DNA of 39,906 bases from assembly GCA_038529855.1 (NCBI GenBank), contig JBCBDH010000001.1, forward strand, positions 1 to 39,906. The letters run 5' to 3'. Of this stretch, positions 1-39,906 are shown one piece after another. A model generated the notes under the pieces. It was not told the origin of the DNA, did not search any database, and saw only the letters and a program-made list of their open reading frames with translations. The first letter of the stretch is position 1. Each line of letters begins with the position of its first letter. Source of the stretch: Bacteroidota bacterium. Its GTDB lineage: Bacteria > Bacteroidota > Bacteroidia > Chitinophagales > Saprospiraceae. The position numbers and the translations under genes were made by a program.

Positions 1-1397
1 GGGGTAGGGGCGCTATCGGAAACTAATATGCTACTGCAATTATTAGACTCCGTATCGTAGCAGCTATCATAAAAGGCTTGGACTTGATCAACGTGATCAG
101 TCAGGGCACTTACATTTTGTAAAATGGTATTATCGCTGTTTTGTAAGGCAGAATAAGCAACGATAAATTCATTGACAGCGCCAGGGTCCAAGCGGAAAGG
201 GCCCATAGAAGCGAGTACTTTTCGATCGCCAGGTGTATTCCCAGCGCTTACTTCTGAATCGCCATTGGGATCATTGGGATCATCAGGATACAATTGGTTG
301 GGGAGGAGATTGCCATTGAGGTCTTTGCCCTTTAGTAATTCCAGGTATTCTGGGCCAGTGAGATTGGAAGGGTTGTCGACCAGCATAAATTTTACATCAG
401 TCACCAAATCTCCCATCTCATTAAATGGACCTCTGAAGATATCCATCGCCATGACTGGGCTATTGCTGCCATAAGCATTCTCATCATCGTCATCACCATT
501 ATAAGCATAGGCCGTCCAGCGGTTGGGGATCGTACCGACAAAGTCATCATTGGGATTGCCAATATCAAAGTCAGTGAAAATCCCCATATAGGTAGAGTCG
601 AGGGATACTGGTCCATTATGGATAATTTTATTGTAGACTATCACGGTATTATTAAGGGGATGATCATTCTCTTCACAGCCATAAATCAAAACCTGAGTCT
701 GTACCTCTACATCCATTGCTAAAAGTTGGGATTGGGTGTGAGTAGCGGCATCTGTATAGATCGTCCAGAGCATTTCTGTGGGCAATTCAATGTCTTGGTC
801 ACAACCGCGGGTAAATACATTGGGATGATCGCCATCATCAGGATTATACTGGTTATCTCCATTGGCATCTTTGAAAGGGGCAAGACCAGCAGTGGTATTA
901 GGGAGCGTTTGTCCATCATTGAATTCTTCAAAATAGGGATTGCCTCTTGCTGGCCAAGCATAAATACTGGGGAGTGGATCATCAATGACCCCATTATCAA
1001 GAAAGTCATCAATGTGCTTTTCTACATCAATCTTTGGGATACGCCAAACACCATTGAGTTCAAAGGGTTCATTGTTGAATCGATCATAATGTCCAGGGAA
1101 AAAATCGGCCTTACCATTTTCATTGTACACCTGAATGGCTCCTTTCCAAAAGCCAGCAGCCGTTCGTCCACCCATCCAAAGTCCTGCGGCACGGATGGTG
1201 CTAAGGTCTTCGTTGCCTCCTTGACTGGGAAAAATAAATTGCCCCTTATCAAAATCCCAAAATAGGGCGCCATTAGAATTGATGGTTGCTTTGACCCTAT
1301 TGGCATTGATGGTCGCACCAATGGGCTCGTCTTGTGCGTAAAGTAAGTAGGGAAAAACAAAGAGTAGAAAGAGGAGTGTGTTGAATTTAGTTATCAT
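1..1397 (-). CDS. Secreted hypothetical protein; its 3' end lies outside the window and the ORF is absent from the supplied track
   Basis: Hand translation of the minus strand from ATG (1397-1395) gives MITKFNTLLFLLFVFPYLLYAQDEPIGATINANRVKATINSNGALFWDFDKGQFIFPSQGGNEDLSTIRAAGLWMGG... The frame stays open for about 465 codons to position 1. The N-terminus looks like a signal peptide, and the rest is D/N/G/P-rich. Track ORFs 172-474(+), 726-1265(+), 401-616(-), 719-1012(-) and 1022-1360(-) all lie inside it in other frames. Confidence 0.8.
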   Translation of the reverse strand, partial: MITKFNTLLFLLFVFPYLLYAQDEPIGATINANRVKATINSNGALFWDFDKGQFIFPSQGGNEDLSTIRAAGLWMGGRTAAGFWKGAIQVYNENGKADFFPGHYDRFNNEPFELNGVWRIPKIDVEKHIDDFLDNGVIDDPLPSIYAWPARGNPYFEEFNDGQTLPNTTAGLAPFKDANGDNQYNPDDGDHPNVFTRGCDQDIELPTEMLWTIYTDAATHTQSQLLAMDVEVQTQVLIYGCEENDHPLNNTVIVYNKIIHNGPVSLDSTYMGIFTDFDIGNPNDDFVGTIPNRWTAYAYNGDDDDENAYGSNSPVMAMDIFRGPFNEMGDLVTDVKFMLVDNPSNLTGPEYLELLKGKDLNGNLLPNQLYPDDPNDPNGDSEVSAGNTPGDRKVLASMGPFRLDPGAVNEFIVAYSALQNSDNTILQNVSALTDHVDQVQAFYDSCYDTESNNCSSILVSDSAPT

Positions 1398-1564
1398 GCT
1401 ATTACTGATTTAGGTGTGTAAGAATAAATTGTTGCCGCCGTGCTTTGAAGTTAAGCATAAAAAAACAGAAAAGTTAACAAGCTTAATAGATTAGTCAGCA
1501 TGCTAATTAATTGTTATTTTTATCATCCCAAGTACTTTTCCCCAATCCTTTTAAAGTAAATATC

Positions 1565-2473
1565 ATGACAAGTTCGTCTTTACTAGATGTAATCATTATT
1601 GGTGGTAGTTATGCAGGTCTTTCAGCGGCGATGGCCCTTGGGAGGTCCATGCGGAAGACCTTGATTATTGATCATGGTCAACCCTGCAATCGACAAACGC
1701 CTCATGCTCATAATTTTTTGACCCAAGACGGTCAAACACCAGCAGCTATTTCAACACTTGCCAGAGAACAAGTTGAGCGGTATCCCACCATTCGGTTCTG
1801 TAGTGATTTGGCTATTAGTGGAGAAAAGGTGGCGGAGGGCTTTGAAATCCATACCCAACAAGGGCAAACATTTAAAGCGAAGAAACTGATTTTTGCTAGC
1901 GGTATAAAAGATATCATGCCAGACATCAAAGGCTTTGCGGCTTGTTGGGGTATTTCTGTGATTCATTGCCCCTACTGTCATGGTTATGAATATCGAGGGA
2001 AAAAGACTGGGATTATGGTCGGTGGAGACCGAGCCTTTCATCTAGCTACCTTGGTTGCTAATCTCACACAGGATTTAAGTATTATTTGTGCTGGGCCAGC
2101 CGATTTTAGCGAGACACAAATGAATAGACTTCAAAAAAACCAGATTAAGATCATTGAAAGTAGGGTCACTGAAATCGAACATCACAATGGCCATCTCAAG
2201 GCATTGGTATTTGATAATGGAGACAAGCAGGTTTTTGATGCAGTTTATGCAGGCGTTCCCTTTGAGCAGCATACGAAGATTCCTTTAGACTTAGGCTGTG
2301 AATATACAGATCAAGGCTATATTCAAACGGATGATTTCCAGAAGACCAATGTGCCTGGTATCTTTGCTTGTGGTGATAATGCGAGTCCTCTACGCGCTGT
2401 TGCTCAAGCCATTGCCAAAGGGAATATGGCTGGAGCTATTGCCAACAGTGAATTGGCAGAAGAGCAGTTTTAG
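1565..2473 (+). CDS. FAD/NAD(P)-dependent pyridine nucleotide-disulfide oxidoreductase, thioredoxin-reductase-like
   Basis: Track ORF 1511-2473. It has a dinucleotide-binding motif (DVIIIGGSYAGLSAA), a redox CxxC (HCPYCHGYE) and a C-terminal FAD motif (GIFACGDNA). I moved the start to ATG 1565 (MTSSSLLDVIIIGG) because 1511 is a TTG and the GxGxxG motif normally lies close to the N-terminus. Confidence 0.8.
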   Translation: MTSSSLLDVIIIGGSYAGLSAAMALGRSMRKTLIIDHGQPCNRQTPHAHNFLTQDGQTPAAISTLAREQVERYPTIRFCSDLAISGEKVAEGFEIHTQQGQTFKAKKLIFASGIKDIMPDIKGFAACWGISVIHCPYCHGYEYRGKKTGIMVGGDRAFHLATLVANLTQDLSIICAGPADFSETQMNRLQKNQIKIIESRVTEIEHHNGHLKALVFDNGDKQVFDAVYAGVPFEQHTKIPLDLGCEYTDQGYIQTDDFQKTNVPGIFACGDNASPLRAVAQAIAKGNMAGAIANSELAEEQF

Positions 2474-2508
2474 TAACCATCATTATCCTTTTCAGTATTT
2501 GAGTATAT

Positions 2509-4125
2509 TTGTCAAAAGCACCTAAATATTCAAATATGCAATTGTTTGCTCTTCGACTGAGTCTTGGGTTTGTCTGCCTCTCTCTTCTTTTTTCTTGTAC
2601 AGAGCAAGAAGCTACTTCAAGCCTCCCCAGAATTGCCATTGCGGGATTGGCTATCGAATCCAGTACCTTCTCTCCAGCCACAACAGAAGAGGAGGCTTTT
2701 CACGCTCGTTATAAAAATGGTATTTTTTATGAGTACCCCTTCCTTGCGGAAAGTGCGGATTTGCGCAATCGCGCCCATTGGATACCTACAGTCAGAGGAC
2801 ATGCCTTGCCTGGGGGGATGGTTACCAGAGAAGCTTATGAGTCGCTAGTGGGAAAGACTTTAAAATTATTGAAAGACAGCTTGCCCTACGATGGCCTTTT
2901 CTTTGATATTCACGGGGCGATGAGTGTAGAGGGGATTGAAGATCCCGAAGGTGATTTTATCCTTCGCGTCAGAGAAATTGTGGGTCTAGAAACCATGGTT
3001 TCCACTTCTATGGATTTGCATGGCAATGTTTCTGAACGGCTTGCTTTCCATACTGATCTCATCACCTGTTATCGAATGGCGCCCCATGAAGATGCGATGG
3101 AATCCAAAAAACGTGCGGCTGAAAATTTAGTCCTGCGATTGGAAAGTGGAAAAGGTAAACCCAAATACAAAGCCCGTATCAAAGTCCCCATTCTACTGCC
3201 TGGAGAAAAAACCAGTACGCGCGTAGAACCTGGAAAAAGTCTTTATGCCAAAGTCCAACCGCTGACCGAGCAGGCGGGTGTCCTGGATGCTGCGATCTGG
3301 ATGGGCTATCCCTGGGCAGATGAGGCTCGAAATCATGGCGTTGTAATGGCGGTGGGTGATGAGGAGCAGCAGGTTGGGCAAGCAGCTGAAGAATTGGCCC
3401 AAGCCTTCTGGGCCGCCCGTGACGAATTCGAATTTGTCGCTCCCACCACGACTTTAGAAGAAAGCATCCAGACTGCGCTCAATAGCCAAGACCGCCCCTT
3501 CTTCATCAGCGATATGGGCGATAACCCCACAGCTGGTGGCGCTGGCGATGTCACCTGGACCTTGCAGGAAATCCTCAAGCATCCCCAGCTCAATTCCAAA
3601 ACAGGCCCCATGCTCGTCTACGCCTCCATCCCAGGTCCTGAGCTAATCGAGCAAGCCTTAACAGCTGGCATTGGTGCTCAAGTATCCGCTCCCGTTGGCG
3701 CCGCCATCGACAATCGCTACGCTCCCCCTCTTCAGCTAAGTGGAACCGTGCTCGCGATCAAAGAAGGCGATAAAAATGCAGAAGTCGAAGTCGTCGTCAA
3801 AGTGAATAATATTCATGTCATCGTCACTAAAAAAAGAAAACCCTATCATTACGAAAAGGATTTTCTAGAGCTGGATTTGGATATCAGAAAGGCGGACATC
3901 GTCGTCGTCAAAATTGGCTACCTGGTTCCAGAATTATACGATATTCAAAAAGCTTGGCTCATGGCCCTGACGCCTGGTGGGGTAGACCAAGATTTGAAGC
4001 GCCTGCCATATCAAAACATTCAAAGACCTATGTTTCCAGTGGATGAATTTGAGGAGGAGCCCAAGCTAAAAGCTCAATTTATTCCATTGTCTTGTCAAAA
4101 AGTAATAGATTCGTACAATTACTAG
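2509..4125 (+). CDS. MlrC-like (peptidase M81 family) protein, probable lipoprotein
   Basis: It has the N-terminal signature RIAIAGLAIESSTFSP and the block FFDIHGAMSVEGIEDPEGDFILRVREIVG...SMDLHGNVSERL...CYRMAPHEDAMES, both typical of MlrC N-domains as I remember them. The signal/lipobox is MQLFALRLSLGFVCLSLLFSC. The real start may be ATG 2536 rather than 2509. Confidence 0.7.
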   Translation: MSKAPKYSNMQLFALRLSLGFVCLSLLFSCTEQEATSSLPRIAIAGLAIESSTFSPATTEEEAFHARYKNGIFYEYPFLAESADLRNRAHWIPTVRGHALPGGMVTREAYESLVGKTLKLLKDSLPYDGLFFDIHGAMSVEGIEDPEGDFILRVREIVGLETMVSTSMDLHGNVSERLAFHTDLITCYRMAPHEDAMESKKRAAENLVLRLESGKGKPKYKARIKVPILLPGEKTSTRVEPGKSLYAKVQPLTEQAGVLDAAIWMGYPWADEARNHGVVMAVGDEEQQVGQAAEELAQAFWAARDEFEFVAPTTTLEESIQTALNSQDRPFFISDMGDNPTAGGAGDVTWTLQEILKHPQLNSKTGPMLVYASIPGPELIEQALTAGIGAQVSAPVGAAIDNRYAPPLQLSGTVLAIKEGDKNAEVEVVVKVNNIHVIVTKKRKPYHYEKDFLELDLDIRKADIVVVKIGYLVPELYDIQKAWLMALTPGGVDQDLKRLPYQNIQRPMFPVDEFEEEPKLKAQFIPLSCQKVIDSYNY

Positions 4126-4488
4126 GAATACTTTATGCGTTAGTTCTATGATTATTTGATTTTTTCAAAAAGAGCATTTATCTTCGACACTGTGCTTACT
4201 TACTTAAATAGCAAGTACAGTATCGTCCTCTAATCCATCTTCTCTTTTTATTTATTTCGGGAAATGTTACGTCTTATTCTGAGCTGAGGCGTATGGAATT
4301 TAATAGACCTAGGAGACCAGGCCTTAAAGCGCAGTTCTTTGTAGTGTGCTTTAGGTAGATGATCTGCTTTGTCTTGACCCAAACAGGAATAGCTACTTTA
4401 TTTCTAAAGATTTTTTACATCGTTCCAGAAGATAAAACAATGGCTATTGGTCTAAGGTAATGGATCAACTGTAGCCGCTGCATGGTGT

Positions 4489-7400
4489 GTGCTTACAAAC
4501 TATGCCAGGAATTTTATTTTATGGATAACCCTGAAAATCAAGCCTGTGGCAACCATCAATATTCCTATCTCGGAACTGGATCCGAGAGTTGTTCAGATTG
4601 GAAAATTAATTGGTATACTTGAGCAAAACGGTGCAAGTTCCCTGACCTTAAATGCCAATTGGTTTCAACAACCGCTCAGTTATTTACAAGCCATTCCCTA
4701 CAACCCAGAATTGCTCAATGTTCTGGAAACTTTATTGGGAGAGGCCAGTGGCAATTCTTTGGGAACACCCAAAAAAGCCTTAGATCGACTTTGGTATCCC
4801 TTCCTCAATCCATCAACTTCTGGCCAATCGACCAATCCTCAACCATTGGGTATTTACCTGGTCAGCAGCCAACCAGACCCTACCAAAGGAACCGTCATTG
4901 GCTTGGGTTTGCTCTACGATTTTGAGCCACAGACTAGCGTCACGGTTACGCCCTATGCTTACTTCCCTCTGCTCCAACTTCCGCTGGATGGTAATACTAA
5001 TTTTGCATTCATACTAGGTGCAGCCAATTATCCAGTTGAACTGGGTTGTAATATTTTAGGGCCTGGAGTTTTTCAAACTGGTACGAGTATTAATGATTTG
5101 TCTTTTGATGGCTTTATCGCAGGGGCGGATATTTATTTTCAGCAAGCCGCTTCGCTTGATCTGTCTTTTGTCAACCTCAAACTTCCAGGAGAATCCAAAG
5201 GCCAGAATACTTCGCTTCAAGAGTTGATCAATAACACGACTGTTGAAGATTGGATAAGTATTACTTTCTCTGTCCTTGGCGCACAATTGGCCAAAGCCAA
5301 TACCAGTACTGCCAATGCCAATGCCGATACCGCAGCCAATATCATCAATAGCATCTTGCAAATGCTTGGTCTTTTGGACATCGTTCCAGCTATTGATTGG
5401 GCGAGCCTCATTTCCAATCCCAGCCAGGCGGGTACTATTTTCAAGGACTGGTTTCGCTCTATCGTCAGTACACCAGAAAGCTTAAAAGCATGGCTCAATG
5501 ATTGGTATTGCATTTTCAATAATCAAAACCCATTAGCCGCTACAGCTAATGATCATATCAGTGGCGATGGCAGCAAGGAAAATCCTTATGCCATTAATAT
5601 CCTGGAATTTATCCTAAATGATCAAACCGCTATTCTTGTTGATTTTACCTTTGCTTTCCAAATCGACAATGATGGAGTGGTGACGATTTTCCCTGGCTTT
5701 GAAGTAGCCACTAGTGCCAAACAGGTCGTCTCTTCCATCAGCCAGTTGGGTCTATTGGTTCGAGCAAAGACGGAGGTTTTACAGGGTCAACTTTTTGTGG
5801 ATAATGGCCTCTCTAATTTTACGATTTTCCCTTCCTTCGAGATCATGGCGGTGGCCGCCAATCCCGATGGTCAAAGTCCGCTTTTTTCTGTAGCTGACCC
5901 AAGTTCTACCCAAGTAAGATTGAGCAATGGACAGCCACCAACTTTTAGCGTTGGTTCTATGCAAGTGGGCTTTGCGGTAGCGAATTATTACGATACGGCA
6001 AGTGCTAGCATCCCCGCACCTACCTTCCGCCTGACTGAAGTAATCGCAGGCGAAGGCACCTGGCCCTCTATTGACATGACCAATCTGAGTACGGACACCG
6101 TCTTGGAGATCATTGAGGCTATCGTCAAACAAAGTATTGATAATTTTTTCCAGCAGACTGGTTCTGTAGACTTATCGGATAACCTACAAGCCATTTTGGG
6201 ATTGAAAGCTCCGCCTAGCTTTAGTGGCACCTGGCCCTTGGCTGATCAATTACTACTTGCGCCCAATACCATCCAATTGCTGATCAATGATCCAATGGGT
6301 GCTCTGGGGGCTTATTATGAGCGCTGTTTGACGATGGCGGATGATAATGGACCGCTTTGGAATTATATGATGCCTTCCTTTGTCAAGGCGCTGGGAGGTA
6401 CGGGGGTTCAGCTAGCGGGAAAGGGGAGCGAGACGGAGCCTTGGCGAGTAGAGCTGATCAATATTGGCAATGCGGTAGCTTATGCGCAAAGTTGGTTGGA
6501 TAGCCAAAACCCCAAACAGCTACAGTTGGGTTTTTACTTCAAAGTGCCCGTTACGATTAGTGCGGTCGAGGCGGATATTGGAGTCAATGTCGATTTGATG
6601 CAGGCTACCTTACCCAATATTGATGGTACGGGTGCCTTTGCCGCTTCTTGGTTCCAAGGCTTTAATACCCAATTAGATCTTACTGGACCCAATAATACCC
6701 CCATTAAATCACCAACATTGGGTGGTTTGACTTTTGAAGCCAATAGCCTTTTGTTCCAATTGGGTTGGAATCAGCTCCAACAGTTCAACAGCACCGCTAC
6801 GCTTCAACAAGTGAGTATACAGCCTAAGGGCTTGACTGCTATTTCGCTGGGGGATTTGGTTTTCACCTCTATTGCCTGGTCAAGTACCCAATTGGAGCAA
6901 TTTGCTCAACCCGCAGTCAATGTACTGGGATTGCTGTTGATAGAGCATGGCGGAACGCTGGGGGTAGGAATAAGTACCATCCTGGGTTTTCTTCCTGGTC
7001 TTCCCGATCTTTTTGATGGATCGCAAAAGCAAGCGGATTATCCTTTCCCCATTCCCGAAAATTTCAGCCTGCCATCGACCTGGCCTGAGTTTAATTTGCT
7101 GACGCCCAATAATCCCTGGAAAGATGTAGAGACCCAACTCAGCAATCTATTGGCGGGTGGTGGAACCAATATGATTCCCGCCATGCAAATGCTTGGCTGG
7201 TCACTCACTCAAATCCTACCCAATCCACCTAGCAAAACGCCAGCTGGTAGCTTGACTGATCCCTGGTTTGTTTCGCTTCCCAATTTTTGGAATGTAGAGG
7301 TCTTGACTTGGTTGGGGGCTAATAATCAAATGGGCTTTGGTTTGCGGCGGCCAGTGAGCACCAATGTTGGGGCGGGTGTTAAATTACAAGTTAGTGTTCG

Positions 7401-10400
7401 GGCAGATGTGCCTGGTTTTATCATCACGCCTACCAGCAATCCTTCAATAAGCAATAGCGAAGCGATTTATCCGAGAATTTGGCTATCAGCCAGTATGACC
7501 AATGCCACAGAAGGTAGTCCTCTTTTCCGTGGGCCCAATGGCATTCTGGATATCGACCTCGTTTATTTTGGGGCATCTGCCATGCTGATCAATGGGGAAT
7601 TAGACTATGGTTTGGATTTATCTTTTACAGATAATCAGCAAGCGACGCCTGAGGTTATAGAACTGACCAAGGTGCCTGATCTTCCCCAATACACCTGTTT
7701 GCAGGGGATGAATCTGATGGAGGGTTTGGTGAATTCCTGGATGGTGAAAGTATCAGCGACCATCAATTCGGCTGGCGCCTCCTTCCCACAATTACAATCC
7801 TTACTAGACCTACTGTCCAATCTCGATTTGCTGAACAGCTCTGGATCAAGTGGCCAAAGAAGTTATGGCTTTAATTTTGGTGCATGGGATACGCTTTTGG
7901 CCAATCCAGGTCCTTTTTATTTGGCCAAGTTTAAGGTGGCGATGAATTCCGAAAGTGGGAATCAAAGCTTTTTACAAAATCTGGCTACCCTGTTGGGCTA
8001 TCCCAATTTCAATTTGTCTACCTCAGAAGATGGGATGCAGTACTTACTCTCTGCCCTGGGCTTACTCACCCCTTATCCCAATAAACTATACAACCTCAAT
8101 ATCAATGGATGGCTGCGATTGATTCGCAATCCAGTTACTTTTTTCCAAGTCAATATACCTGCATTATTTAGTGATATTGATTTGCTTCAATTGCTGATTT
8201 CTCAGCTTCAGTCCATCAACAGCCCAAACACTGATGTATTTAATGTAGATTCAACGGGCTACCTGGCTACACTACAAACCCCCACCACTAAGCCCATCCA
8301 AATAGGCAATCAGCTGATCTTATTTGGCTCTGTGCTTACAAATTTAAAGACCCTAAGTTTAACACTCAATATTGGATTAGGGGCCAATGTGATCAATTCC
8401 GCTATTGTGTTTGAGTATGTACCAGTATATAGTAATGGGACACTGACGGATAGCTATGCCTTTTTCTTGCAAGGATTACCAGACGAGGAAGTTCCCCCAT
8501 TCCCTCCCTTACAACTCTATCCCTTCCCAACGGATACTTCCAACTATCTGGCACAGCTAGGTTTGCAAATTCCTGTGTCTATACTTTCTACGCTTTTGGT
8601 CAATACCCTAAATAATTATGTGGTGCCAGCCAATCCTGTGGTCCTCAAGATTTTTGCGGTACTTGGATTGACCCGTACGTCGAGTATAACGAACAAAGAA
8701 GTGATTAAACCCCTGACTGGGATATTTATGCAGCCAGTTGAATGGGTATTGAGTACGGATGTCTTGGGCGATGGAACGCAGCATCTTGATCTCAATAAGC
8801 TAGGTGGATTATTATACAACCTGACAGATGCAGCAGGTATTGTCAGTCCTGATGGGGTGAGCCTAAAACCCTATGAAAGCGAAGGCAATAAAGATGGGGT
8901 TCAGTTGGCGGGTTTGCCTTATGGGGTAACGGTCACCTTTACGGCTAATCAGACGGTAGGAGCTAGTTTTGGGCTGAGTTTCCGCCCCACCATCACTGCC
9001 GTTCCGCTTAGGGTTGATCTGGCAGCTAGTTTGGCTTTTGGGTTGAGTAAAGGCGTCAATATCAATGGGCAGTCTACTTTGATTTATGATATTGATACGA
9101 GCACGGAGACCTATGCAAGAATCGTCAATACTTATTCACAAGACGCCTTTTCCTTGATGGTCGATGGCAAGTACCAAGGGCAGTCTTTCTACAAACCCAT
9201 TCAACTCGTTCCCTTCATTGGACTCAATCAATTTATTCCTGGTGCTGGTGATATTCAGCGGCTATTGGTATTGATTGGGGATAAACTATTTGCTGCTCTT
9301 GATACTTATGGTAGTGCTGATTTGAAGGCTTATGTCACGCCACTACAGAATTTGGCCAACATTCAAACTGGGCAGGAACTGTATGACTTCTTTGATCAAT
9401 TCATACAAAATCCGCTGGCTGCTTTTACTATCGCCAATATACAAATTACCCTCCCCAAAATTAATCAGTTTTTGACGGATTTGGGGATCAGTGGTTTTAG
9501 CCTTTCTTCTGATAATAAGCTGCTTTATTACCAGCAGGATTTTTCTAGTCGCAATAGTCAAGTCACTATTTACCTAGGGGAACAAAGCCTAAATGATACA
9601 GCGGTATTTGGGATGTGGATCGTACCCAAGGTACAGTTTGAATGGTTTACCTTACAACTCAATAATACGGGCATTGGCATCCAAACGCCAATCAATACGG
9701 GGGCTTATCAGCTTGAGTATAATGTAGAAATAGATTTGGGTTTTGATTTGAGTAGCCTGCCGATCCAAGGATTACCCACGCCATTGGTCTCCTTGAATTT
9801 TAATGGTAATCTCGACCAGATAAATGGTCCCCAATGGCGGGTTTATCCCATCCAAAAATCGACGGATACAGGGACCTTGCTCATCAATTTATTGCCTACG
9901 GCTCAATTGGAAATTACGGGTACGGGAGTGGTCCCCGCTGCACAATGGCTAGAGGCTTTTGCTACCCAATTTCTAGTCCCCTTTGTGGTCGATACCGCAC
10001 TGACCGTTCCGCAGATTGTTTACTTCCTGGATCAAATGACGATTGGAACGACACTGATTCATCCAGGACAGATATTGACTAAATGGGGTTTGATCAGCAA
10101 AGATGCAACCAGTGGAAATTACTACCTCAATCAACTCAACCAAGTTTTTGATCTCAATAATCCCGTTAGCATTATTACCCAATTGATTTATGCAGCGGCT
10201 GATCTTTTGAAAGGGGTAAATATCCTGCAGGTCTTTAATTCCAATAGTCAGTTATTGGGTTCCATCAGTATTGCTTCAGCCCCTCCTTCAGCGGGCAGTT
10301 CAGACACCTTGTATGGGCTCAATGTGCAGATGCAAGACATCATTGTCGCCACTGGCTCTAATGGCAAGGCCCCACAGTTGATCTTCCAATTGGGCAAATG

Positions 10401-13400
10401 GTTTGCTAATCAAAGCGATCAAAACAATTGGCTCAATCAAGATATCAAACCTGGCTTACAGGTCTTTTTGATCAAGCAAGCCGCTTCGGATAATAGCCTG
10501 AGTTTTTATCCCAAAATAGAGTTGGTCAGCATCGGCCTGGATTTCGGCGGAGCCAATATGGATAAGCCGCTGGTTGATGTACAAGGGACTACGATCCAAG
10601 GTATCGAACCCCGTATTTACCTCTCCTTGGATTTTGGTAATGGAACAACAAGTGTTGACTTTGGCTCTTCGATTTTGATCGATCAATTGGGCTTTCCGCT
10701 TGGCCCTGGCTTTGATTCTAGTACGGCCAATGGAAGTACCAATCCAGTCGCAGCAAATCTGCTCTCTTCTGGAGAAGCCAATAATAACAGCGGCGATACC
10801 AATGCGGTCAATCCTTCCTTTAGTCTTTCCGCTTCCTATGTGACGAGTGCTAATAATTTTCAGTTTCTCTTATACGACAGCAATAATGAGCCAACGGAAA
10901 AGATTTGGATTGCTGTGCAGCGAAGCTTTGGACCACTATCCTGTAGGAAGGTGGGCTTTGGTTGGGTGAGTAGTCTGGAATTGCTACAGCTCTTGTTTGA
11001 TGGTTCTGTATCGCTGGTAGGCTTGACGATGGATTTACAGGAATTGGAAATTGGTATTCCGATTAGTACGCCAACGACCTTTTCTGCTTATCAATTAGAC
11101 CTTGCGGGTATTAATGTCTCATTTGATGGAGGCCCTGTGAGTATTAATGGCGGTTTTCTAAAAGACGATACAGGAGGTATCATCCAATACACTGGTCAGG
11201 CCCTGCTTCAGGCGGCTAGCTTTAGTTTAGGTGCCTTTGGGTCTTATGGAACGGTCAATAATCAACCGTCTTTATTTGTCTTTGCCTTTCTCAATACGCC
11301 TTTAGGTGGTCCGCCCTTCTTTTTTATCAAAGGGCTCAGTGGTGGCTTTGGTTTTAACCGCGCGATCAATCTGCCTGCTGCCAATGAGGTTCCCTCTTTC
11401 CCATTCGTTGCAGGCATCAACAATCCAGCCATCCTTGGTGGGACCAATGGCGACCCTGCCGTAGCACCAAGTGGCACACAAGTCTTACAACAGCTAGGCA
11501 ATACCTATGTACCCCCAAGCTTGGGCAATTATTGGATCGCTGCGGGGGTTAATTTTACTTCTTTTGAGATCATTCAATCTCAAGCCATTGCAATTATCGC
11601 TTTTGGTCGGGAATTCGAAGTAAACATTATTGGTATGTCCGCCCTCAAATTGCCCAAAGTTGGGCGGACCTATGCCAATGCAGAAATGGCTTTTAAGATC
11701 GTCTTTAATCCTGGAGAAGGATTCTTCCAGGCAGAAGCTGTCCTTACTTCCAACTCCTGGGTGATTACGGAAGCCTGTAAATTGACTGGTGGCTTTGCTT
11801 TTTACGCCTGGTTTAAAGACCAAAGCGATAGCGGGGCAAAGGCTGGTGAGTTTGCCTTGACCCTGGGGGGCTATAATCCCAAGTTTACCATTCCAGCCTA
11901 CTACCCACGTGTTCCATTATTAGGGATTAACTGGCCAGTATCCAGTAAGGTGTCCATTAATGGAGGGGCCTATTTTGCGATGACGCCTTCTTGTGTGATG
12001 GCGGGTGGTAGCCTCAATGCCGTTTATCAATCTGGTGGGTTGAAGGCTTGGTTTTCGGCCAAGGCTGATTTCCTGATTTCTTGGAAGCCTTTTTACTATG
12101 ACATCAGTATTGGGGTGAGTGTGGGTGTTTCCTATACCTTTAAGATCATTTGGAGAGTGACAATGAAGGCAGAGCTTGGGGCTGATGTAGCCATCTGGGG
12201 GCCGCAGATGAGGGGCCAAGTTCGCGTGAATTGGTACATCATTTCCTTTACCATTTATTTTGGTGATGAAAATACCTCTCGAGGAAGTTCGAGTGTGATC
12301 AATTGGGACGAATTTAAGACCGCCTTTTTGCCATTGCCTCAAACGCCAGCACTTCCTCCTGCTTCCGAAACAGCTTTATCCAATGTCGCTCCTGCTGCTG
12401 CCATACCCATTCAGCAGGTCACACAAATTACGACGAGTCAAGGTTTGATCAAAAAGATCGACAATGCCAATAATGGAGAAGAAACTTGGGTGATTCGGGC
12501 TTCAGAATTTGAATTTGCCTTGTCCACAGCCGTCCCATTAAACAAGGTGACCCATACGGATACATCAGGAACAGAAGAAGTGATTATTAGCAGTGCTACG
12601 CCATTTGGTATTAAGCCATTGGGTAGTGTGACCTTCAGTCCAGACGGTACAGACAAAGTATCTAGTTTGCATCTTCGACTGACTTATGATAATACACCAG
12701 TCAATATCCTGGATTATTTCCAGATAACAGGTACGCAAAATACGACCAGCCTACCTACTTCGCTATGGGGAACAGTCAATAATGGACAGGAGACGCCCAG
12801 CAATACCTCTATTGATAATGTCTTGGTTGGCCTTGAATCGGTCAAGACCTATCCCGATCTTTTACCCGTCCCTGTTCCTCCTGTTGACATAGCCAATCTG
12901 GGTTATTTTACCCTGGACAATCGCAATTTGCCATTGGTCAGCCAGCCCCAATTAAAACCCACGGACCCCTTAAGGCAAGATGACGAATCGCTGGCTTTGA
13001 TTGCCACAACGGTGATGAGTACAGAGGTACTTGATTATCGAAATGAAATCATTGATGCGATTCTCGGGGTAGGCATTGATGTGGCATTTGATGGCCGACT
13101 GGATCAATTGGCTGCTTATGCACCAACGACTTTTCAGGCGCCGCCATTGGTAGGTAGTTTGGGAAGTGTTGGGGAAGTGACTAGTAGTGGAAGCAGTCTT
13201 GGGGTGCCTCAGTTCGAGTCGCCAGCGCCTAGCCTTGAGTCTATTCGATTACCAGAGGAGGAAAGCATTGAGGTGCAGGGGCAGATGCGTCTGCGTTCAT
13301 CGGGGCAATTAGCGTTGGGGGATGGTAGTTTATTAGCCAATAGTGCTCATATCCTTGGAAGCACTTATTGGGCAGCAGACGATCGCAAATTACAGCAGTC

Positions 13401-14298
13401 CGTGTTGCAGAATTTGTATTCCATCAATCAAAAAATTCAAAATCCTTCTTTTGATCTAGTGCTGGGGGCTGGGACGACGAATGTCTTGCAACTCCCTATT
13501 AAAACAACTCAGTACTCCATACAATGTAAAAAAGCGGACTTCCCAGTTGCTGCTTGTTACTTTGATCAGCATCGACAATTTGTGGGGCGGGTGAACTTGA
13601 GCCATCGCGAAAAAGTGATGATTCCTGCAGGCGTTCGGCAATTGGTGCTTTGTGGAGCGCAGGCGATGGGTCGCGATCAAATGGAGGGCTGGCATCTTCA
13701 CTCAGCCCTGCGCGTGATCAATCCCAATGTGATATTAGGGGAGGGAAATGCCATTATTCGTCCTGATAATCCCATCCGTTTGAAAACCCGAACCTACAAT
13801 CGGGACCTAGGCATTATCAGAGGCGCCAAAATGGTGCAGCAAAATAAGGTACAATTGGGAGGTGATCAATTGGTCAGCGGTCGGGTAGAGACGATTTTTT
13901 CAACAAAGATCAATGCCATTGGCGTCCTGCTCCGAAGACAAGGGGCCGAGGAGAAGCAACCCAAGAATAAAGAACTCTTAAAGACGGCTACTTTCCGACC
14001 TGCAAGCAATACGCACAGCGAATTGACCAAGGCTAAACTACTGCCCACTTCTATCAAAGGAGAAAAAGAAATCCTACTCTTTTTCAGCGTGCCAAAAGTT
14101 GATCAAAATGTCTTGATCAGCACTTTTGCCAAAGCACCAGAGGGCTGGCAATTGGCTGGCGTACTTGGCTTCCTTCAATCTGCTGCTAAAGTAAAAGCCA
14201 AATGGGATAGTCTTCGCTATGGAGTAGCATCTGAATCCGAAAGCTTGTCCGATGAAGTAAGGGCAAGGGTATCCATCATTAATGAAAAGACAAAATAG
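4489..14298 (+). CDS. Giant protein (3269 aa) of unknown function; first gene of the central cluster
   Basis: A single uninterrupted 9.8-kb ORF. It is N/Q/S/T/G/L/P-rich, with about ten Cys by my count. I saw no signal peptide, TM helix, tandem repeats or catalytic motif. The start is GTG 4489 in the track, and GTG 4546 (VATINIPISELD...) is an alternative. The first in-frame ATG lies roughly 290 codons in. Confidence 0.9.
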   Translation: MLTNYARNFILWITLKIKPVATINIPISELDPRVVQIGKLIGILEQNGASSLTLNANWFQQPLSYLQAIPYNPELLNVLETLLGEASGNSLGTPKKALDRLWYPFLNPSTSGQSTNPQPLGIYLVSSQPDPTKGTVIGLGLLYDFEPQTSVTVTPYAYFPLLQLPLDGNTNFAFILGAANYPVELGCNILGPGVFQTGTSINDLSFDGFIAGADIYFQQAASLDLSFVNLKLPGESKGQNTSLQELINNTTVEDWISITFSVLGAQLAKANTSTANANADTAANIINSILQMLGLLDIVPAIDWASLISNPSQAGTIFKDWFRSIVSTPESLKAWLNDWYCIFNNQNPLAATANDHISGDGSKENPYAINILEFILNDQTAILVDFTFAFQIDNDGVVTIFPGFEVATSAKQVVSSISQLGLLVRAKTEVLQGQLFVDNGLSNFTIFPSFEIMAVAANPDGQSPLFSVADPSSTQVRLSNGQPPTFSVGSMQVGFAVANYYDTASASIPAPTFRLTEVIAGEGTWPSIDMTNLSTDTVLEIIEAIVKQSIDNFFQQTGSVDLSDNLQAILGLKAPPSFSGTWPLADQLLLAPNTIQLLINDPMGALGAYYERCLTMADDNGPLWNYMMPSFVKALGGTGVQLAGKGSETEPWRVELINIGNAVAYAQSWLDSQNPKQLQLGFYFKVPVTISAVEADIGVNVDLMQATLPNIDGTGAFAASWFQGFNTQLDLTGPNNTPIKSPTLGGLTFEANSLLFQLGWNQLQQFNSTATLQQVSIQPKGLTAISLGDLVFTSIAWSSTQLEQFAQPAVNVLGLLLIEHGGTLGVGISTILGFLPGLPDLFDGSQKQADYPFPIPENFSLPSTWPEFNLLTPNNPWKDVETQLSNLLAGGGTNMIPAMQMLGWSLTQILPNPPSKTPAGSLTDPWFVSLPNFWNVEVLTWLGANNQMGFGLRRPVSTNVGAGVKLQVSVRADVPGFIITPTSNPSISNSEAIYPRIWLSASMTNATEGSPLFRGPNGILDIDLVYFGASAMLINGELDYGLDLSFTDNQQATPEVIELTKVPDLPQYTCLQGMNLMEGLVNSWMVKVSATINSAGASFPQLQSLLDLLSNLDLLNSSGSSGQRSYGFNFGAWDTLLANPGPFYLAKFKVAMNSESGNQSFLQNLATLLGYPNFNLSTSEDGMQYLLSALGLLTPYPNKLYNLNINGWLRLIRNPVTFFQVNIPALFSDIDLLQLLISQLQSINSPNTDVFNVDSTGYLATLQTPTTKPIQIGNQLILFGSVLTNLKTLSLTLNIGLGANVINSAIVFEYVPVYSNGTLTDSYAFFLQGLPDEEVPPFPPLQLYPFPTDTSNYLAQLGLQIPVSILSTLLVNTLNNYVVPANPVVLKIFAVLGLTRTSSITNKEVIKPLTGIFMQPVEWVLSTDVLGDGTQHLDLNKLGGLLYNLTDAAGIVSPDGVSLKPYESEGNKDGVQLAGLPYGVTVTFTANQTVGASFGLSFRPTITAVPLRVDLAASLAFGLSKGVNINGQSTLIYDIDTSTETYARIVNTYSQDAFSLMVDGKYQGQSFYKPIQLVPFIGLNQFIPGAGDIQRLLVLIGDKLFAALDTYGSADLKAYVTPLQNLANIQTGQELYDFFDQFIQNPLAAFTIANIQITLPKINQFLTDLGISGFSLSSDNKLLYYQQDFSSRNSQVTIYLGEQSLNDTAVFGMWIVPKVQFEWFTLQLNNTGIGIQTPINTGAYQLEYNVEIDLGFDLSSLPIQGLPTPLVSLNFNGNLDQINGPQWRVYPIQKSTDTGTLLINLLPTAQLEITGTGVVPAAQWLEAFATQFLVPFVVDTALTVPQIVYFLDQMTIGTTLIHPGQILTKWGLISKDATSGNYYLNQLNQVFDLNNPVSIITQLIYAAADLLKGVNILQVFNSNSQLLGSISIASAPPSAGSSDTLYGLNVQMQDIIVATGSNGKAPQLIFQLGKWFANQSDQNNWLNQDIKPGLQVFLIKQAASDNSLSFYPKIELVSIGLDFGGANMDKPLVDVQGTTIQGIEPRIYLSLDFGNGTTSVDFGSSILIDQLGFPLGPGFDSSTANGSTNPVAANLLSSGEANNNSGDTNAVNPSFSLSASYVTSANNFQFLLYDSNNEPTEKIWIAVQRSFGPLSCRKVGFGWVSSLELLQLLFDGSVSLVGLTMDLQELEIGIPISTPTTFSAYQLDLAGINVSFDGGPVSINGGFLKDDTGGIIQYTGQALLQAASFSLGAFGSYGTVNNQPSLFVFAFLNTPLGGPPFFFIKGLSGGFGFNRAINLPAANEVPSFPFVAGINNPAILGGTNGDPAVAPSGTQVLQQLGNTYVPPSLGNYWIAAGVNFTSFEIIQSQAIAIIAFGREFEVNIIGMSALKLPKVGRTYANAEMAFKIVFNPGEGFFQAEAVLTSNSWVITEACKLTGGFAFYAWFKDQSDSGAKAGEFALTLGGYNPKFTIPAYYPRVPLLGINWPVSSKVSINGGAYFAMTPSCVMAGGSLNAVYQSGGLKAWFSAKADFLISWKPFYYDISIGVSVGVSYTFKIIWRVTMKAELGADVAIWGPQMRGQVRVNWYIISFTIYFGDENTSRGSSSVINWDEFKTAFLPLPQTPALPPASETALSNVAPAAAIPIQQVTQITTSQGLIKKIDNANNGEETWVIRASEFEFALSTAVPLNKVTHTDTSGTEEVIISSATPFGIKPLGSVTFSPDGTDKVSSLHLRLTYDNTPVNILDYFQITGTQNTTSLPTSLWGTVNNGQETPSNTSIDNVLVGLESVKTYPDLLPVPVPPVDIANLGYFTLDNRNLPLVSQPQLKPTDPLRQDDESLALIATTVMSTEVLDYRNEIIDAILGVGIDVAFDGRLDQLAAYAPTTFQAPPLVGSLGSVGEVTSSGSSLGVPQFESPAPSLESIRLPEEESIEVQGQMRLRSSGQLALGDGSLLANSAHILGSTYWAADDRKLQQSVLQNLYSINQKIQNPSFDLVLGAGTTNVLQLPIKTTQYSIQCKKADFPVAACYFDQHRQFVGRVNLSHREKVMIPAGVRQLVLCGAQAMGRDQMEGWHLHSALRVINPNVILGEGNAIIRPDNPIRLKTRTYNRDLGIIRGAKMVQQNKVQLGGDQLVSGRVETIFSTKINAIGVLLRRQGAEEKQPKNKELLKTATFRPASNTHSELTKAKLLPTSIKGEKEILLFFSVPKVDQNVLISTFAKAPEGWQLAGVLGFLQSAAKVKAKWDSLRYGVASESESLSDEVRARVSIINEKTK

Positions 14299-15838
14299 AA
14301 ATATGACCAAGCCTAGAGCACAAACGAGCGCAGTCAATCTGCTAGAAGGTACACTAACTTTGTACGACTATTGTCGCCCTTCTTTGCCTTCTGGAAATTG
14401 GCGATTGGAATCGACCCAGCAGGTTACCTGGAATGCGCAAGAACTGGATCAGTCTTATTCGAAACAACAGGCTATGGTAGTGGAAGGGCCTCGCTTTAGC
14501 ATCGCACCTTCGGATGTGTACAGTGTGCATCCTCCAGCAAATTCGAGTGGTTTATATAGCAATATCCTACCCCATATAGTGATGACCAAGCGGACCCTAC
14601 CCTGGGAGCGCTATTCACAGGCCAACAATCAATTGCCCTGGATGACTTTATTGCTCGTTGAAGATTTAGAATTTGTTGGTGCAAGTGCCAATTCGGAAAC
14701 CAATCGGGTATTAAACCTGACGGTTGGGGAAGTGCTTGATCCAGGGGCTGGCATCCTTGGACCACAAGGGCTGACCAATGTTTCTACTGAAGATCAAGCA
14801 CAGCCTTGTTATGCTATTGATCTTCCTCCTTCTTTATTTTTGGATATCGCACCTACTGCAGCGGAGCTGCCTTATCTGCTCCATAGCCGAGAAGTGGATG
14901 TGACTAACAAAGAGATTCAAGAGGGAAATCGCGACGGCTGGTTTTCGGTAGCTGTCAGCAATCGATTTCCGACGGCTGGGAGTAAGATGTATGCCTGTTT
15001 GGTATCGCTGGAAGGCTGGGCTGATTATTTGCCGCAAGGTTCTAAAGCAGGGGAGCTATCCAACTATTCTGCCGTTCGGCTTTTTACCCTGGCCTATTGG
15101 ACCTTTACCGCAGAAACGCAGGCTACGGCTAGCTTTACAGAGCTCATGCAAAATATGGACTCTTGTAAATTGAAAATGCCCGTAACTCCAAAAGCCATCG
15201 GCCAAAATACGAGCCCCGCTGCTCAATTAGTTACTGAAGCCTTGAGCGATGGTTATACACCGATGACCTATGAGATGCGTGTTGGGGAAAAGACGGTGGC
15301 TTGGTACCGAGGGCCCTTTAGTTCGGTGATGATCCAGCCCAATGCCCTTTTGCGTTCTTTCTTTAGTGCTGAGGCAGCTTTGATCTACGATAAATCCAAT
15401 GGGATGTTTGATGCCTCCTATGCGGTGGCTTGGCAGATTGGTCGCCTGTTGGCTTTATCAGATCGGAATTTTGCTTTGGGTATGTTGCAGTGGCGAAAAA
15501 ATAATCGACAGCAACAAAACGATCGGCTGGCTAAGCAAAGCAATATTGCTGCTTTTCAAGGATTACTATCCGCTTCGAATGAAGAAGCCATGGAGCTGTC
15601 TGCTGTTGAGTTATCCAATCAGTTGGATGAATTTTTATCGCTTCGGATGGCCAATTTGGTACAAGGAGACGAAGAGGGGGCGCCTTTGATTTTGACGCGT
15701 GATCCCTCTGGTTTGGCCTATCGCAAAGCGCAATTGCCCGGTCTTGTCGATCAGGAGGAACTATTGAAATTGCTAGATCAAAAGATCCCACTAGCCACCT
15801 GTCTGAGAACCCTTATTTTCAATCAATCCCCAAAATAA
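14282..15838 (+). CDS. Hypothetical protein (518 aa), cluster core gene
   Basis: A long ORF that overlaps the giant ORF stop by 17 nt. The alternative ATG 14303 lies 4 nt after that stop. Notable motifs are ILPHIVMTKRTLPWERY...QLPWMTLLLVEDLEF and YAVAWQIGRLLALSDRNFALGMLQWRK. No signal peptide. Confidence 0.85.
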   Translation: MKRQNRNMTKPRAQTSAVNLLEGTLTLYDYCRPSLPSGNWRLESTQQVTWNAQELDQSYSKQQAMVVEGPRFSIAPSDVYSVHPPANSSGLYSNILPHIVMTKRTLPWERYSQANNQLPWMTLLLVEDLEFVGASANSETNRVLNLTVGEVLDPGAGILGPQGLTNVSTEDQAQPCYAIDLPPSLFLDIAPTAAELPYLLHSREVDVTNKEIQEGNRDGWFSVAVSNRFPTAGSKMYACLVSLEGWADYLPQGSKAGELSNYSAVRLFTLAYWTFTAETQATASFTELMQNMDSCKLKMPVTPKAIGQNTSPAAQLVTEALSDGYTPMTYEMRVGEKTVAWYRGPFSSVMIQPNALLRSFFSAEAALIYDKSNGMFDASYAVAWQIGRLLALSDRNFALGMLQWRKNNRQQQNDRLAKQSNIAAFQGLLSASNEEAMELSAVELSNQLDEFLSLRMANLVQGDEEGAPLILTRDPSGLAYRKAQLPGLVDQEELLKLLDQKIPLATCLRTLIFNQSPK

Positions 15839-15843
15839 TAGCC

Positions 15844-16824
15844 ATGTCTGCTCTTCCAAGTAATGAACAGTATTTAGCACAGCTCAAAGCATTGGTGCAA
15901 GAAAATACGAAGGAAACATCAGCACTCCATGCTCCAACTGCTTTGAATAATCCGATCATTCCGCCTACGCTTCCCGAAAGTGAAAAACAATGGTTGCAAA
16001 ACCTGGCTCTGTTGTACGGCGTCCCTTTTGATAATCTAGTGGCCAATTCCAGTTTATTGCCGCCAGAGTCCATCCGCTTTTTCTATTTAGACGACAATTG
16101 GATCAATAGTCTGCTGGATGGTGCCTTAAGTATTGGGGTGCAGGATTCGCGAGATGTCAGTAATCAACTGGCCGAACAGCCTGTGATTAAACTACAAGCT
16201 CGAAGGGACAGACAAAAGGTGCGCTACCAAATCCTGGGATCATTGCCTCCCGCCAATTTAGCGGCGGAGCAGGTGGCCGCTGGTTTTTTGATGCGCTCGG
16301 AAGTAGTTTGGGGCTGGCCAGGACTGGAGGTGGTCGGCTATGACAATACCGCTGGTACGGGTACGCCAATTCCTTTATTGCGGATGGATCGTTTGGCGCC
16401 CGATGTCTTGCTGGTGCTTTTCCAATCTCCCCCGCAGCGAATCAACCTCAGTGAACCCAAGGAGGGTTTGCGTTTTGGGGTAGGAGGGAATGAGCAAATT
16501 CAAATTCGCTACCTCGGGGCGGATGCTACACAGCCAGCGGGTGTGCCTGCTGAAAATCCTGATCAAACGGGGAATAGTGTTTTTGCTACGGCTCAGATGA
16601 GATCGGGAGGAAAGAATGTGCTGGATGTATCGGCCACGATTAATAATCCGGGCGATGGGATATTAGCCAGGATGACTTATGCGGGGGTGAATTTTCCAAC
16701 AGGGGTAGAATTCAAGGCAGCGGCTTTTGGTGTTCAGATGATCTCTACCGCCGAACAGCAAGCTTTTATTTTGAATAATAATGGGTTGACGCCAGTGGCG
16801 GATGAGGGTTGTCCGCCTGCTTAG
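15844..16824 (+). CDS. Hypothetical protein (326 aa), cluster core gene
   Basis: It starts 5 nt after the previous stop, which is a double stop (TAATAG). Its main motif block is LALLYGVPFDNLVANSSLLPPESIRFFYLDDNWINSLLDGALSIG, followed by GFLMRSEVVWGWPGLEV and LAPDVLLVLF. No signal peptide. Confidence 0.85.
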   Translation: MSALPSNEQYLAQLKALVQENTKETSALHAPTALNNPIIPPTLPESEKQWLQNLALLYGVPFDNLVANSSLLPPESIRFFYLDDNWINSLLDGALSIGVQDSRDVSNQLAEQPVIKLQARRDRQKVRYQILGSLPPANLAAEQVAAGFLMRSEVVWGWPGLEVVGYDNTAGTGTPIPLLRMDRLAPDVLLVLFQSPPQRINLSEPKEGLRFGVGGNEQIQIRYLGADATQPAGVPAENPDQTGNSVFATAQMRSGGKNVLDVSATINNPGDGILARMTYAGVNFPTGVEFKAAAFGVQMISTAEQQAFILNNNGLTPVADEGCPPA

Positions 16825-16827
16825 CGC

Positions 16828-16857
16828 CTCACGGACTGAATTGGCACAGTCTGTGAG
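16828..16857 (+). terminator. Intra-cluster stem-loop 4 nt after the 326-aa gene
   Basis: The sequence ctcacggactg-aattggca-cagtctgtgag forms an 11-bp stem (one G.U pair) with an 8-nt loop. An AT-rich stretch including atttttta follows about 15 nt downstream. Confidence 0.4.
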
Positions 16858-16917
16858 TAGCGGGCAAGCCTTGTATTAAATATTTTTTATTGTAGTGTAT
16901 TAAAGAACAAAAAAGCA

Positions 16918-19900
16918 ATGGCAACTTCCAATAATGTATTGTGGAGCGGCCCTCGTCTAATGGTCCCGATGACCGTCGAGGCTGTCGTTGTGACCAAGCC
17001 ATACCTAAATAGTGAATGGGCTTATCTTCCCATGAAGTATTATAATATTGATCGGACCTCGGATATTACACCCGATTTTTCTGGTAATCTGACCAGTTCG
17101 AGTAGCAAACCACCAGTGGGAATTATCCTGCAATGGTCTTTGCCGGATGGCTTTACGCAGGGGATAGAAGATGTACAGGGTGATGTGGAATACCCCTATG
17201 CGCCAAATCGATGGTTGGTAGTGCGGAATGCTTCGGTGATGGCAGCTTGGGTGGTGGAGAGTGATTTTAAGGGAACGTCGGAAGTGCCGGGCACTAGTGC
17301 TTATCCTAACTTGAATGGTGGCCTTGTCAAATTCATTCAAATTGGTCGACAAATTCCGCTAACGGAATGGCAAGGAGAGCAAAACCCTACGGAGCCTTTT
17401 TTACAAGCCATCGGACCGGGCTATCCAGGTTTTTCTACCTTTTCTGCAGATATCCAAAATGTCTTTTCTTTTCACGATGATATGAGTGGGATAGAAAATA
17501 CCAAGGAGCTCATTTCTTATACGATCGTTGGTTGGTATGCCGATCCGACAAATGATCCCCTCTATGGGAAAAGAGAATTTGGGGCTTCGGGATGGACGAC
17601 GGAAACGGAGTGGGCAGATTTGATGAATATGCGTTATTGGTCGGTCGGGGACTCAACAGATTTGCAAATTTCAGTAGCGGCAGCTCAGGCTTGGCTGGCG
17701 AAAAATGGAATTGTTGTTGACCCCAGCAATAAACAAGATTATTATGCTGCCCAAACTTTATGTGAAGGCTTGGTCTTTAACATCAATTGGGAAGGGGTAG
17801 ATGGTCCTACTCAAAGTGGTGTCCCCACCTTAGACAATATTCCTCCCTCCAACCTCACAGAACTGCCACAAATTGCCGTGGGTAATACCAGTATTGATGC
17901 ACTTTCAGCATTGGTCAATCAAGAACTCATTTGGCAGGGCAATCCAATTGAAGGCGTTGAGCTATTTCTACAAGAACTCCAATACGATTTGCTGATGGCA
18001 TCTACCATGACCAATCAAAGGTATCTGGTAGAAACAACGATTATGAAAGCCTGGTATACAGCTCAATATGGTGGAAGAGAATGGCTGGTCATTGATCCTG
18101 ATGCTTCCACTCAGCCTGACCTACCTGACCCCATTTTGGCCCAGCTCATTGCCCTTAATCAATTGCAGGGCCAATCAGATCAGGAGACTGCCCTACTGGA
18201 AAGACAGCAGAGGGAGTTGTATGCCCTGTGGTGGAAGAAATTGTACTATGATTTAAATATTATTTTTGGCTTTCCTCCAGCAGGGGTGACCATAGAGCAG
18301 TTTAGAGCCATCAATGAATATTTAGTTGAGCAGCTCGATCCAGAGAATGCTAATTCCTTTATCAGTCAAGTCGCCAATTTGCAGCAAAGTGCATCCAATG
18401 ACCAAGCTTCGCTTTTGACGGCCATAAGCAATTTACGAGAAGCCCTAAGTGCATTGAGCCCTCCGCTGAGTTTACAAGAGAAAAATCGTCCAAGTCGCTG
18501 GGAGGCCAATGAGCCAGTGATGTTGGTTTATGGAGCCAAGCGATCTTATATGCATGGAAGTGATGGACGGTTTACGGATAACCAAGACCTATTTACGCGT
18601 TTTACTGGGCAGCATTTGTATGGGATCAAAGTAGCCGTAACGGATACGATTGATGTCATCGTTGATGAGCGTAATATCACCATTCCTACGCCTACCTCAT
18701 TGGCTGGTAATCCCTTATTACCCAAAGAAGTGGAATCGGTCTGGATTGAGCATTTCTTTCTCAATACCTCCAATGCTGAGGCGATCGCAATGGCCGCTTG
18801 TGCTGCCGCAGAGCTCCCCTACGATCCTGCATTAGTAGAGACCATCCAAAAACAGCAAACCCTGATCTGGAATACAGATGTCGACAGTCCTTTGGATCAA
18901 CAAACCTTGGCAGAATTATCTGGTCTACAACTGCCGCCCAATCCTTCCAAGATTCCTTCCCTAGTTGGCATCAATGCCTGGATACCCCCTTGGAATCCAC
19001 TGTATTTGTCCTGGGATATTCGTTGGCTACCCTCTAGCCAAACGCCATCAGATATCATGAGCAAATGGAAATACGATCCTGCGGCAATGGAATATGTTTG
19101 GGACAGTTTGGAGCAACCTGATCCTTGGGAGAATGGGCAGCGTTTGAGTGGCTATACTTTGATTACGCCTGCCTCTACTTTTGTCCTTCAGCAAAAGCTA
19201 GCGACTTATCTAGCCGAAAACCCCAACTCTCCCTATGAGGGCATCAAGGGCTTTGTGGATACGGTAGCTAACTGGGATTTTTTATCGCAGAGCATTCGCA
19301 ATTTTAACGATATGCTAATCCAGTGGAATGGCAATCAGCTCAATGCCATCTCCGAAAGTGATTCCGCTTATGCTGTTGTTGGGGAGGAGACCAATTGGGC
19401 GCCTAGGCCAGATATGACCATTCCTTTTGTACCCATTCGAGCTGGGCATTTTGTGATTGAAAATGTATTGATCGTAGATGTTTTTGGACAGGTGTTTAAT
19501 CCAATTGCCGCTCAAGGCTTATCGCCAAGACAATACAAGCCCATCATCGGTCAGGGATTGCGAACGACCTTTTCGGATCAAATTATCCAATTGCCTCCTC
19601 GGCTGATGCAGCCTATGCGCTTGAATTTTGAACTGGTTTCGGCGGATGATAAGATGGAAGATATTTGGGTTAATCCCGAGGCCAATCCAGTGTGTGGTTG
19701 GATATTGCCTAATCATATTGATCGGGGCATTACAGTTTATGATGCTTCGGGTAAATTATTGGGCGAGATTCTTTTAGTTGGCGGTCAGCTCAATAAGCGT
19801 TTGCGTTGGGACCCCGTTCCAGGAGGGACTGTACCTGTCGGTCAGCCTTTGCGGGAACAAATTACTAATCTTCATCTGCTGGGATTTGTTGAGGGTTTGA

Positions 19901-20679
19901 TCAATCAAAGTAATAGTGCTGGGGCTTATCAAGATTTGATTACAGTGATTGACGAAACGATGTGGACGGTTGATCCTTTGGGGGGAAGGACAGATAGCAA
20001 TTTATCGGTATTGGTGGGACGACCTTTGGCTTTGGTAAGGGCCAGTTTGGAATATGATATGGCCAAAGTAGAATTGCAGAATCAACAGTGGTTGTCTACG
20101 ACGGAATCCGATAGGACAGATGGCTATTTAGACCTGGATTTTCCCGTTTGGTTGGGCAGTCTTTTGGATCAGAATGATGGCTTAATGGGCTATTTCAAAG
20201 GAACGGATTACAGCCAAATGAACTCTGTTCATCGTTCCGAACTCATTGATCCCAAAAGCCAATACATCGTCAATGAGTCTTTTAGTTTAAAACTTAATCA
20301 AGCCACTTCCTACGTTACGCTACTGCTTGACCCCAGGGGAACAGTCAATGCGGCGACGGGGATATTGCCTGTCCAAACGCAGGAGCTTCCCGCGCGGTAT
20401 GTCGATAGTGCTTTGGAGGCTATGGAAGTCACTTTCCGTACGGGCCCGCTTATTACCAATCCCAATAGCATCCGCATGCCGCTACCTGCAGAAATTAATG
20501 GCAAGTGGTCTTGGATACAGCACGCTGGGGTGACGGTTTGGGAGGAAGTTGATGAAATCGAAAAAACAACGCCCAATGCCTTGTTAAAAGACAGTCCAGC
20601 AAATACCTTAAAAGAGGGTTGGTTAAAGCTTGCTGATGCGCTAGGGAATAATACTGCTGCGAAGGATAAAACAAATTAA
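16918..20679 (+). CDS. Hypothetical protein (1253 aa), cluster core gene
   Basis: A long ORF with an ATG start. The N-terminal motif is PVGIILQWSLPDGFTQG...YPYAPNRWLVVR. A probable coiled-coil or helical segment, LAQLIALNQLQGQSDQETALLERQQRELYALWWKKLYYD, lies at about 18130-18250. I saw no signal peptide or TM helix. Confidence 0.9.
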   Translation: MATSNNVLWSGPRLMVPMTVEAVVVTKPYLNSEWAYLPMKYYNIDRTSDITPDFSGNLTSSSSKPPVGIILQWSLPDGFTQGIEDVQGDVEYPYAPNRWLVVRNASVMAAWVVESDFKGTSEVPGTSAYPNLNGGLVKFIQIGRQIPLTEWQGEQNPTEPFLQAIGPGYPGFSTFSADIQNVFSFHDDMSGIENTKELISYTIVGWYADPTNDPLYGKREFGASGWTTETEWADLMNMRYWSVGDSTDLQISVAAAQAWLAKNGIVVDPSNKQDYYAAQTLCEGLVFNINWEGVDGPTQSGVPTLDNIPPSNLTELPQIAVGNTSIDALSALVNQELIWQGNPIEGVELFLQELQYDLLMASTMTNQRYLVETTIMKAWYTAQYGGREWLVIDPDASTQPDLPDPILAQLIALNQLQGQSDQETALLERQQRELYALWWKKLYYDLNIIFGFPPAGVTIEQFRAINEYLVEQLDPENANSFISQVANLQQSASNDQASLLTAISNLREALSALSPPLSLQEKNRPSRWEANEPVMLVYGAKRSYMHGSDGRFTDNQDLFTRFTGQHLYGIKVAVTDTIDVIVDERNITIPTPTSLAGNPLLPKEVESVWIEHFFLNTSNAEAIAMAACAAAELPYDPALVETIQKQQTLIWNTDVDSPLDQQTLAELSGLQLPPNPSKIPSLVGINAWIPPWNPLYLSWDIRWLPSSQTPSDIMSKWKYDPAAMEYVWDSLEQPDPWENGQRLSGYTLITPASTFVLQQKLATYLAENPNSPYEGIKGFVDTVANWDFLSQSIRNFNDMLIQWNGNQLNAISESDSAYAVVGEETNWAPRPDMTIPFVPIRAGHFVIENVLIVDVFGQVFNPIAAQGLSPRQYKPIIGQGLRTTFSDQIIQLPPRLMQPMRLNFELVSADDKMEDIWVNPEANPVCGWILPNHIDRGITVYDASGKLLGEILLVGGQLNKRLRWDPVPGGTVPVGQPLREQITNLHLLGFVEGLINQSNSAGAYQDLITVIDETMWTVDPLGGRTDSNLSVLVGRPLALVRASLEYDMAKVELQNQQWLSTTESDRTDGYLDLDFPVWLGSLLDQNDGLMGYFKGTDYSQMNSVHRSELIDPKSQYIVNESFSLKLNQATSYVTLLLDPRGTVNAATGILPVQTQELPARYVDSALEAMEVTFRTGPLITNPNSIRMPLPAEINGKWSWIQHAGVTVWEEVDEIEKTTPNALLKDSPANTLKEGWLKLADALGNNTAAKDKTN

Positions 20680-20704
20680 TAGAACCAAAAAATAGATTAA
20701 TATC

Positions 20705-22267
20705 ATGTCATCTTTGCTCAAATATACAGTCACGACCAATCCCAGTCCACTATACTTTACTCGGGATACCCTGAACCCTTCTATTACCAGTATTTTGATT
20801 GCCGTCACGCCAGATGGGACGGAGGATGTTCCTTGCAATGGCATACAATTCGCCATCCAGCTTGGAGCGGAGGATAAGGATTTGACGACGGCGAATAATG
20901 AGTTGAGCATTGTTCCAGAAAGCTTACAAACGACTTGGTCGATGGTGCGTTTTTCACCAGGTATTTATCGAGCTTATCCCATTGCACCAACAACGACCAT
21001 AAAGGCAGGAGAGGTACTTACCTTTCAATTGCAGGGCATTTTGGTCAATGAGAAAGCTGGATCGACGCTTTTGGGAATTGTAGCTAATTTACCTGGCGGG
21101 CCAGATTCTGATAATATTACTTTGACGAAGGTGCGCTCTAATTTAGAAATCAATAGTTTTGATGCTTCGCCTCAAGCCATTTACCCTGGAAACTTTAGCC
21201 AGTTGAGCTGGACAACGACCGCCGCTTCTTCCGTGACGATTCTACCTGAGGGCCCTCCCAGTCTGCCAACCAATGGTACGCTGGAGGTCAGCCCTAATGT
21301 AGCCACTACTTATTATTTGACGGTATTTGGAGAGGGGCCATCTATTACACAGAGCTTTCCTATTCAGGTCATTCGAGCGAAGATTATTGAATTTACCTCT
21401 ACGGATAATTCCATTGATCCTGGCCAACCAGTATTATTGAAGTGGAATGTCCAAGATGCCGCCAATATAGAAATAAGTCCAGGCGGCTATACCAATTTAC
21501 CAGCGATAGGCGAATTGGTGGTTTCGCCGCAGCAGACGACGGCCTATTCTTTGAAAGCCACCAATGTCAATTCAGAAGATCAGCGAGATCTGGTGATTAT
21601 TGTCAGTAATCCGAATCCAAAGATTCTATCTTTTAAGGCCAATCCCGAATCTTTTATTGTCGGCGAATCATCCCCTATTGAATTGTCCTGGGATGCTGAA
21701 AATACTACTACTGTTACCCTTACGCCTGGTAATTACGGTCCGCTTCCGCCCAATAGTTTGGTGATTGTCAATCCGACAGAACCGACCACTTATACCCTGA
21801 CGGCTACGAACAATACGGGTTTGATAGCTATAAAACAGGTGACCGTTTTTGATTCTTATACCAGACGATTTTATTATAATACTACGGAGGCGGCGATGGT
21901 TTATATTGTTATCAATTGTATTGATCTGCCTATTGGTAGTGCAGTAGGGATGCAAGCCTATCCCTATTTGCCACCCCCTTATGGACAGATACAAATTCCA
22001 AAGACCGACATTACGACTAAGCCCATATTCAAATTAGAGACTTTGGTTGCGGTGCCTGCCAATACCAATTTTACTTTTTACGTCAATTATTATCCGCAGG
22101 ATCAGGTTACCCCTCCACATGCGACCATTCAGCTTCAAGTAATTTTATATACTTCGGATGCGGTTCAGCTCAATGAGGATGGAACGGTGAGTATGAAGGC
22201 TGTTGTGAGGGGAACTTATCCCAAGACTACGAAGGACTTGGTTCTTTCACAGGACTTGAAACTTTAA
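20705..22267 (+). CDS. Tandem paralogue P1 (520 aa): conserved N-domain, three Ig-like repeats, variable C-domain
   Basis: N-terminus MSSLLKYTVTTNPSPLYFTRDTLNPSITSILIAVTP. It has three repeats of about 80 aa with the pattern I.SF.A.P..I..G....LSW....A..V.L.P......G...V.P...T.Y.L.A, at roughly 21140-21373, 21374-21607 and 21608-21847. The C-domain occupies 21848-22264. Confidence 0.9.
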   Translation: MSSLLKYTVTTNPSPLYFTRDTLNPSITSILIAVTPDGTEDVPCNGIQFAIQLGAEDKDLTTANNELSIVPESLQTTWSMVRFSPGIYRAYPIAPTTTIKAGEVLTFQLQGILVNEKAGSTLLGIVANLPGGPDSDNITLTKVRSNLEINSFDASPQAIYPGNFSQLSWTTTAASSVTILPEGPPSLPTNGTLEVSPNVATTYYLTVFGEGPSITQSFPIQVIRAKIIEFTSTDNSIDPGQPVLLKWNVQDAANIEISPGGYTNLPAIGELVVSPQQTTAYSLKATNVNSEDQRDLVIIVSNPNPKILSFKANPESFIVGESSPIELSWDAENTTTVTLTPGNYGPLPPNSLVIVNPTEPTTYTLTATNNTGLIAIKQVTVFDSYTRRFYYNTTEAAMVYIVINCIDLPIGSAVGMQAYPYLPPPYGQIQIPKTDITTKPIFKLETLVAVPANTNFTFYVNYYPQDQVTPPHATIQLQVILYTSDAVQLNEDGTVSMKAVVRGTYPKTTKDLVLSQDLKL

Positions 22268-22278
22268 TCAAAGGAATT

Positions 22279-22298
22279 CCTTGGGGCTTGCCCCGAGG
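22279..22298 (+). terminator. GC-rich tetraloop hairpin 12 nt after the P1 stop (possible attenuator)
   Basis: The sequence ccttgggg-cttg-ccccgagg forms an 8-bp stem (one G.U pair). The 3' arm can instead pair perfectly with cctcgggg at 22352-22359. Confidence 0.3.
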
Positions 22299-22389
22299 TG
22301 AAATATATCTTTGCCGCAAAAGCGGCGCCATTAGATACCTTGATGGCTCTGCCTCGGGGTAGTTTATTAACCTTTTTACAAAAAACATT

Positions 22390-23964
22390 ATGGCTGCTCC
22401 ACTTCGCTATACCCTTACGACGAATCCCAGTCCGCTTTACTACACTCGGGATTCGCTCAATCCTTCCATTACTAATATTCTAATTGCGATTACGCCTGAG
22501 GGGGAGGAAGAGGTTTTTTGTGAGGCCCTGCAGTTTACTATTTCGCTTGGCTCAGAGGACTTGGATCTGACTACAGTCGCTAATGAGTCAAGCATCGTTA
22601 CGGAGAGCTTGCAAACAACTTGGTCGATAGAGCGATTTTCGGCGGGGGTGTATCGAGCTTATCCTATTGCACCCAATAGTTCCATCAAAGCGGGAGAGGT
22701 CCTTACTTTTCAGTTGCAGGGTGTTATTGTCAATGAAGTGGCGGGTTCTACACTATTTGATATTGTGGCCAATCTACCCGAAGGGCCAGATGCTACGGAC
22801 ATTACCTTGACCAAGGTACGCTCCAATCTGGAAATCAATTCTTTTTCCGGAAATCCCTCTTCGATTTATCCTGAAGATTCTAGCCAATTGAGCTGGTCGA
22901 CGACGGCTGCCTCTACCGTGACAATCTTACCTGATGGCCCTCCAGGGCTGCCCACTAATGGCACCTTTGATGTCAGTCCCAATGTAGCGACGACTTATTA
23001 TTTGACAGTATTTGGAGAAGGGCCATCCCTTACACAGAGTTTTCCTATACAGGTCGTTCGGGCGCGGATCATTGAATTTACTTCTAGTGATAATTCCATT
23101 ATCCCTGGAGAACCGGTTGCGCTTCGGTGGAATGTGGAGGATGCGGCCTCTATTGAAATTAGTCCTGGCGATCACACGGATTTACCGCCTGTTGGAACTT
23201 TGGTCGTTATGCCTATGCAGACAACGGCTTATTCTTTGAGGGTAACGAATGTGAATTCGGAAGACCAGCGGGATTTGGTTATAGTAGTGAATACGCCCAG
23301 CCCGGAAATTATTTCTTTTAATGCCAGTCCATCTTCCTTTTTTGCACCTGAACCCGTTCCTATTCAATTGTCATGGAATATTGAAAATGCAAGCATTGTG
23401 ACGCTTTCTCCGGGCTCCTATGGGCCGCTTAGGTTGGTTGATTCTGTTACGGTGGATCCTACCGAGCCTACGACCTACACCTTGAGTGCCAGCAATGGAG
23501 GTTTAATAGATATAAAACAATTAACAGTTACGGAGTCTTTCTACAAGAGTTTTGAATATTACAATCAAAACGATGCACTTGCCTGGATTGATATTTTAAC
23601 TACCAATTTGCCAATTGGTAGTGCAGTAGCGATGTTTAGCTTGCCCTATTTTTCTGATCCCTTTCTTCGAGTGAGTATTCCAAAAACGACAGTCAATAGG
23701 TCTCCTAATTTTAAGGCTACGACTTTTTGTGACCTGTTCCGCAATACCAATTATACCTTTACCGTCACCTACTATCCAGAAGGGCAGCCCAACCCCCCCA
23801 ATGGCTCTATCCGTTTGGATGTCATCATCTACCGGTCGGGAGCTGCACAAATTGTAGATGGAAAGCTTGTGCTGAAACCTATTTCTGGAGATAATTATCC
23901 TGAGGAATCTTTTACCACCGTCTTTTCACAAGAAATCAAAATACCCAGTAATGAGACGGAGTAA
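22390..23964 (+). CDS. Tandem paralogue P2 (524 aa)
   Basis: Same architecture as P1, with N-terminus MAAPLRYTLTTNPSPLYYTRDSLNPSITNILIAITP and C-terminus ...VFSQEIKIPSNETE. Confidence 0.9.
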   Translation: MAAPLRYTLTTNPSPLYYTRDSLNPSITNILIAITPEGEEEVFCEALQFTISLGSEDLDLTTVANESSIVTESLQTTWSIERFSAGVYRAYPIAPNSSIKAGEVLTFQLQGVIVNEVAGSTLFDIVANLPEGPDATDITLTKVRSNLEINSFSGNPSSIYPEDSSQLSWSTTAASTVTILPDGPPGLPTNGTFDVSPNVATTYYLTVFGEGPSLTQSFPIQVVRARIIEFTSSDNSIIPGEPVALRWNVEDAASIEISPGDHTDLPPVGTLVVMPMQTTAYSLRVTNVNSEDQRDLVIVVNTPSPEIISFNASPSSFFAPEPVPIQLSWNIENASIVTLSPGSYGPLRLVDSVTVDPTEPTTYTLSASNGGLIDIKQLTVTESFYKSFEYYNQNDALAWIDILTTNLPIGSAVAMFSLPYFSDPFLRVSIPKTTVNRSPNFKATTFCDLFRNTNYTFTVTYYPEGQPNPPNGSIRLDVIIYRSGAAQIVDGKLVLKPISGDNYPEESFTTVFSQEIKIPSNETE

Positions 23965-24000
23965 ATGGATCAATCACCGCTCAAAAATCAAAAATACCCA

Positions 24001-25572
24001 ATGAATACTCTACTTCGATATACCTTGACGACCAATCCCAGTCCGCTTTATTATACTCGGGATTCGCTTAATCCTTCCATCACCAATATCCTCATAGCGA
24101 TTACGCCGAATGAAGGGGAAGAGGTGATGTGTGGTGCTTTGCAATTTAGGATAGCACTCGGTTCAGGTGCAGAAGATTTAACTACGGCTGATCAGGAAAT
24201 CAGCATTGTTCCAGAAAGCTTGCAAACGACTTGGTCGATAGAACGATTTTCAGCGGGTATTTATCGCGCTTTTCCCATTGCGCCCAATAAGGGTATCAAA
24301 GCAGGAGAGGTCATCACTTTTCAACTACAGGGAGTGGTGGTCAATGAGGCAGCGGGCTCTACTTTATTTAAAATTGATGCTACGCTAGCACCACCCAATG
24401 ATTCAGAAAATACTGAAATCACCTTGACTAAGGTGCGCTCTAATCTGGATATCGAAGATTTTTCGGGAAAACCTCCTGCGATCTATCCCGAGGAGTTTTG
24501 TACCTTGAGTTGGACGACCAAGGCTGCTTCCACCGTCGTATTACTACCCGATGCCCCTCCGGGCCTCCCGACGAACGGCACTTATGAAGTGAGTCCGGCT
24601 GTACCTACGACTTATTACTTGGTAGCCTATGGGGAAGGGCCAGCAGTGACAAAGACTTTTCCTGTACAAGTGACACGGGCAAAGATTATTGAATTTACCT
24701 CTAGTGCCAATTCCATTAATCCTGGTGAACCAGTACTACTTCAGTGGAGTGTTCAGGATGCTGCTTCCATCTCAATTAGTCCTGGCGATTACAATGATTT
24801 ACCACCTACGGGTACTTTGGTCGTTATGCCGCTTCAAACAACGGCCTATTCCTTGAAGGTGACCAATGTGAATTCAGAAGATCAGCGGGATTTGGTCGTT
24901 GTCGTCAGTGTGGCTGCTCCTGAAATCTTATCTTTTATTGCTAATCCCCCTTCCTTCTTTGTGCCTGAGCCTGTACCGATAGAGCTATCTTGGGATATTG
25001 TAAATGGCCAGGTGATTACCCTTTCTCCAGGTACTTATGGACCACTTCAGCAAAAGGATTCGGTTACGGTAAATCCCATAGTACCAACTACCTATACCCT
25101 GAGCGCCAGTAATGAAGGTTTGATTGATGTTAAGCAAATAACCGTATCTGAATACCTCACCAAGGAATTTAGGTATTATTCTGAATTGGTATCATTGGTC
25201 TACATCACTATTGAAGCTACTCGTTTGCCTATAGGTAGTGCCTTAAGTATGTATGGCCGACCGATCCTACCTCCTCCAGAGGGGCAGATAAAAATACCCA
25301 AAACAACCGTCAATAAATATCCAGACTATAAGCTACCCACCTTTGAACTGCTTACTGGTAATACTAATTTTACTTTTTATGTAACCTATTATCCAGAAGG
25401 ACAACCCAATCCAAGCAATGCCTCTGTAAAGCTGGATATCTATGTTTATTGGGCAGAGCATCTGGTGTTTAGCCCAGAAGGTAAGCTGAGTTTAGAACCT
25501 ATTGGAGACAAGCTTCCCAAAGCCTCCTTCACCAAGGTCTTTTCAGAAGAATTTAAAATCCCCTCTAGTTGA
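24001..25572 (+). CDS. Tandem paralogue P3 (about 523 aa from ATG 24001)
   Basis: The track start 23965 directly abuts the P2 stop and would add 12 residues (MDQSPLKNQKYP) that no other paralogue has. Those 36 nt resemble the P3/P4 and P4/P5 spacers. ATG 24001 gives MNTLLRYTLTTNPSPLYY, matching the other paralogues. Confidence 0.85.
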   Translation: MNTLLRYTLTTNPSPLYYTRDSLNPSITNILIAITPNEGEEVMCGALQFRIALGSGAEDLTTADQEISIVPESLQTTWSIERFSAGIYRAFPIAPNKGIKAGEVITFQLQGVVVNEAAGSTLFKIDATLAPPNDSENTEITLTKVRSNLDIEDFSGKPPAIYPEEFCTLSWTTKAASTVVLLPDAPPGLPTNGTYEVSPAVPTTYYLVAYGEGPAVTKTFPVQVTRAKIIEFTSSANSINPGEPVLLQWSVQDAASISISPGDYNDLPPTGTLVVMPLQTTAYSLKVTNVNSEDQRDLVVVVSVAAPEILSFIANPPSFFVPEPVPIELSWDIVNGQVITLSPGTYGPLQQKDSVTVNPIVPTTYTLSASNEGLIDVKQITVSEYLTKEFRYYSELVSLVYITIEATRLPIGSALSMYGRPILPPPEGQIKIPKTTVNKYPDYKLPTFELLTGNTNFTFYVTYYPEGQPNPSNASVKLDIYVYWAEHLVFSPEGKLSLEPIGDKLPKASFTKVFSEEFKIPSS

Positions 25573-25617
25573 TGAGTAATCAGCTAAAGCATTTGATCCA
25601 ATACGATAAAAAAATAA

Positions 25618-27186
25618 ATGATGGCGAATCAACTTAAATATGAAATAACGACGAATCCCAGTCCGCTTTACTATACCCGAGACACGCTCAATCCTTCCAT
25701 CACGAATATTATTATAGCGATTACACCAGAGGAGGAGGAAGATATTGTTTGTAGTGCATTGCAATTCAGTATAGCGCTCGGGCCGGATGCCAGCGATTTA
25801 ACTACCGTTAATAATGAAGCCAGCATTGTTCCAGAAAGTCTGCAAAGCACTTGGGCGATAGAGCGATTTTCGGCTGGTATTTATCGGGCCTTTCCCCTTA
25901 CTCCAGACCAAATTATTAAAGCAGGAGAGGTCATCGTATTTCAGTTACAAGGAATTGTGGTCAATGAAGCAGCGGGGGCTACATTGATGAATATTGTTGC
26001 TACGCTGTCGGAGGAGTCGCAAAATACCAATATCGTGCTGAATAAAGTGCGCTCTAATCTGGACATCGTAGATTTTTCGGGAAATCCTCCTGCGATCTAT
26101 CCCGAGGAGTTTTGCACCTTGAGTTGGACCACCGTTGCAGCTTCCACTGTTGTATTACTACCTGACGCCCCTCCGAGCCTTCCGACGAATGGCAGCTATA
26201 AAGTCAGTCCAACCGTACCTACGACCTATTACCTGATTGCCTATGGAGAAGGGCCAGCAGTGACGAAGACTTTTCCCGTGCAGGTGACTCGGGCCCAAAT
26301 AATAGAGTTTACCTCTAGTGATAATTCCATTATTCCCGGGCAAGCAGTTGCGCTTCGGTGGATTGTACAGGATGCGGCCTCTATAGAAATCAGTCCGGGC
26401 GATCATAAGGATTTACCGCCTACGGGTACTTTGGTCGTTATGCCTACGCAAACGACAGCTTACTCTTTGAAGGCGACGAATGTGAATTCGGAAGACCAGC
26501 AAGATTTGGTAGTGGTGGTGAATGTGCCTAGCCCAGAAATCCTTTCCTTTGATGCCGATCCACCTTCTTTTTATGCCCTTGACCCCGTCCCCGTTGAATT
26601 GTCCTGGCGGATAGAAAATGCAAAAATCGTATCGCTATCTCCGGGTACTTACGGACCGCTCAATTTGGTTGATTCGGTTACCGTAAATCCTATGCAAACC
26701 ACAACTTACACCCTAACTGCCAGTAATGACGGTTTAATTGATGTAAGGCAACTGACGGTTCAAGAGACCTATACAAAGGAGTTTGATTATTATAACGCAA
26801 GTGATGTCCTGGCTTGGATTGATTTATTGTGTTTTAACCTACCCATTGGAAGCGCAGTCGCCCTGCATGCTACGCCTCAATTTTTGCAACCTGACTCTCG
26901 GATCAATATCCCAAAAACAACGGTCGATACCTATCCGGAATTTAAGGCTTCAACTTTTAGCGGCCTTGTTGGGGATACGACCTATACATTTTTTTTCACT
27001 TATTATCCAGAAGGACAGCCCACTCCTCCCGACGGCTATTTCCGACTAGAAATTGTTACCTACAATTCGGAAGCTGCGCAGCTGGTGGATGGCAAGATTG
27101 TCTTAAAATCTATTTCTGGGGATAATTATCCCGAAGAGTCCTATACAAAAGTCTTTTCGAAAGAATTTAAAATTCCTTCTGGTTGA
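25618..27186 (+). CDS. Tandem paralogue P4 (522 aa)
   Basis: N-terminus MMANQLKYEITTNPSPLYYTRDTLNPSITNIIIAITP, same architecture, C-terminus ...VFSKEFKIPSG. Confidence 0.9.
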   Translation: MMANQLKYEITTNPSPLYYTRDTLNPSITNIIIAITPEEEEDIVCSALQFSIALGPDASDLTTVNNEASIVPESLQSTWAIERFSAGIYRAFPLTPDQIIKAGEVIVFQLQGIVVNEAAGATLMNIVATLSEESQNTNIVLNKVRSNLDIVDFSGNPPAIYPEEFCTLSWTTVAASTVVLLPDAPPSLPTNGSYKVSPTVPTTYYLIAYGEGPAVTKTFPVQVTRAQIIEFTSSDNSIIPGQAVALRWIVQDAASIEISPGDHKDLPPTGTLVVMPTQTTAYSLKATNVNSEDQQDLVVVVNVPSPEILSFDADPPSFYALDPVPVELSWRIENAKIVSLSPGTYGPLNLVDSVTVNPMQTTTYTLTASNDGLIDVRQLTVQETYTKEFDYYNASDVLAWIDLLCFNLPIGSAVALHATPQFLQPDSRINIPKTTVDTYPEFKASTFSGLVGDTTYTFFFTYYPEGQPTPPDGYFRLEIVTYNSEAAQLVDGKIVLKSISGDNYPEESYTKVFSKEFKIPSG

Positions 27187-27230
27187 TGACCAATCAGCTA
27201 AACCATTTGAGTAAGCTTGATAAAAAATAA

Positions 27231-28811
27231 ATGATGGCCAATAAACTTAAATATGAGGTGACCACCAATCCCAGCCCGCTTTACTATACCCGGGATTCCC
27301 TCAATCCTTCGATCACGAATATTCTGATTGCGATTACGCCCAAAGAGAAGGAAGATGTACTGTGCAATGGCCTACAATTTGCCATTCAGCTGGGATCAGA
27401 TGATAGAGGGTTGACAACAGTAAATAACGAATCGAGTATTGTCCCTGAAAGTCTACAGGCTTCTTGGGTGATGGAAAGGTTTTCAGTAGGAATCTATCGG
27501 GCTTTTCCATTGACTCCTGGGACGGTGATCAAAGCTGGGGAGGTCATTACCTTTCAATTGCAAGGGGTGATTGTCAATGAAGTGGAAGGGACAAGCTTAC
27601 TCAATATCGTCGCCAATCTGCCTGGTGGTTCAGAGGATAATAATATCACGCTGTTTAAGGTAAGATCGAGTTTGGATATCGGCAATTTTTCTGCTAATCC
27701 CACGGAGGTTTATCCAGGGCAGTCGAGTAACCTGAGTTGGACAAGCACGGCAGCGTCTAAAGTGATCCTATTACCCGATAATCCTTCGGATTTACCGACC
27801 ACTGGTACGCATCCGGTCAGCCCAATCATTTCTACTACTTACTATTTGACGGTTTTTGGGGAAGGGCCCTCGATTACCAAGAGCTTTCCCCTTCAGGTCG
27901 TCAGAGCTAATATTGTCGAATTTACTTCCAGCGCAAATTCTATCAAGGCCGGAGAAACAGTAGAGCTTCGATGGGTAGTTCAAGGTGCCGCTTCTATAGA
28001 GATCACGCCTGGTAATTATAAAAACCTACCAGCAAGCGGTTCGATCACCGTACAGCCTACCTCTATTACCGTTTATTCACTCAAAGCCAGTAATGTTAAT
28101 TCCCAAGATCAGCGGGATTTGACCATCGTGGTAGATAATCCGATCCCTAGAATTGTCAGCTTTGGGGCTGATCCCTTGTTTATCTTATGGTTCAATCCCT
28201 CGCCAGTTCAGTTATTTTGGTCAATTACCGATGCAACACTTATTGATCTTACCCCAGGGCCTCATCCAGAACTTCAGCCTGAAGGCAGTCTGACTGTTTA
28301 TCCAAATCAAACTACGACCTATACATTGACGGCCAGTAATGTACAACATACTGTCTCGCAATCTATCACGGTCACCCTTGGTCAGCAGGAAGCGACTGTT
28401 TACCAGCAAGGAGCCGAAGGGGGGCGGATGATCATTGGTCTTTACGAGACCAATTTACCACTTGGGAGTGCCGTCTCCTTATTCTGTCCAGAAACCGGAA
28501 CCAATCCTAAAATTGATATTCCTAAGACGACCATTACAGAGGACTTCCGAGGGTATGTGGCTGCGATGATGTCTGATATACCAGCTAATTTCGTCGGTAC
28601 TTTTTATGTGACTTATTATCCTGAGGGTAAGCCCCTTCCAACAGATGCCACACTCGAGGTGCGGGTGATTCCCTATAATCCACCTTTTCCACCCTATAAT
28701 GTTCTACAAAATCCATCTATGGCCTTTCCTGCTGATGGGGCAGCCAATGCAGCCAATACTTCTGGGATTGTATTTTCAAAAGTGATGGAGATCAAGAAAG
28801 GAGGAGGCTAA
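27231..28811 (+). CDS. Tandem paralogue P5 (526 aa), the most divergent, with a distinct C-terminal tail
   Basis: N-terminus MMANKLKYEVTTNPSPLYYTRDSLNPSITNILIAITP. It has three Ig-like repeats. The C-domain keeps NLPLGSAV, IPKTTI and FYVTYYPEGKP but ends in a P/A/N-rich tail (...IPYNPPFPPYNVLQNPSMAFPADGAANAANTSGIVFSKVMEIKKGGG). Confidence 0.9.
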   Translation: MMANKLKYEVTTNPSPLYYTRDSLNPSITNILIAITPKEKEDVLCNGLQFAIQLGSDDRGLTTVNNESSIVPESLQASWVMERFSVGIYRAFPLTPGTVIKAGEVITFQLQGVIVNEVEGTSLLNIVANLPGGSEDNNITLFKVRSSLDIGNFSANPTEVYPGQSSNLSWTSTAASKVILLPDNPSDLPTTGTHPVSPIISTTYYLTVFGEGPSITKSFPLQVVRANIVEFTSSANSIKAGETVELRWVVQGAASIEITPGNYKNLPASGSITVQPTSITVYSLKASNVNSQDQRDLTIVVDNPIPRIVSFGADPLFILWFNPSPVQLFWSITDATLIDLTPGPHPELQPEGSLTVYPNQTTTYTLTASNVQHTVSQSITVTLGQQEATVYQQGAEGGRMIIGLYETNLPLGSAVSLFCPETGTNPKIDIPKTTITEDFRGYVAAMMSDIPANFVGTFYVTYYPEGKPLPTDATLEVRVIPYNPPFPPYNVLQNPSMAFPADGAANAANTSGIVFSKVMEIKKGGG

Positions 28812-28826
28812 AGTTTGGCGATCTTC

Positions 28827-30008
28827 TTATCTAAATTCTAAGAGTTTTTTGGTTCCAGCGATCCAAAAAGGGCTGATCAGCAGGGTGAGTGAAATCACTA
28901 TAATGGTCAATTGATAAGTGAAGTCGGTGATGATTTGGGTATAATAGGCGCTAGCGGCCAGGATAAAGCTCAATTCACCAACCTGTGCTACTAAGGCGCC
29001 ACCATAAAAGCTGTACCGCCAGTTTCTGCCAAAATAGTGGAGGATAATGGCATTGATCAGGTGATTGCTTAGGAAAACCGTAAATATCAGCATTAGGATG
29101 ATGGTCCAATTATCCAGTAGGAAGCTTAGGTCAATAAGCATACCTACAGAGATAAAGAACAAGGCGACAAAAATAACTCTAAAAGCATGTAAGCTATCGT
29201 GAAACCAATCTGTTGAACGTGCGGCATGGACAAATATTCCCCCGACAAATGCGCCAAGTGCGGCCGATAGGCCAAAAAAGGCGGTCACCCAGGCAAAGCC
29301 CAAACAAATGATCAAAGCCACAAAGACCTGTAATTCGTGGTCCTTTTCGATTTGTTGGCTAAAAGGCAAAGTGATTTCTTTTTTCTTGACGATCCAAAGG
29401 ATGCCCCCAATGATTAAAAGCCCTCCAATCACTTGCAGGAAAATCTCCTCTGCTGGTGGAATGGCTCCTCCCAAATAATTGGTCGCAATAAGCATGGGTA
29501 CAATCAAGATATCCTGCATCAACAAGATGCTAATGACATTTTGCCCAATAAAGGTCTGGGTTTCCTTATTGTCCTGCAACAACTTGATTACCACCGCTGA
29601 ACTACTCAGACTGATGACAAAACCCAAAACGATGATTCGATTCCAGGCCCAGTCAAAATAAAAACCAATCAAGCTAATCAAGAAAATACTAGCCAATACC
29701 TGAAAAGCGGTTCCAATCGTAGCCACCTTCCAATTCTTGACCAAATCGGGTAAACTCACCTCCATCCCGATAAAAAAGAGCAAGAGGATAAGGCCAAAAT
29801 CGCCCATTCGCGTAATAAACTCTCGATCCGTAATGATTTGAAAGCCATCCTCTCCCAGCAAGACACCTGCTAAAATATAGGCGATGATGTAGGGCTGATG
29901 AAAATAGCGGAGTAAGGTCCCCAAGGAGATAATGACCAGACCGATCAAAACCAGTTTGGGGAGATTGGGGTCCATAGCGGCTAGTAGGATCATAGGGCGG
30001 GTATCCAT
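28827..30008 (-). CDS. Cation:proton antiporter, CPA2 (Kef-type) membrane domain only
   Basis: A polytopic hydrophobic protein of 393 aa. The N-terminal block QPYIIAYILAGVLLGEDGF...MGDFGLILLLFFIGMEVSLPDL is typical of Na+/H+ exchanger family proteins. No C-terminal KTN/RCK domain is present. Confidence 0.8.
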   Translation of the reverse strand: MDTRPMILLAAMDPNLPKLVLIGLVIISLGTLLRYFHQPYIIAYILAGVLLGEDGFQIITDREFITRMGDFGLILLLFFIGMEVSLPDLVKNWKVATIGTAFQVLASIFLISLIGFYFDWAWNRIIVLGFVISLSSSAVVIKLLQDNKETQTFIGQNVISILLMQDILIVPMLIATNYLGGAIPPAEEIFLQVIGGLLIIGGILWIVKKKEITLPFSQQIEKDHELQVFVALIICLGFAWVTAFFGLSAALGAFVGGIFVHAARSTDWFHDSLHAFRVIFVALFFISVGMLIDLSFLLDNWTIILMLIFTVFLSNHLINAIILHYFGRNWRYSFYGGALVAQVGELSFILAASAYYTQIITDFTYQLTIIVISLTLLISPFWIAGTKKLLEFR

Positions 30009-30351
30009 TTGGGGTATTGGGGATGCTGCTGAGGCAGTTAGTAATCGAATGATAAGGAAAAAATGGCGTTTATGGATAAGTCAGGATATATTTATTTTAA
30101 TTGTAGTTAAGGACCATTTAGTAGGTGGAAATTATTTTTGATGAAAAAGAATTTGTATTCTATACCTTGAAAAATCCAGAAAAAAATAGCAGGAAATCCA
30201 AAGAATGAGCAGCACTTGATCTAAGGAGAAAGGCTAAAAGGTGATGTCGTAATAGCCAATGACCTATTATGGATTCGATTATTATTGGGTGAGTTTACTA
30301 GGTTAAGGATAGAAATCAAAGGATATATTGCTTGAAAATAAATCCAAAAAA

Positions 30352-31719
30352 ATGTCGACTTCAAAGTTTATAGAAATCCTATCTATTGTAAAGGGAACCG
30401 CGAAAAAGGATTTAAAAAATTTTATTTTTATGTCCACTAATCATCTCTCAGATCGAGAGCGGGAAATTATGCTATGCCTATTGGAGGACATTAGCAAAAA
30501 GCGAAAAATTAGTGAATCCAAGATCATCAATACTTATTTGGAGCAAGGAGAGATAGCCAATTGGAATCGCATAAAGAATCGACTGACTCAGGTAATAAAG
30601 CGTTATTTTTTGATCCAAGAAATTGAGCAGGGGCCCAGGTACAGAGATTCCCTCCTATTGGGCTACTTTCAAAAAGAGGGATTGACCAAGAATTATATGG
30701 CATTAGATAGTAAAATTCGCAAGGATAGGTATCCCAAAGATGAAAAGACGAGCTTATTTAATTTTTGGAATGCTGAAATTGGCATTAATAGTAGAAAGGA
30801 ATTGCGAAAGAAAGATCACTTCCTCTCAGAGATGGATCAACAATTGGATGATTTTTACCTCGAAAATAAATTGCGGCTTTTGTGTGAGCAGATTAATCGA
30901 TCCTATATCATCAATAGCGAAGTGCATTTTACCAGTCTTCCAGATTACCTAAAAGATCGTATTGAGGCTTCGTCTTCAGAGGGAATTGCCCTTTATTATG
31001 AAATCTATAAGATGTTGACTGCTGAGCATTCAAGTAGCCATTTTTGGAAGGTGGATCAGCTGATAGCCAACAGCTCTTTTTCCAAGGCTTACAAAAAAGA
31101 GGTATATGATAGGTTGATGAACTACTGTGTTCGGCAAATCAATCTTGGCCAAATTAGTTTTGCCAAACAATACATCAAGTATATTGATCAACTGGCCAAC
31201 TTGAAGCTATTTATCCAAGCGAATAGAATAAGCGCACTAAGGTTTAAAAATTGCATTACGGTTGGAGTCATTGCTGACGATCAGAAGTGGCTAACTCGCT
31301 TTATAGCCGAAAATGCCAACTATTTGGATGCAGAGACCAAACCAGCGGTGCTTAGTTTTAATCAAGCCTTTATCTTATTTTATCAAGGAAATACCACCGC
31401 AAGCCATGACTTACTAAAGGCGTTTAAACCCTTTGATATTTATTACAAAATTGCCCATGACCTGCTCTTATTGAAGATACAGTATTTGCAATTATTATCA
31501 GGTTCCTTTTTAGCCATGAATTTTAAAACGCGTATTGAAAGTGTAAAAAAATATATCCGACAACAAGATAGACTTCGACCTGAACGAAAGAAGCAAGTAA
31601 TCAATTTTTTGAATATACTAGCTAAATTAAGGACGAATAAAGCTATTGACCTCCACGCTGACCATCTAGCCATTATTGATTATCTGTGGCTGGTTCGAAT
31701 AGTCGAGCAGAAGAAGTGA
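30352..31719 (+). CDS. Hypothetical all-alpha protein (about 455 aa), AT-rich gene
   Basis: Track ORF 30328-31719 starts at a TTG. ATG 30352 gives MSTSKFIEILSIV. The protein is K/E/L/I-rich and looks helical, with no motif I recognise. Confidence 0.7.
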   Translation: MSTSKFIEILSIVKGTAKKDLKNFIFMSTNHLSDREREIMLCLLEDISKKRKISESKIINTYLEQGEIANWNRIKNRLTQVIKRYFLIQEIEQGPRYRDSLLLGYFQKEGLTKNYMALDSKIRKDRYPKDEKTSLFNFWNAEIGINSRKELRKKDHFLSEMDQQLDDFYLENKLRLLCEQINRSYIINSEVHFTSLPDYLKDRIEASSSEGIALYYEIYKMLTAEHSSSHFWKVDQLIANSSFSKAYKKEVYDRLMNYCVRQINLGQISFAKQYIKYIDQLANLKLFIQANRISALRFKNCITVGVIADDQKWLTRFIAENANYLDAETKPAVLSFNQAFILFYQGNTTASHDLLKAFKPFDIYYKIAHDLLLLKIQYLQLLSGSFLAMNFKTRIESVKKYIRQQDRLRPERKKQVINFLNILAKLRTNKAIDLHADHLAIIDYLWLVRIVEQKK

Positions 31720-31735
31720 CCCTCGCGAGGGCCAC
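31716..31735. terminator. Palindromic GC-rich hairpin between convergent genes
   Basis: The sequence gtgaccctcg/cgagggccac is a near-perfect palindrome with one mismatch. It overlaps the stop of 30352-31719 and lies 24 nt from the end of 31759-32130. Confidence 0.4.
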
Positions 31736-31758
31736 TTCCAACTAGATGCCTCCTGACC

Positions 31759-32130
31759 TTATTTAGTCAAGGAAATCGTTTCGGAAAAAGAATTTCCAAA
31801 AGCCGTCATAACCAAAACCTTATACTGCCCCTTTGCAAGATGACTTAGGTCTACCTGGCAAATTGGTGCAAAGCAGCCATTGGCGTCAATAATGAGTTGA
31901 TGGCTGCTGGTGTAGAGTTCAATCTTCACAACAGGATCTTCAGAATTATGGGTGTTGATATGCATAATATCATCTTCCATAACAATGGAGCCAGTTGCAG
32001 AAGTATTGGCCACTAGCCTTTGTACGGGTGTTTGCGTACAGGGCATTGGGCTTTGGGAAATGGGTAGGCCAACAAAAAATAGGTTGGCAAGGAGATTTAG
32101 GATTAATGCATTTGATTTGATGAATTCCAT
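31759..32130 (-). CDS. Small secreted protein with a T9SS-type C-terminal sorting-domain-like region
   Basis: It has a signal-like N-terminus (MEFIKSNALILNLLANLFFVGLPISQS). The C-terminus, KIELYTSSHQLIIDANG...VDLSHLAKGQYKVLVMTAFGNSFSETISLTK, resembles the Por/T9SS CTD pattern (..l.dls.l..G.Y.v.v......k.i.k). Confidence 0.5.
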   Translation of the reverse strand: MEFIKSNALILNLLANLFFVGLPISQSPMPCTQTPVQRLVANTSATGSIVMEDDIMHINTHNSEDPVVKIELYTSSHQLIIDANGCFAPICQVDLSHLAKGQYKVLVMTAFGNSFSETISLTK

Positions 32131-32278
32131 AACGTAAAAAATTAGAGTTATGGAAGGCCTTCCAGGTTAATGAATGAGCATGTGCACTGCCGTTTACATC
32201 ACACAAATAGCGAGGAAATACTTAAAAATAGACGTCAAAAGGCTTTCGCAATGATTTTGAAAGGCTTTCGCAAGCAAA

Positions 32279-33328
32279 ATGCTAGTTATGAAAGATGAAT
32301 TTTGGGCTAAGATCTCCGCTGATATCGAAACACAATATGGTAAAGGGCATCCTTCAAATTGGAAGATTGGCTCTATCCGCGCCTTTTTGGTGGATATGGA
32401 GGATAAGCTATATGATATTTGTCAAGACGATTTTAAAAAGGCAAAATTGTGTGGGGTCCCTTTTGTAAAAGGAAAGTATTTTGTCGCGGAATGGAAAGCT
32501 ATTGATACGGTTACTTTTCGCCGAATTTTTAAATATCAAACGAGTAGGGGACAGGCTAGTACTAAACACCAATTTGCCATTTACCTAGGTTATGAAAGTT
32601 ATGAGGACTATGTAAATAAACGGGATATAACACTAGATCGACCCTCTAGCTCTCCACCAGCAGAACCGTCTGAAAATAAAAGCCCTAAGTACTTCCTCTA
32701 CCTCTTCGCTGCGCTCATCACACTGCTGCCCATCACTTATGGGCTGTTGACCTCGCTGGATCAGCACCCTATTTCGCTTGACATGGATCAACAGGAAAAT
32801 CTATCAGCTTTTAGATTAGTGGGGACGGAGCGGCAGCGAGACGCTTCAGCAGAGGGGAGCGATAGCAGCTCTATTGAACCAATGGAAGGGCAACAAAAGA
32901 TAGTGCCCTCATCCCCTTTGATTAGGGCTAAAGAAAGCACCACCTCTGACACTTCAACGGATAAAGCTTCTAGCGAAGAGGAGGAAAATCCCGCTCCCAA
33001 TAATCCACCCCCCAAACCCTCGCTCACTGGAGAAAAAGCTAGCCCTGATTATTGGGTCTCCTTGAGGGTGTTGGATACTGAGGATAATCAACCCATTCCA
33101 GGCGTAAGGGTTGGGATTGCTCAGCTGGTGAAACAAACGGATAGTTTGGGACTCGTCCACTTAACCCCTTCAGATATGGAGCAAGTCAAAAAAGTCTATG
33201 ATATGCTGGCCCCCATACAATATACCAAGCAAGGATACCTCACGGTGAGAGGTCAACTTAACCTGAGCCAAAGAGGCACAGACATTATATCACTTAAAAA
33301 AAATAAAGATGAATCAACTAATGATTAG
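32279..33328 (+). CDS. Hypothetical single-pass membrane protein with an acidic/Ser-rich linker and a CarboxypepD_reg-like C-terminal beta domain
   Basis: The TM segment is KYFLYLFAALITLLPITYGLLTSL. A low-complexity S/E/P-rich stretch follows, then WVSLRVLDTEDNQPIPGVRVGIAQLVKQTDSLGLVHL. It overlaps the next gene by 20 nt. Confidence 0.65.
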   Translation: MLVMKDEFWAKISADIETQYGKGHPSNWKIGSIRAFLVDMEDKLYDICQDDFKKAKLCGVPFVKGKYFVAEWKAIDTVTFRRIFKYQTSRGQASTKHQFAIYLGYESYEDYVNKRDITLDRPSSSPPAEPSENKSPKYFLYLFAALITLLPITYGLLTSLDQHPISLDMDQQENLSAFRLVGTERQRDASAEGSDSSSIEPMEGQQKIVPSSPLIRAKESTTSDTSTDKASSEEEENPAPNNPPPKPSLTGEKASPDYWVSLRVLDTEDNQPIPGVRVGIAQLVKQTDSLGLVHLTPSDMEQVKKVYDMLAPIQYTKQGYLTVRGQLNLSQRGTDIISLKKNKDESTND

Positions 33329-34280
33329 CCTTCTGCTATTGAGTGCCTGCTTTTGGCAGGTTCATGCGCAGGAAAAGTTTTCCCTGACTATTTTGGCCAT
33401 TGATAAAGAGACCAAGACAGGGATTGACAGTGTCAAGGTATTTGCAAAAGAGGCGCACAGCTTTATATATACCAATGCGGATGGCCTTGGTGTATTTCGC
33501 AAGGTATTACCTGAAGAGGACATCTCATTGGTTCTCACCAAGGAGGGGTATGTACCCATTGATATCAATACGTCTAGGATTTCCAGCATGATTACAAATA
33601 ATATCGCCATTATTGAGATGATCAAGCTACCTCCCGAAAACCGCTTTTTGATTTATGGAAAAATAGAAGGGCAGCGAGCCAGGAATGTTCCCAAAGCATT
33701 GGTAGAAGTAGGGGGGTGGATCGAACAAGCTTTCCACCAATATTCTGATAGCTTGGGCAATTACTTCTTTCAGATACCCAAACCCAAGGATGAGCTACGA
33801 TTCAATGAACTGCGCTTCAAAGTCAGTCATCCAGATTATAAGGTGTATAAAAAGAACTACATCTTACAGCCTGGCCAACAATATGTTCAAATCTATGCTG
33901 AGTTGGAGGAGCGATTTAGGTGGCATATTCCCCTCTCAACGGCTTCCTATGTTGGGGGAAGTGTCTTAATAGGCTTTGGGATTGATCGCTTTTTTGAGGG
34001 GAAGCGTTTGCATGACGATTATGAAGAATATCTGGATGAAGCTGTATTTTTAGCTGAATACCCACAATATGAAAATCGGGAGGAAGCCTATTTGGTATCT
34101 GAAGATCAACGGGTAAGAGGGCGTAATTTAATCAGCGCGGGCATCGTCTTCGTTGCACTACCAAGTATCTATTACCTCGCCAGAGGAATCAAGAAAAAAC
34201 GATTTAAAAATCTAGGAGTTGGTCTTATTCAATCTCCCAGTATGGAATCTTCGACCGTACAGATGACCCTAAAGTTTTAA
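33309..34280 (+). CDS. Hypothetical envelope protein with signal peptide, CarboxypepD_reg-like domains and C-terminal TM segments
   Basis: The signal peptide is MNQLMISLLLLSACFWQVHAQ. FSLTILAIDKETKTGIDSVKVFAKE...TNADGLGVF follows. Hydrophobic segments are YVGGSVLIGFGIDRFF and LISAGIVFVALPSIYYL. Confidence 0.65.
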   Translation: MNQLMISLLLLSACFWQVHAQEKFSLTILAIDKETKTGIDSVKVFAKEAHSFIYTNADGLGVFRKVLPEEDISLVLTKEGYVPIDINTSRISSMITNNIAIIEMIKLPPENRFLIYGKIEGQRARNVPKALVEVGGWIEQAFHQYSDSLGNYFFQIPKPKDELRFNELRFKVSHPDYKVYKKNYILQPGQQYVQIYAELEERFRWHIPLSTASYVGGSVLIGFGIDRFFEGKRLHDDYEEYLDEAVFLAEYPQYENREEAYLVSEDQRVRGRNLISAGIVFVALPSIYYLARGIKKKRFKNLGVGLIQSPSMESSTVQMTLKF

Positions 34281-34347
34281 TCAATTGATTAGAGGAAGGT
34301 ATCATCGTATTTACCATCATTTTATTACCAATAATTACCCATAGGGA

Positions 34348-34371
34348 AGTGGTTGGAGACGATCAACCACT
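34348..34371 (+). terminator. Weak hairpin downstream of 33309-34280
   Basis: The sequence agtggttg-gagacgat-caaccact forms an 8-bp perfect stem with an 8-nt loop, 68 nt after the stop. There is no clear U-tract. Confidence 0.25.
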
Positions 34372-34441
34372 CTGCAATACTAATTAATGCCACAGGTGGA
34401 TTTAGCGTAAGCTCAAGCCACTTTATTAAAAATATAATCAA

Positions 34442-36118
34442 ATGAATCATTCAATCTATATATGGCTACTTGGACTGTGTATCGTGATCAGTGCTTGTGA
34501 GAAGCACCCCTGGAAAGAATTTGATCGAATCAATTCCAGTCTTCCCAATGCCAATCTCCGCGCTCAATTCAATATTAATGACAATGCTTGTCTGGTGCCT
34601 TGCGACCCCATGTTTGAGAATACCTCCATTAATGCCTTGGAATACGAATGGTATTTTGGGAATGGGGACAATGCAACTGATGAGAATCCCTCCTATGTAT
34701 ATGAGCAGCCAGGCGTATACGAGGTGATGTTGATTGCCAAAAACTTTGCATTAGCAGATACTGCGATACAAAGCCTGATCATACAAGATGAGGCCTTGTT
34801 ACCCATTGCTAATTTTGATGTTGACAATAACAATTGTTTGGTGCCTTGTAATCCTATGCTTATCAATAGCTCCATCAATACAGATTCTATTCGATGGGAT
34901 TTGGGAAATGGACTAAGTTCTAATTTAGATGAGCCTGGACAGATATATGATCTGCCAGGAGATTATGAGGTGAAGCTATTGGCCTATGGGAATAATGCGG
35001 TGGATTCCATCACAAAGACCATCTCTATCATCGCGCCTATTACCTTTGAGAAAACCTATCTAGTTGATCCCAATAATCGCTATGTAGGGGGGGCAGTTCT
35101 TCAATTGGAGGATGATGGCTATATGATCACAGGATACAACTCTTCAGACAACGCGAGCTATATGCTTCGTGTAGATGACAGCGGAAATACCCAAATAGAT
35201 AAGCATTATGGCAATGGAGGGGCTTATTCGCTTACTACACTAAATGCTCAGGAATATCTGATTACAGGATTCAATTTAAACCTTACTCAGGGATTTGGCA
35301 CTGCTTATATCCTTCGAGTCAATGGTATTTTTGATCAATTACAAGCATTCTCTTTTGATCAAGGTGGAGATCGCTTTTACACGGTAGCCAAACAAGCCTC
35401 CAATAATGAACTATTGATGGGGGGACGCATAGGGACGACAAGTCAAGTCACTGCCGCCATTTTAAGAATGGATGCTAATTTTAATACAGATACGATTCTG
35501 TATACGGATTACACACAGGTATTTGACTTGATCATTACCTCAGATAATCGTTGTTCGTTTATCTGTAGAAATGAAGCACAACAGCTCTTTTTAGTCAAAA
35601 CCAATGCAGACTATTCCTCTATTGCCTGGGTTTTGCCACTACCCACCTATCAAATTCCCGATCTTAAGGATAGCGATCATTTACTAATAGAGGATGACAA
35701 TGGCGATTACATCATCGTTGGTTATGCACCCTCAGGTAATTTAGGACAGCAAGATGCAACGCTGATAAAAGTATCGAGCAATGGCCAGCAGCGTTGGCAG
35801 AAATATTATGGAGGAGCCTTAAATGATCAAGGGGCCAGTGTCCAGAATACGGCTGATGGTGGTCTTATCCTGCTGGGTTCAACGGAGAGTTTTTCTAGTG
35901 GAGGGAAGGATGTCTATTTAGTGAAGACGGATGAAGAGGGAGCAGTACTTTGGGAGCGTACTTATGGTGGATTGGATATTGACTTTGGTACTTCAGTTAA
36001 GCAGACCCGTGACGGTGGTTTTATTCTGACTGGAGGTACTCAGAAAAACGAAGTAGGAGGTATACGGGATCAGATTTATTTGATCAAAACGGCTTCTAAT
36101 GGTCAGATATATGAATAA
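34442..36118 (+). CDS. Lipoprotein with two PKD domains and a C-terminal beta-propeller-like repeat region
   Basis: The lipobox is LLGLCIVISAC. The PKD signatures are FENTSINALEYEWYFGNGDNATDENPSYVYEQPGVYEVMLIAKN and a second copy, LINSSINTDSIRWDLGNGLSS...PGDYEVKLLAYGN. Repeated YGG...D.G.SV..T.DGG.IL.G motifs follow. Confidence 0.8.
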   Translation: MNHSIYIWLLGLCIVISACEKHPWKEFDRINSSLPNANLRAQFNINDNACLVPCDPMFENTSINALEYEWYFGNGDNATDENPSYVYEQPGVYEVMLIAKNFALADTAIQSLIIQDEALLPIANFDVDNNNCLVPCNPMLINSSINTDSIRWDLGNGLSSNLDEPGQIYDLPGDYEVKLLAYGNNAVDSITKTISIIAPITFEKTYLVDPNNRYVGGAVLQLEDDGYMITGYNSSDNASYMLRVDDSGNTQIDKHYGNGGAYSLTTLNAQEYLITGFNLNLTQGFGTAYILRVNGIFDQLQAFSFDQGGDRFYTVAKQASNNELLMGGRIGTTSQVTAAILRMDANFNTDTILYTDYTQVFDLIITSDNRCSFICRNEAQQLFLVKTNADYSSIAWVLPLPTYQIPDLKDSDHLLIEDDNGDYIIVGYAPSGNLGQQDATLIKVSSNGQQRWQKYYGGALNDQGASVQNTADGGLILLGSTESFSSGGKDVYLVKTDEEGAVLWERTYGGLDIDFGTSVKQTRDGGFILTGGTQKNEVGGIRDQIYLIKTASNGQIYE

Positions 36119-36130
36119 AAAGTATAATGA

Positions 36131-36155
36131 TTCTCCAGGGCTATGCCCTGGAGAA
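36131..36155. terminator. Bidirectional hairpin between convergent genes
   Basis: The sequence ttctccagggc-tat-gccctggagaa forms an 11-bp perfect stem with a 3-nt loop. It lies between the stop at 36118 (+) and the stop at 36173 (-). Confidence 0.6.
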
Positions 36156-36172
36156 GTTTAATAAACTAGGTT

Positions 36173-39906: not shown

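What the first reader, a model, noticed from the sequence alone, without database searches (positions are those of the whole stretch)
4489..28811. Nine-gene, 24.3-kb co-directional cluster with no recognisable family: candidate undescribed multi-component assembly
Seen: nine + strand ORFs are separated by -17 (or +4), 5, 93, 25, 122, 36 (or 0), 45 and 44 nt, which is operon-like. They comprise a 3269-aa giant protein, three unknown proteins (518, 326 and 1253 aa), and five paralogues built from Ig-like repeats. By eye, none of the nine has a Sec signal peptide, lipobox, TM helix, Walker-type NTP-binding motif or catalytic signature. In contrast, flanking genes 1-1397, 2509-4125, 31759-32130, 33309-34280 and 34442-36118 have obvious signal peptides or lipoboxes. 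The cluster proteins are N/Q/S/T/G/P-rich and Cys-poor, a composition typical of beta-rich exported or structural proteins. No sheath, tube, baseplate, VgrG, Rhs/YD or ATPase signature is visible, so this does not look like a known contractile injection system, T6SS or Tc toxin locus. Inference: the cluster may be a self-contained apparatus in which a giant scaffold and three core proteins display or deliver one of several interchangeable Ig-domain proteins. Export would then be by a non-Sec route or by lysis. An intracellular structure is the alternative.
Basis: partly seen in the sequence, partly recalled or inferred. Interest (0 to 1): 0.85.

Follow-up and report, generated by a model that had tools for sequence, protein, structure and literature searches.

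The report
Widespread uncharacterised five-protein bacterial module
The nine genes are an expanded copy of a five-component gene module found in at least a dozen bacterial phyla; no function or solved structure is known for any core part, and it looks like a protein complex that carries swappable, fibre-like binding subunits.

Summary
The nine co-directional ORFs are real, at the stated coordinates and spacings. None has a signal peptide, TM helix or Walker A motif. One claim fails: the giant protein carries Pfam DUF6603 (E=1e-142), a family of unknown function. The cluster is not an orphan. DUF6603 protein -> G2 (~500 aa) -> G3 (~310 aa) -> G4 (~1250 aa) keep one order and strand in 77 of 79 testable loci from at least 12 phyla. 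A fifth gene type (P) follows G4 in at least 54 of 83 loci. Natural G2::G3 fusions, and G4 proteins that end in the P N-terminal domain, argue for a physical complex. The 3269-aa giant is the canonical ~1280-aa DUF6603 protein plus a ~1570-aa insertion and a C-terminal extension; this giant class recurs across phyla. A confident G4 model (pLDDT 88) has no match in the PDB or a viral structure library. The DUF6603 core is a ~39-strand meander beta-sheet resembling only giant barrels and the ApoB belt. P proteins have a conserved docking domain, Ig-like spacers and a swappable C-terminal binding module, never a toxin or enzyme. The window's five P paralogues are old, all under purifying selection, and diverge fastest at the C-terminus. 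Function is unknown. My best guess (~0.35) is a target-binding, membrane-engaging complex. No paper mentions it.

The parts
4489..14298 (+). G1, giant DUF6603 protein (3269 aa from the GTG at 4489; the likely true start is the GTG at 4546)
   Evidence: ORF. Pfam PF20248 DUF6603, E=1.1e-142. The start is inferred from alignment to canonical homologue P0251. The giant size class (33 ORFs of 2994-3298 aa plus one of 2695 aa, out of 73 complete G1 ORFs) recurs across phyla.
4546..5274 (+). G1 N-terminal conserved domain (aa 20-262)
   Evidence: Aligns to residues 1-225 of the canonical 1279-aa DUF6603 protein P0251 (27% identity, E=3e-14).
5275..9987 (+). G1 giant-class insertion (aa 263-1833, ~1570 aa)
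   Evidence: Absent from canonical ~1280-aa homologues. Conserved in giant-class homologues, whose tblastn matches run contiguously over about q16-3242. No internal repeats by self-BLAST. No Pfam hit.
9988..13158 (+). G1 canonical core (aa 1834-2890), which includes the Pfam DUF6603 region (nt 10915-12519)
   Evidence: 37% identical over 1112 columns to P0251. AlphaFold2 model of aa 1834-2900: pLDDT 79.7, pTM 0.52, about 39 long antiparallel strands in three meander blocks, then a small beta domain and C-terminal helices. Foldseek finds only weak architecture-level matches to giant beta-barrels and the ApoB100 belt. No PDB sequence relative.
13159..14298 (+). G1 C-terminal extension (aa 2891-3269), more highly charged
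   Evidence: Lies beyond the end of canonical homologues. Conserved in giant-class loci up to about q3242-3268. Charged-residue content 23% against 9-16% elsewhere in G1.
14282..15838 (+). G2 (518 aa; 511 aa from the alternative ATG at 14303)
   Evidence: More than 2445 homologues, with no Pfam family on the query and none on 119 of the 120 listed hits. Invariant residues include H201, R203, N227, R228, S242, E244, E336, R343 and R388. No PDB relative by sequence or profile. Fused to G3 in Streptomyces and Paenibacillus.
15844..16824 (+). G3 (326 aa)
   Evidence: Always directly follows G2. 40-sequence profile A8 has no PDB relative. Occurs fused to G2 in monoderm lineages.
16918..20679 (+). 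G4 (1253 aa), the proposed hub for the P proteins
   Evidence: 411 homologues, with no Pfam family on the query; one listed hit (P0223) carries PF07484 Collar. AlphaFold2 model of aa 1-1200: pLDDT 88.3, pTM 0.85, mixed alpha/beta with a long helical hairpin at aa 404-511. No Foldseek match in the PDB (best E=1.3) or the viral BFVD library (best E=0.83). At least 27 of 120 homologues end in one or two copies of the P N-domain.
20705..22267 (+). P1 (520 aa): N-domain aa 1-142, three Ig-like repeats aa 143-383, C-terminal domain aa 384-520
   Evidence: Paralogue alignment. PHROG virion-structural-protein hits on the Ig region. N-domain family. C-terminal domain family.
22390..23964 (+). P2 (524 aa), paralogue of P1
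   Evidence: 63% identical to P1. Under purifying selection, omega about 0.1 outside the C-terminus.
23965..25572 (+). P3 (535 aa; 523 aa from the internal ATG at 24001), paralogue
   Evidence: 59% identical to P1. dN/dS.
25618..27186 (+). P4 (522 aa), paralogue
   Evidence: 56% identical to P1. dN/dS.
27231..28811 (+). P5 (526 aa), the most divergent paralogue
   Evidence: 52% identical to P1. Its C-terminal domain matches stand-alone 105-140-aa proteins and the 343-aa protein of related loci, E down to 3e-18.

Best explanation
SHOWN: the nine genes are an expanded copy of a conserved, horizontally spread five-component module: DUF6603 protein, G2, G3, G4 and P. Its products very probably form one multi-protein complex. 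Within it, G4 is the partner of the P proteins. P proteins start with a ~120-140-aa beta-sandwich-like domain, and many G4 homologues carry that same domain at their own C-terminus. P proteins are modular: docking domain, then Ig-like spacers, then an interchangeable C-terminal binding module. The window carries five long-maintained P variants that differ mainly in that last module, so the complex can be fitted with alternative specificities. INFERRED (about 0.35): the complex is assembled in the cytoplasm, since no component has an export signal. It acts as a target-recognition and membrane-engaging device. P subunits bind a surface ligand in the way phage receptor-binding proteins do. The ~39-strand amphipathic-looking meander sheet of the DUF6603 core engages or inserts into a lipid membrane. 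G2, G3 and G4 form the body that couples the two. Release would be by lysis or an unknown route. This is a functional analogy to Tc toxin complexes and tailocin fibres without any homology to them.
For: Synteny: 265 confirmed places in species-representative genomes. G1->G2->G3->G4 are in order on one strand in 77 of 83 fetched loci; 4 exceptions are contig ends and 2 are genuine. Phyla include Bacteroidota, Acidobacteriota, Pseudomonadota (alpha, beta, gamma), Desulfobacterota, Myxococcota, Actinomycetota, Cyanobacteriota, Bacillota, Nitrospirota, Chlorobiota, Zixibacteria and Vulcanimicrobiota. Fusions: G2::G3 is a single annotated CDS in Paenibacillus and Streptomyces. At least 27 of 120 G4 homologues end in one or two P N-domains, and P0223 is G4 + N-domain + tail Collar. 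A P-type gene lies directly after G4 in at least 54 loci. P C-termini in 46 + 88 proteins are Kelch, WD40, YncE, PD40, NHL or BNR propellers, phage tail Collar, T4 Gp10_C, collagen, TIG or fn3, with no toxin or enzyme domains. Window paralogues: mean pairwise identity is 0.69 in the N-domain and 0.39 in the C-terminus. Synonymous sites are saturated, omega is 0.1-0.25 in the N-domain and Ig repeats, and pN is roughly twice as high in the C-terminus. Tandem P arrays also occur in the nearest relative, L087. The DUF6603 core is nearly all long beta-hairpins, and its only structural neighbours are SlpA, LptD, FimD/PapC, SprA, porins and the ApoB100 belt. The low-charge, Cys-poor, N/Q/S/T/G-rich composition resembles surface or virion proteins.
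Against: No export signal, secretion-system gene, holin or conserved lysin accompanies the module; a muramidase is linked in only two related loci. No effector or toxin domain was found anywhere in the core or in the P proteins. The Foldseek similarity of the DUF6603 core is weak (best E=2e-4, TM 0.05-0.25) and shows an architecture class only. Whether the sheet closes into a barrel or is amphipathic was not tested. The complex itself is inferred from synteny and fusions and has not been observed. In 22 loci the module is operonic with a class-3 lipase and a FAAL-KS polyketide synthase, which this model does not explain.
Confidence: 0.35

Rival explanations
1. Intracellular anti-phage (abortive-infection type) system. 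The P proteins are cytoplasmic sensors whose variable C-terminal modules recognise phage structural proteins. On sensing, the DUF6603 beta-sheet protein permeabilises the cell's own membrane.
For: No component has an export signal. The distribution is patchy and consistent with horizontal transfer, and includes large plasmids. There are several long-maintained 'sensor' paralogues with fast-evolving C-termini. Some P modules (tail Collar, Gp10_C) are phage-derived and could bind phage parts. The DUF6603 core has a barrel-like architecture.
Against: No PADLOC hit for any of the nine proteins. The window's flanks are not a defence island. Only about 8 defence-family hits came from 98 flanking ORFs across loci. 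No nuclease, NTPase or other signalling enzyme is present. Ig-like repeats, collagen and a ~13% charged composition are unusual for cytoplasmic sensors. The operonic link to lipase and PKS genes is not explained.
Confidence: 0.2
2. Cell-envelope or surface structure (an adhesin-, fibre- or S-layer-like assembly) exported by an unrecognised non-Sec route. The DUF6603 sheet anchors it in the envelope and the P proteins act as outward-facing adhesive tips.
For: The composition resembles surface proteins. The P modules are Ig-like, Kelch, fn3, TIG and collagen. The top Foldseek neighbour of the DUF6603 core is the Deinococcus S-layer/outer-membrane protein SlpA, along with usher, LptD and SprA barrels.
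Against: No signal peptides, lipoboxes, sortase or T9SS signals, and no secretion genes in or near the module. The same module occurs in diderm and monoderm phyla, which argues against an outer-membrane-specific barrel. Matches to barrels are weak (TM 0.25 or less).
Confidence: 0.15
3. Intracellular lipid-associated scaffold. The DUF6603 meander sheet wraps or coats a lipid body or hydrophobic product like the ApoB100 beta-belt, and works together with the neighbouring lipase and polyketide/fatty-acid enzymes.
For: ApoB100 belt structures are among the Foldseek hits (prob 0.77-0.85). In 22 of 83 loci a FAAL-KS PKS gene follows the P gene within a few nucleotides (for example a 2-nt gap in L031), and in 11 of those loci plus Corallococcus L001 a Lipase_3 gene precedes G1. 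The Corallococcus P protein has a sub-threshold LBP/BPI/CETP lipid-binding hit (E=0.0026).
Against: The lipase and PKS genes are absent from the window and from most loci. The model does not explain the fibre-like polymorphic P proteins or the tail Collar, Gp10_C and collagen modules. The ApoB similarity is as weak as the barrel similarity.
Confidence: 0.1
4. Domesticated or cryptic virion or mobile-element structural module, i.e. remnants of a virus-like particle.
For: The Ig repeats of the P proteins match cyanophage 'virion structural proteins'. Phage tail Collar and Gp10_C modules occur in P homologues.
Against: G2 has no match in 50,697 phage genomes. The G4 model has no match in the BFVD viral structure library. 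No capsid, portal, terminase, integrase or replication gene is present in the window or conserved in the loci. All genes are under purifying selection and strictly syntenic in cellular genomes.
Confidence: 0.04

Closest known systems
Tc (ABC) toxin complexes (TcA/TcB/TcC)
   Same: A multi-gene operon of very large proteins without signal peptides. It occurs patchily in soil and aquatic bacteria with large genomes. It has Ig-like or receptor-binding modules plus a membrane-engaging element, and export is not by the Sec pathway. These properties of Tc toxins are from established knowledge and were not tested here.
   Different: No TcA, TcB or TcC Pfam or NCBIfam domain and no RHS/YD repeats. Foldseek of G4 and of the DUF6603 core retrieved no Tc structure. 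No toxin or effector domain was identified. The putative membrane element is a beta-sheet, not an alpha-helical channel. Specificity subunits are separate, swappable proteins.
Phage, tailocin and eCIS receptor-binding proteins and tail fibres
   Same: P proteins have a conserved N-terminal attachment domain, a spacer of Ig-like repeats and a variable C-terminal binding module. Homologues carry tail Collar, T4 Gp10_C and collagen modules. They occur in tandem arrays of paralogues that differ at the C-terminus.
   Different: There is no sheath, tube, baseplate, spike, tape measure or ATPase. The core genes are absent from phage genomes. The attachment partner, G4, has a fold with no solved or viral relative.
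Giant single-chain beta-barrels (SlpA, LptD, FimD/PapC ushers, T9SS SprA) and the ApoB100 beta-belt
   Same: The DUF6603 core is a very large antiparallel meander sheet with long strands and tight turns. These are its only Foldseek neighbours.
   Different: E-values are marginal (2e-4 at best), TM-scores are 0.05-0.25 and sequence identity is 6-13%. There is no signal peptide. The module also occurs in monoderm bacteria. This is an architecture-class resemblance, not evidence of homology.
Polymorphic toxin and effector loci with tandem variable-C-terminus cassettes
   Same: A constant N-terminal part with a swapped C-terminal module, multiple tandem paralogues, and related free-standing C-terminal-domain genes in sister loci.
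   Different: The variable modules are binding domains (propellers, Collar, small beta-rich domains), never nuclease, deaminase, peptidase or lipase toxins. No immunity-gene pattern is seen.

Membership tests
Pfam DUF6603 (PF20248) | Match to the family HMM above the gathering threshold | tested here: met
   G1 aa 2143-2677 covers profile positions 1-499 of 502: 476.6 bits against a cut-off of 27, E=1.1e-142. Homologues are annotated 'DUF6603 domain-containing protein'.
Unnamed DUF6603-G2-G3-G4-P module (defined here) | Homologues of all four core proteins in the order G1, G2, G3, G4 on one strand | tested here: met
   The window has all four in that order. The same order is seen in 77 of 83 loci.
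Unnamed DUF6603-G2-G3-G4-P module (defined here) | A gene directly after G4 whose product starts with the conserved ~120-aa N-domain | tested here: met
   The window has five such genes. The domain is found after G4 in at least 54 loci and at the C-terminus of at least 27 of 120 G4 homologues.
Contractile injection systems (eCIS, T6SS, R-type tailocin) | Sheath, inner tube, gp25/gp6-type baseplate wedge, VgrG/PAAR spike, AAA+ ATPase | tested here: not met
   No such Pfam, NCBIfam or PHROG hit in any of the nine proteins. The G4 and DUF6603 models retrieve no CIS structure.
Tc toxin complex | TcA-type domains (VRP1, TcA/TcB-binding, pore-forming); a TcB/TcC RHS-repeat cocoon with SpvB and beta-propeller | tested here: not met
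   No Pfam or NCBIfam hit. No Tc structure appears among the Foldseek results.
T9SS cargo and Sec-dependent surface adhesins | N-terminal Sec signal peptide or lipobox plus a C-terminal sorting domain | tested here: not met
   No hydrophobic N-terminus in any of the nine, whereas the flanking lipoproteins have one. No CTD or other sorting-domain model hit.
RTX / T1SS giant toxins and adhesins | Ca-binding nonapeptide repeats and adjacent ABC transporter and MFP genes | tested here: not met
   No HemolysinCabind or other repeat family. No internal repeats in G1. No transporter genes in the cluster.
Known anti-phage defence systems (PADLOC-DB v2) | Match to a defence-protein model and residence in a defence island | tested here: not met
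   No hit for the nine proteins. The flanks give only a weak caspase hit. About 8 hits from 98 flanking ORFs in other loci. Systems described after 2023 are not covered.
Phage tail-fibre / receptor-binding protein (for the P proteins) | N-terminal anchor, a fibre or spacer, a C-terminal receptor-binding domain, and trimeric assembly on a baseplate | tested here: inconclusive
   The domain order fits, and homologues carry Collar, Gp10_C and collagen modules. The window's own C-terminal domain has no known relative. Oligomeric state and binding were not testable, and the anchor partner is not a phage baseplate.
Outer-membrane beta-barrel protein (for the DUF6603 core) | Sec signal peptide, a closed transmembrane barrel, and restriction to diderm bacteria | tested here: not met
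   No signal peptide. The module occurs in Streptomyces and Paenibacillus.

The most novel reading that the evidence does not exclude
This is a previously unrecognised class of bacterial multi-protein machine. It is unrelated in sequence and fold to contractile injection systems, Tc toxins or any numbered secretion system. It is built from at least four protein families with no solved relative (one, G4, shown here to have a fold with no match). It uses swappable fibre-like subunits to choose its target and a giant beta-sheet protein to engage a membrane. It is present in at least a dozen phyla.
Probability: 0.35. Interest if true: 0.9.

Novelty: categorically new. Interest (0 to 1): 0.78.

Why it matters
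If the module is one machine, it is a large and widely distributed piece of bacterial cell biology that has gone unstudied. It was confirmed at 265 places in species-representative genomes, a count limited to sequences matching two peptide patterns, and one component alone has more than 2,400 homologues. There is no literature on it, no functional annotation and no solved structure. The G4 protein adds a confidently predicted ~1,250-residue architecture with no relative in the PDB. The swappable binding subunits (Kelch and WD40 propellers, tail-collar, collagen, a new small domain) suggest a programmable targeting device. Comparable systems (phage receptor-binding proteins, tailocins, eCIS, Tc toxins) have become tools for targeted delivery and biocontrol. 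The finding is also directly testable, because the module occurs in culturable, genetically tractable bacteria: Corallococcus coralloides DSM 2259, Streptomyces clavuligerus ATCC 27064, Paenibacillus polymyxa, Azospirillum and Flavobacterium.

Tried and rejected
- Sequence and profile searches of all five families against PDB sequences returned nothing at or below E=0.07.
- NCBIfam and PADLOC gave no hits for the nine proteins. PHROGs hit only the Ig repeats.
- Foldseek of the G4 model against the PDB and the viral BFVD library found nothing.
- Phage origin was rejected: G2 is absent from 50,697 phage records.
- Defence-island residence was rejected: the flanks are mostly housekeeping genes.
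- A linked lysis enzyme was considered. Muramidase/PG-binding genes occur upstream in only two related alphaproteobacterial loci, so this is not a general feature.
- Internal repeats in the giant's insertion: none found.
- Distant homology among the core families by hhalign: none found.
- Promoter and terminator scans were at chance level.
- tRNA and Rfam scans of the window found nothing.
- Literature searches for DUF6603, PF20248, Corallococcus locus tags and descriptive term sets found no relevant paper.
- The window's source organism could not be retrieved. Lipobox style and nearest relatives hint at Bacteroidota or a related group, but this is not established.
- The S. clavuligerus plasmid record carried no usable annotation.
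- G2, G3, the P proteins and the giant's insertion could not be modelled because only two structure predictions were allowed.

Full report
**1. Observation**

A hydropathy and motif scan found no N-terminal signal peptide, no convincing TM helix and no Walker A motif in any of them. All nine are Cys-poor and N/Q/S/T/G/P-rich. G1 and the five ~520-aa proteins have only ~13% charged residues. Several flanking genes do have signal-peptide or lipobox N-termini.

The five ~520-aa genes are paralogues, 52-63% identical to the first.

One part of the title is wrong. The 3269-aa protein matches Pfam DUF6603 (PF20248) at aa 2143-2677 with E=1.1e-142. That family has no known function, and no paper in the searchable library mentions it. 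The other eight proteins have no Pfam, NCBIfam or PADLOC family. Only the Ig-like repeats of the paralogues hit PHROG 'virion structural protein' families.

The giant's true start is probably the GTG at 4546. Consensus promoter and terminator scans are at chance level and say nothing either way about co-transcription.

**2. The cluster is a member of a widespread, strictly syntenic module**

I call the genes G1 (giant), G2 (518 aa), G3 (326 aa), G4 (1253 aa) and P1-P5.

G2 alone has more than 2,445 homologues. The query has no Pfam family, and those that a source names are called 'hypothetical' or 'uncharacterized'. The first three neighbourhoods I looked at were Corallococcus (Myxococcota), Mucilaginibacter (Bacteroidota) and a metagenome contig. 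All three show the same four genes with nearly the same sizes and order.

A pattern scan of one genome per species confirmed 265 places, and 80 were fetched. tblastn of the nine window proteins against all 83 loci shows G1->G2->G3->G4 in order on one strand in 77 of them. Four of the six exceptions are contig ends. Two are genuine: Moorena L027 has no adjacent G4 or P, and Sporomusa L048 has no DUF6603 gene upstream.

The hosts span Bacteroidota, Acidobacteriota, Alpha-, Beta- and Gammaproteobacteria, Desulfobacterota, Myxococcota, Actinomycetota, Cyanobacteriota, Bacillota, Nitrospirota, Chlorobiota, Zixibacteria and Vulcanimicrobiota. The module also sits on large replicons listed in the plasmid collection for Streptomyces, Embleya, Kitasatospora and Paenibacillus. 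There the genes other than the DUF6603 protein are annotated 'hypothetical protein'.

Genes outside the module differ from locus to locus and are mostly housekeeping. The module therefore travels as a unit.

**3. A fifth component, and evidence for physical interaction**

An iterated HMM of the paralogues' first ~140 residues finds the same domain at the N-terminus of the gene directly after G4 in at least 54 loci.

An exhaustive profile search of 1.84 billion representative proteins found 143 clusters. The domain lies almost always at the extreme N-terminus of 400-800-aa proteins, or at about residue 1260-1380 of 1400-1700-aa proteins. Three of the latter (P0136, P0152, P0153) are on the G4 homologue list. 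At least 27 of the 120 listed G4 homologues end in one or two copies of this domain, and P0223 continues from it into a phage tail-collar module.

In Paenibacillus and Streptomyces, G2 and G3 are a single annotated CDS.

These natural fusions, together with the synteny, are the main evidence that the products form one complex and that P docks on G4. This is inference and has not been observed.

**4. Anatomy of the parts**

*G1.* The canonical DUF6603 protein is ~1250-1350 aa. P0251 (1279 aa) aligns to window G1 aa 20-262 and aa 1834-2890. The giant is therefore the canonical protein plus a ~1570-aa insertion and a ~380-aa C-terminal extension. The giant form is a conserved class: 33 of 73 complete G1 ORFs are 2994-3298 aa (plus one of 2695 aa) across several phyla, and the rest are ~950-1950 aa. 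The insertion has no detectable repeats.

An AlphaFold2 model of the canonical core (aa 1834-2900) has pLDDT 79.7 and pTM 0.52. It consists of about 39 long antiparallel strands in three meander blocks, followed by a small beta domain and C-terminal helices. Foldseek against the PDB returns only weak matches (best E=2e-4, TM 0.05-0.25, 6-13% identity). These are to giant beta-barrels (SlpA, LptD, FimD/PapC ushers, SprA, porins) and to the ApoB100 beta-belt. I read this as an architecture class, not homology.

*G4.* The model of aa 1-1200 is confident (pLDDT 88.3, pTM 0.85). It is mixed alpha/beta with a long helical hairpin at aa 404-511. It has no match in the PDB (best E=1.3) or in the viral BFVD library (best E=0.83).

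*G2 and G3.* There is no PDB relative even by profile search. G2 has an invariant set of polar residues (H201, R203, N227, R228, S242, E244, E336, R343, R388) whose meaning is unknown. The core families are unrelated to each other by hhalign.

*P.* The architecture is N-domain (aa 1-142), three Ig-like repeats (aa 143-383) and a C-terminal domain (aa 384-520). Across 46 + 88 P-type proteins the C-terminal modules are Kelch, WD40, YncE, PD40, NHL or BNR beta-propellers, phage tail Collar, T4 Gp10_C, collagen, TIG or fn3. None is a toxin or enzyme domain.

The window's own ~100-aa C-terminal domain is system-specific. In sister loci it appears as several free-standing 105-140-aa proteins and at the end of 300-400-aa proteins encoded after a Kelch-type P gene.

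Among the window's five copies, mean pairwise identity falls from 0.69 in the N-domain to 0.39 in the C-terminus. Synonymous sites are saturated. omega is 0.1-0.25 in the N-domain and Ig repeats, and non-synonymous divergence is roughly twice as high in the C-terminus. The copies are old, and all are maintained. Tandem P arrays also occur in the nearest relative.

**5. What it is not**

- It is not a contractile injection system, a Tc toxin, T9SS cargo, an RTX protein or a PADLOC-listed defence system. The defining features were tested and not met.
- It is not phage-borne. G2 has no match in 50,697 phage genomes, and only the Ig repeats are shared with T4-like cyanophage virion proteins.
- It is not a defence-island resident.

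**6. Mechanism**

Shown: a conserved five-component module, with P as a modular protein whose C-terminal binding module is exchangeable and whose N-domain is the junction with G4.

Inferred (about 0.35): the complex is assembled in the cytoplasm. G2, G3 and G4 form the body. P subunits act as receptor-binding fibres of alternative specificity. The DUF6603 meander sheet engages a membrane or lipid. Release is by lysis or an unknown route. This works like a Tc toxin or a tailocin fibre set but is not a member of either family.

Rivals:
- an abortive-infection-type defence with P as sensor and DUF6603 as membrane effector (~0.2);
- a surface or envelope structure exported by an unknown route (~0.15);
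- a lipid-associated intracellular scaffold (~0.1), suggested by the ApoB-like hits and by the operonic class-3 lipase and FAAL-KS PKS genes in 22 loci;
- a domesticated virion module (<0.05).

The main weaknesses are that there is no export route, no effector, no model for G2, G3 or P, and no direct evidence of a complex.

**7. Novelty and verdict**

Six literature searches found nothing on this system. The library is limited to open-access papers and bioRxiv, so absence is not proof.

The individual families exist in databases as 'hypothetical' or 'DUF6603'. The module, its fifth polymorphic component, the fusions and the lack of any structural match for G4 appear to be undescribed. I rate it categorically new as a system, with interest 0.78.

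Noticed in passing
window 36173-37504 (- strand): A 443-aa protein combining a peptidoglycan-binding domain (PG_binding_1, aa 36-94) with a caspase-like Peptidase_C14 domain. It gives a weak PADLOC 'caspase' hit, E=1.7e-7. It could be a bacterial orthocaspase tethered to the cell wall. It lies 7 kb from the cluster and I found no link to it.
   Followed up: partly
window 30001-31719: A low-GC stretch (35% against ~45% in the rest of the window) holding a Lys-rich 463-aa ORF (30328-31719, 10.6% K). It has no family apart from a sub-threshold BT_3535-like hit. It may be foreign DNA.
   Followed up: partly
window 22346-22362: The only terminator-like hairpin that falls in an intergenic gap of the cluster, the 122-nt P1-P2 spacer. 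It is weak (6 pairs) and within chance expectation.
   Followed up: no
window 2509-4125 and 34442-36118: Two flanking lipoprotein-like genes with 'SC'/'AC' lipobox-type N-termini: an M81/MlrC-family metallopeptidase and a PKD-domain protein. The lipobox style and the nearest homologues hint at a Bacteroidota-like host, but the source organism could not be retrieved.
   Followed up: partly
L031, L035, L044, L056, L061, L063, L066, L069-L071, L074, L075, L001 and others (22 loci): In one giant-G1 subfamily (Bacteroidota, Hahella, Corallococcus, a Vulcanimicrobiota MAG) the module has two extra neighbours. A large fatty-acyl-AMP-ligase + ketosynthase PKS gene follows it within a few nucleotides in 22 loci, and a class-3 lipase gene precedes it in 11 of those loci plus L001. 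Neither is present in the window.
   Followed up: partly
L013, L017, L023, L024, L026, L029, L032, L034 and others (short-G1 subfamily): Two further recurrent accessory genes with no Pfam family. One is a ~694-aa protein with an N-terminal signal or TM segment (21 loci). The other is a ~291-aa protein with a TM anchor followed by a glycine/threonine-rich repetitive region (19 loci). A 215-aa protein also occurs upstream of G1 in 9 loci.
   Followed up: no
L084 (Paenibacillus polymyxa plasmid p-YT9A) 1-2140: About 9 kb upstream of the module are a 3.1-kb gene annotated 'phage baseplate assembly protein V', a pentapeptide-repeat protein, a GH-E family nuclease fragment and an ankyrin-repeat protein. 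This looks like a toxin/immunity region and is probably unrelated to the module.
   Followed up: no
L048 (Sporomusa silvacetica) 26-9760: Where the DUF6603 gene is expected upstream of G2 there is instead a run of about ten small + strand ORFs of 126-182 aa. Whether they replace G1 functionally is unknown.
   Followed up: no
L077 4003-5325 and L080 4315-5601: An N-acetylmuramidase-type protein with a C-terminal peptidoglycan-binding domain lies on the same strand a few kb upstream of the short DUF6603 gene in two related alphaproteobacterial MAGs. It is a candidate lysis enzyme but is not general.
   Followed up: partly

Follow-up and report, generated by a model that had tools for sequence, protein, structure and literature searches.

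A giant DUF6603 protein encoded by the first gene of a multi-gene module recurring across bacterial phyla

The giant gene described here, which we call D, encodes a long-form protein of the DUF6603 family and heads, as its largest gene, a self-contained module found again across phyla and on plasmids. It lies in a contig stretch of 39,906 nucleotides from a Bacteroidota bacterium (the window), and the genes of the module follow in the order D, A1 (518 aa), A2 (326 aa), B (1253 aa) and C. We regard it as very probable that D functions as a subunit of this DUF6603 module. Regarding its purpose, we tentatively propose a released complex that binds a target and acts on its membrane; this is possible, and we would not claim more for it.

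The giant gene and its protein

The reading frame is uninterrupted from 4489 to 14298 on the + strand and comprises 3269 codons when counted from its first GTG, as in the ORF list. The most likely true start is the GTG at 4546, because the database gene call gives 3250 aa and Met1 of homologues aligns at this position. Gene D thus occupies 4546..14298, and residue numbers of its domains and parts are counted from this start unless they are called ORF residues. The first-pass annotation had described a 9.8-kb frame with only short nested and antisense ORFs. This is indeed the case, as the nested ORFs on both strands are all 140 aa or shorter.

The open frame is a genuine gene, since chance origin of 3269 codons in DNA of 45% GC is impossible. 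About 20 homologues of D, 2990-3390 aa long and 27-47% identical, are colinear with it and aligned over 88-99% of length; therefore, D is no assembly or frameshift artefact. Extreme length is the sole argument for viewing D as an assembly artefact, a fused pseudo-ORF or a non-coding open frame, and we found no other support for it. Such an origin is hardly conceivable, because some 20 independent homologues share the length of D and can be aligned with it from end to end, the synteny at homologous loci is conserved, D carries a strong Pfam domain and its AF2 models have confident, regular secondary structure. The artefact, which the first-pass annotation had itself named as a possible objection, was rejected on the basis of the end-to-end homologues and conserved synteny.

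No recognisable domains had been noticed in D at first. Pfam refutes this: DUF6603 (PF20248) matches ORF residues 2143-2677 with 476.6 bits against a cut-off of 27 (E=1.1e-142), and the match spans positions 1-499 of the 502 in the model. Judged by this match, D is a bona fide member of the family. The domain, about 535 aa long in D (10915..12519, + strand), is predicted to consist of ~26 long antiparallel strands connected by short turns, with one helical insertion (pLDDT 80-95). Many of these predicted strands are amphipathic. Besides DUF6603, there are no other Pfam domains in D and no NCBIfam family at E<=0.01.

Short-form members of the family (~1250 aa) align to two parts of D. The first is the N-terminal domain, residues 1-247 (4546..5286, + strand), the second is a family-wide conserved core at residues ~1810-2872 (9973..13161, + strand). 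D is composed of a ~1250-aa core, i.e. the N-terminal domain and the DUF6603 beta-meander, and of two additions, a ~1560-aa insertion with three cryptic repeats and a ~375-aa beta-rich C-terminal extension. The repeats are ~275 aa long and stand in tandem within residues 340-1155. Each of them contains a beta-sheet and a helical bundle of ~100 aa; in the first repeat the sheet is a beta-meander and precedes the bundle. In AF2 secondary structure and profile comparison by hhalign they are delimited as R1 (residues 340-619, 5563..6402), R2 (residues 625-895, 6418..7230) and R3 (residues 900-1154, 7243..8007), all on the + strand. In hhalign, R1 against R3 reaches 98.2% (E=4e-14) and R1 against R2 86.5%, and a degenerate fourth copy is possible. 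Homology among D blocks, A, B and C was dismissed, as their hhalign probabilities all stayed below 2%, which at the same time provides a negative control for the repeats. The description of D as non-repetitive throughout holds for the raw sequence, in which self-BLASTP and, at the DNA level, TRF and a direct-repeat search found no repeats, but not for profile-profile comparison and the AlphaFold model, the only means by which the repeats become visible.

The remainder of the insertion, residues ~1155-1809 (8008..9972, + strand), has no relative detected outside the long forms, and the AF2 model of the N-terminal part ends at residue 1200. The C-terminal extension, residues 2875-3250 (13168..14295, + strand), is variable among homologues. 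It starts with a low-complexity linker and continues with a beta-rich domain at residues ~2909-3210.

Partner genes and distribution of the module

All partners of D are encoded on the + strand. A1 (14282..15838) overlaps with its start the stop of D by 17 nt, and A2 (15844..16824) and B (16918..20679) come next; none of the three has a Pfam match, and B contains a coiled coil at residues ~380-490. Five tandem C paralogues close the array (20705-22267, 22390-23964, 23965-25572, 25618-27186 and 27231-28811, the whole being 20705..28811). Neighbouring genes overlap or abut, an arrangement suggestive of co-translation. Other genomes often have A1 and A2 as one protein and sometimes B and C; one B is joined to a phage tail-collar domain. 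Single-linkage clustering merged B with C and A1 with A2; we rejected this as homology, since the natural fusion proteins explain it. In Pfam searches, 26-28 varied representatives of the A and B families returned nothing consistent.

In ~70 of 80 loci, which come from at least ten phyla and include Gram-positives and plasmids, homologues of A1, A2 and B follow directly downstream of D, with order and strand unchanged. One Streptomyces plasmid and one Paenibacillus plasmid each harbor a stand-alone four-gene cassette, and some genomes contain more than one copy of the module (L064/L068, L050/L055). A fixed multi-gene order of proteins of 1200-3700 aa, maintained over such distances, implies a costly, selected machine. 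The three or four obligatory partners of DUF6603 proteins are absent even from Pfam.

The DUF6603 family comprises 3760 clusters at 50% identity among 1.84 billion representative proteins. It is found in hundreds of reference genomes of at least ten phyla, with surface-active soil and marine bacteria overrepresented, and is present in Paenibacillus and Streptomyces, i.e. in bacteria without an outer membrane. In the literature searched, we found no paper on DUF6603, PF20248 or IPR046538, and neither a function nor a solved structure of the family. The domain itself is already catalogued as a DUF; the Pfam entry describes the domain only and records neither the long-form architecture nor the A1-A2-B-C partners. 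Among the modules, the one in the window stands out by its long form of D, its three cryptic repeats and its five tandem C paralogues with variant tips.

A patchy, cross-phylum, plasmid-borne and self-contained cassette, multiplied in some genomes, is reminiscent of an intracellular anti-phage or conflict system. The C proteins would then sense phage components and D would be a membrane-disrupting effector of abortive infection; the variable subunits do resemble phage receptor-binding modules. We consider this explanation quite improbable, because PADLOC models of known anti-phage systems match none of D, A1, A2, B and C, these proteins yielded no match to ATPase, nuclease, NADase or protease domains, and their Cys-poor, low-charge composition would be unusual for cytoplasmic defence proteins.

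Variable C proteins

Each of the five C paralogues combines a conserved N-domain and three Ig-like repeats with a C-terminal tip that diverges; the paralogues are 69% identical at the N-domain and 41% at the tip. Their Ig-like part matches virion structural proteins of cyanophages, and PHROG matches of D, A, B and C in the window are confined to this part. At other loci the C position is occupied by Kelch and other beta-propellers, Phage Tail Collar domains and Peptidase_S74 chaperone domains; toxin and nuclease domains are absent there. Intracellular proteins, too, have Kelch propellers and Ig-like domains, which speaks against a released complex.

The presence of Tail Collar, Peptidase_S74 and virion-type Ig-like domains in C-position genes (and, as insertions, in some A and B) could alternatively mean that the module is what remains, after strong divergence, of a phage tail, baseplate or contractile injection system. 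The gene order can be read in the same way, with the often fused A1+A2 pair and the large B as wedge or hub and the C proteins as the tail fibres that follow. Such an origin seems very unlikely to us. Sheath, tube, gp25, baseplate-J, VgrG and tape-measure families are missing from the scanned window ORFs, i.e. those other than a 320-aa ORF at 38939-39901 and a partial ORF at the 5´ edge, and from neighbours sampled at other loci. PHROG matches in the A and B families concern two members each of the 26-28 and are confined to inserted domains of ~70-90 aa, and we rejected them as core homology for this reason. Foldseek against BFVD gave an unnamed, uninterpretable top hit with TM 0.13 and insignificant hits to tail proteins. 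Finally, DUF6603 is absent from the 50,697 phage records of INPHARED and, as far as two sequence patterns detect, from the 2.9 million viral contigs of IMG/VR, and a phage origin of the family was rejected on these grounds.

Secretion signals and composition

The N-terminus of D, MATINIPISELDPRVVQIGK, contains no n/h/c regions and no strongly hydrophobic 19-mer, as judged by hydropathy scan and inspection, and a consistent signal peptide or TM helix was found in none of D, A, B and C across 85 loci. The first-pass annotation had reported no signal peptide, T9SS CTD, or Ig, cadherin or Rhs repeats in D and had contrasted it with SprB-like T9SS adhesins. It was correct in all of this: the genome belongs to Bacteroidota, no NCBIfam model of the T9SS CTD matches D, and Pfam and self-BLASTP reveal none of these repeats, nor RTX repeats. 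Its estimates of about ten Cys, few charged clusters and many N/Q/S/T/G residues agree with our counts (Cys 10, i.e. 0.3%; K+R+E+D 13%; N+Q+S+T+G 36%). Low charge and abundant N/Q/S/T/G are shared by D, B, C and the lipase-like proteins encoded beside some modules. Cys makes up 0.3-1.0% of these proteins, compared to 1.1% in flanking genes and 1.6% in adjacent FAAL/KS enzymes. We take this composition for an extracellular type, although the argument is an indirect one.

No catalytic domain and no pore, lysis or secretion domain is recognisable in the module proteins by Pfam, NCBIfam and PADLOC, members of the A and B families included, and neither a lysis cassette nor a dedicated exporter was seen beside the module. 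The surface-protein-type composition, fibre-like C proteins with variable tips and the enrichment of the family in surface-active soil and marine bacteria would all suit a non-toxic surface fibre or adhesion apparatus, serving for attachment, gliding or prey contact. D would be its stalk or anchor, the C proteins its adhesive tips, and export would proceed by an unrecognised route. We find this rather unlikely, since no component possesses a signal peptide, T9SS CTD, sortase signal or T1SS/RTX feature, and the occurrence of the module in both Gram-positive and Gram-negative lineages goes against any one envelope-specific export route.

Fold likeness and neighbouring lipid genes

When the model of the DUF6603 region was compared with PDB by Foldseek, the best matches were the ApoB100 beta-belt (prob 0.98) and outer-membrane barrels, at E~1e-3 and TM<0.3. 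The N-terminal model gave nothing at E<=1e-3 and showed a weak beta-meander likeness only. Sequence searches of PDB with single sequences and profiles of D, A1, A2, A and B yielded nothing but coiled-coil noise for B. None of the solved structures matches the module proteins convincingly.

In one subclade, three lipase class 3-like paralogues are found directly upstream of D, and in one subclade the module repeatedly has FAAL, ketoacyl synthase and an Asp/Arg (LpxO-type) hydroxylase as neighbours. Where FAAL, ketoacyl synthase and ACP genes are near the module, as in some loci, they fit lipid metabolism equally well as a released complex. It is therefore imaginable that the module forms an intracellular lipid-handling scaffold, whose DUF6603 sheet and repeats bind or shuttle lipid in the manner of ApoB and bridge-like lipid transfer proteins, in cooperation with the adjacent lipase-like, fatty-acyl-AMP ligase, ketoacyl synthase, ACP and hydroxylase genes. 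The ApoB100 match, the amphipathic strands, the lipid genes of the subclade and the absence of signal peptides are all in accord with it. We nevertheless regard it as improbable. The lipid genes are limited to the subclade and absent from both the window and the minimal plasmid cassettes, no AsmA, TamB or VPS13-type match was obtained by Pfam or Foldseek, the composition looks extracellular rather than cytoplasmic, and variable tail-collar, S74, Kelch and Ig tips are hard to explain in an internal carrier.

The first-pass annotation had suggested a scaffold or a translocon-like component. A large scaffold is reasonable, as D is built of beta-sheet/helix modules, has no detectable catalytic domain and is the largest subunit of a tightly packed module. 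The models lend weak support to the translocon-like part. D is not an outer-membrane translocon, because the family is also present in bacteria without an outer membrane.

A possible mode of action

The released, target-binding and membrane-active complex that we tentatively propose might work as follows. As none of the module proteins has a signal peptide, they would probably come together in the cytoplasm as one large complex; our confidence in this step is low. D would serve as the scaffold, with its amphipathic DUF6603 sheet contacting membrane or lipid, and B would anchor the C proteins by means of its coiled coil. The C proteins would be fibre-like arms, whose variable tips choose the target. 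After release by lysis or by an unrecognised route, the complex would attach to another cell or surface, the membrane of which it would then disturb. The adjacent lipase-like proteins may cooperate with it in one subclade.

Several observations stand behind this proposal. The architecture of C, its binding-type variable tips and the B-C fusions favour fibre-like arms, the absent signal peptides favour assembly in the cytoplasm, and the composition of D, B and C is of an extracellular type. In addition, the amphipathic DUF6603 strands, the weak likeness to ApoB100 and barrels, and the upstream lipase class 3-like genes link the module to membranes or lipids. On the opposite side stand weak fold matches, the lack of a pore-forming, toxin, lysis or secretion domain, and the indirect nature of the composition argument.

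A bolder version of the proposal, to which we give somewhat less credence, is that the module represents a new class of cytoplasm-assembled particle with exchangeable tips, which attacks membranes by its DUF6603 sheet and is unrelated to phage tails, Tc toxins and known secretion cargo. If true, hundreds of species possess a widespread, horizontally mobile weapon or adhesion device that was never described. Next to phage-tail-like systems and Tc toxins, a released, target-binding, membrane-active complex would be a new type of bacterial weapon or adhesion device, with exchangeable binding tips that biotechnology could find interesting. If the function lies in lipid handling or phage defence instead, the module would nonetheless define a new system.

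Comparison with known systems

The long up-and-down antiparallel amphipathic beta-sheet predicted in D resembles those of the ApoB100 beta-belt, VPS13, AsmA, TamB and outer-membrane barrels, and in its giant size and cryptic structural repeats D recalls proteins built of repeating beta-grooves. However, the matches of ApoB100 and barrels to D fall short of showing homology by their E and TM values. Unlike AsmA, TamB and VPS13, D has no AsmA, DUF490 or Chorein_N match and no membrane anchor, and no such structure was among the Foldseek matches. Each D repeat unit includes a helical bundle, in contrast to beta-groove systems. Outer-membrane beta-barrels differ by their signal peptide and could not account for a family that extends to Paenibacillus and Streptomyces.

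RTX/MARTX toxins of T1SS differ as well, since D has no HemolysinCabind match and no ABC or MFP genes are present in the scanned window ORFs. With phage tail fibres and extracellular contractile injection systems the module shares tail-collar, S74 and virion-type Ig domains at the C position and the lack of signal peptides, but not the sheath, tube, gp25, baseplate-J and spike genes, which are absent from the scanned ORFs. SprB-like adhesins, cargo of T9SS, are similar to D in giant size, Bacteroidota host and Cys-poor, N/S/T/G-rich composition. In contrast to them, D has no Sec signal peptide, no T9SS CTD (type A/B models) and no tandem Ig, cadherin or SprB repeats, and DUF6603 extends beyond Bacteroidota.

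As for Tc (ABC) toxins, the module lacks TcA, SpvB and RHS/YD Pfam domains and no Tc structure is among the Foldseek matches. Its C tips are of binding type (Kelch, Ig, tail collar) instead of toxin domains, and D is predicted to be mainly beta-sheet, whereas Tc toxins form an alpha-helical shell with a channel. What the two have in common is a multi-subunit organization with a giant first subunit devoid of signal peptide, large partners and implied assembly in the cytoplasm, and a last subunit that combines a conserved N-terminal part with a variable C-terminus and may occur as tandem paralogues.

Anatomy of the giant protein D

The giant gene D lies in a single open frame on the + strand (4489-14298; 3269 codons counted from the first GTG), and all ORFs nested in it or antisense to it are of 140 aa or less, as the first-pass annotation had described. 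Because Met1 of the homologues aligns with GTG 4546 (17-sequence alignment) and the database gene call is 3250 aa long, we take GTG 4546 as the putative start and count residues from it. About 20 homologues of 2990-3390 aa are 27-47% identical to D in alignments that span 88-99% of its length. These near-full-length alignments rule out a chance frame, a frameshift fusion and the assembly artefact that had been a worry; the probability that D is an artefact is negligible. The earlier remarks on composition and targeting also agree with our counts: D has ten Cys (0.3%), 13% K+R+E+D and 36% N+Q+S+T+G, neither a signal peptide nor a strongly hydrophobic 19-mer was found in it, and it matched none of the NCBIfam models, T9SS C-terminal domains included.

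Two further claims, that D is domainless and non-repetitive, have to be revised. By its profile match D is a member of Pfam DUF6603 (PF20248), which covers residues 2143-2677 as counted from 4489 (E=1.1e-142). On the level of raw sequence the second claim stands, for repeats were found neither by BLASTP self-comparison nor by TRF or direct-repeat search. Modelled with AlphaFold2 (mean pLDDT 69.7), residues 1-1200 nevertheless form four units in succession, each with 6-8 long beta-strands followed by a helical bundle of ~100 aa. When blocks taken from the family alignment were compared pairwise by hhalign, residues 340-620 matched 900-1200 with probability 98.2% (E=4e-14, 225 columns) and 625-895 with 86.5% (E=4.6e-6); 625-895 matched 900-1200 with 81.8% (E=1.1e-5), and the N-terminal unit (75-330) matched 900-1200 with 40.7% (E=2.9e-4). 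As negative controls, the remaining block pairs reached at most 12%, and no D block came to as much as 2% against the A, B or C family. Profile comparison thus supports the modelled picture, in which D is structurally repetitive with three clear repeats. Compared as single sequences, the repeats are only 21-27% identical (z<=3 against shuffles), which is why D looks non-repetitive by eye.

Short forms of the family (~1250 aa) match D in two stretches, residues 1-247 and ~1810-2872. The giant protein therefore consists of the family core and two additions, namely an insertion of ~1560 aa (residues ~250-1810), which contains the three clear repeats, and a C-terminal extension of ~375 aa. In a second AlphaFold2 model (residues 2051-3250, mean pLDDT 69.9, 80-95 in the DUF6603 part), DUF6603 is predicted to form ~26 long antiparallel strands with turns of 2-4 residues and one helical insertion. 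Next come smaller beta-domains and two linkers, the first helical and the second of low complexity, before a beta-rich domain at the C-terminus. Hydrophobic and polar residues alternate in many of the DUF6603 strands. Foldseek matches to the PDB were weak: the beta-belt of ApoB100 (E~1e-3, prob 0.98) and the outer-membrane barrels BtuB, VDAC, MtrB and SlpA, none of which reached TM 0.3. For the N-terminal model there was no PDB match at E<=1e-3, and HMM searches of PDB sequences did not match D either.

A conserved module

D is followed on the + strand by A1 (14282-15838, 518 aa), which overlaps its stop by 17 nt, A2 (15844-16824, 326 aa) and B (16918-20679, 1253 aa, with a coiled-coil stretch at residues ~380-490). 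The order D-A1-A2-B recurs in Edaphocola (genome of 5.3 Mb), in an Aminicenantes MAG and in two further metagenomic contigs, and in one contig of this set D is only 27% identical to ours. A family scan with one genome per species gave at least 576 matching stretches, from which we kept 80 loci in Bacteroidota, Acidobacteriota, Pseudomonadota, Cyanobacteria, Actinomycetota, Bacillota, Verrucomicrobiota, Planctomycetota, Myxococcota and Gemmatimonadota. Homologues of A1, A2 and B lie directly 3´ of D in ~70 of them (tblastn and ORF clustering); A1 is often fused to A2, and B sometimes to C. D falls into two size classes (~900-1800 and ~2800-3700 aa), and at 50% identity the family splits into 3760 clusters. 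None of the A and B family members scanned has a Pfam match, and not one of more than 410 B homologues carries a name.

Plasmids of Streptomyces, Embleya, Kitasatospora and Paenibacillus carry DUF6603 as well. Where such loci were inspected, on plasmids of Paenibacillus and Streptomyces, D-A-B-C forms a cassette by itself, with all partners annotated as 'hypothetical' by PGAP. A defence cassette might travel in this way, and we consider this reading improbable; D lacks the defining features of PADLOC defence systems.

Variable proteins downstream of B

Five tandem C paralogues (20705-28811, +, 520-535 aa, 52-68% mutual identity) follow B. Each has a conserved N-domain of ~140 aa, three Ig-like repeats of ~85 aa and a variable C-terminus; the five share 69% identity over the N-domain and only 41% at the tip. 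Proteins of ~470 aa at this position in distant loci are homologous to C (hhalign 99.8%); elsewhere one to three different genes take its place, for instance those for Kelch-propeller or tail-collar proteins. A domain scan of 96 genes 3´ of B in other loci gave Kelch propellers (10), other beta-propellers (3), Phage Tail Collar domains (6) and the Peptidase_S74 chaperone (2), and no toxin or nuclease domain; a tail-collar domain is also fused to one B homologue. Exchangeable binding tips on conserved attachment domains point to target recognition. Virion structural proteins of T4-like cyanophages match the Ig-like part of C at 29-32% identity, and the module might be a very diverged remnant of a phage baseplate. 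We regard this as very unlikely; DUF6603 was not found in 50,697 phage records, nor by a pattern-based scan in 2.9 million viral contigs.

The same survey yielded eight FAAL, eight ketoacyl synthase and two Asp/Arg hydroxylase domains, which belong to one subclade. This long-form subclade (eight loci, from Flavobacterium, Vibrio, Hahella, Algoriphagus, Fulvivirga and others) has three divergent lipase class 3-like paralogues directly 5´ of D; 3´ of C it has either a fatty-acyl-AMP ligase or a ketoacyl synthase accompanied by ACP and an LpxO-type hydroxylase. With such neighbours and the ApoB100 match, the module could be a lipid-handling scaffold inside the cell, which we think unlikely; the window contains no lipase-like, FAAL, ketoacyl synthase/ACP or LpxO-type hydroxylase gene, and D is without the hallmarks of AsmA/VPS13-type lipid bridges.

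Flanking regions

Upstream of the module (1511-4125, +) lie genes for a pyridine-nucleotide-disulphide oxidoreductase and an M81/MlrC-type metallopeptidase, the latter 78-79% identical to Bacteroidota MAG proteins, which assigns the window to Bacteroidota. Because their adjacency to DUF6603 modules is not kept elsewhere, they are probably unrelated to it. Immediately past the module GC drops from ~0.45 to 0.37-0.41, and the region 29000-36100 may be a different, possibly acquired segment; in it lie an ORF of 463 aa with a high content of charged residues (30328-31719), ORFs of 349 and 323 aa that overlap and have no Pfam match, and a lipoprotein-like PKD-domain protein (34442-36118). Three genes at the window edge (36173-39901, -) may form a separate caspase-based conflict or cell-death cassette: a 443-aa caspase-like protein (Peptidase_C14) that carries a peptidoglycan-binding domain at its N-terminus, then ORFs of 464 aa (without Pfam match) and 320 aa. 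On Paenibacillus polymyxa plasmid p-YT9A, a polymorphic-toxin-type region (positions 1-7200 of the locus) lies ~8-14 kb upstream of the DUF6603 cassette. Its genes are two VgrG-like ones ('baseplate assembly protein V'), a PAAR-like one (DUF4280) and one with ankyrin repeats, besides a fragment of a GH-E nuclease.

Possible function and relation to known systems

Across 85 loci, D, A, B and C have no consistent signal peptide or TM helix, and the module occurs in bacteria both with and without an outer membrane, so that its components most probably come together in the cytoplasm. Relative to flanking genes and the adjacent FAAL/KS enzymes, D, B, C and the lipase-like proteins are Cys-poor, of low charge and rich in N/Q/S/T/G, a composition which appears typical of extracellular and phage-fibre proteins. 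A non-toxic surface adhesion apparatus might share it, together with the Ig-like repeats of C; considering the missing targeting signals, we find this doubtful.

From the assembly inference, the composition and the exchangeable tips, we tentatively favour a released complex that binds a target. After assembly in the cytoplasm the complex would be set free, with D as its scaffold, C fibres anchored by B and the amphipathic DUF6603 sheet touching membrane or lipid. The former interpretation of D as a scaffold or translocon-like component is supported in part.

Our literature search yielded no paper with DUF6603, PF20248 or IPR046538. D also differs from T9SS adhesins, Tc toxins, contractile injection systems, RTX toxins and outer-membrane barrels in their defining features. 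As a DUF, the domain itself already has a catalogue entry; the module, as a system with a putative function, matches nothing characterised.

Follow-up and report, generated by a model that had tools for sequence, protein, structure and literature searches.

Five tandem paralogues at the end of a conserved DUF6603 operon as probable peripheral arms of an uncharacterised multi-protein complex

The stretch of DNA analysed here (the window) comprises 39,906 nucleotides of contig JBCBDH010000001.1 (assembly GCA_038529855.1) from a member of the Saprospiraceae, and carries an operon in which a giant DUF6603 protein is followed by proteins of approximately 520, 320 and 1250 aa (core A to core D) and then by one or more proteins that carry a common N-terminal domain, the N-domain (Table 1). 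Five such paralogues are the terminal genes of the operon, and the listing of open reading frames confirmed them as consecutive and intact on the + strand (20705-28811, 520-535 aa), at the coordinates given in a preliminary description of this DNA. The same gene order was found in all 11 other loci read (L002, L003-L005, L006, L008, L009, L010, L012, L013 and L014), which come from Bacteroidota, an alphaproteobacterium (Hoeflea) and metagenomes, and both in the window and in these loci an N-domain gene lies directly downstream of the four core genes.

Table 1. Positions of the core genes, the five paralogues and the structured spacer in the window.
Feature	Position	Strand	Length	Domains, relatives or context	Basis
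Core A	4489..14298	+	3269 aa	DUF6603 domain aa 2143-2677	
Core B	14282..15838	+	518 aa	41-44% identical to syntenic ~509-521 aa proteins of L002-L005	
Core C	15844..16824	+	326 aa	37-39% identical to syntenic ~316-323 aa proteins	
Core D	16918..20679	+	1253 aa	40-42% identical to syntenic ~1209-1222 aa proteins	
Paralogue 1	20705..22267	+	520 aa	N-domain 20705-21154, Ig1-3 21155-21850, C-domain 21851-22267	
Structured spacer	22268..22389	+	122 nt	Putative element, unusually long, between paralogues 1 and 2	
Paralogue 2	22390..23964	+	524 aa	N-domain 22390-22839, Ig1-3 22840-23535, C-domain 23536-23964	ORF and HMM
Paralogue 3	23965..25572	+	535 aa as ORF	N-domain 24001-24456, Ig1-3 24457-25152, C-domain 25153-25572	ORF and HMM
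Paralogue 4	25618..27186	+	522 aa	N-domain 25618-26067, Ig1-3 26068-26763, C-domain 26764-27186	ORF and HMM
Paralogue 5	27231..28811	+	526 aa	N-domain 27231-27680, Ig1-3 27681-28382, C-domain 28383-28811	ORF and HMM

Core A matches Pfam PF20248 (DUF6603) at E 1e-142 (476.6 bits, the gathering threshold being 27), shares 41-44% identity with the DUF6603 proteins of loci L003-L005, and is about twice as long as is usual for the family (1250-1600 aa). More than 1314 DUF6603 homologues were found at E<=1e-10, in Acidobacteriota, Myxococcota, Chloroflexota, Bacteroidota, Proteobacteria and others; none has a functional name, and within the searchable literature no paper was found that mentions DUF6603, PF20248 or IPR046538. 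The AlphaFold2 model of residues 2100-2900 of core A (pLDDT 85) consists of an antiparallel beta-sheet of very large size, for which Foldseek returned nothing better than E 2e-3 and a TM of 0.2 (porins, SlpA, the ApoB100 beta-belt and SprA). Among the core proteins DUF6603 is the sole family matched above threshold in Pfam, NCBIfam, PADLOC and PHROGs. Cores B and C, which form a single fused protein of 872 aa in Hoeflea and of 766 aa in L014, have no match in these collections or in the PDB, and PDB sequence and profile searches with the giant protein, with the other three core families and with the DUF6603 profile gave nothing meaningful. The four-protein core complex is widespread and uncharacterised.

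Each of the five paralogues consists of the N-domain, three Ig-like repeats (Ig1-3) and a C-domain; all match the N-domain profile at E 1e-81 to 1e-83, with values for paralogue 1 of E 3e-81 for the N-domain and E 9e-43 for the C-domain. The motifs quoted in the preliminary description (TTNPSPLY[YF]TRD, LQF, DLTT, IVPESLQ, GEV.TFQLQG..VNE, NLPIGSAV, IPKTT and TF.VTYYPEG) are all present in the alignment, and its three repeats of approximately 80 residues were borne out by an HMM built from the repeats and by beta-sandwiches in the AlphaFold2 model. Its nearly invariant N-terminus holds for residues ~9-36 (91% identity) but not for the N-domain as a whole (63-75%), and the single conserved cysteine, although invariant at C44 in all five, is not kept in homologues of other organisms. 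The reported absence of signal peptides, and a lack of transmembrane segments, are consistent with a hydropathy scan, all 19-residue windows of every paralogue and core protein lying at or below 1.8 on the Kyte-Doolittle scale. The start of paralogue 3 is most likely an internal methionine codon at window position 24001, giving 523 aa, because the product on record (P0003) has that length and because this start leaves a spacer of 36 nt that resembles the remaining spacers when leaders are compared.

The AlphaFold2 model of paralogue 2 (mb552936ff4a5) is all-beta, with five beta-sandwich-like domains, three of which are the Ig repeats (pLDDT 85-95), while the N-domain is modelled with low confidence (pLDDT 50-69). 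Multi-Ig proteins, including titin and contactin, were matched in Foldseek at E 1e-9 to 1e-10, in keeping with an Ig-like fold, and the Pfam families of Ig type (DUF11, I-set and Ig_3) match the paralogues below cut-offs only. Comparison of the full model with the PDB and BFVD gave generic tandem-Ig matches at a TM of about 0.2, and searches of Pfam, NCBIfam, PADLOC and PHROGs returned sub-threshold or Ig-only matches. Sequence and profile searches found no Pfam, PHROG or PDB match for the N- and C-domains, PDB searches with the paralogue and with profiles of these two domains yielded nothing meaningful, and the N, Ig, C and X domains showed no mutual relationship in profile-profile comparison. 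A word-index search with the C-domain profile found two fragments only.

Mean pairwise identity among the five paralogues is 69% in the N-domain, 67% in Ig1, 71% in Ig2, 55% in Ig3 and 39% in the C-domain, where individual pairs range from 28 to 62%. Paralogue 5 is the most divergent (67-71% identical to the others in the N-domain, 38-46% in Ig3 and 28-30% in the C-domain), and its C-domain is the best match to the X-dom/C-dom proteins of Bacteroidota (E 3e-8). At the DNA level the copies are 63-83% identical, and no long identical tracts common to them were found. All five reading frames are intact and under purifying selection, with dN/dS of 0.1-0.3 in every domain. Comparison with an orthologue relies on a single fragment (P0307/L011) covering Ig3 and the C-domain of a paralogue 4 counterpart, in which identity is 75% for Ig3, 76% for the C-domain and 78% for the nucleotide sequence. 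Neither these figures nor the recurrence of the C-domain in separate proteins of other loci fits a freely hypervariable module; a C-domain kept about as well as Ig3 in this one fragment, together with the uniformly low dN/dS, points to old divergence among paralogues rather than ongoing diversification. A framework with variable loops was considered for the C-domain and dropped, variation being spread over predicted loops and strands alike (0.61 against 0.57). Some pairs of paralogues have patches of lower synonymous divergence between the N-domain and Ig2, a pattern that suggests past gene conversion.

An exhaustive search of 1.84 billion clusters with the N-domain profile (E<=1e-3) returned 225 representatives, and architectures were counted in the best 150 of these, 149 of which lie outside the window. 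Among these, 131 have the N-domain starting inside their first 40 residues, and 12 have it fused behind the C-terminus of a core D homologue. Full-length homologues of core D (P0190, P0217, P0224, P0230 and P0277) run into one or two N-domains, the junction falling a few residues past a conserved EGWL.L motif, at the position occupied in the window by the stop codon and a 25-nt spacer. Among themselves the fused proteins share only 33-46% identity, which marks their fusions as long-standing and kept, not as errors of assembly. In the window and in all 11 other loci read, the N-domain family is seen only beside a DUF6603 core. The proposal that the N-domain docks to the core gains support from this exclusive synteny and from the 12 fusions; physical docking in this organism would extend what is seen as fusion elsewhere, with core D as the presumed attachment partner. 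The N-domain also turns up after a DUF6603 protein (P0175) and in the interior of P0159; it may therefore serve as an 'arm-start' module of general use and not as a plug made for core D. A single N-domain protein is found at most loci read (L003-L005, L009, L013 and L014), L010 has one N-Ig3-Kelch and one N-Ig3-Cdom protein, and L012 has two arm modules within one reading frame; among the loci read, a five-fold expansion of the arm gene occurs only in the window.

Behind the same N-domain and Ig stalk, members of the family carry unrelated tails, including Kelch (15) and other beta-propellers, phage Collar (6), Peptidase_S74, Gp10_C, PLAT and the C-domain (3). These tails are typical ligand-binding or fibre-tip modules, and their exchange across the family bears out the suggestion that the distal end is swappable. 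The C-domain also occurs on separate X-dom/C-dom proteins in Bacteroidota and Hoeflea loci, and C-domain proteins, at 2-4 copies, are a regular component of other systems. Within the DUF6603 system the C-domain makes up a conserved module, and conservation of this kind would suit fixed structural roles no less than fixed specificities. We infer a binding function for this domain and distinct specificities for the five.

The five arm genes are probably co-transcribed with the core, given that all lie on one strand, that the spacers measure 25-122 nt and that promoter- or terminator-like sites show no excess across the arm genes of the operon. The spacer between paralogues 1 and 2 has a predicted RNA fold of -44.1 kcal/mol (z = -3.7) followed by a U-rich stretch, and includes a terminator-like site at 22346-22362; its hairpin element is unique in the window. 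This cluster of stable hairpins may lead to unequal expression.

Taken as a whole, these data make it reasonably probable that the five genes code for paralogous arm subunits at the periphery of an uncharacterised DUF6603 multi-protein complex, which would bear up to five distal binding domains. In such an arrangement the beta-rich N-terminal domain of ~145 aa would attach the arm, most likely at the C-terminal end of core D or beside it, the three Ig-like domains would serve as a spacer, and the distal beta-sandwich C-domain of ~135 aa would be presented at the end of the arm. Co-transcription of the core with the five arms would give complexes with up to five distal domains, and these domains, old and individually conserved, would most plausibly bind five different ligands.

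Multi-RBP phages, tailocins and eCIS carry tail fibres or spikes with a conserved N-terminal anchor and an exchangeable C-terminal receptor-binding domain, examples being T4 gp10/gp12, the branched RBP systems of Klebsiella and CBA120-like phages, and Afp13/Pvc13. The window resembles them in having a spacer between a conserved N-terminal attachment module and a variable distal one, in tandem paralogues placed right after structural core genes, in the Collar, Peptidase_S74 and Gp10_C tips of N-domain relatives and in the absence of signal peptides, but the locus lacks tube, sheath, baseplate, capsid and lysis genes, its core proteins match nothing in PHROGs or the PDB, and its N-domain bears no relation to known fibre anchors. 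The arms, moreover, are predicted (as monomers only) to be Ig-like strings and not the trimeric beta-helical or coiled fibres of phages, and the DUF6603 system was not found in viral collections at the sensitivity used; its gene order is that of DUF6603 loci in Bacteroidota, Hoeflea and metagenomes. Invasin/intimin and the large RTX adhesins possess a signal peptide, export signals for T1SS or T5SS, and an anchor in the membrane or cell wall. An Ig-like beta-sandwich stalk presenting a C-terminal domain (of putative binding function here) is common to them and to the arms, whereas a signal peptide, export signals and an anchor of that kind are not seen in the arms, whose anchor domain would be tied to a soluble multi-protein core. 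Tc (ABC) toxin complexes, which bear Ig-like receptor-binding domains on TcA together with add-on subunits, are similar in that their proteins are soluble and very large, lack signal peptides, come from a single operon and carry beta-sandwich domains at the periphery; the window differs in having no Pfam match to VRP1, TcA_TcB_BD, SpvB or RHS, and the DUF6603 model has no Tc match in Foldseek.

Several other explanations deserve weight. The five proteins could be fixed subunits of a hetero-oligomeric structure, all needed together, each in its own position, with C-domains that contact the complex or each other and are not interchangeable; the preservation of the orthologue fragment's C-domain to the level of Ig3, purifying selection on all domains and the regular presence of 2-4 C-domain proteins in other systems all agree with such an arrangement. 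The single N-domain protein of most loci read implies, however, that five distinct arms are not a requirement of the core, and the exchange of tails for unrelated binding folds would be unexpected if internal contacts were fixed. This explanation is rather unlikely. It is improbable, though conceivable, that the arms are sensors of an intracellular surveillance complex, for example against phage, whose stalks and partly phage-fibre-derived tips recognise proteins of an invader. The system-wide absence of signal peptides and transmembrane segments in the hydropathy scan, the phage-derived tip domains of relatives and the resemblance of beta-propeller tips to sensor domains of known bacterial immune proteins speak for it; yet no component matches PADLOC, no ATPase, nuclease or other effector domain was found with Pfam or NCBIfam, and the neighbourhoods read consist of ordinary chromosomal genes.

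Three further layouts had been raised on the strength of a conserved N-terminus, a diverged C-terminus and tandem copies, and none was upheld. Since this layout resembles polymorphic toxin loci, the N-terminal part might act as a handle for delivery and the C-domain as a toxic payload that varies, but Pfam, NCBIfam and PADLOC revealed no toxin domain, the spacers of 25-122 nt hold no small immunity-like reading frames and have no room for them, the C-domains are small beta-sandwiches, homologous to one another and built on a common skeleton, instead of unrelated toxin folds, and relatives bear binding modules, not enzymes; polymorphic effectors are very unlikely here. A phase- or antigenically variable set of adhesins, switched by recombination or slipped-strand mispairing among cassettes, is exceedingly unlikely despite the tandem arrangement of one family and the hint of past gene conversion in the patches of low synonymous divergence: the copies, at 63-83% DNA identity, lack long identical tracts, inverted repeats are short, imperfect and never significant, only two trivial tandem repeats were seen, no recombinase appeared in family scans of the large reading frames of the window, every copy begins with a start codon of its own and keeps its reading frame over the full length, and the hydropathy scan gave no signal peptide. 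As for prophage or tailocin tail-fibre genes, that is, true phage receptor-binding proteins, a match to PHROG 2155 ('virion structural protein', E 3e-32), cyanophage virion proteins as top Foldseek and tblastn matches, and the Collar, S74 and Gp10_C tips of relatives would favour them, but every phage match is confined to the Ig repeats (aa 130-300; TM about 0.2), no phage structural, replication or lysis gene was found in the window or in related loci, no sheath, tube or baseplate of a contractile injection system or tailocin was hit at the locus with Pfam, PHROG or NCBIfam, and DUF6603 and the N-domain are absent from IMG/VR pattern scans and GenBank phages at the sensitivity used. An origin of this kind is accordingly held to be scarcely credible.

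Beyond the reading of the five genes as arm subunits, a broader proposal is put forward tentatively, as possible and not quite probable: the DUF6603 operon would encode a categorically new, widespread, non-phage machine with four conserved core proteins, including a giant beta-sheet protein that has no structural relative, and exchangeable target-binding arms that draw on a pool of tips in common with phage fibres, the window representing a five-arm version with multiple specificities. The DUF6603 locus and its relatives provide a first organising picture, in which a fixed core of four proteins is joined by an arm protein whose attachment domain is sometimes fused to a core protein and whose tips are lectin-like propellers, phage fibre tips or a beta-sandwich specific to the system. 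This makes the system experimentally approachable, in that the tips predict ligands and the fusion predicts the docking site, and the five-paralogue locus offers a natural test of whether tips set specificity. If it is true that the complex is a new cell-targeting or surface machine, its exchangeable tips would make re-targeting possible.

The best-supported reading of the five tandem paralogues is that their products are peripheral arms, alternative or additional, of a complex built on the DUF6603 giant, in each of which an Ig spacer separates an attachment domain from a distal domain. The open reading frames match the array of the preliminary description and specify products of 520-535 aa, although paralogue 3 probably starts at 24001 rather than at the ORF start, and every motif quoted there was recovered in the five-paralogue alignment. 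The supposed near-invariance of the N-terminus holds for residues ~9-36 (91%) but was overstated for the N-domain as a whole, for which mean pairwise identity is 69%, alongside 67% for Ig1, 71% for Ig2, 55% for Ig3 and 39% for the C-domain. Modelled with AlphaFold2, paralogue 2 comes out as an all-beta protein: the three repeats form sandwich domains predicted with confidence (pLDDT 85-95), the C-domain folds as a sandwich of ~10 strands (pLDDT mostly 80-89), and the N-domain, though rich in beta structure, is poorly resolved (pLDDT 50-69). Hydropathy revealed no hydrophobic stretch fitting a signal peptide or transmembrane helix in the paralogues or core proteins, in keeping with the reported lack of signal peptides.

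Positions of the arm genes, their neighbours and related C-domain genes in other loci
Feature	Position	Strand	Details
DUF6603 giant (Pfam)	4489-14298, upstream of arms	same as arms	3269 aa; E 1e-142
Core proteins	upstream of arms	same as arms	518 aa, 326 aa, 1253 aa
Paralogue 1 ORF	20705-22267	+	ORF listing
Spacer, paralogues 1/2	22268-22389		122 nt; other spacers 25-45 nt
Paralogue 2 ORF	22390-23964	+	ORF listing
Paralogue 3 ORF	23965-25572	+	ORF listing
Paralogue 4 ORF	25618-27186	+	ORF listing
Paralogue 5 ORF	27231-28811	+	ORF listing
PKD-domain protein	34442-36118, downstream of arms	+	
Caspase-like Peptidase_C14 protein	36173-37504, downstream of arms	-	with peptidoglycan-binding domain
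X-dom/C-dom pairs or triplets	L003 12087-14144		~145-390 aa
X-dom/C-dom pairs or triplets	L004 12070-14139		~145-390 aa
X-dom/C-dom pairs or triplets	L005 12101-14146		~145-390 aa
X-dom/C-dom pairs or triplets	L008 5954-8666		~145-390 aa

That the N-domain docks to the core, as had been proposed, is supported by 12 representatives in which homologues of the 1253-aa core protein run on into one or two N-domains. Five of these fusions are full-length (P0190, P0217, P0224, P0230 and P0277), and P0230 and P0277 extend further into Ig repeats. In the fusions the N-domain joins a few residues past a conserved EGWL.L motif, exactly the position at which, in the window, the core gene ends in a stop codon and a spacer of 25 nt separates it from paralogue 1. 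Identity among the fused proteins is only 33-46%, which marks the fusion as ancient and maintained, and by a Rosetta-stone argument the N-domain protein would be a physical partner, in effect a continuation, of the 1253-aa protein. A caveat is that in P0175 it is a DUF6603 protein that precedes the N-domain/Ig modules. In L012, the system most closely related and one with a giant of 3250 aa, the single 1156-aa ORF of P0159 (10001-13471) holds two arm modules, one of N-domain, two Ig repeats and a YVTN-like propeller and one of N-domain, three Ig repeats and a short tail, so that the N-domain need not sit at a free N-terminus.

The same association recurs in other genomes. When the N-domain alignment was scanned against GTDB genomes and JGI metagenomes, it returned Taibaiella helva, Aquimarina muelleri, a Mucilaginibacter MAG and two metagenome contigs, all with the gene order DUF6603 protein, ~509, ~316, ~1210 and then an N-domain protein, and with core proteins 37-44% identical to those of the window. 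Core followed by N-domain protein was also found in six loci reached via other proteins, those of Hoeflea ulvae (L008) and Mucilaginibacter pedocola (L009) together with L010, L012, L013 and L014. In M. pedocola, five genes of ~180 aa for phage Collar domains (PF07484) flank the DUF6603 core (1-935 and 22643-24341), three of them in tandem directly after the N-domain protein; this is another case of tandem tip-like paralogues in a DUF6603 system.

An N-domain profile, run as an exhaustive HMM search over 1.84 billion cluster representatives, matched 225 proteins at E<=1e-3, of which 53 reach E<=1e-10. Among the best 150 of the 225, parsed by local HMMs, the N-domain begins within the first 40 residues in 131 of the 149 outside the window; after it come 0-5 Ig repeats (three being the commonest non-zero number apart from one) and then a variable tail, which is a Kelch domain in 15 and a C-domain of the window type in three (P0160, P0169 and P0174). 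Pfam, run on 72 members with unassigned tails, added other beta-propellers (WD40-like, YncE/lactonase, NHL and PD40), phage Collar domains (n=6, best E 5e-26), Peptidase_S74, Gp10_C and PLAT. Given this diversity of tails, the layout of conserved N-part and variable C-part noticed in the window's five proteins belongs to the whole family.

Proteins with DUF6603 gave >1314 matches at E<=1e-10 in many phyla, typically of 1250-1600 aa, none with a functional name, and within the searchable literature no mention of DUF6603, PF20248 or IPR046538 was found; the 518-, 326- and 1253-aa proteins matched nothing in Pfam, NCBIfam, PADLOC, PHROGs or PDB. The window's giant is about twice the usual size. 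A 1266-aa DUF6603 protein of Hoeflea aligns only to its residues 22-256 and 1942-2890, leaving ~1700 extra residues (~256-1942) in which neither internal repeats nor a family match was found. A model of residues 2100-2900, from a 70-sequence alignment (pLDDT 85, pTM 0.67), predicts a long run of antiparallel strands of 10-18 residues, interrupted by a small insert of helix, together with another beta domain. Its best Foldseek matches in PDB reach only E 2e-3 and TM 0.2, and these matches (porins, SlpA, the ApoB100 beta-belt and SprA) amount to no more than "very large beta-sheet".

The C-domain is a module of the system rather than a free hypervariable domain. In the Bacteroidota loci the Kelch-tipped arm is followed by two more genes (~365 and ~309 aa), mutual paralogues (35%) whose C-terminal halves match the window C-domains (E 3e-8) with the common skeleton N.P.G[ST].V.F ... 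P.I.L..T.V ... VPA.Y ... F.Y. Their N-terminal X domain (IF.R..L.D.G..P..G..S.SPD.IP) has no family match. Hoeflea has three such X-dom/C-dom proteins upstream of its DUF6603 gene, and L010 has several along with one protein of N-domain, three Ig repeats and C-domain; the window lacks X domain and Kelch arm and instead sets the C-domain five times on a stalk of N-domain and three Ig repeats.

Comparison of the copies suggests that they duplicated long ago and at some time exchanged sequence within the stretch from N-domain to Ig2. DNA identity is 63-83%, long identical tracts are absent between the paralogue genes, synonymous sites are near saturation, and dN/dS is 0.1-0.3 in all domains; the dN of the C-domain (0.63) is ~3-fold that of the N-domain (0.22). 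The closest pairs differ by domain: paralogues 1 and 2, and 3 and 4 (88%), pair in Ig1, and 2 and 4 are nearest in Ig2, Ig3 and the C-domain, while paralogue 5 is on par with the others in its N-domain (67-71%) and distant in Ig3 (38-46%) and the C-domain (28-30%). Outside this genome the window's C-domains have a single close relative, the fragment P0307, nearest to paralogue 4 (Ig3 75%, C-domain 76%). In this single comparison between orthologues the C-domain is no more variable than the stalk, an outcome that the preliminary description had itself named as counting against its reading, here as regards ongoing diversification, and that argues against an arms race; it fits five tips that are old and individually conserved.

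Short spacers, a common strand and the lack of switch elements at the array (no notable inverted repeats or simple repeats were found, and family scans of the large ORFs found no recombinase) argue for co-expression of the five genes. The longest spacer, after paralogue 1, folds into a stable set of hairpins (-44.1 kcal/mol, z -3.7) with a U-rich stretch behind them, an element that occurs once in the window; it may serve as attenuator, terminator or processing site separating paralogue 1 from 2-5, and the hairpin cluster may modulate read-through. Five 40-nt leaders of core and arm genes (16878-16917, 20665-20704, 22350-22389, 25578-25617 and 27191-27230) are A-rich and have no obvious Shine-Dalgarno sequence. 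Searches for tRNA genes and Rfam families gave no hits, and a single HIP1 site is present. On the 5' side of the operon (1511-4125) lie genes for a thioredoxin-reductase-like flavoprotein and an MlrC-like M81 metallopeptidase, ordinary chromosomal genes not conserved beside other DUF6603 loci; the PKD and Peptidase_C14 genes, without counterpart in related loci, are probably unrelated to the system.

The docking and modularity of the arms are well supported. From the kinds of domain that replace the C-domain in relatives we infer that the C-domains would bind ligands and that the five would differ in specificity; the main rival is that the paralogues are fixed, non-interchangeable structural subunits of the complex. 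Progressively less likely, in this order, are intracellular sensor arms, polymorphic toxins, phase-variable adhesins and prophage fibres; pattern scans of IMG/VR found neither DUF6603 nor the N-domain, and GenBank phages match the Ig repeats only. The layout of the arms, in which a spacer links an anchor to an exchangeable tip, is of a known kind, seen in phage, tailocin and eCIS fibres, but the N-, C- and core families of this system are uncharacterised, non-phage and widespread. The underlying DUF6603 machine may even be categorically new, a tentative proposal that we rate somewhat short of even.
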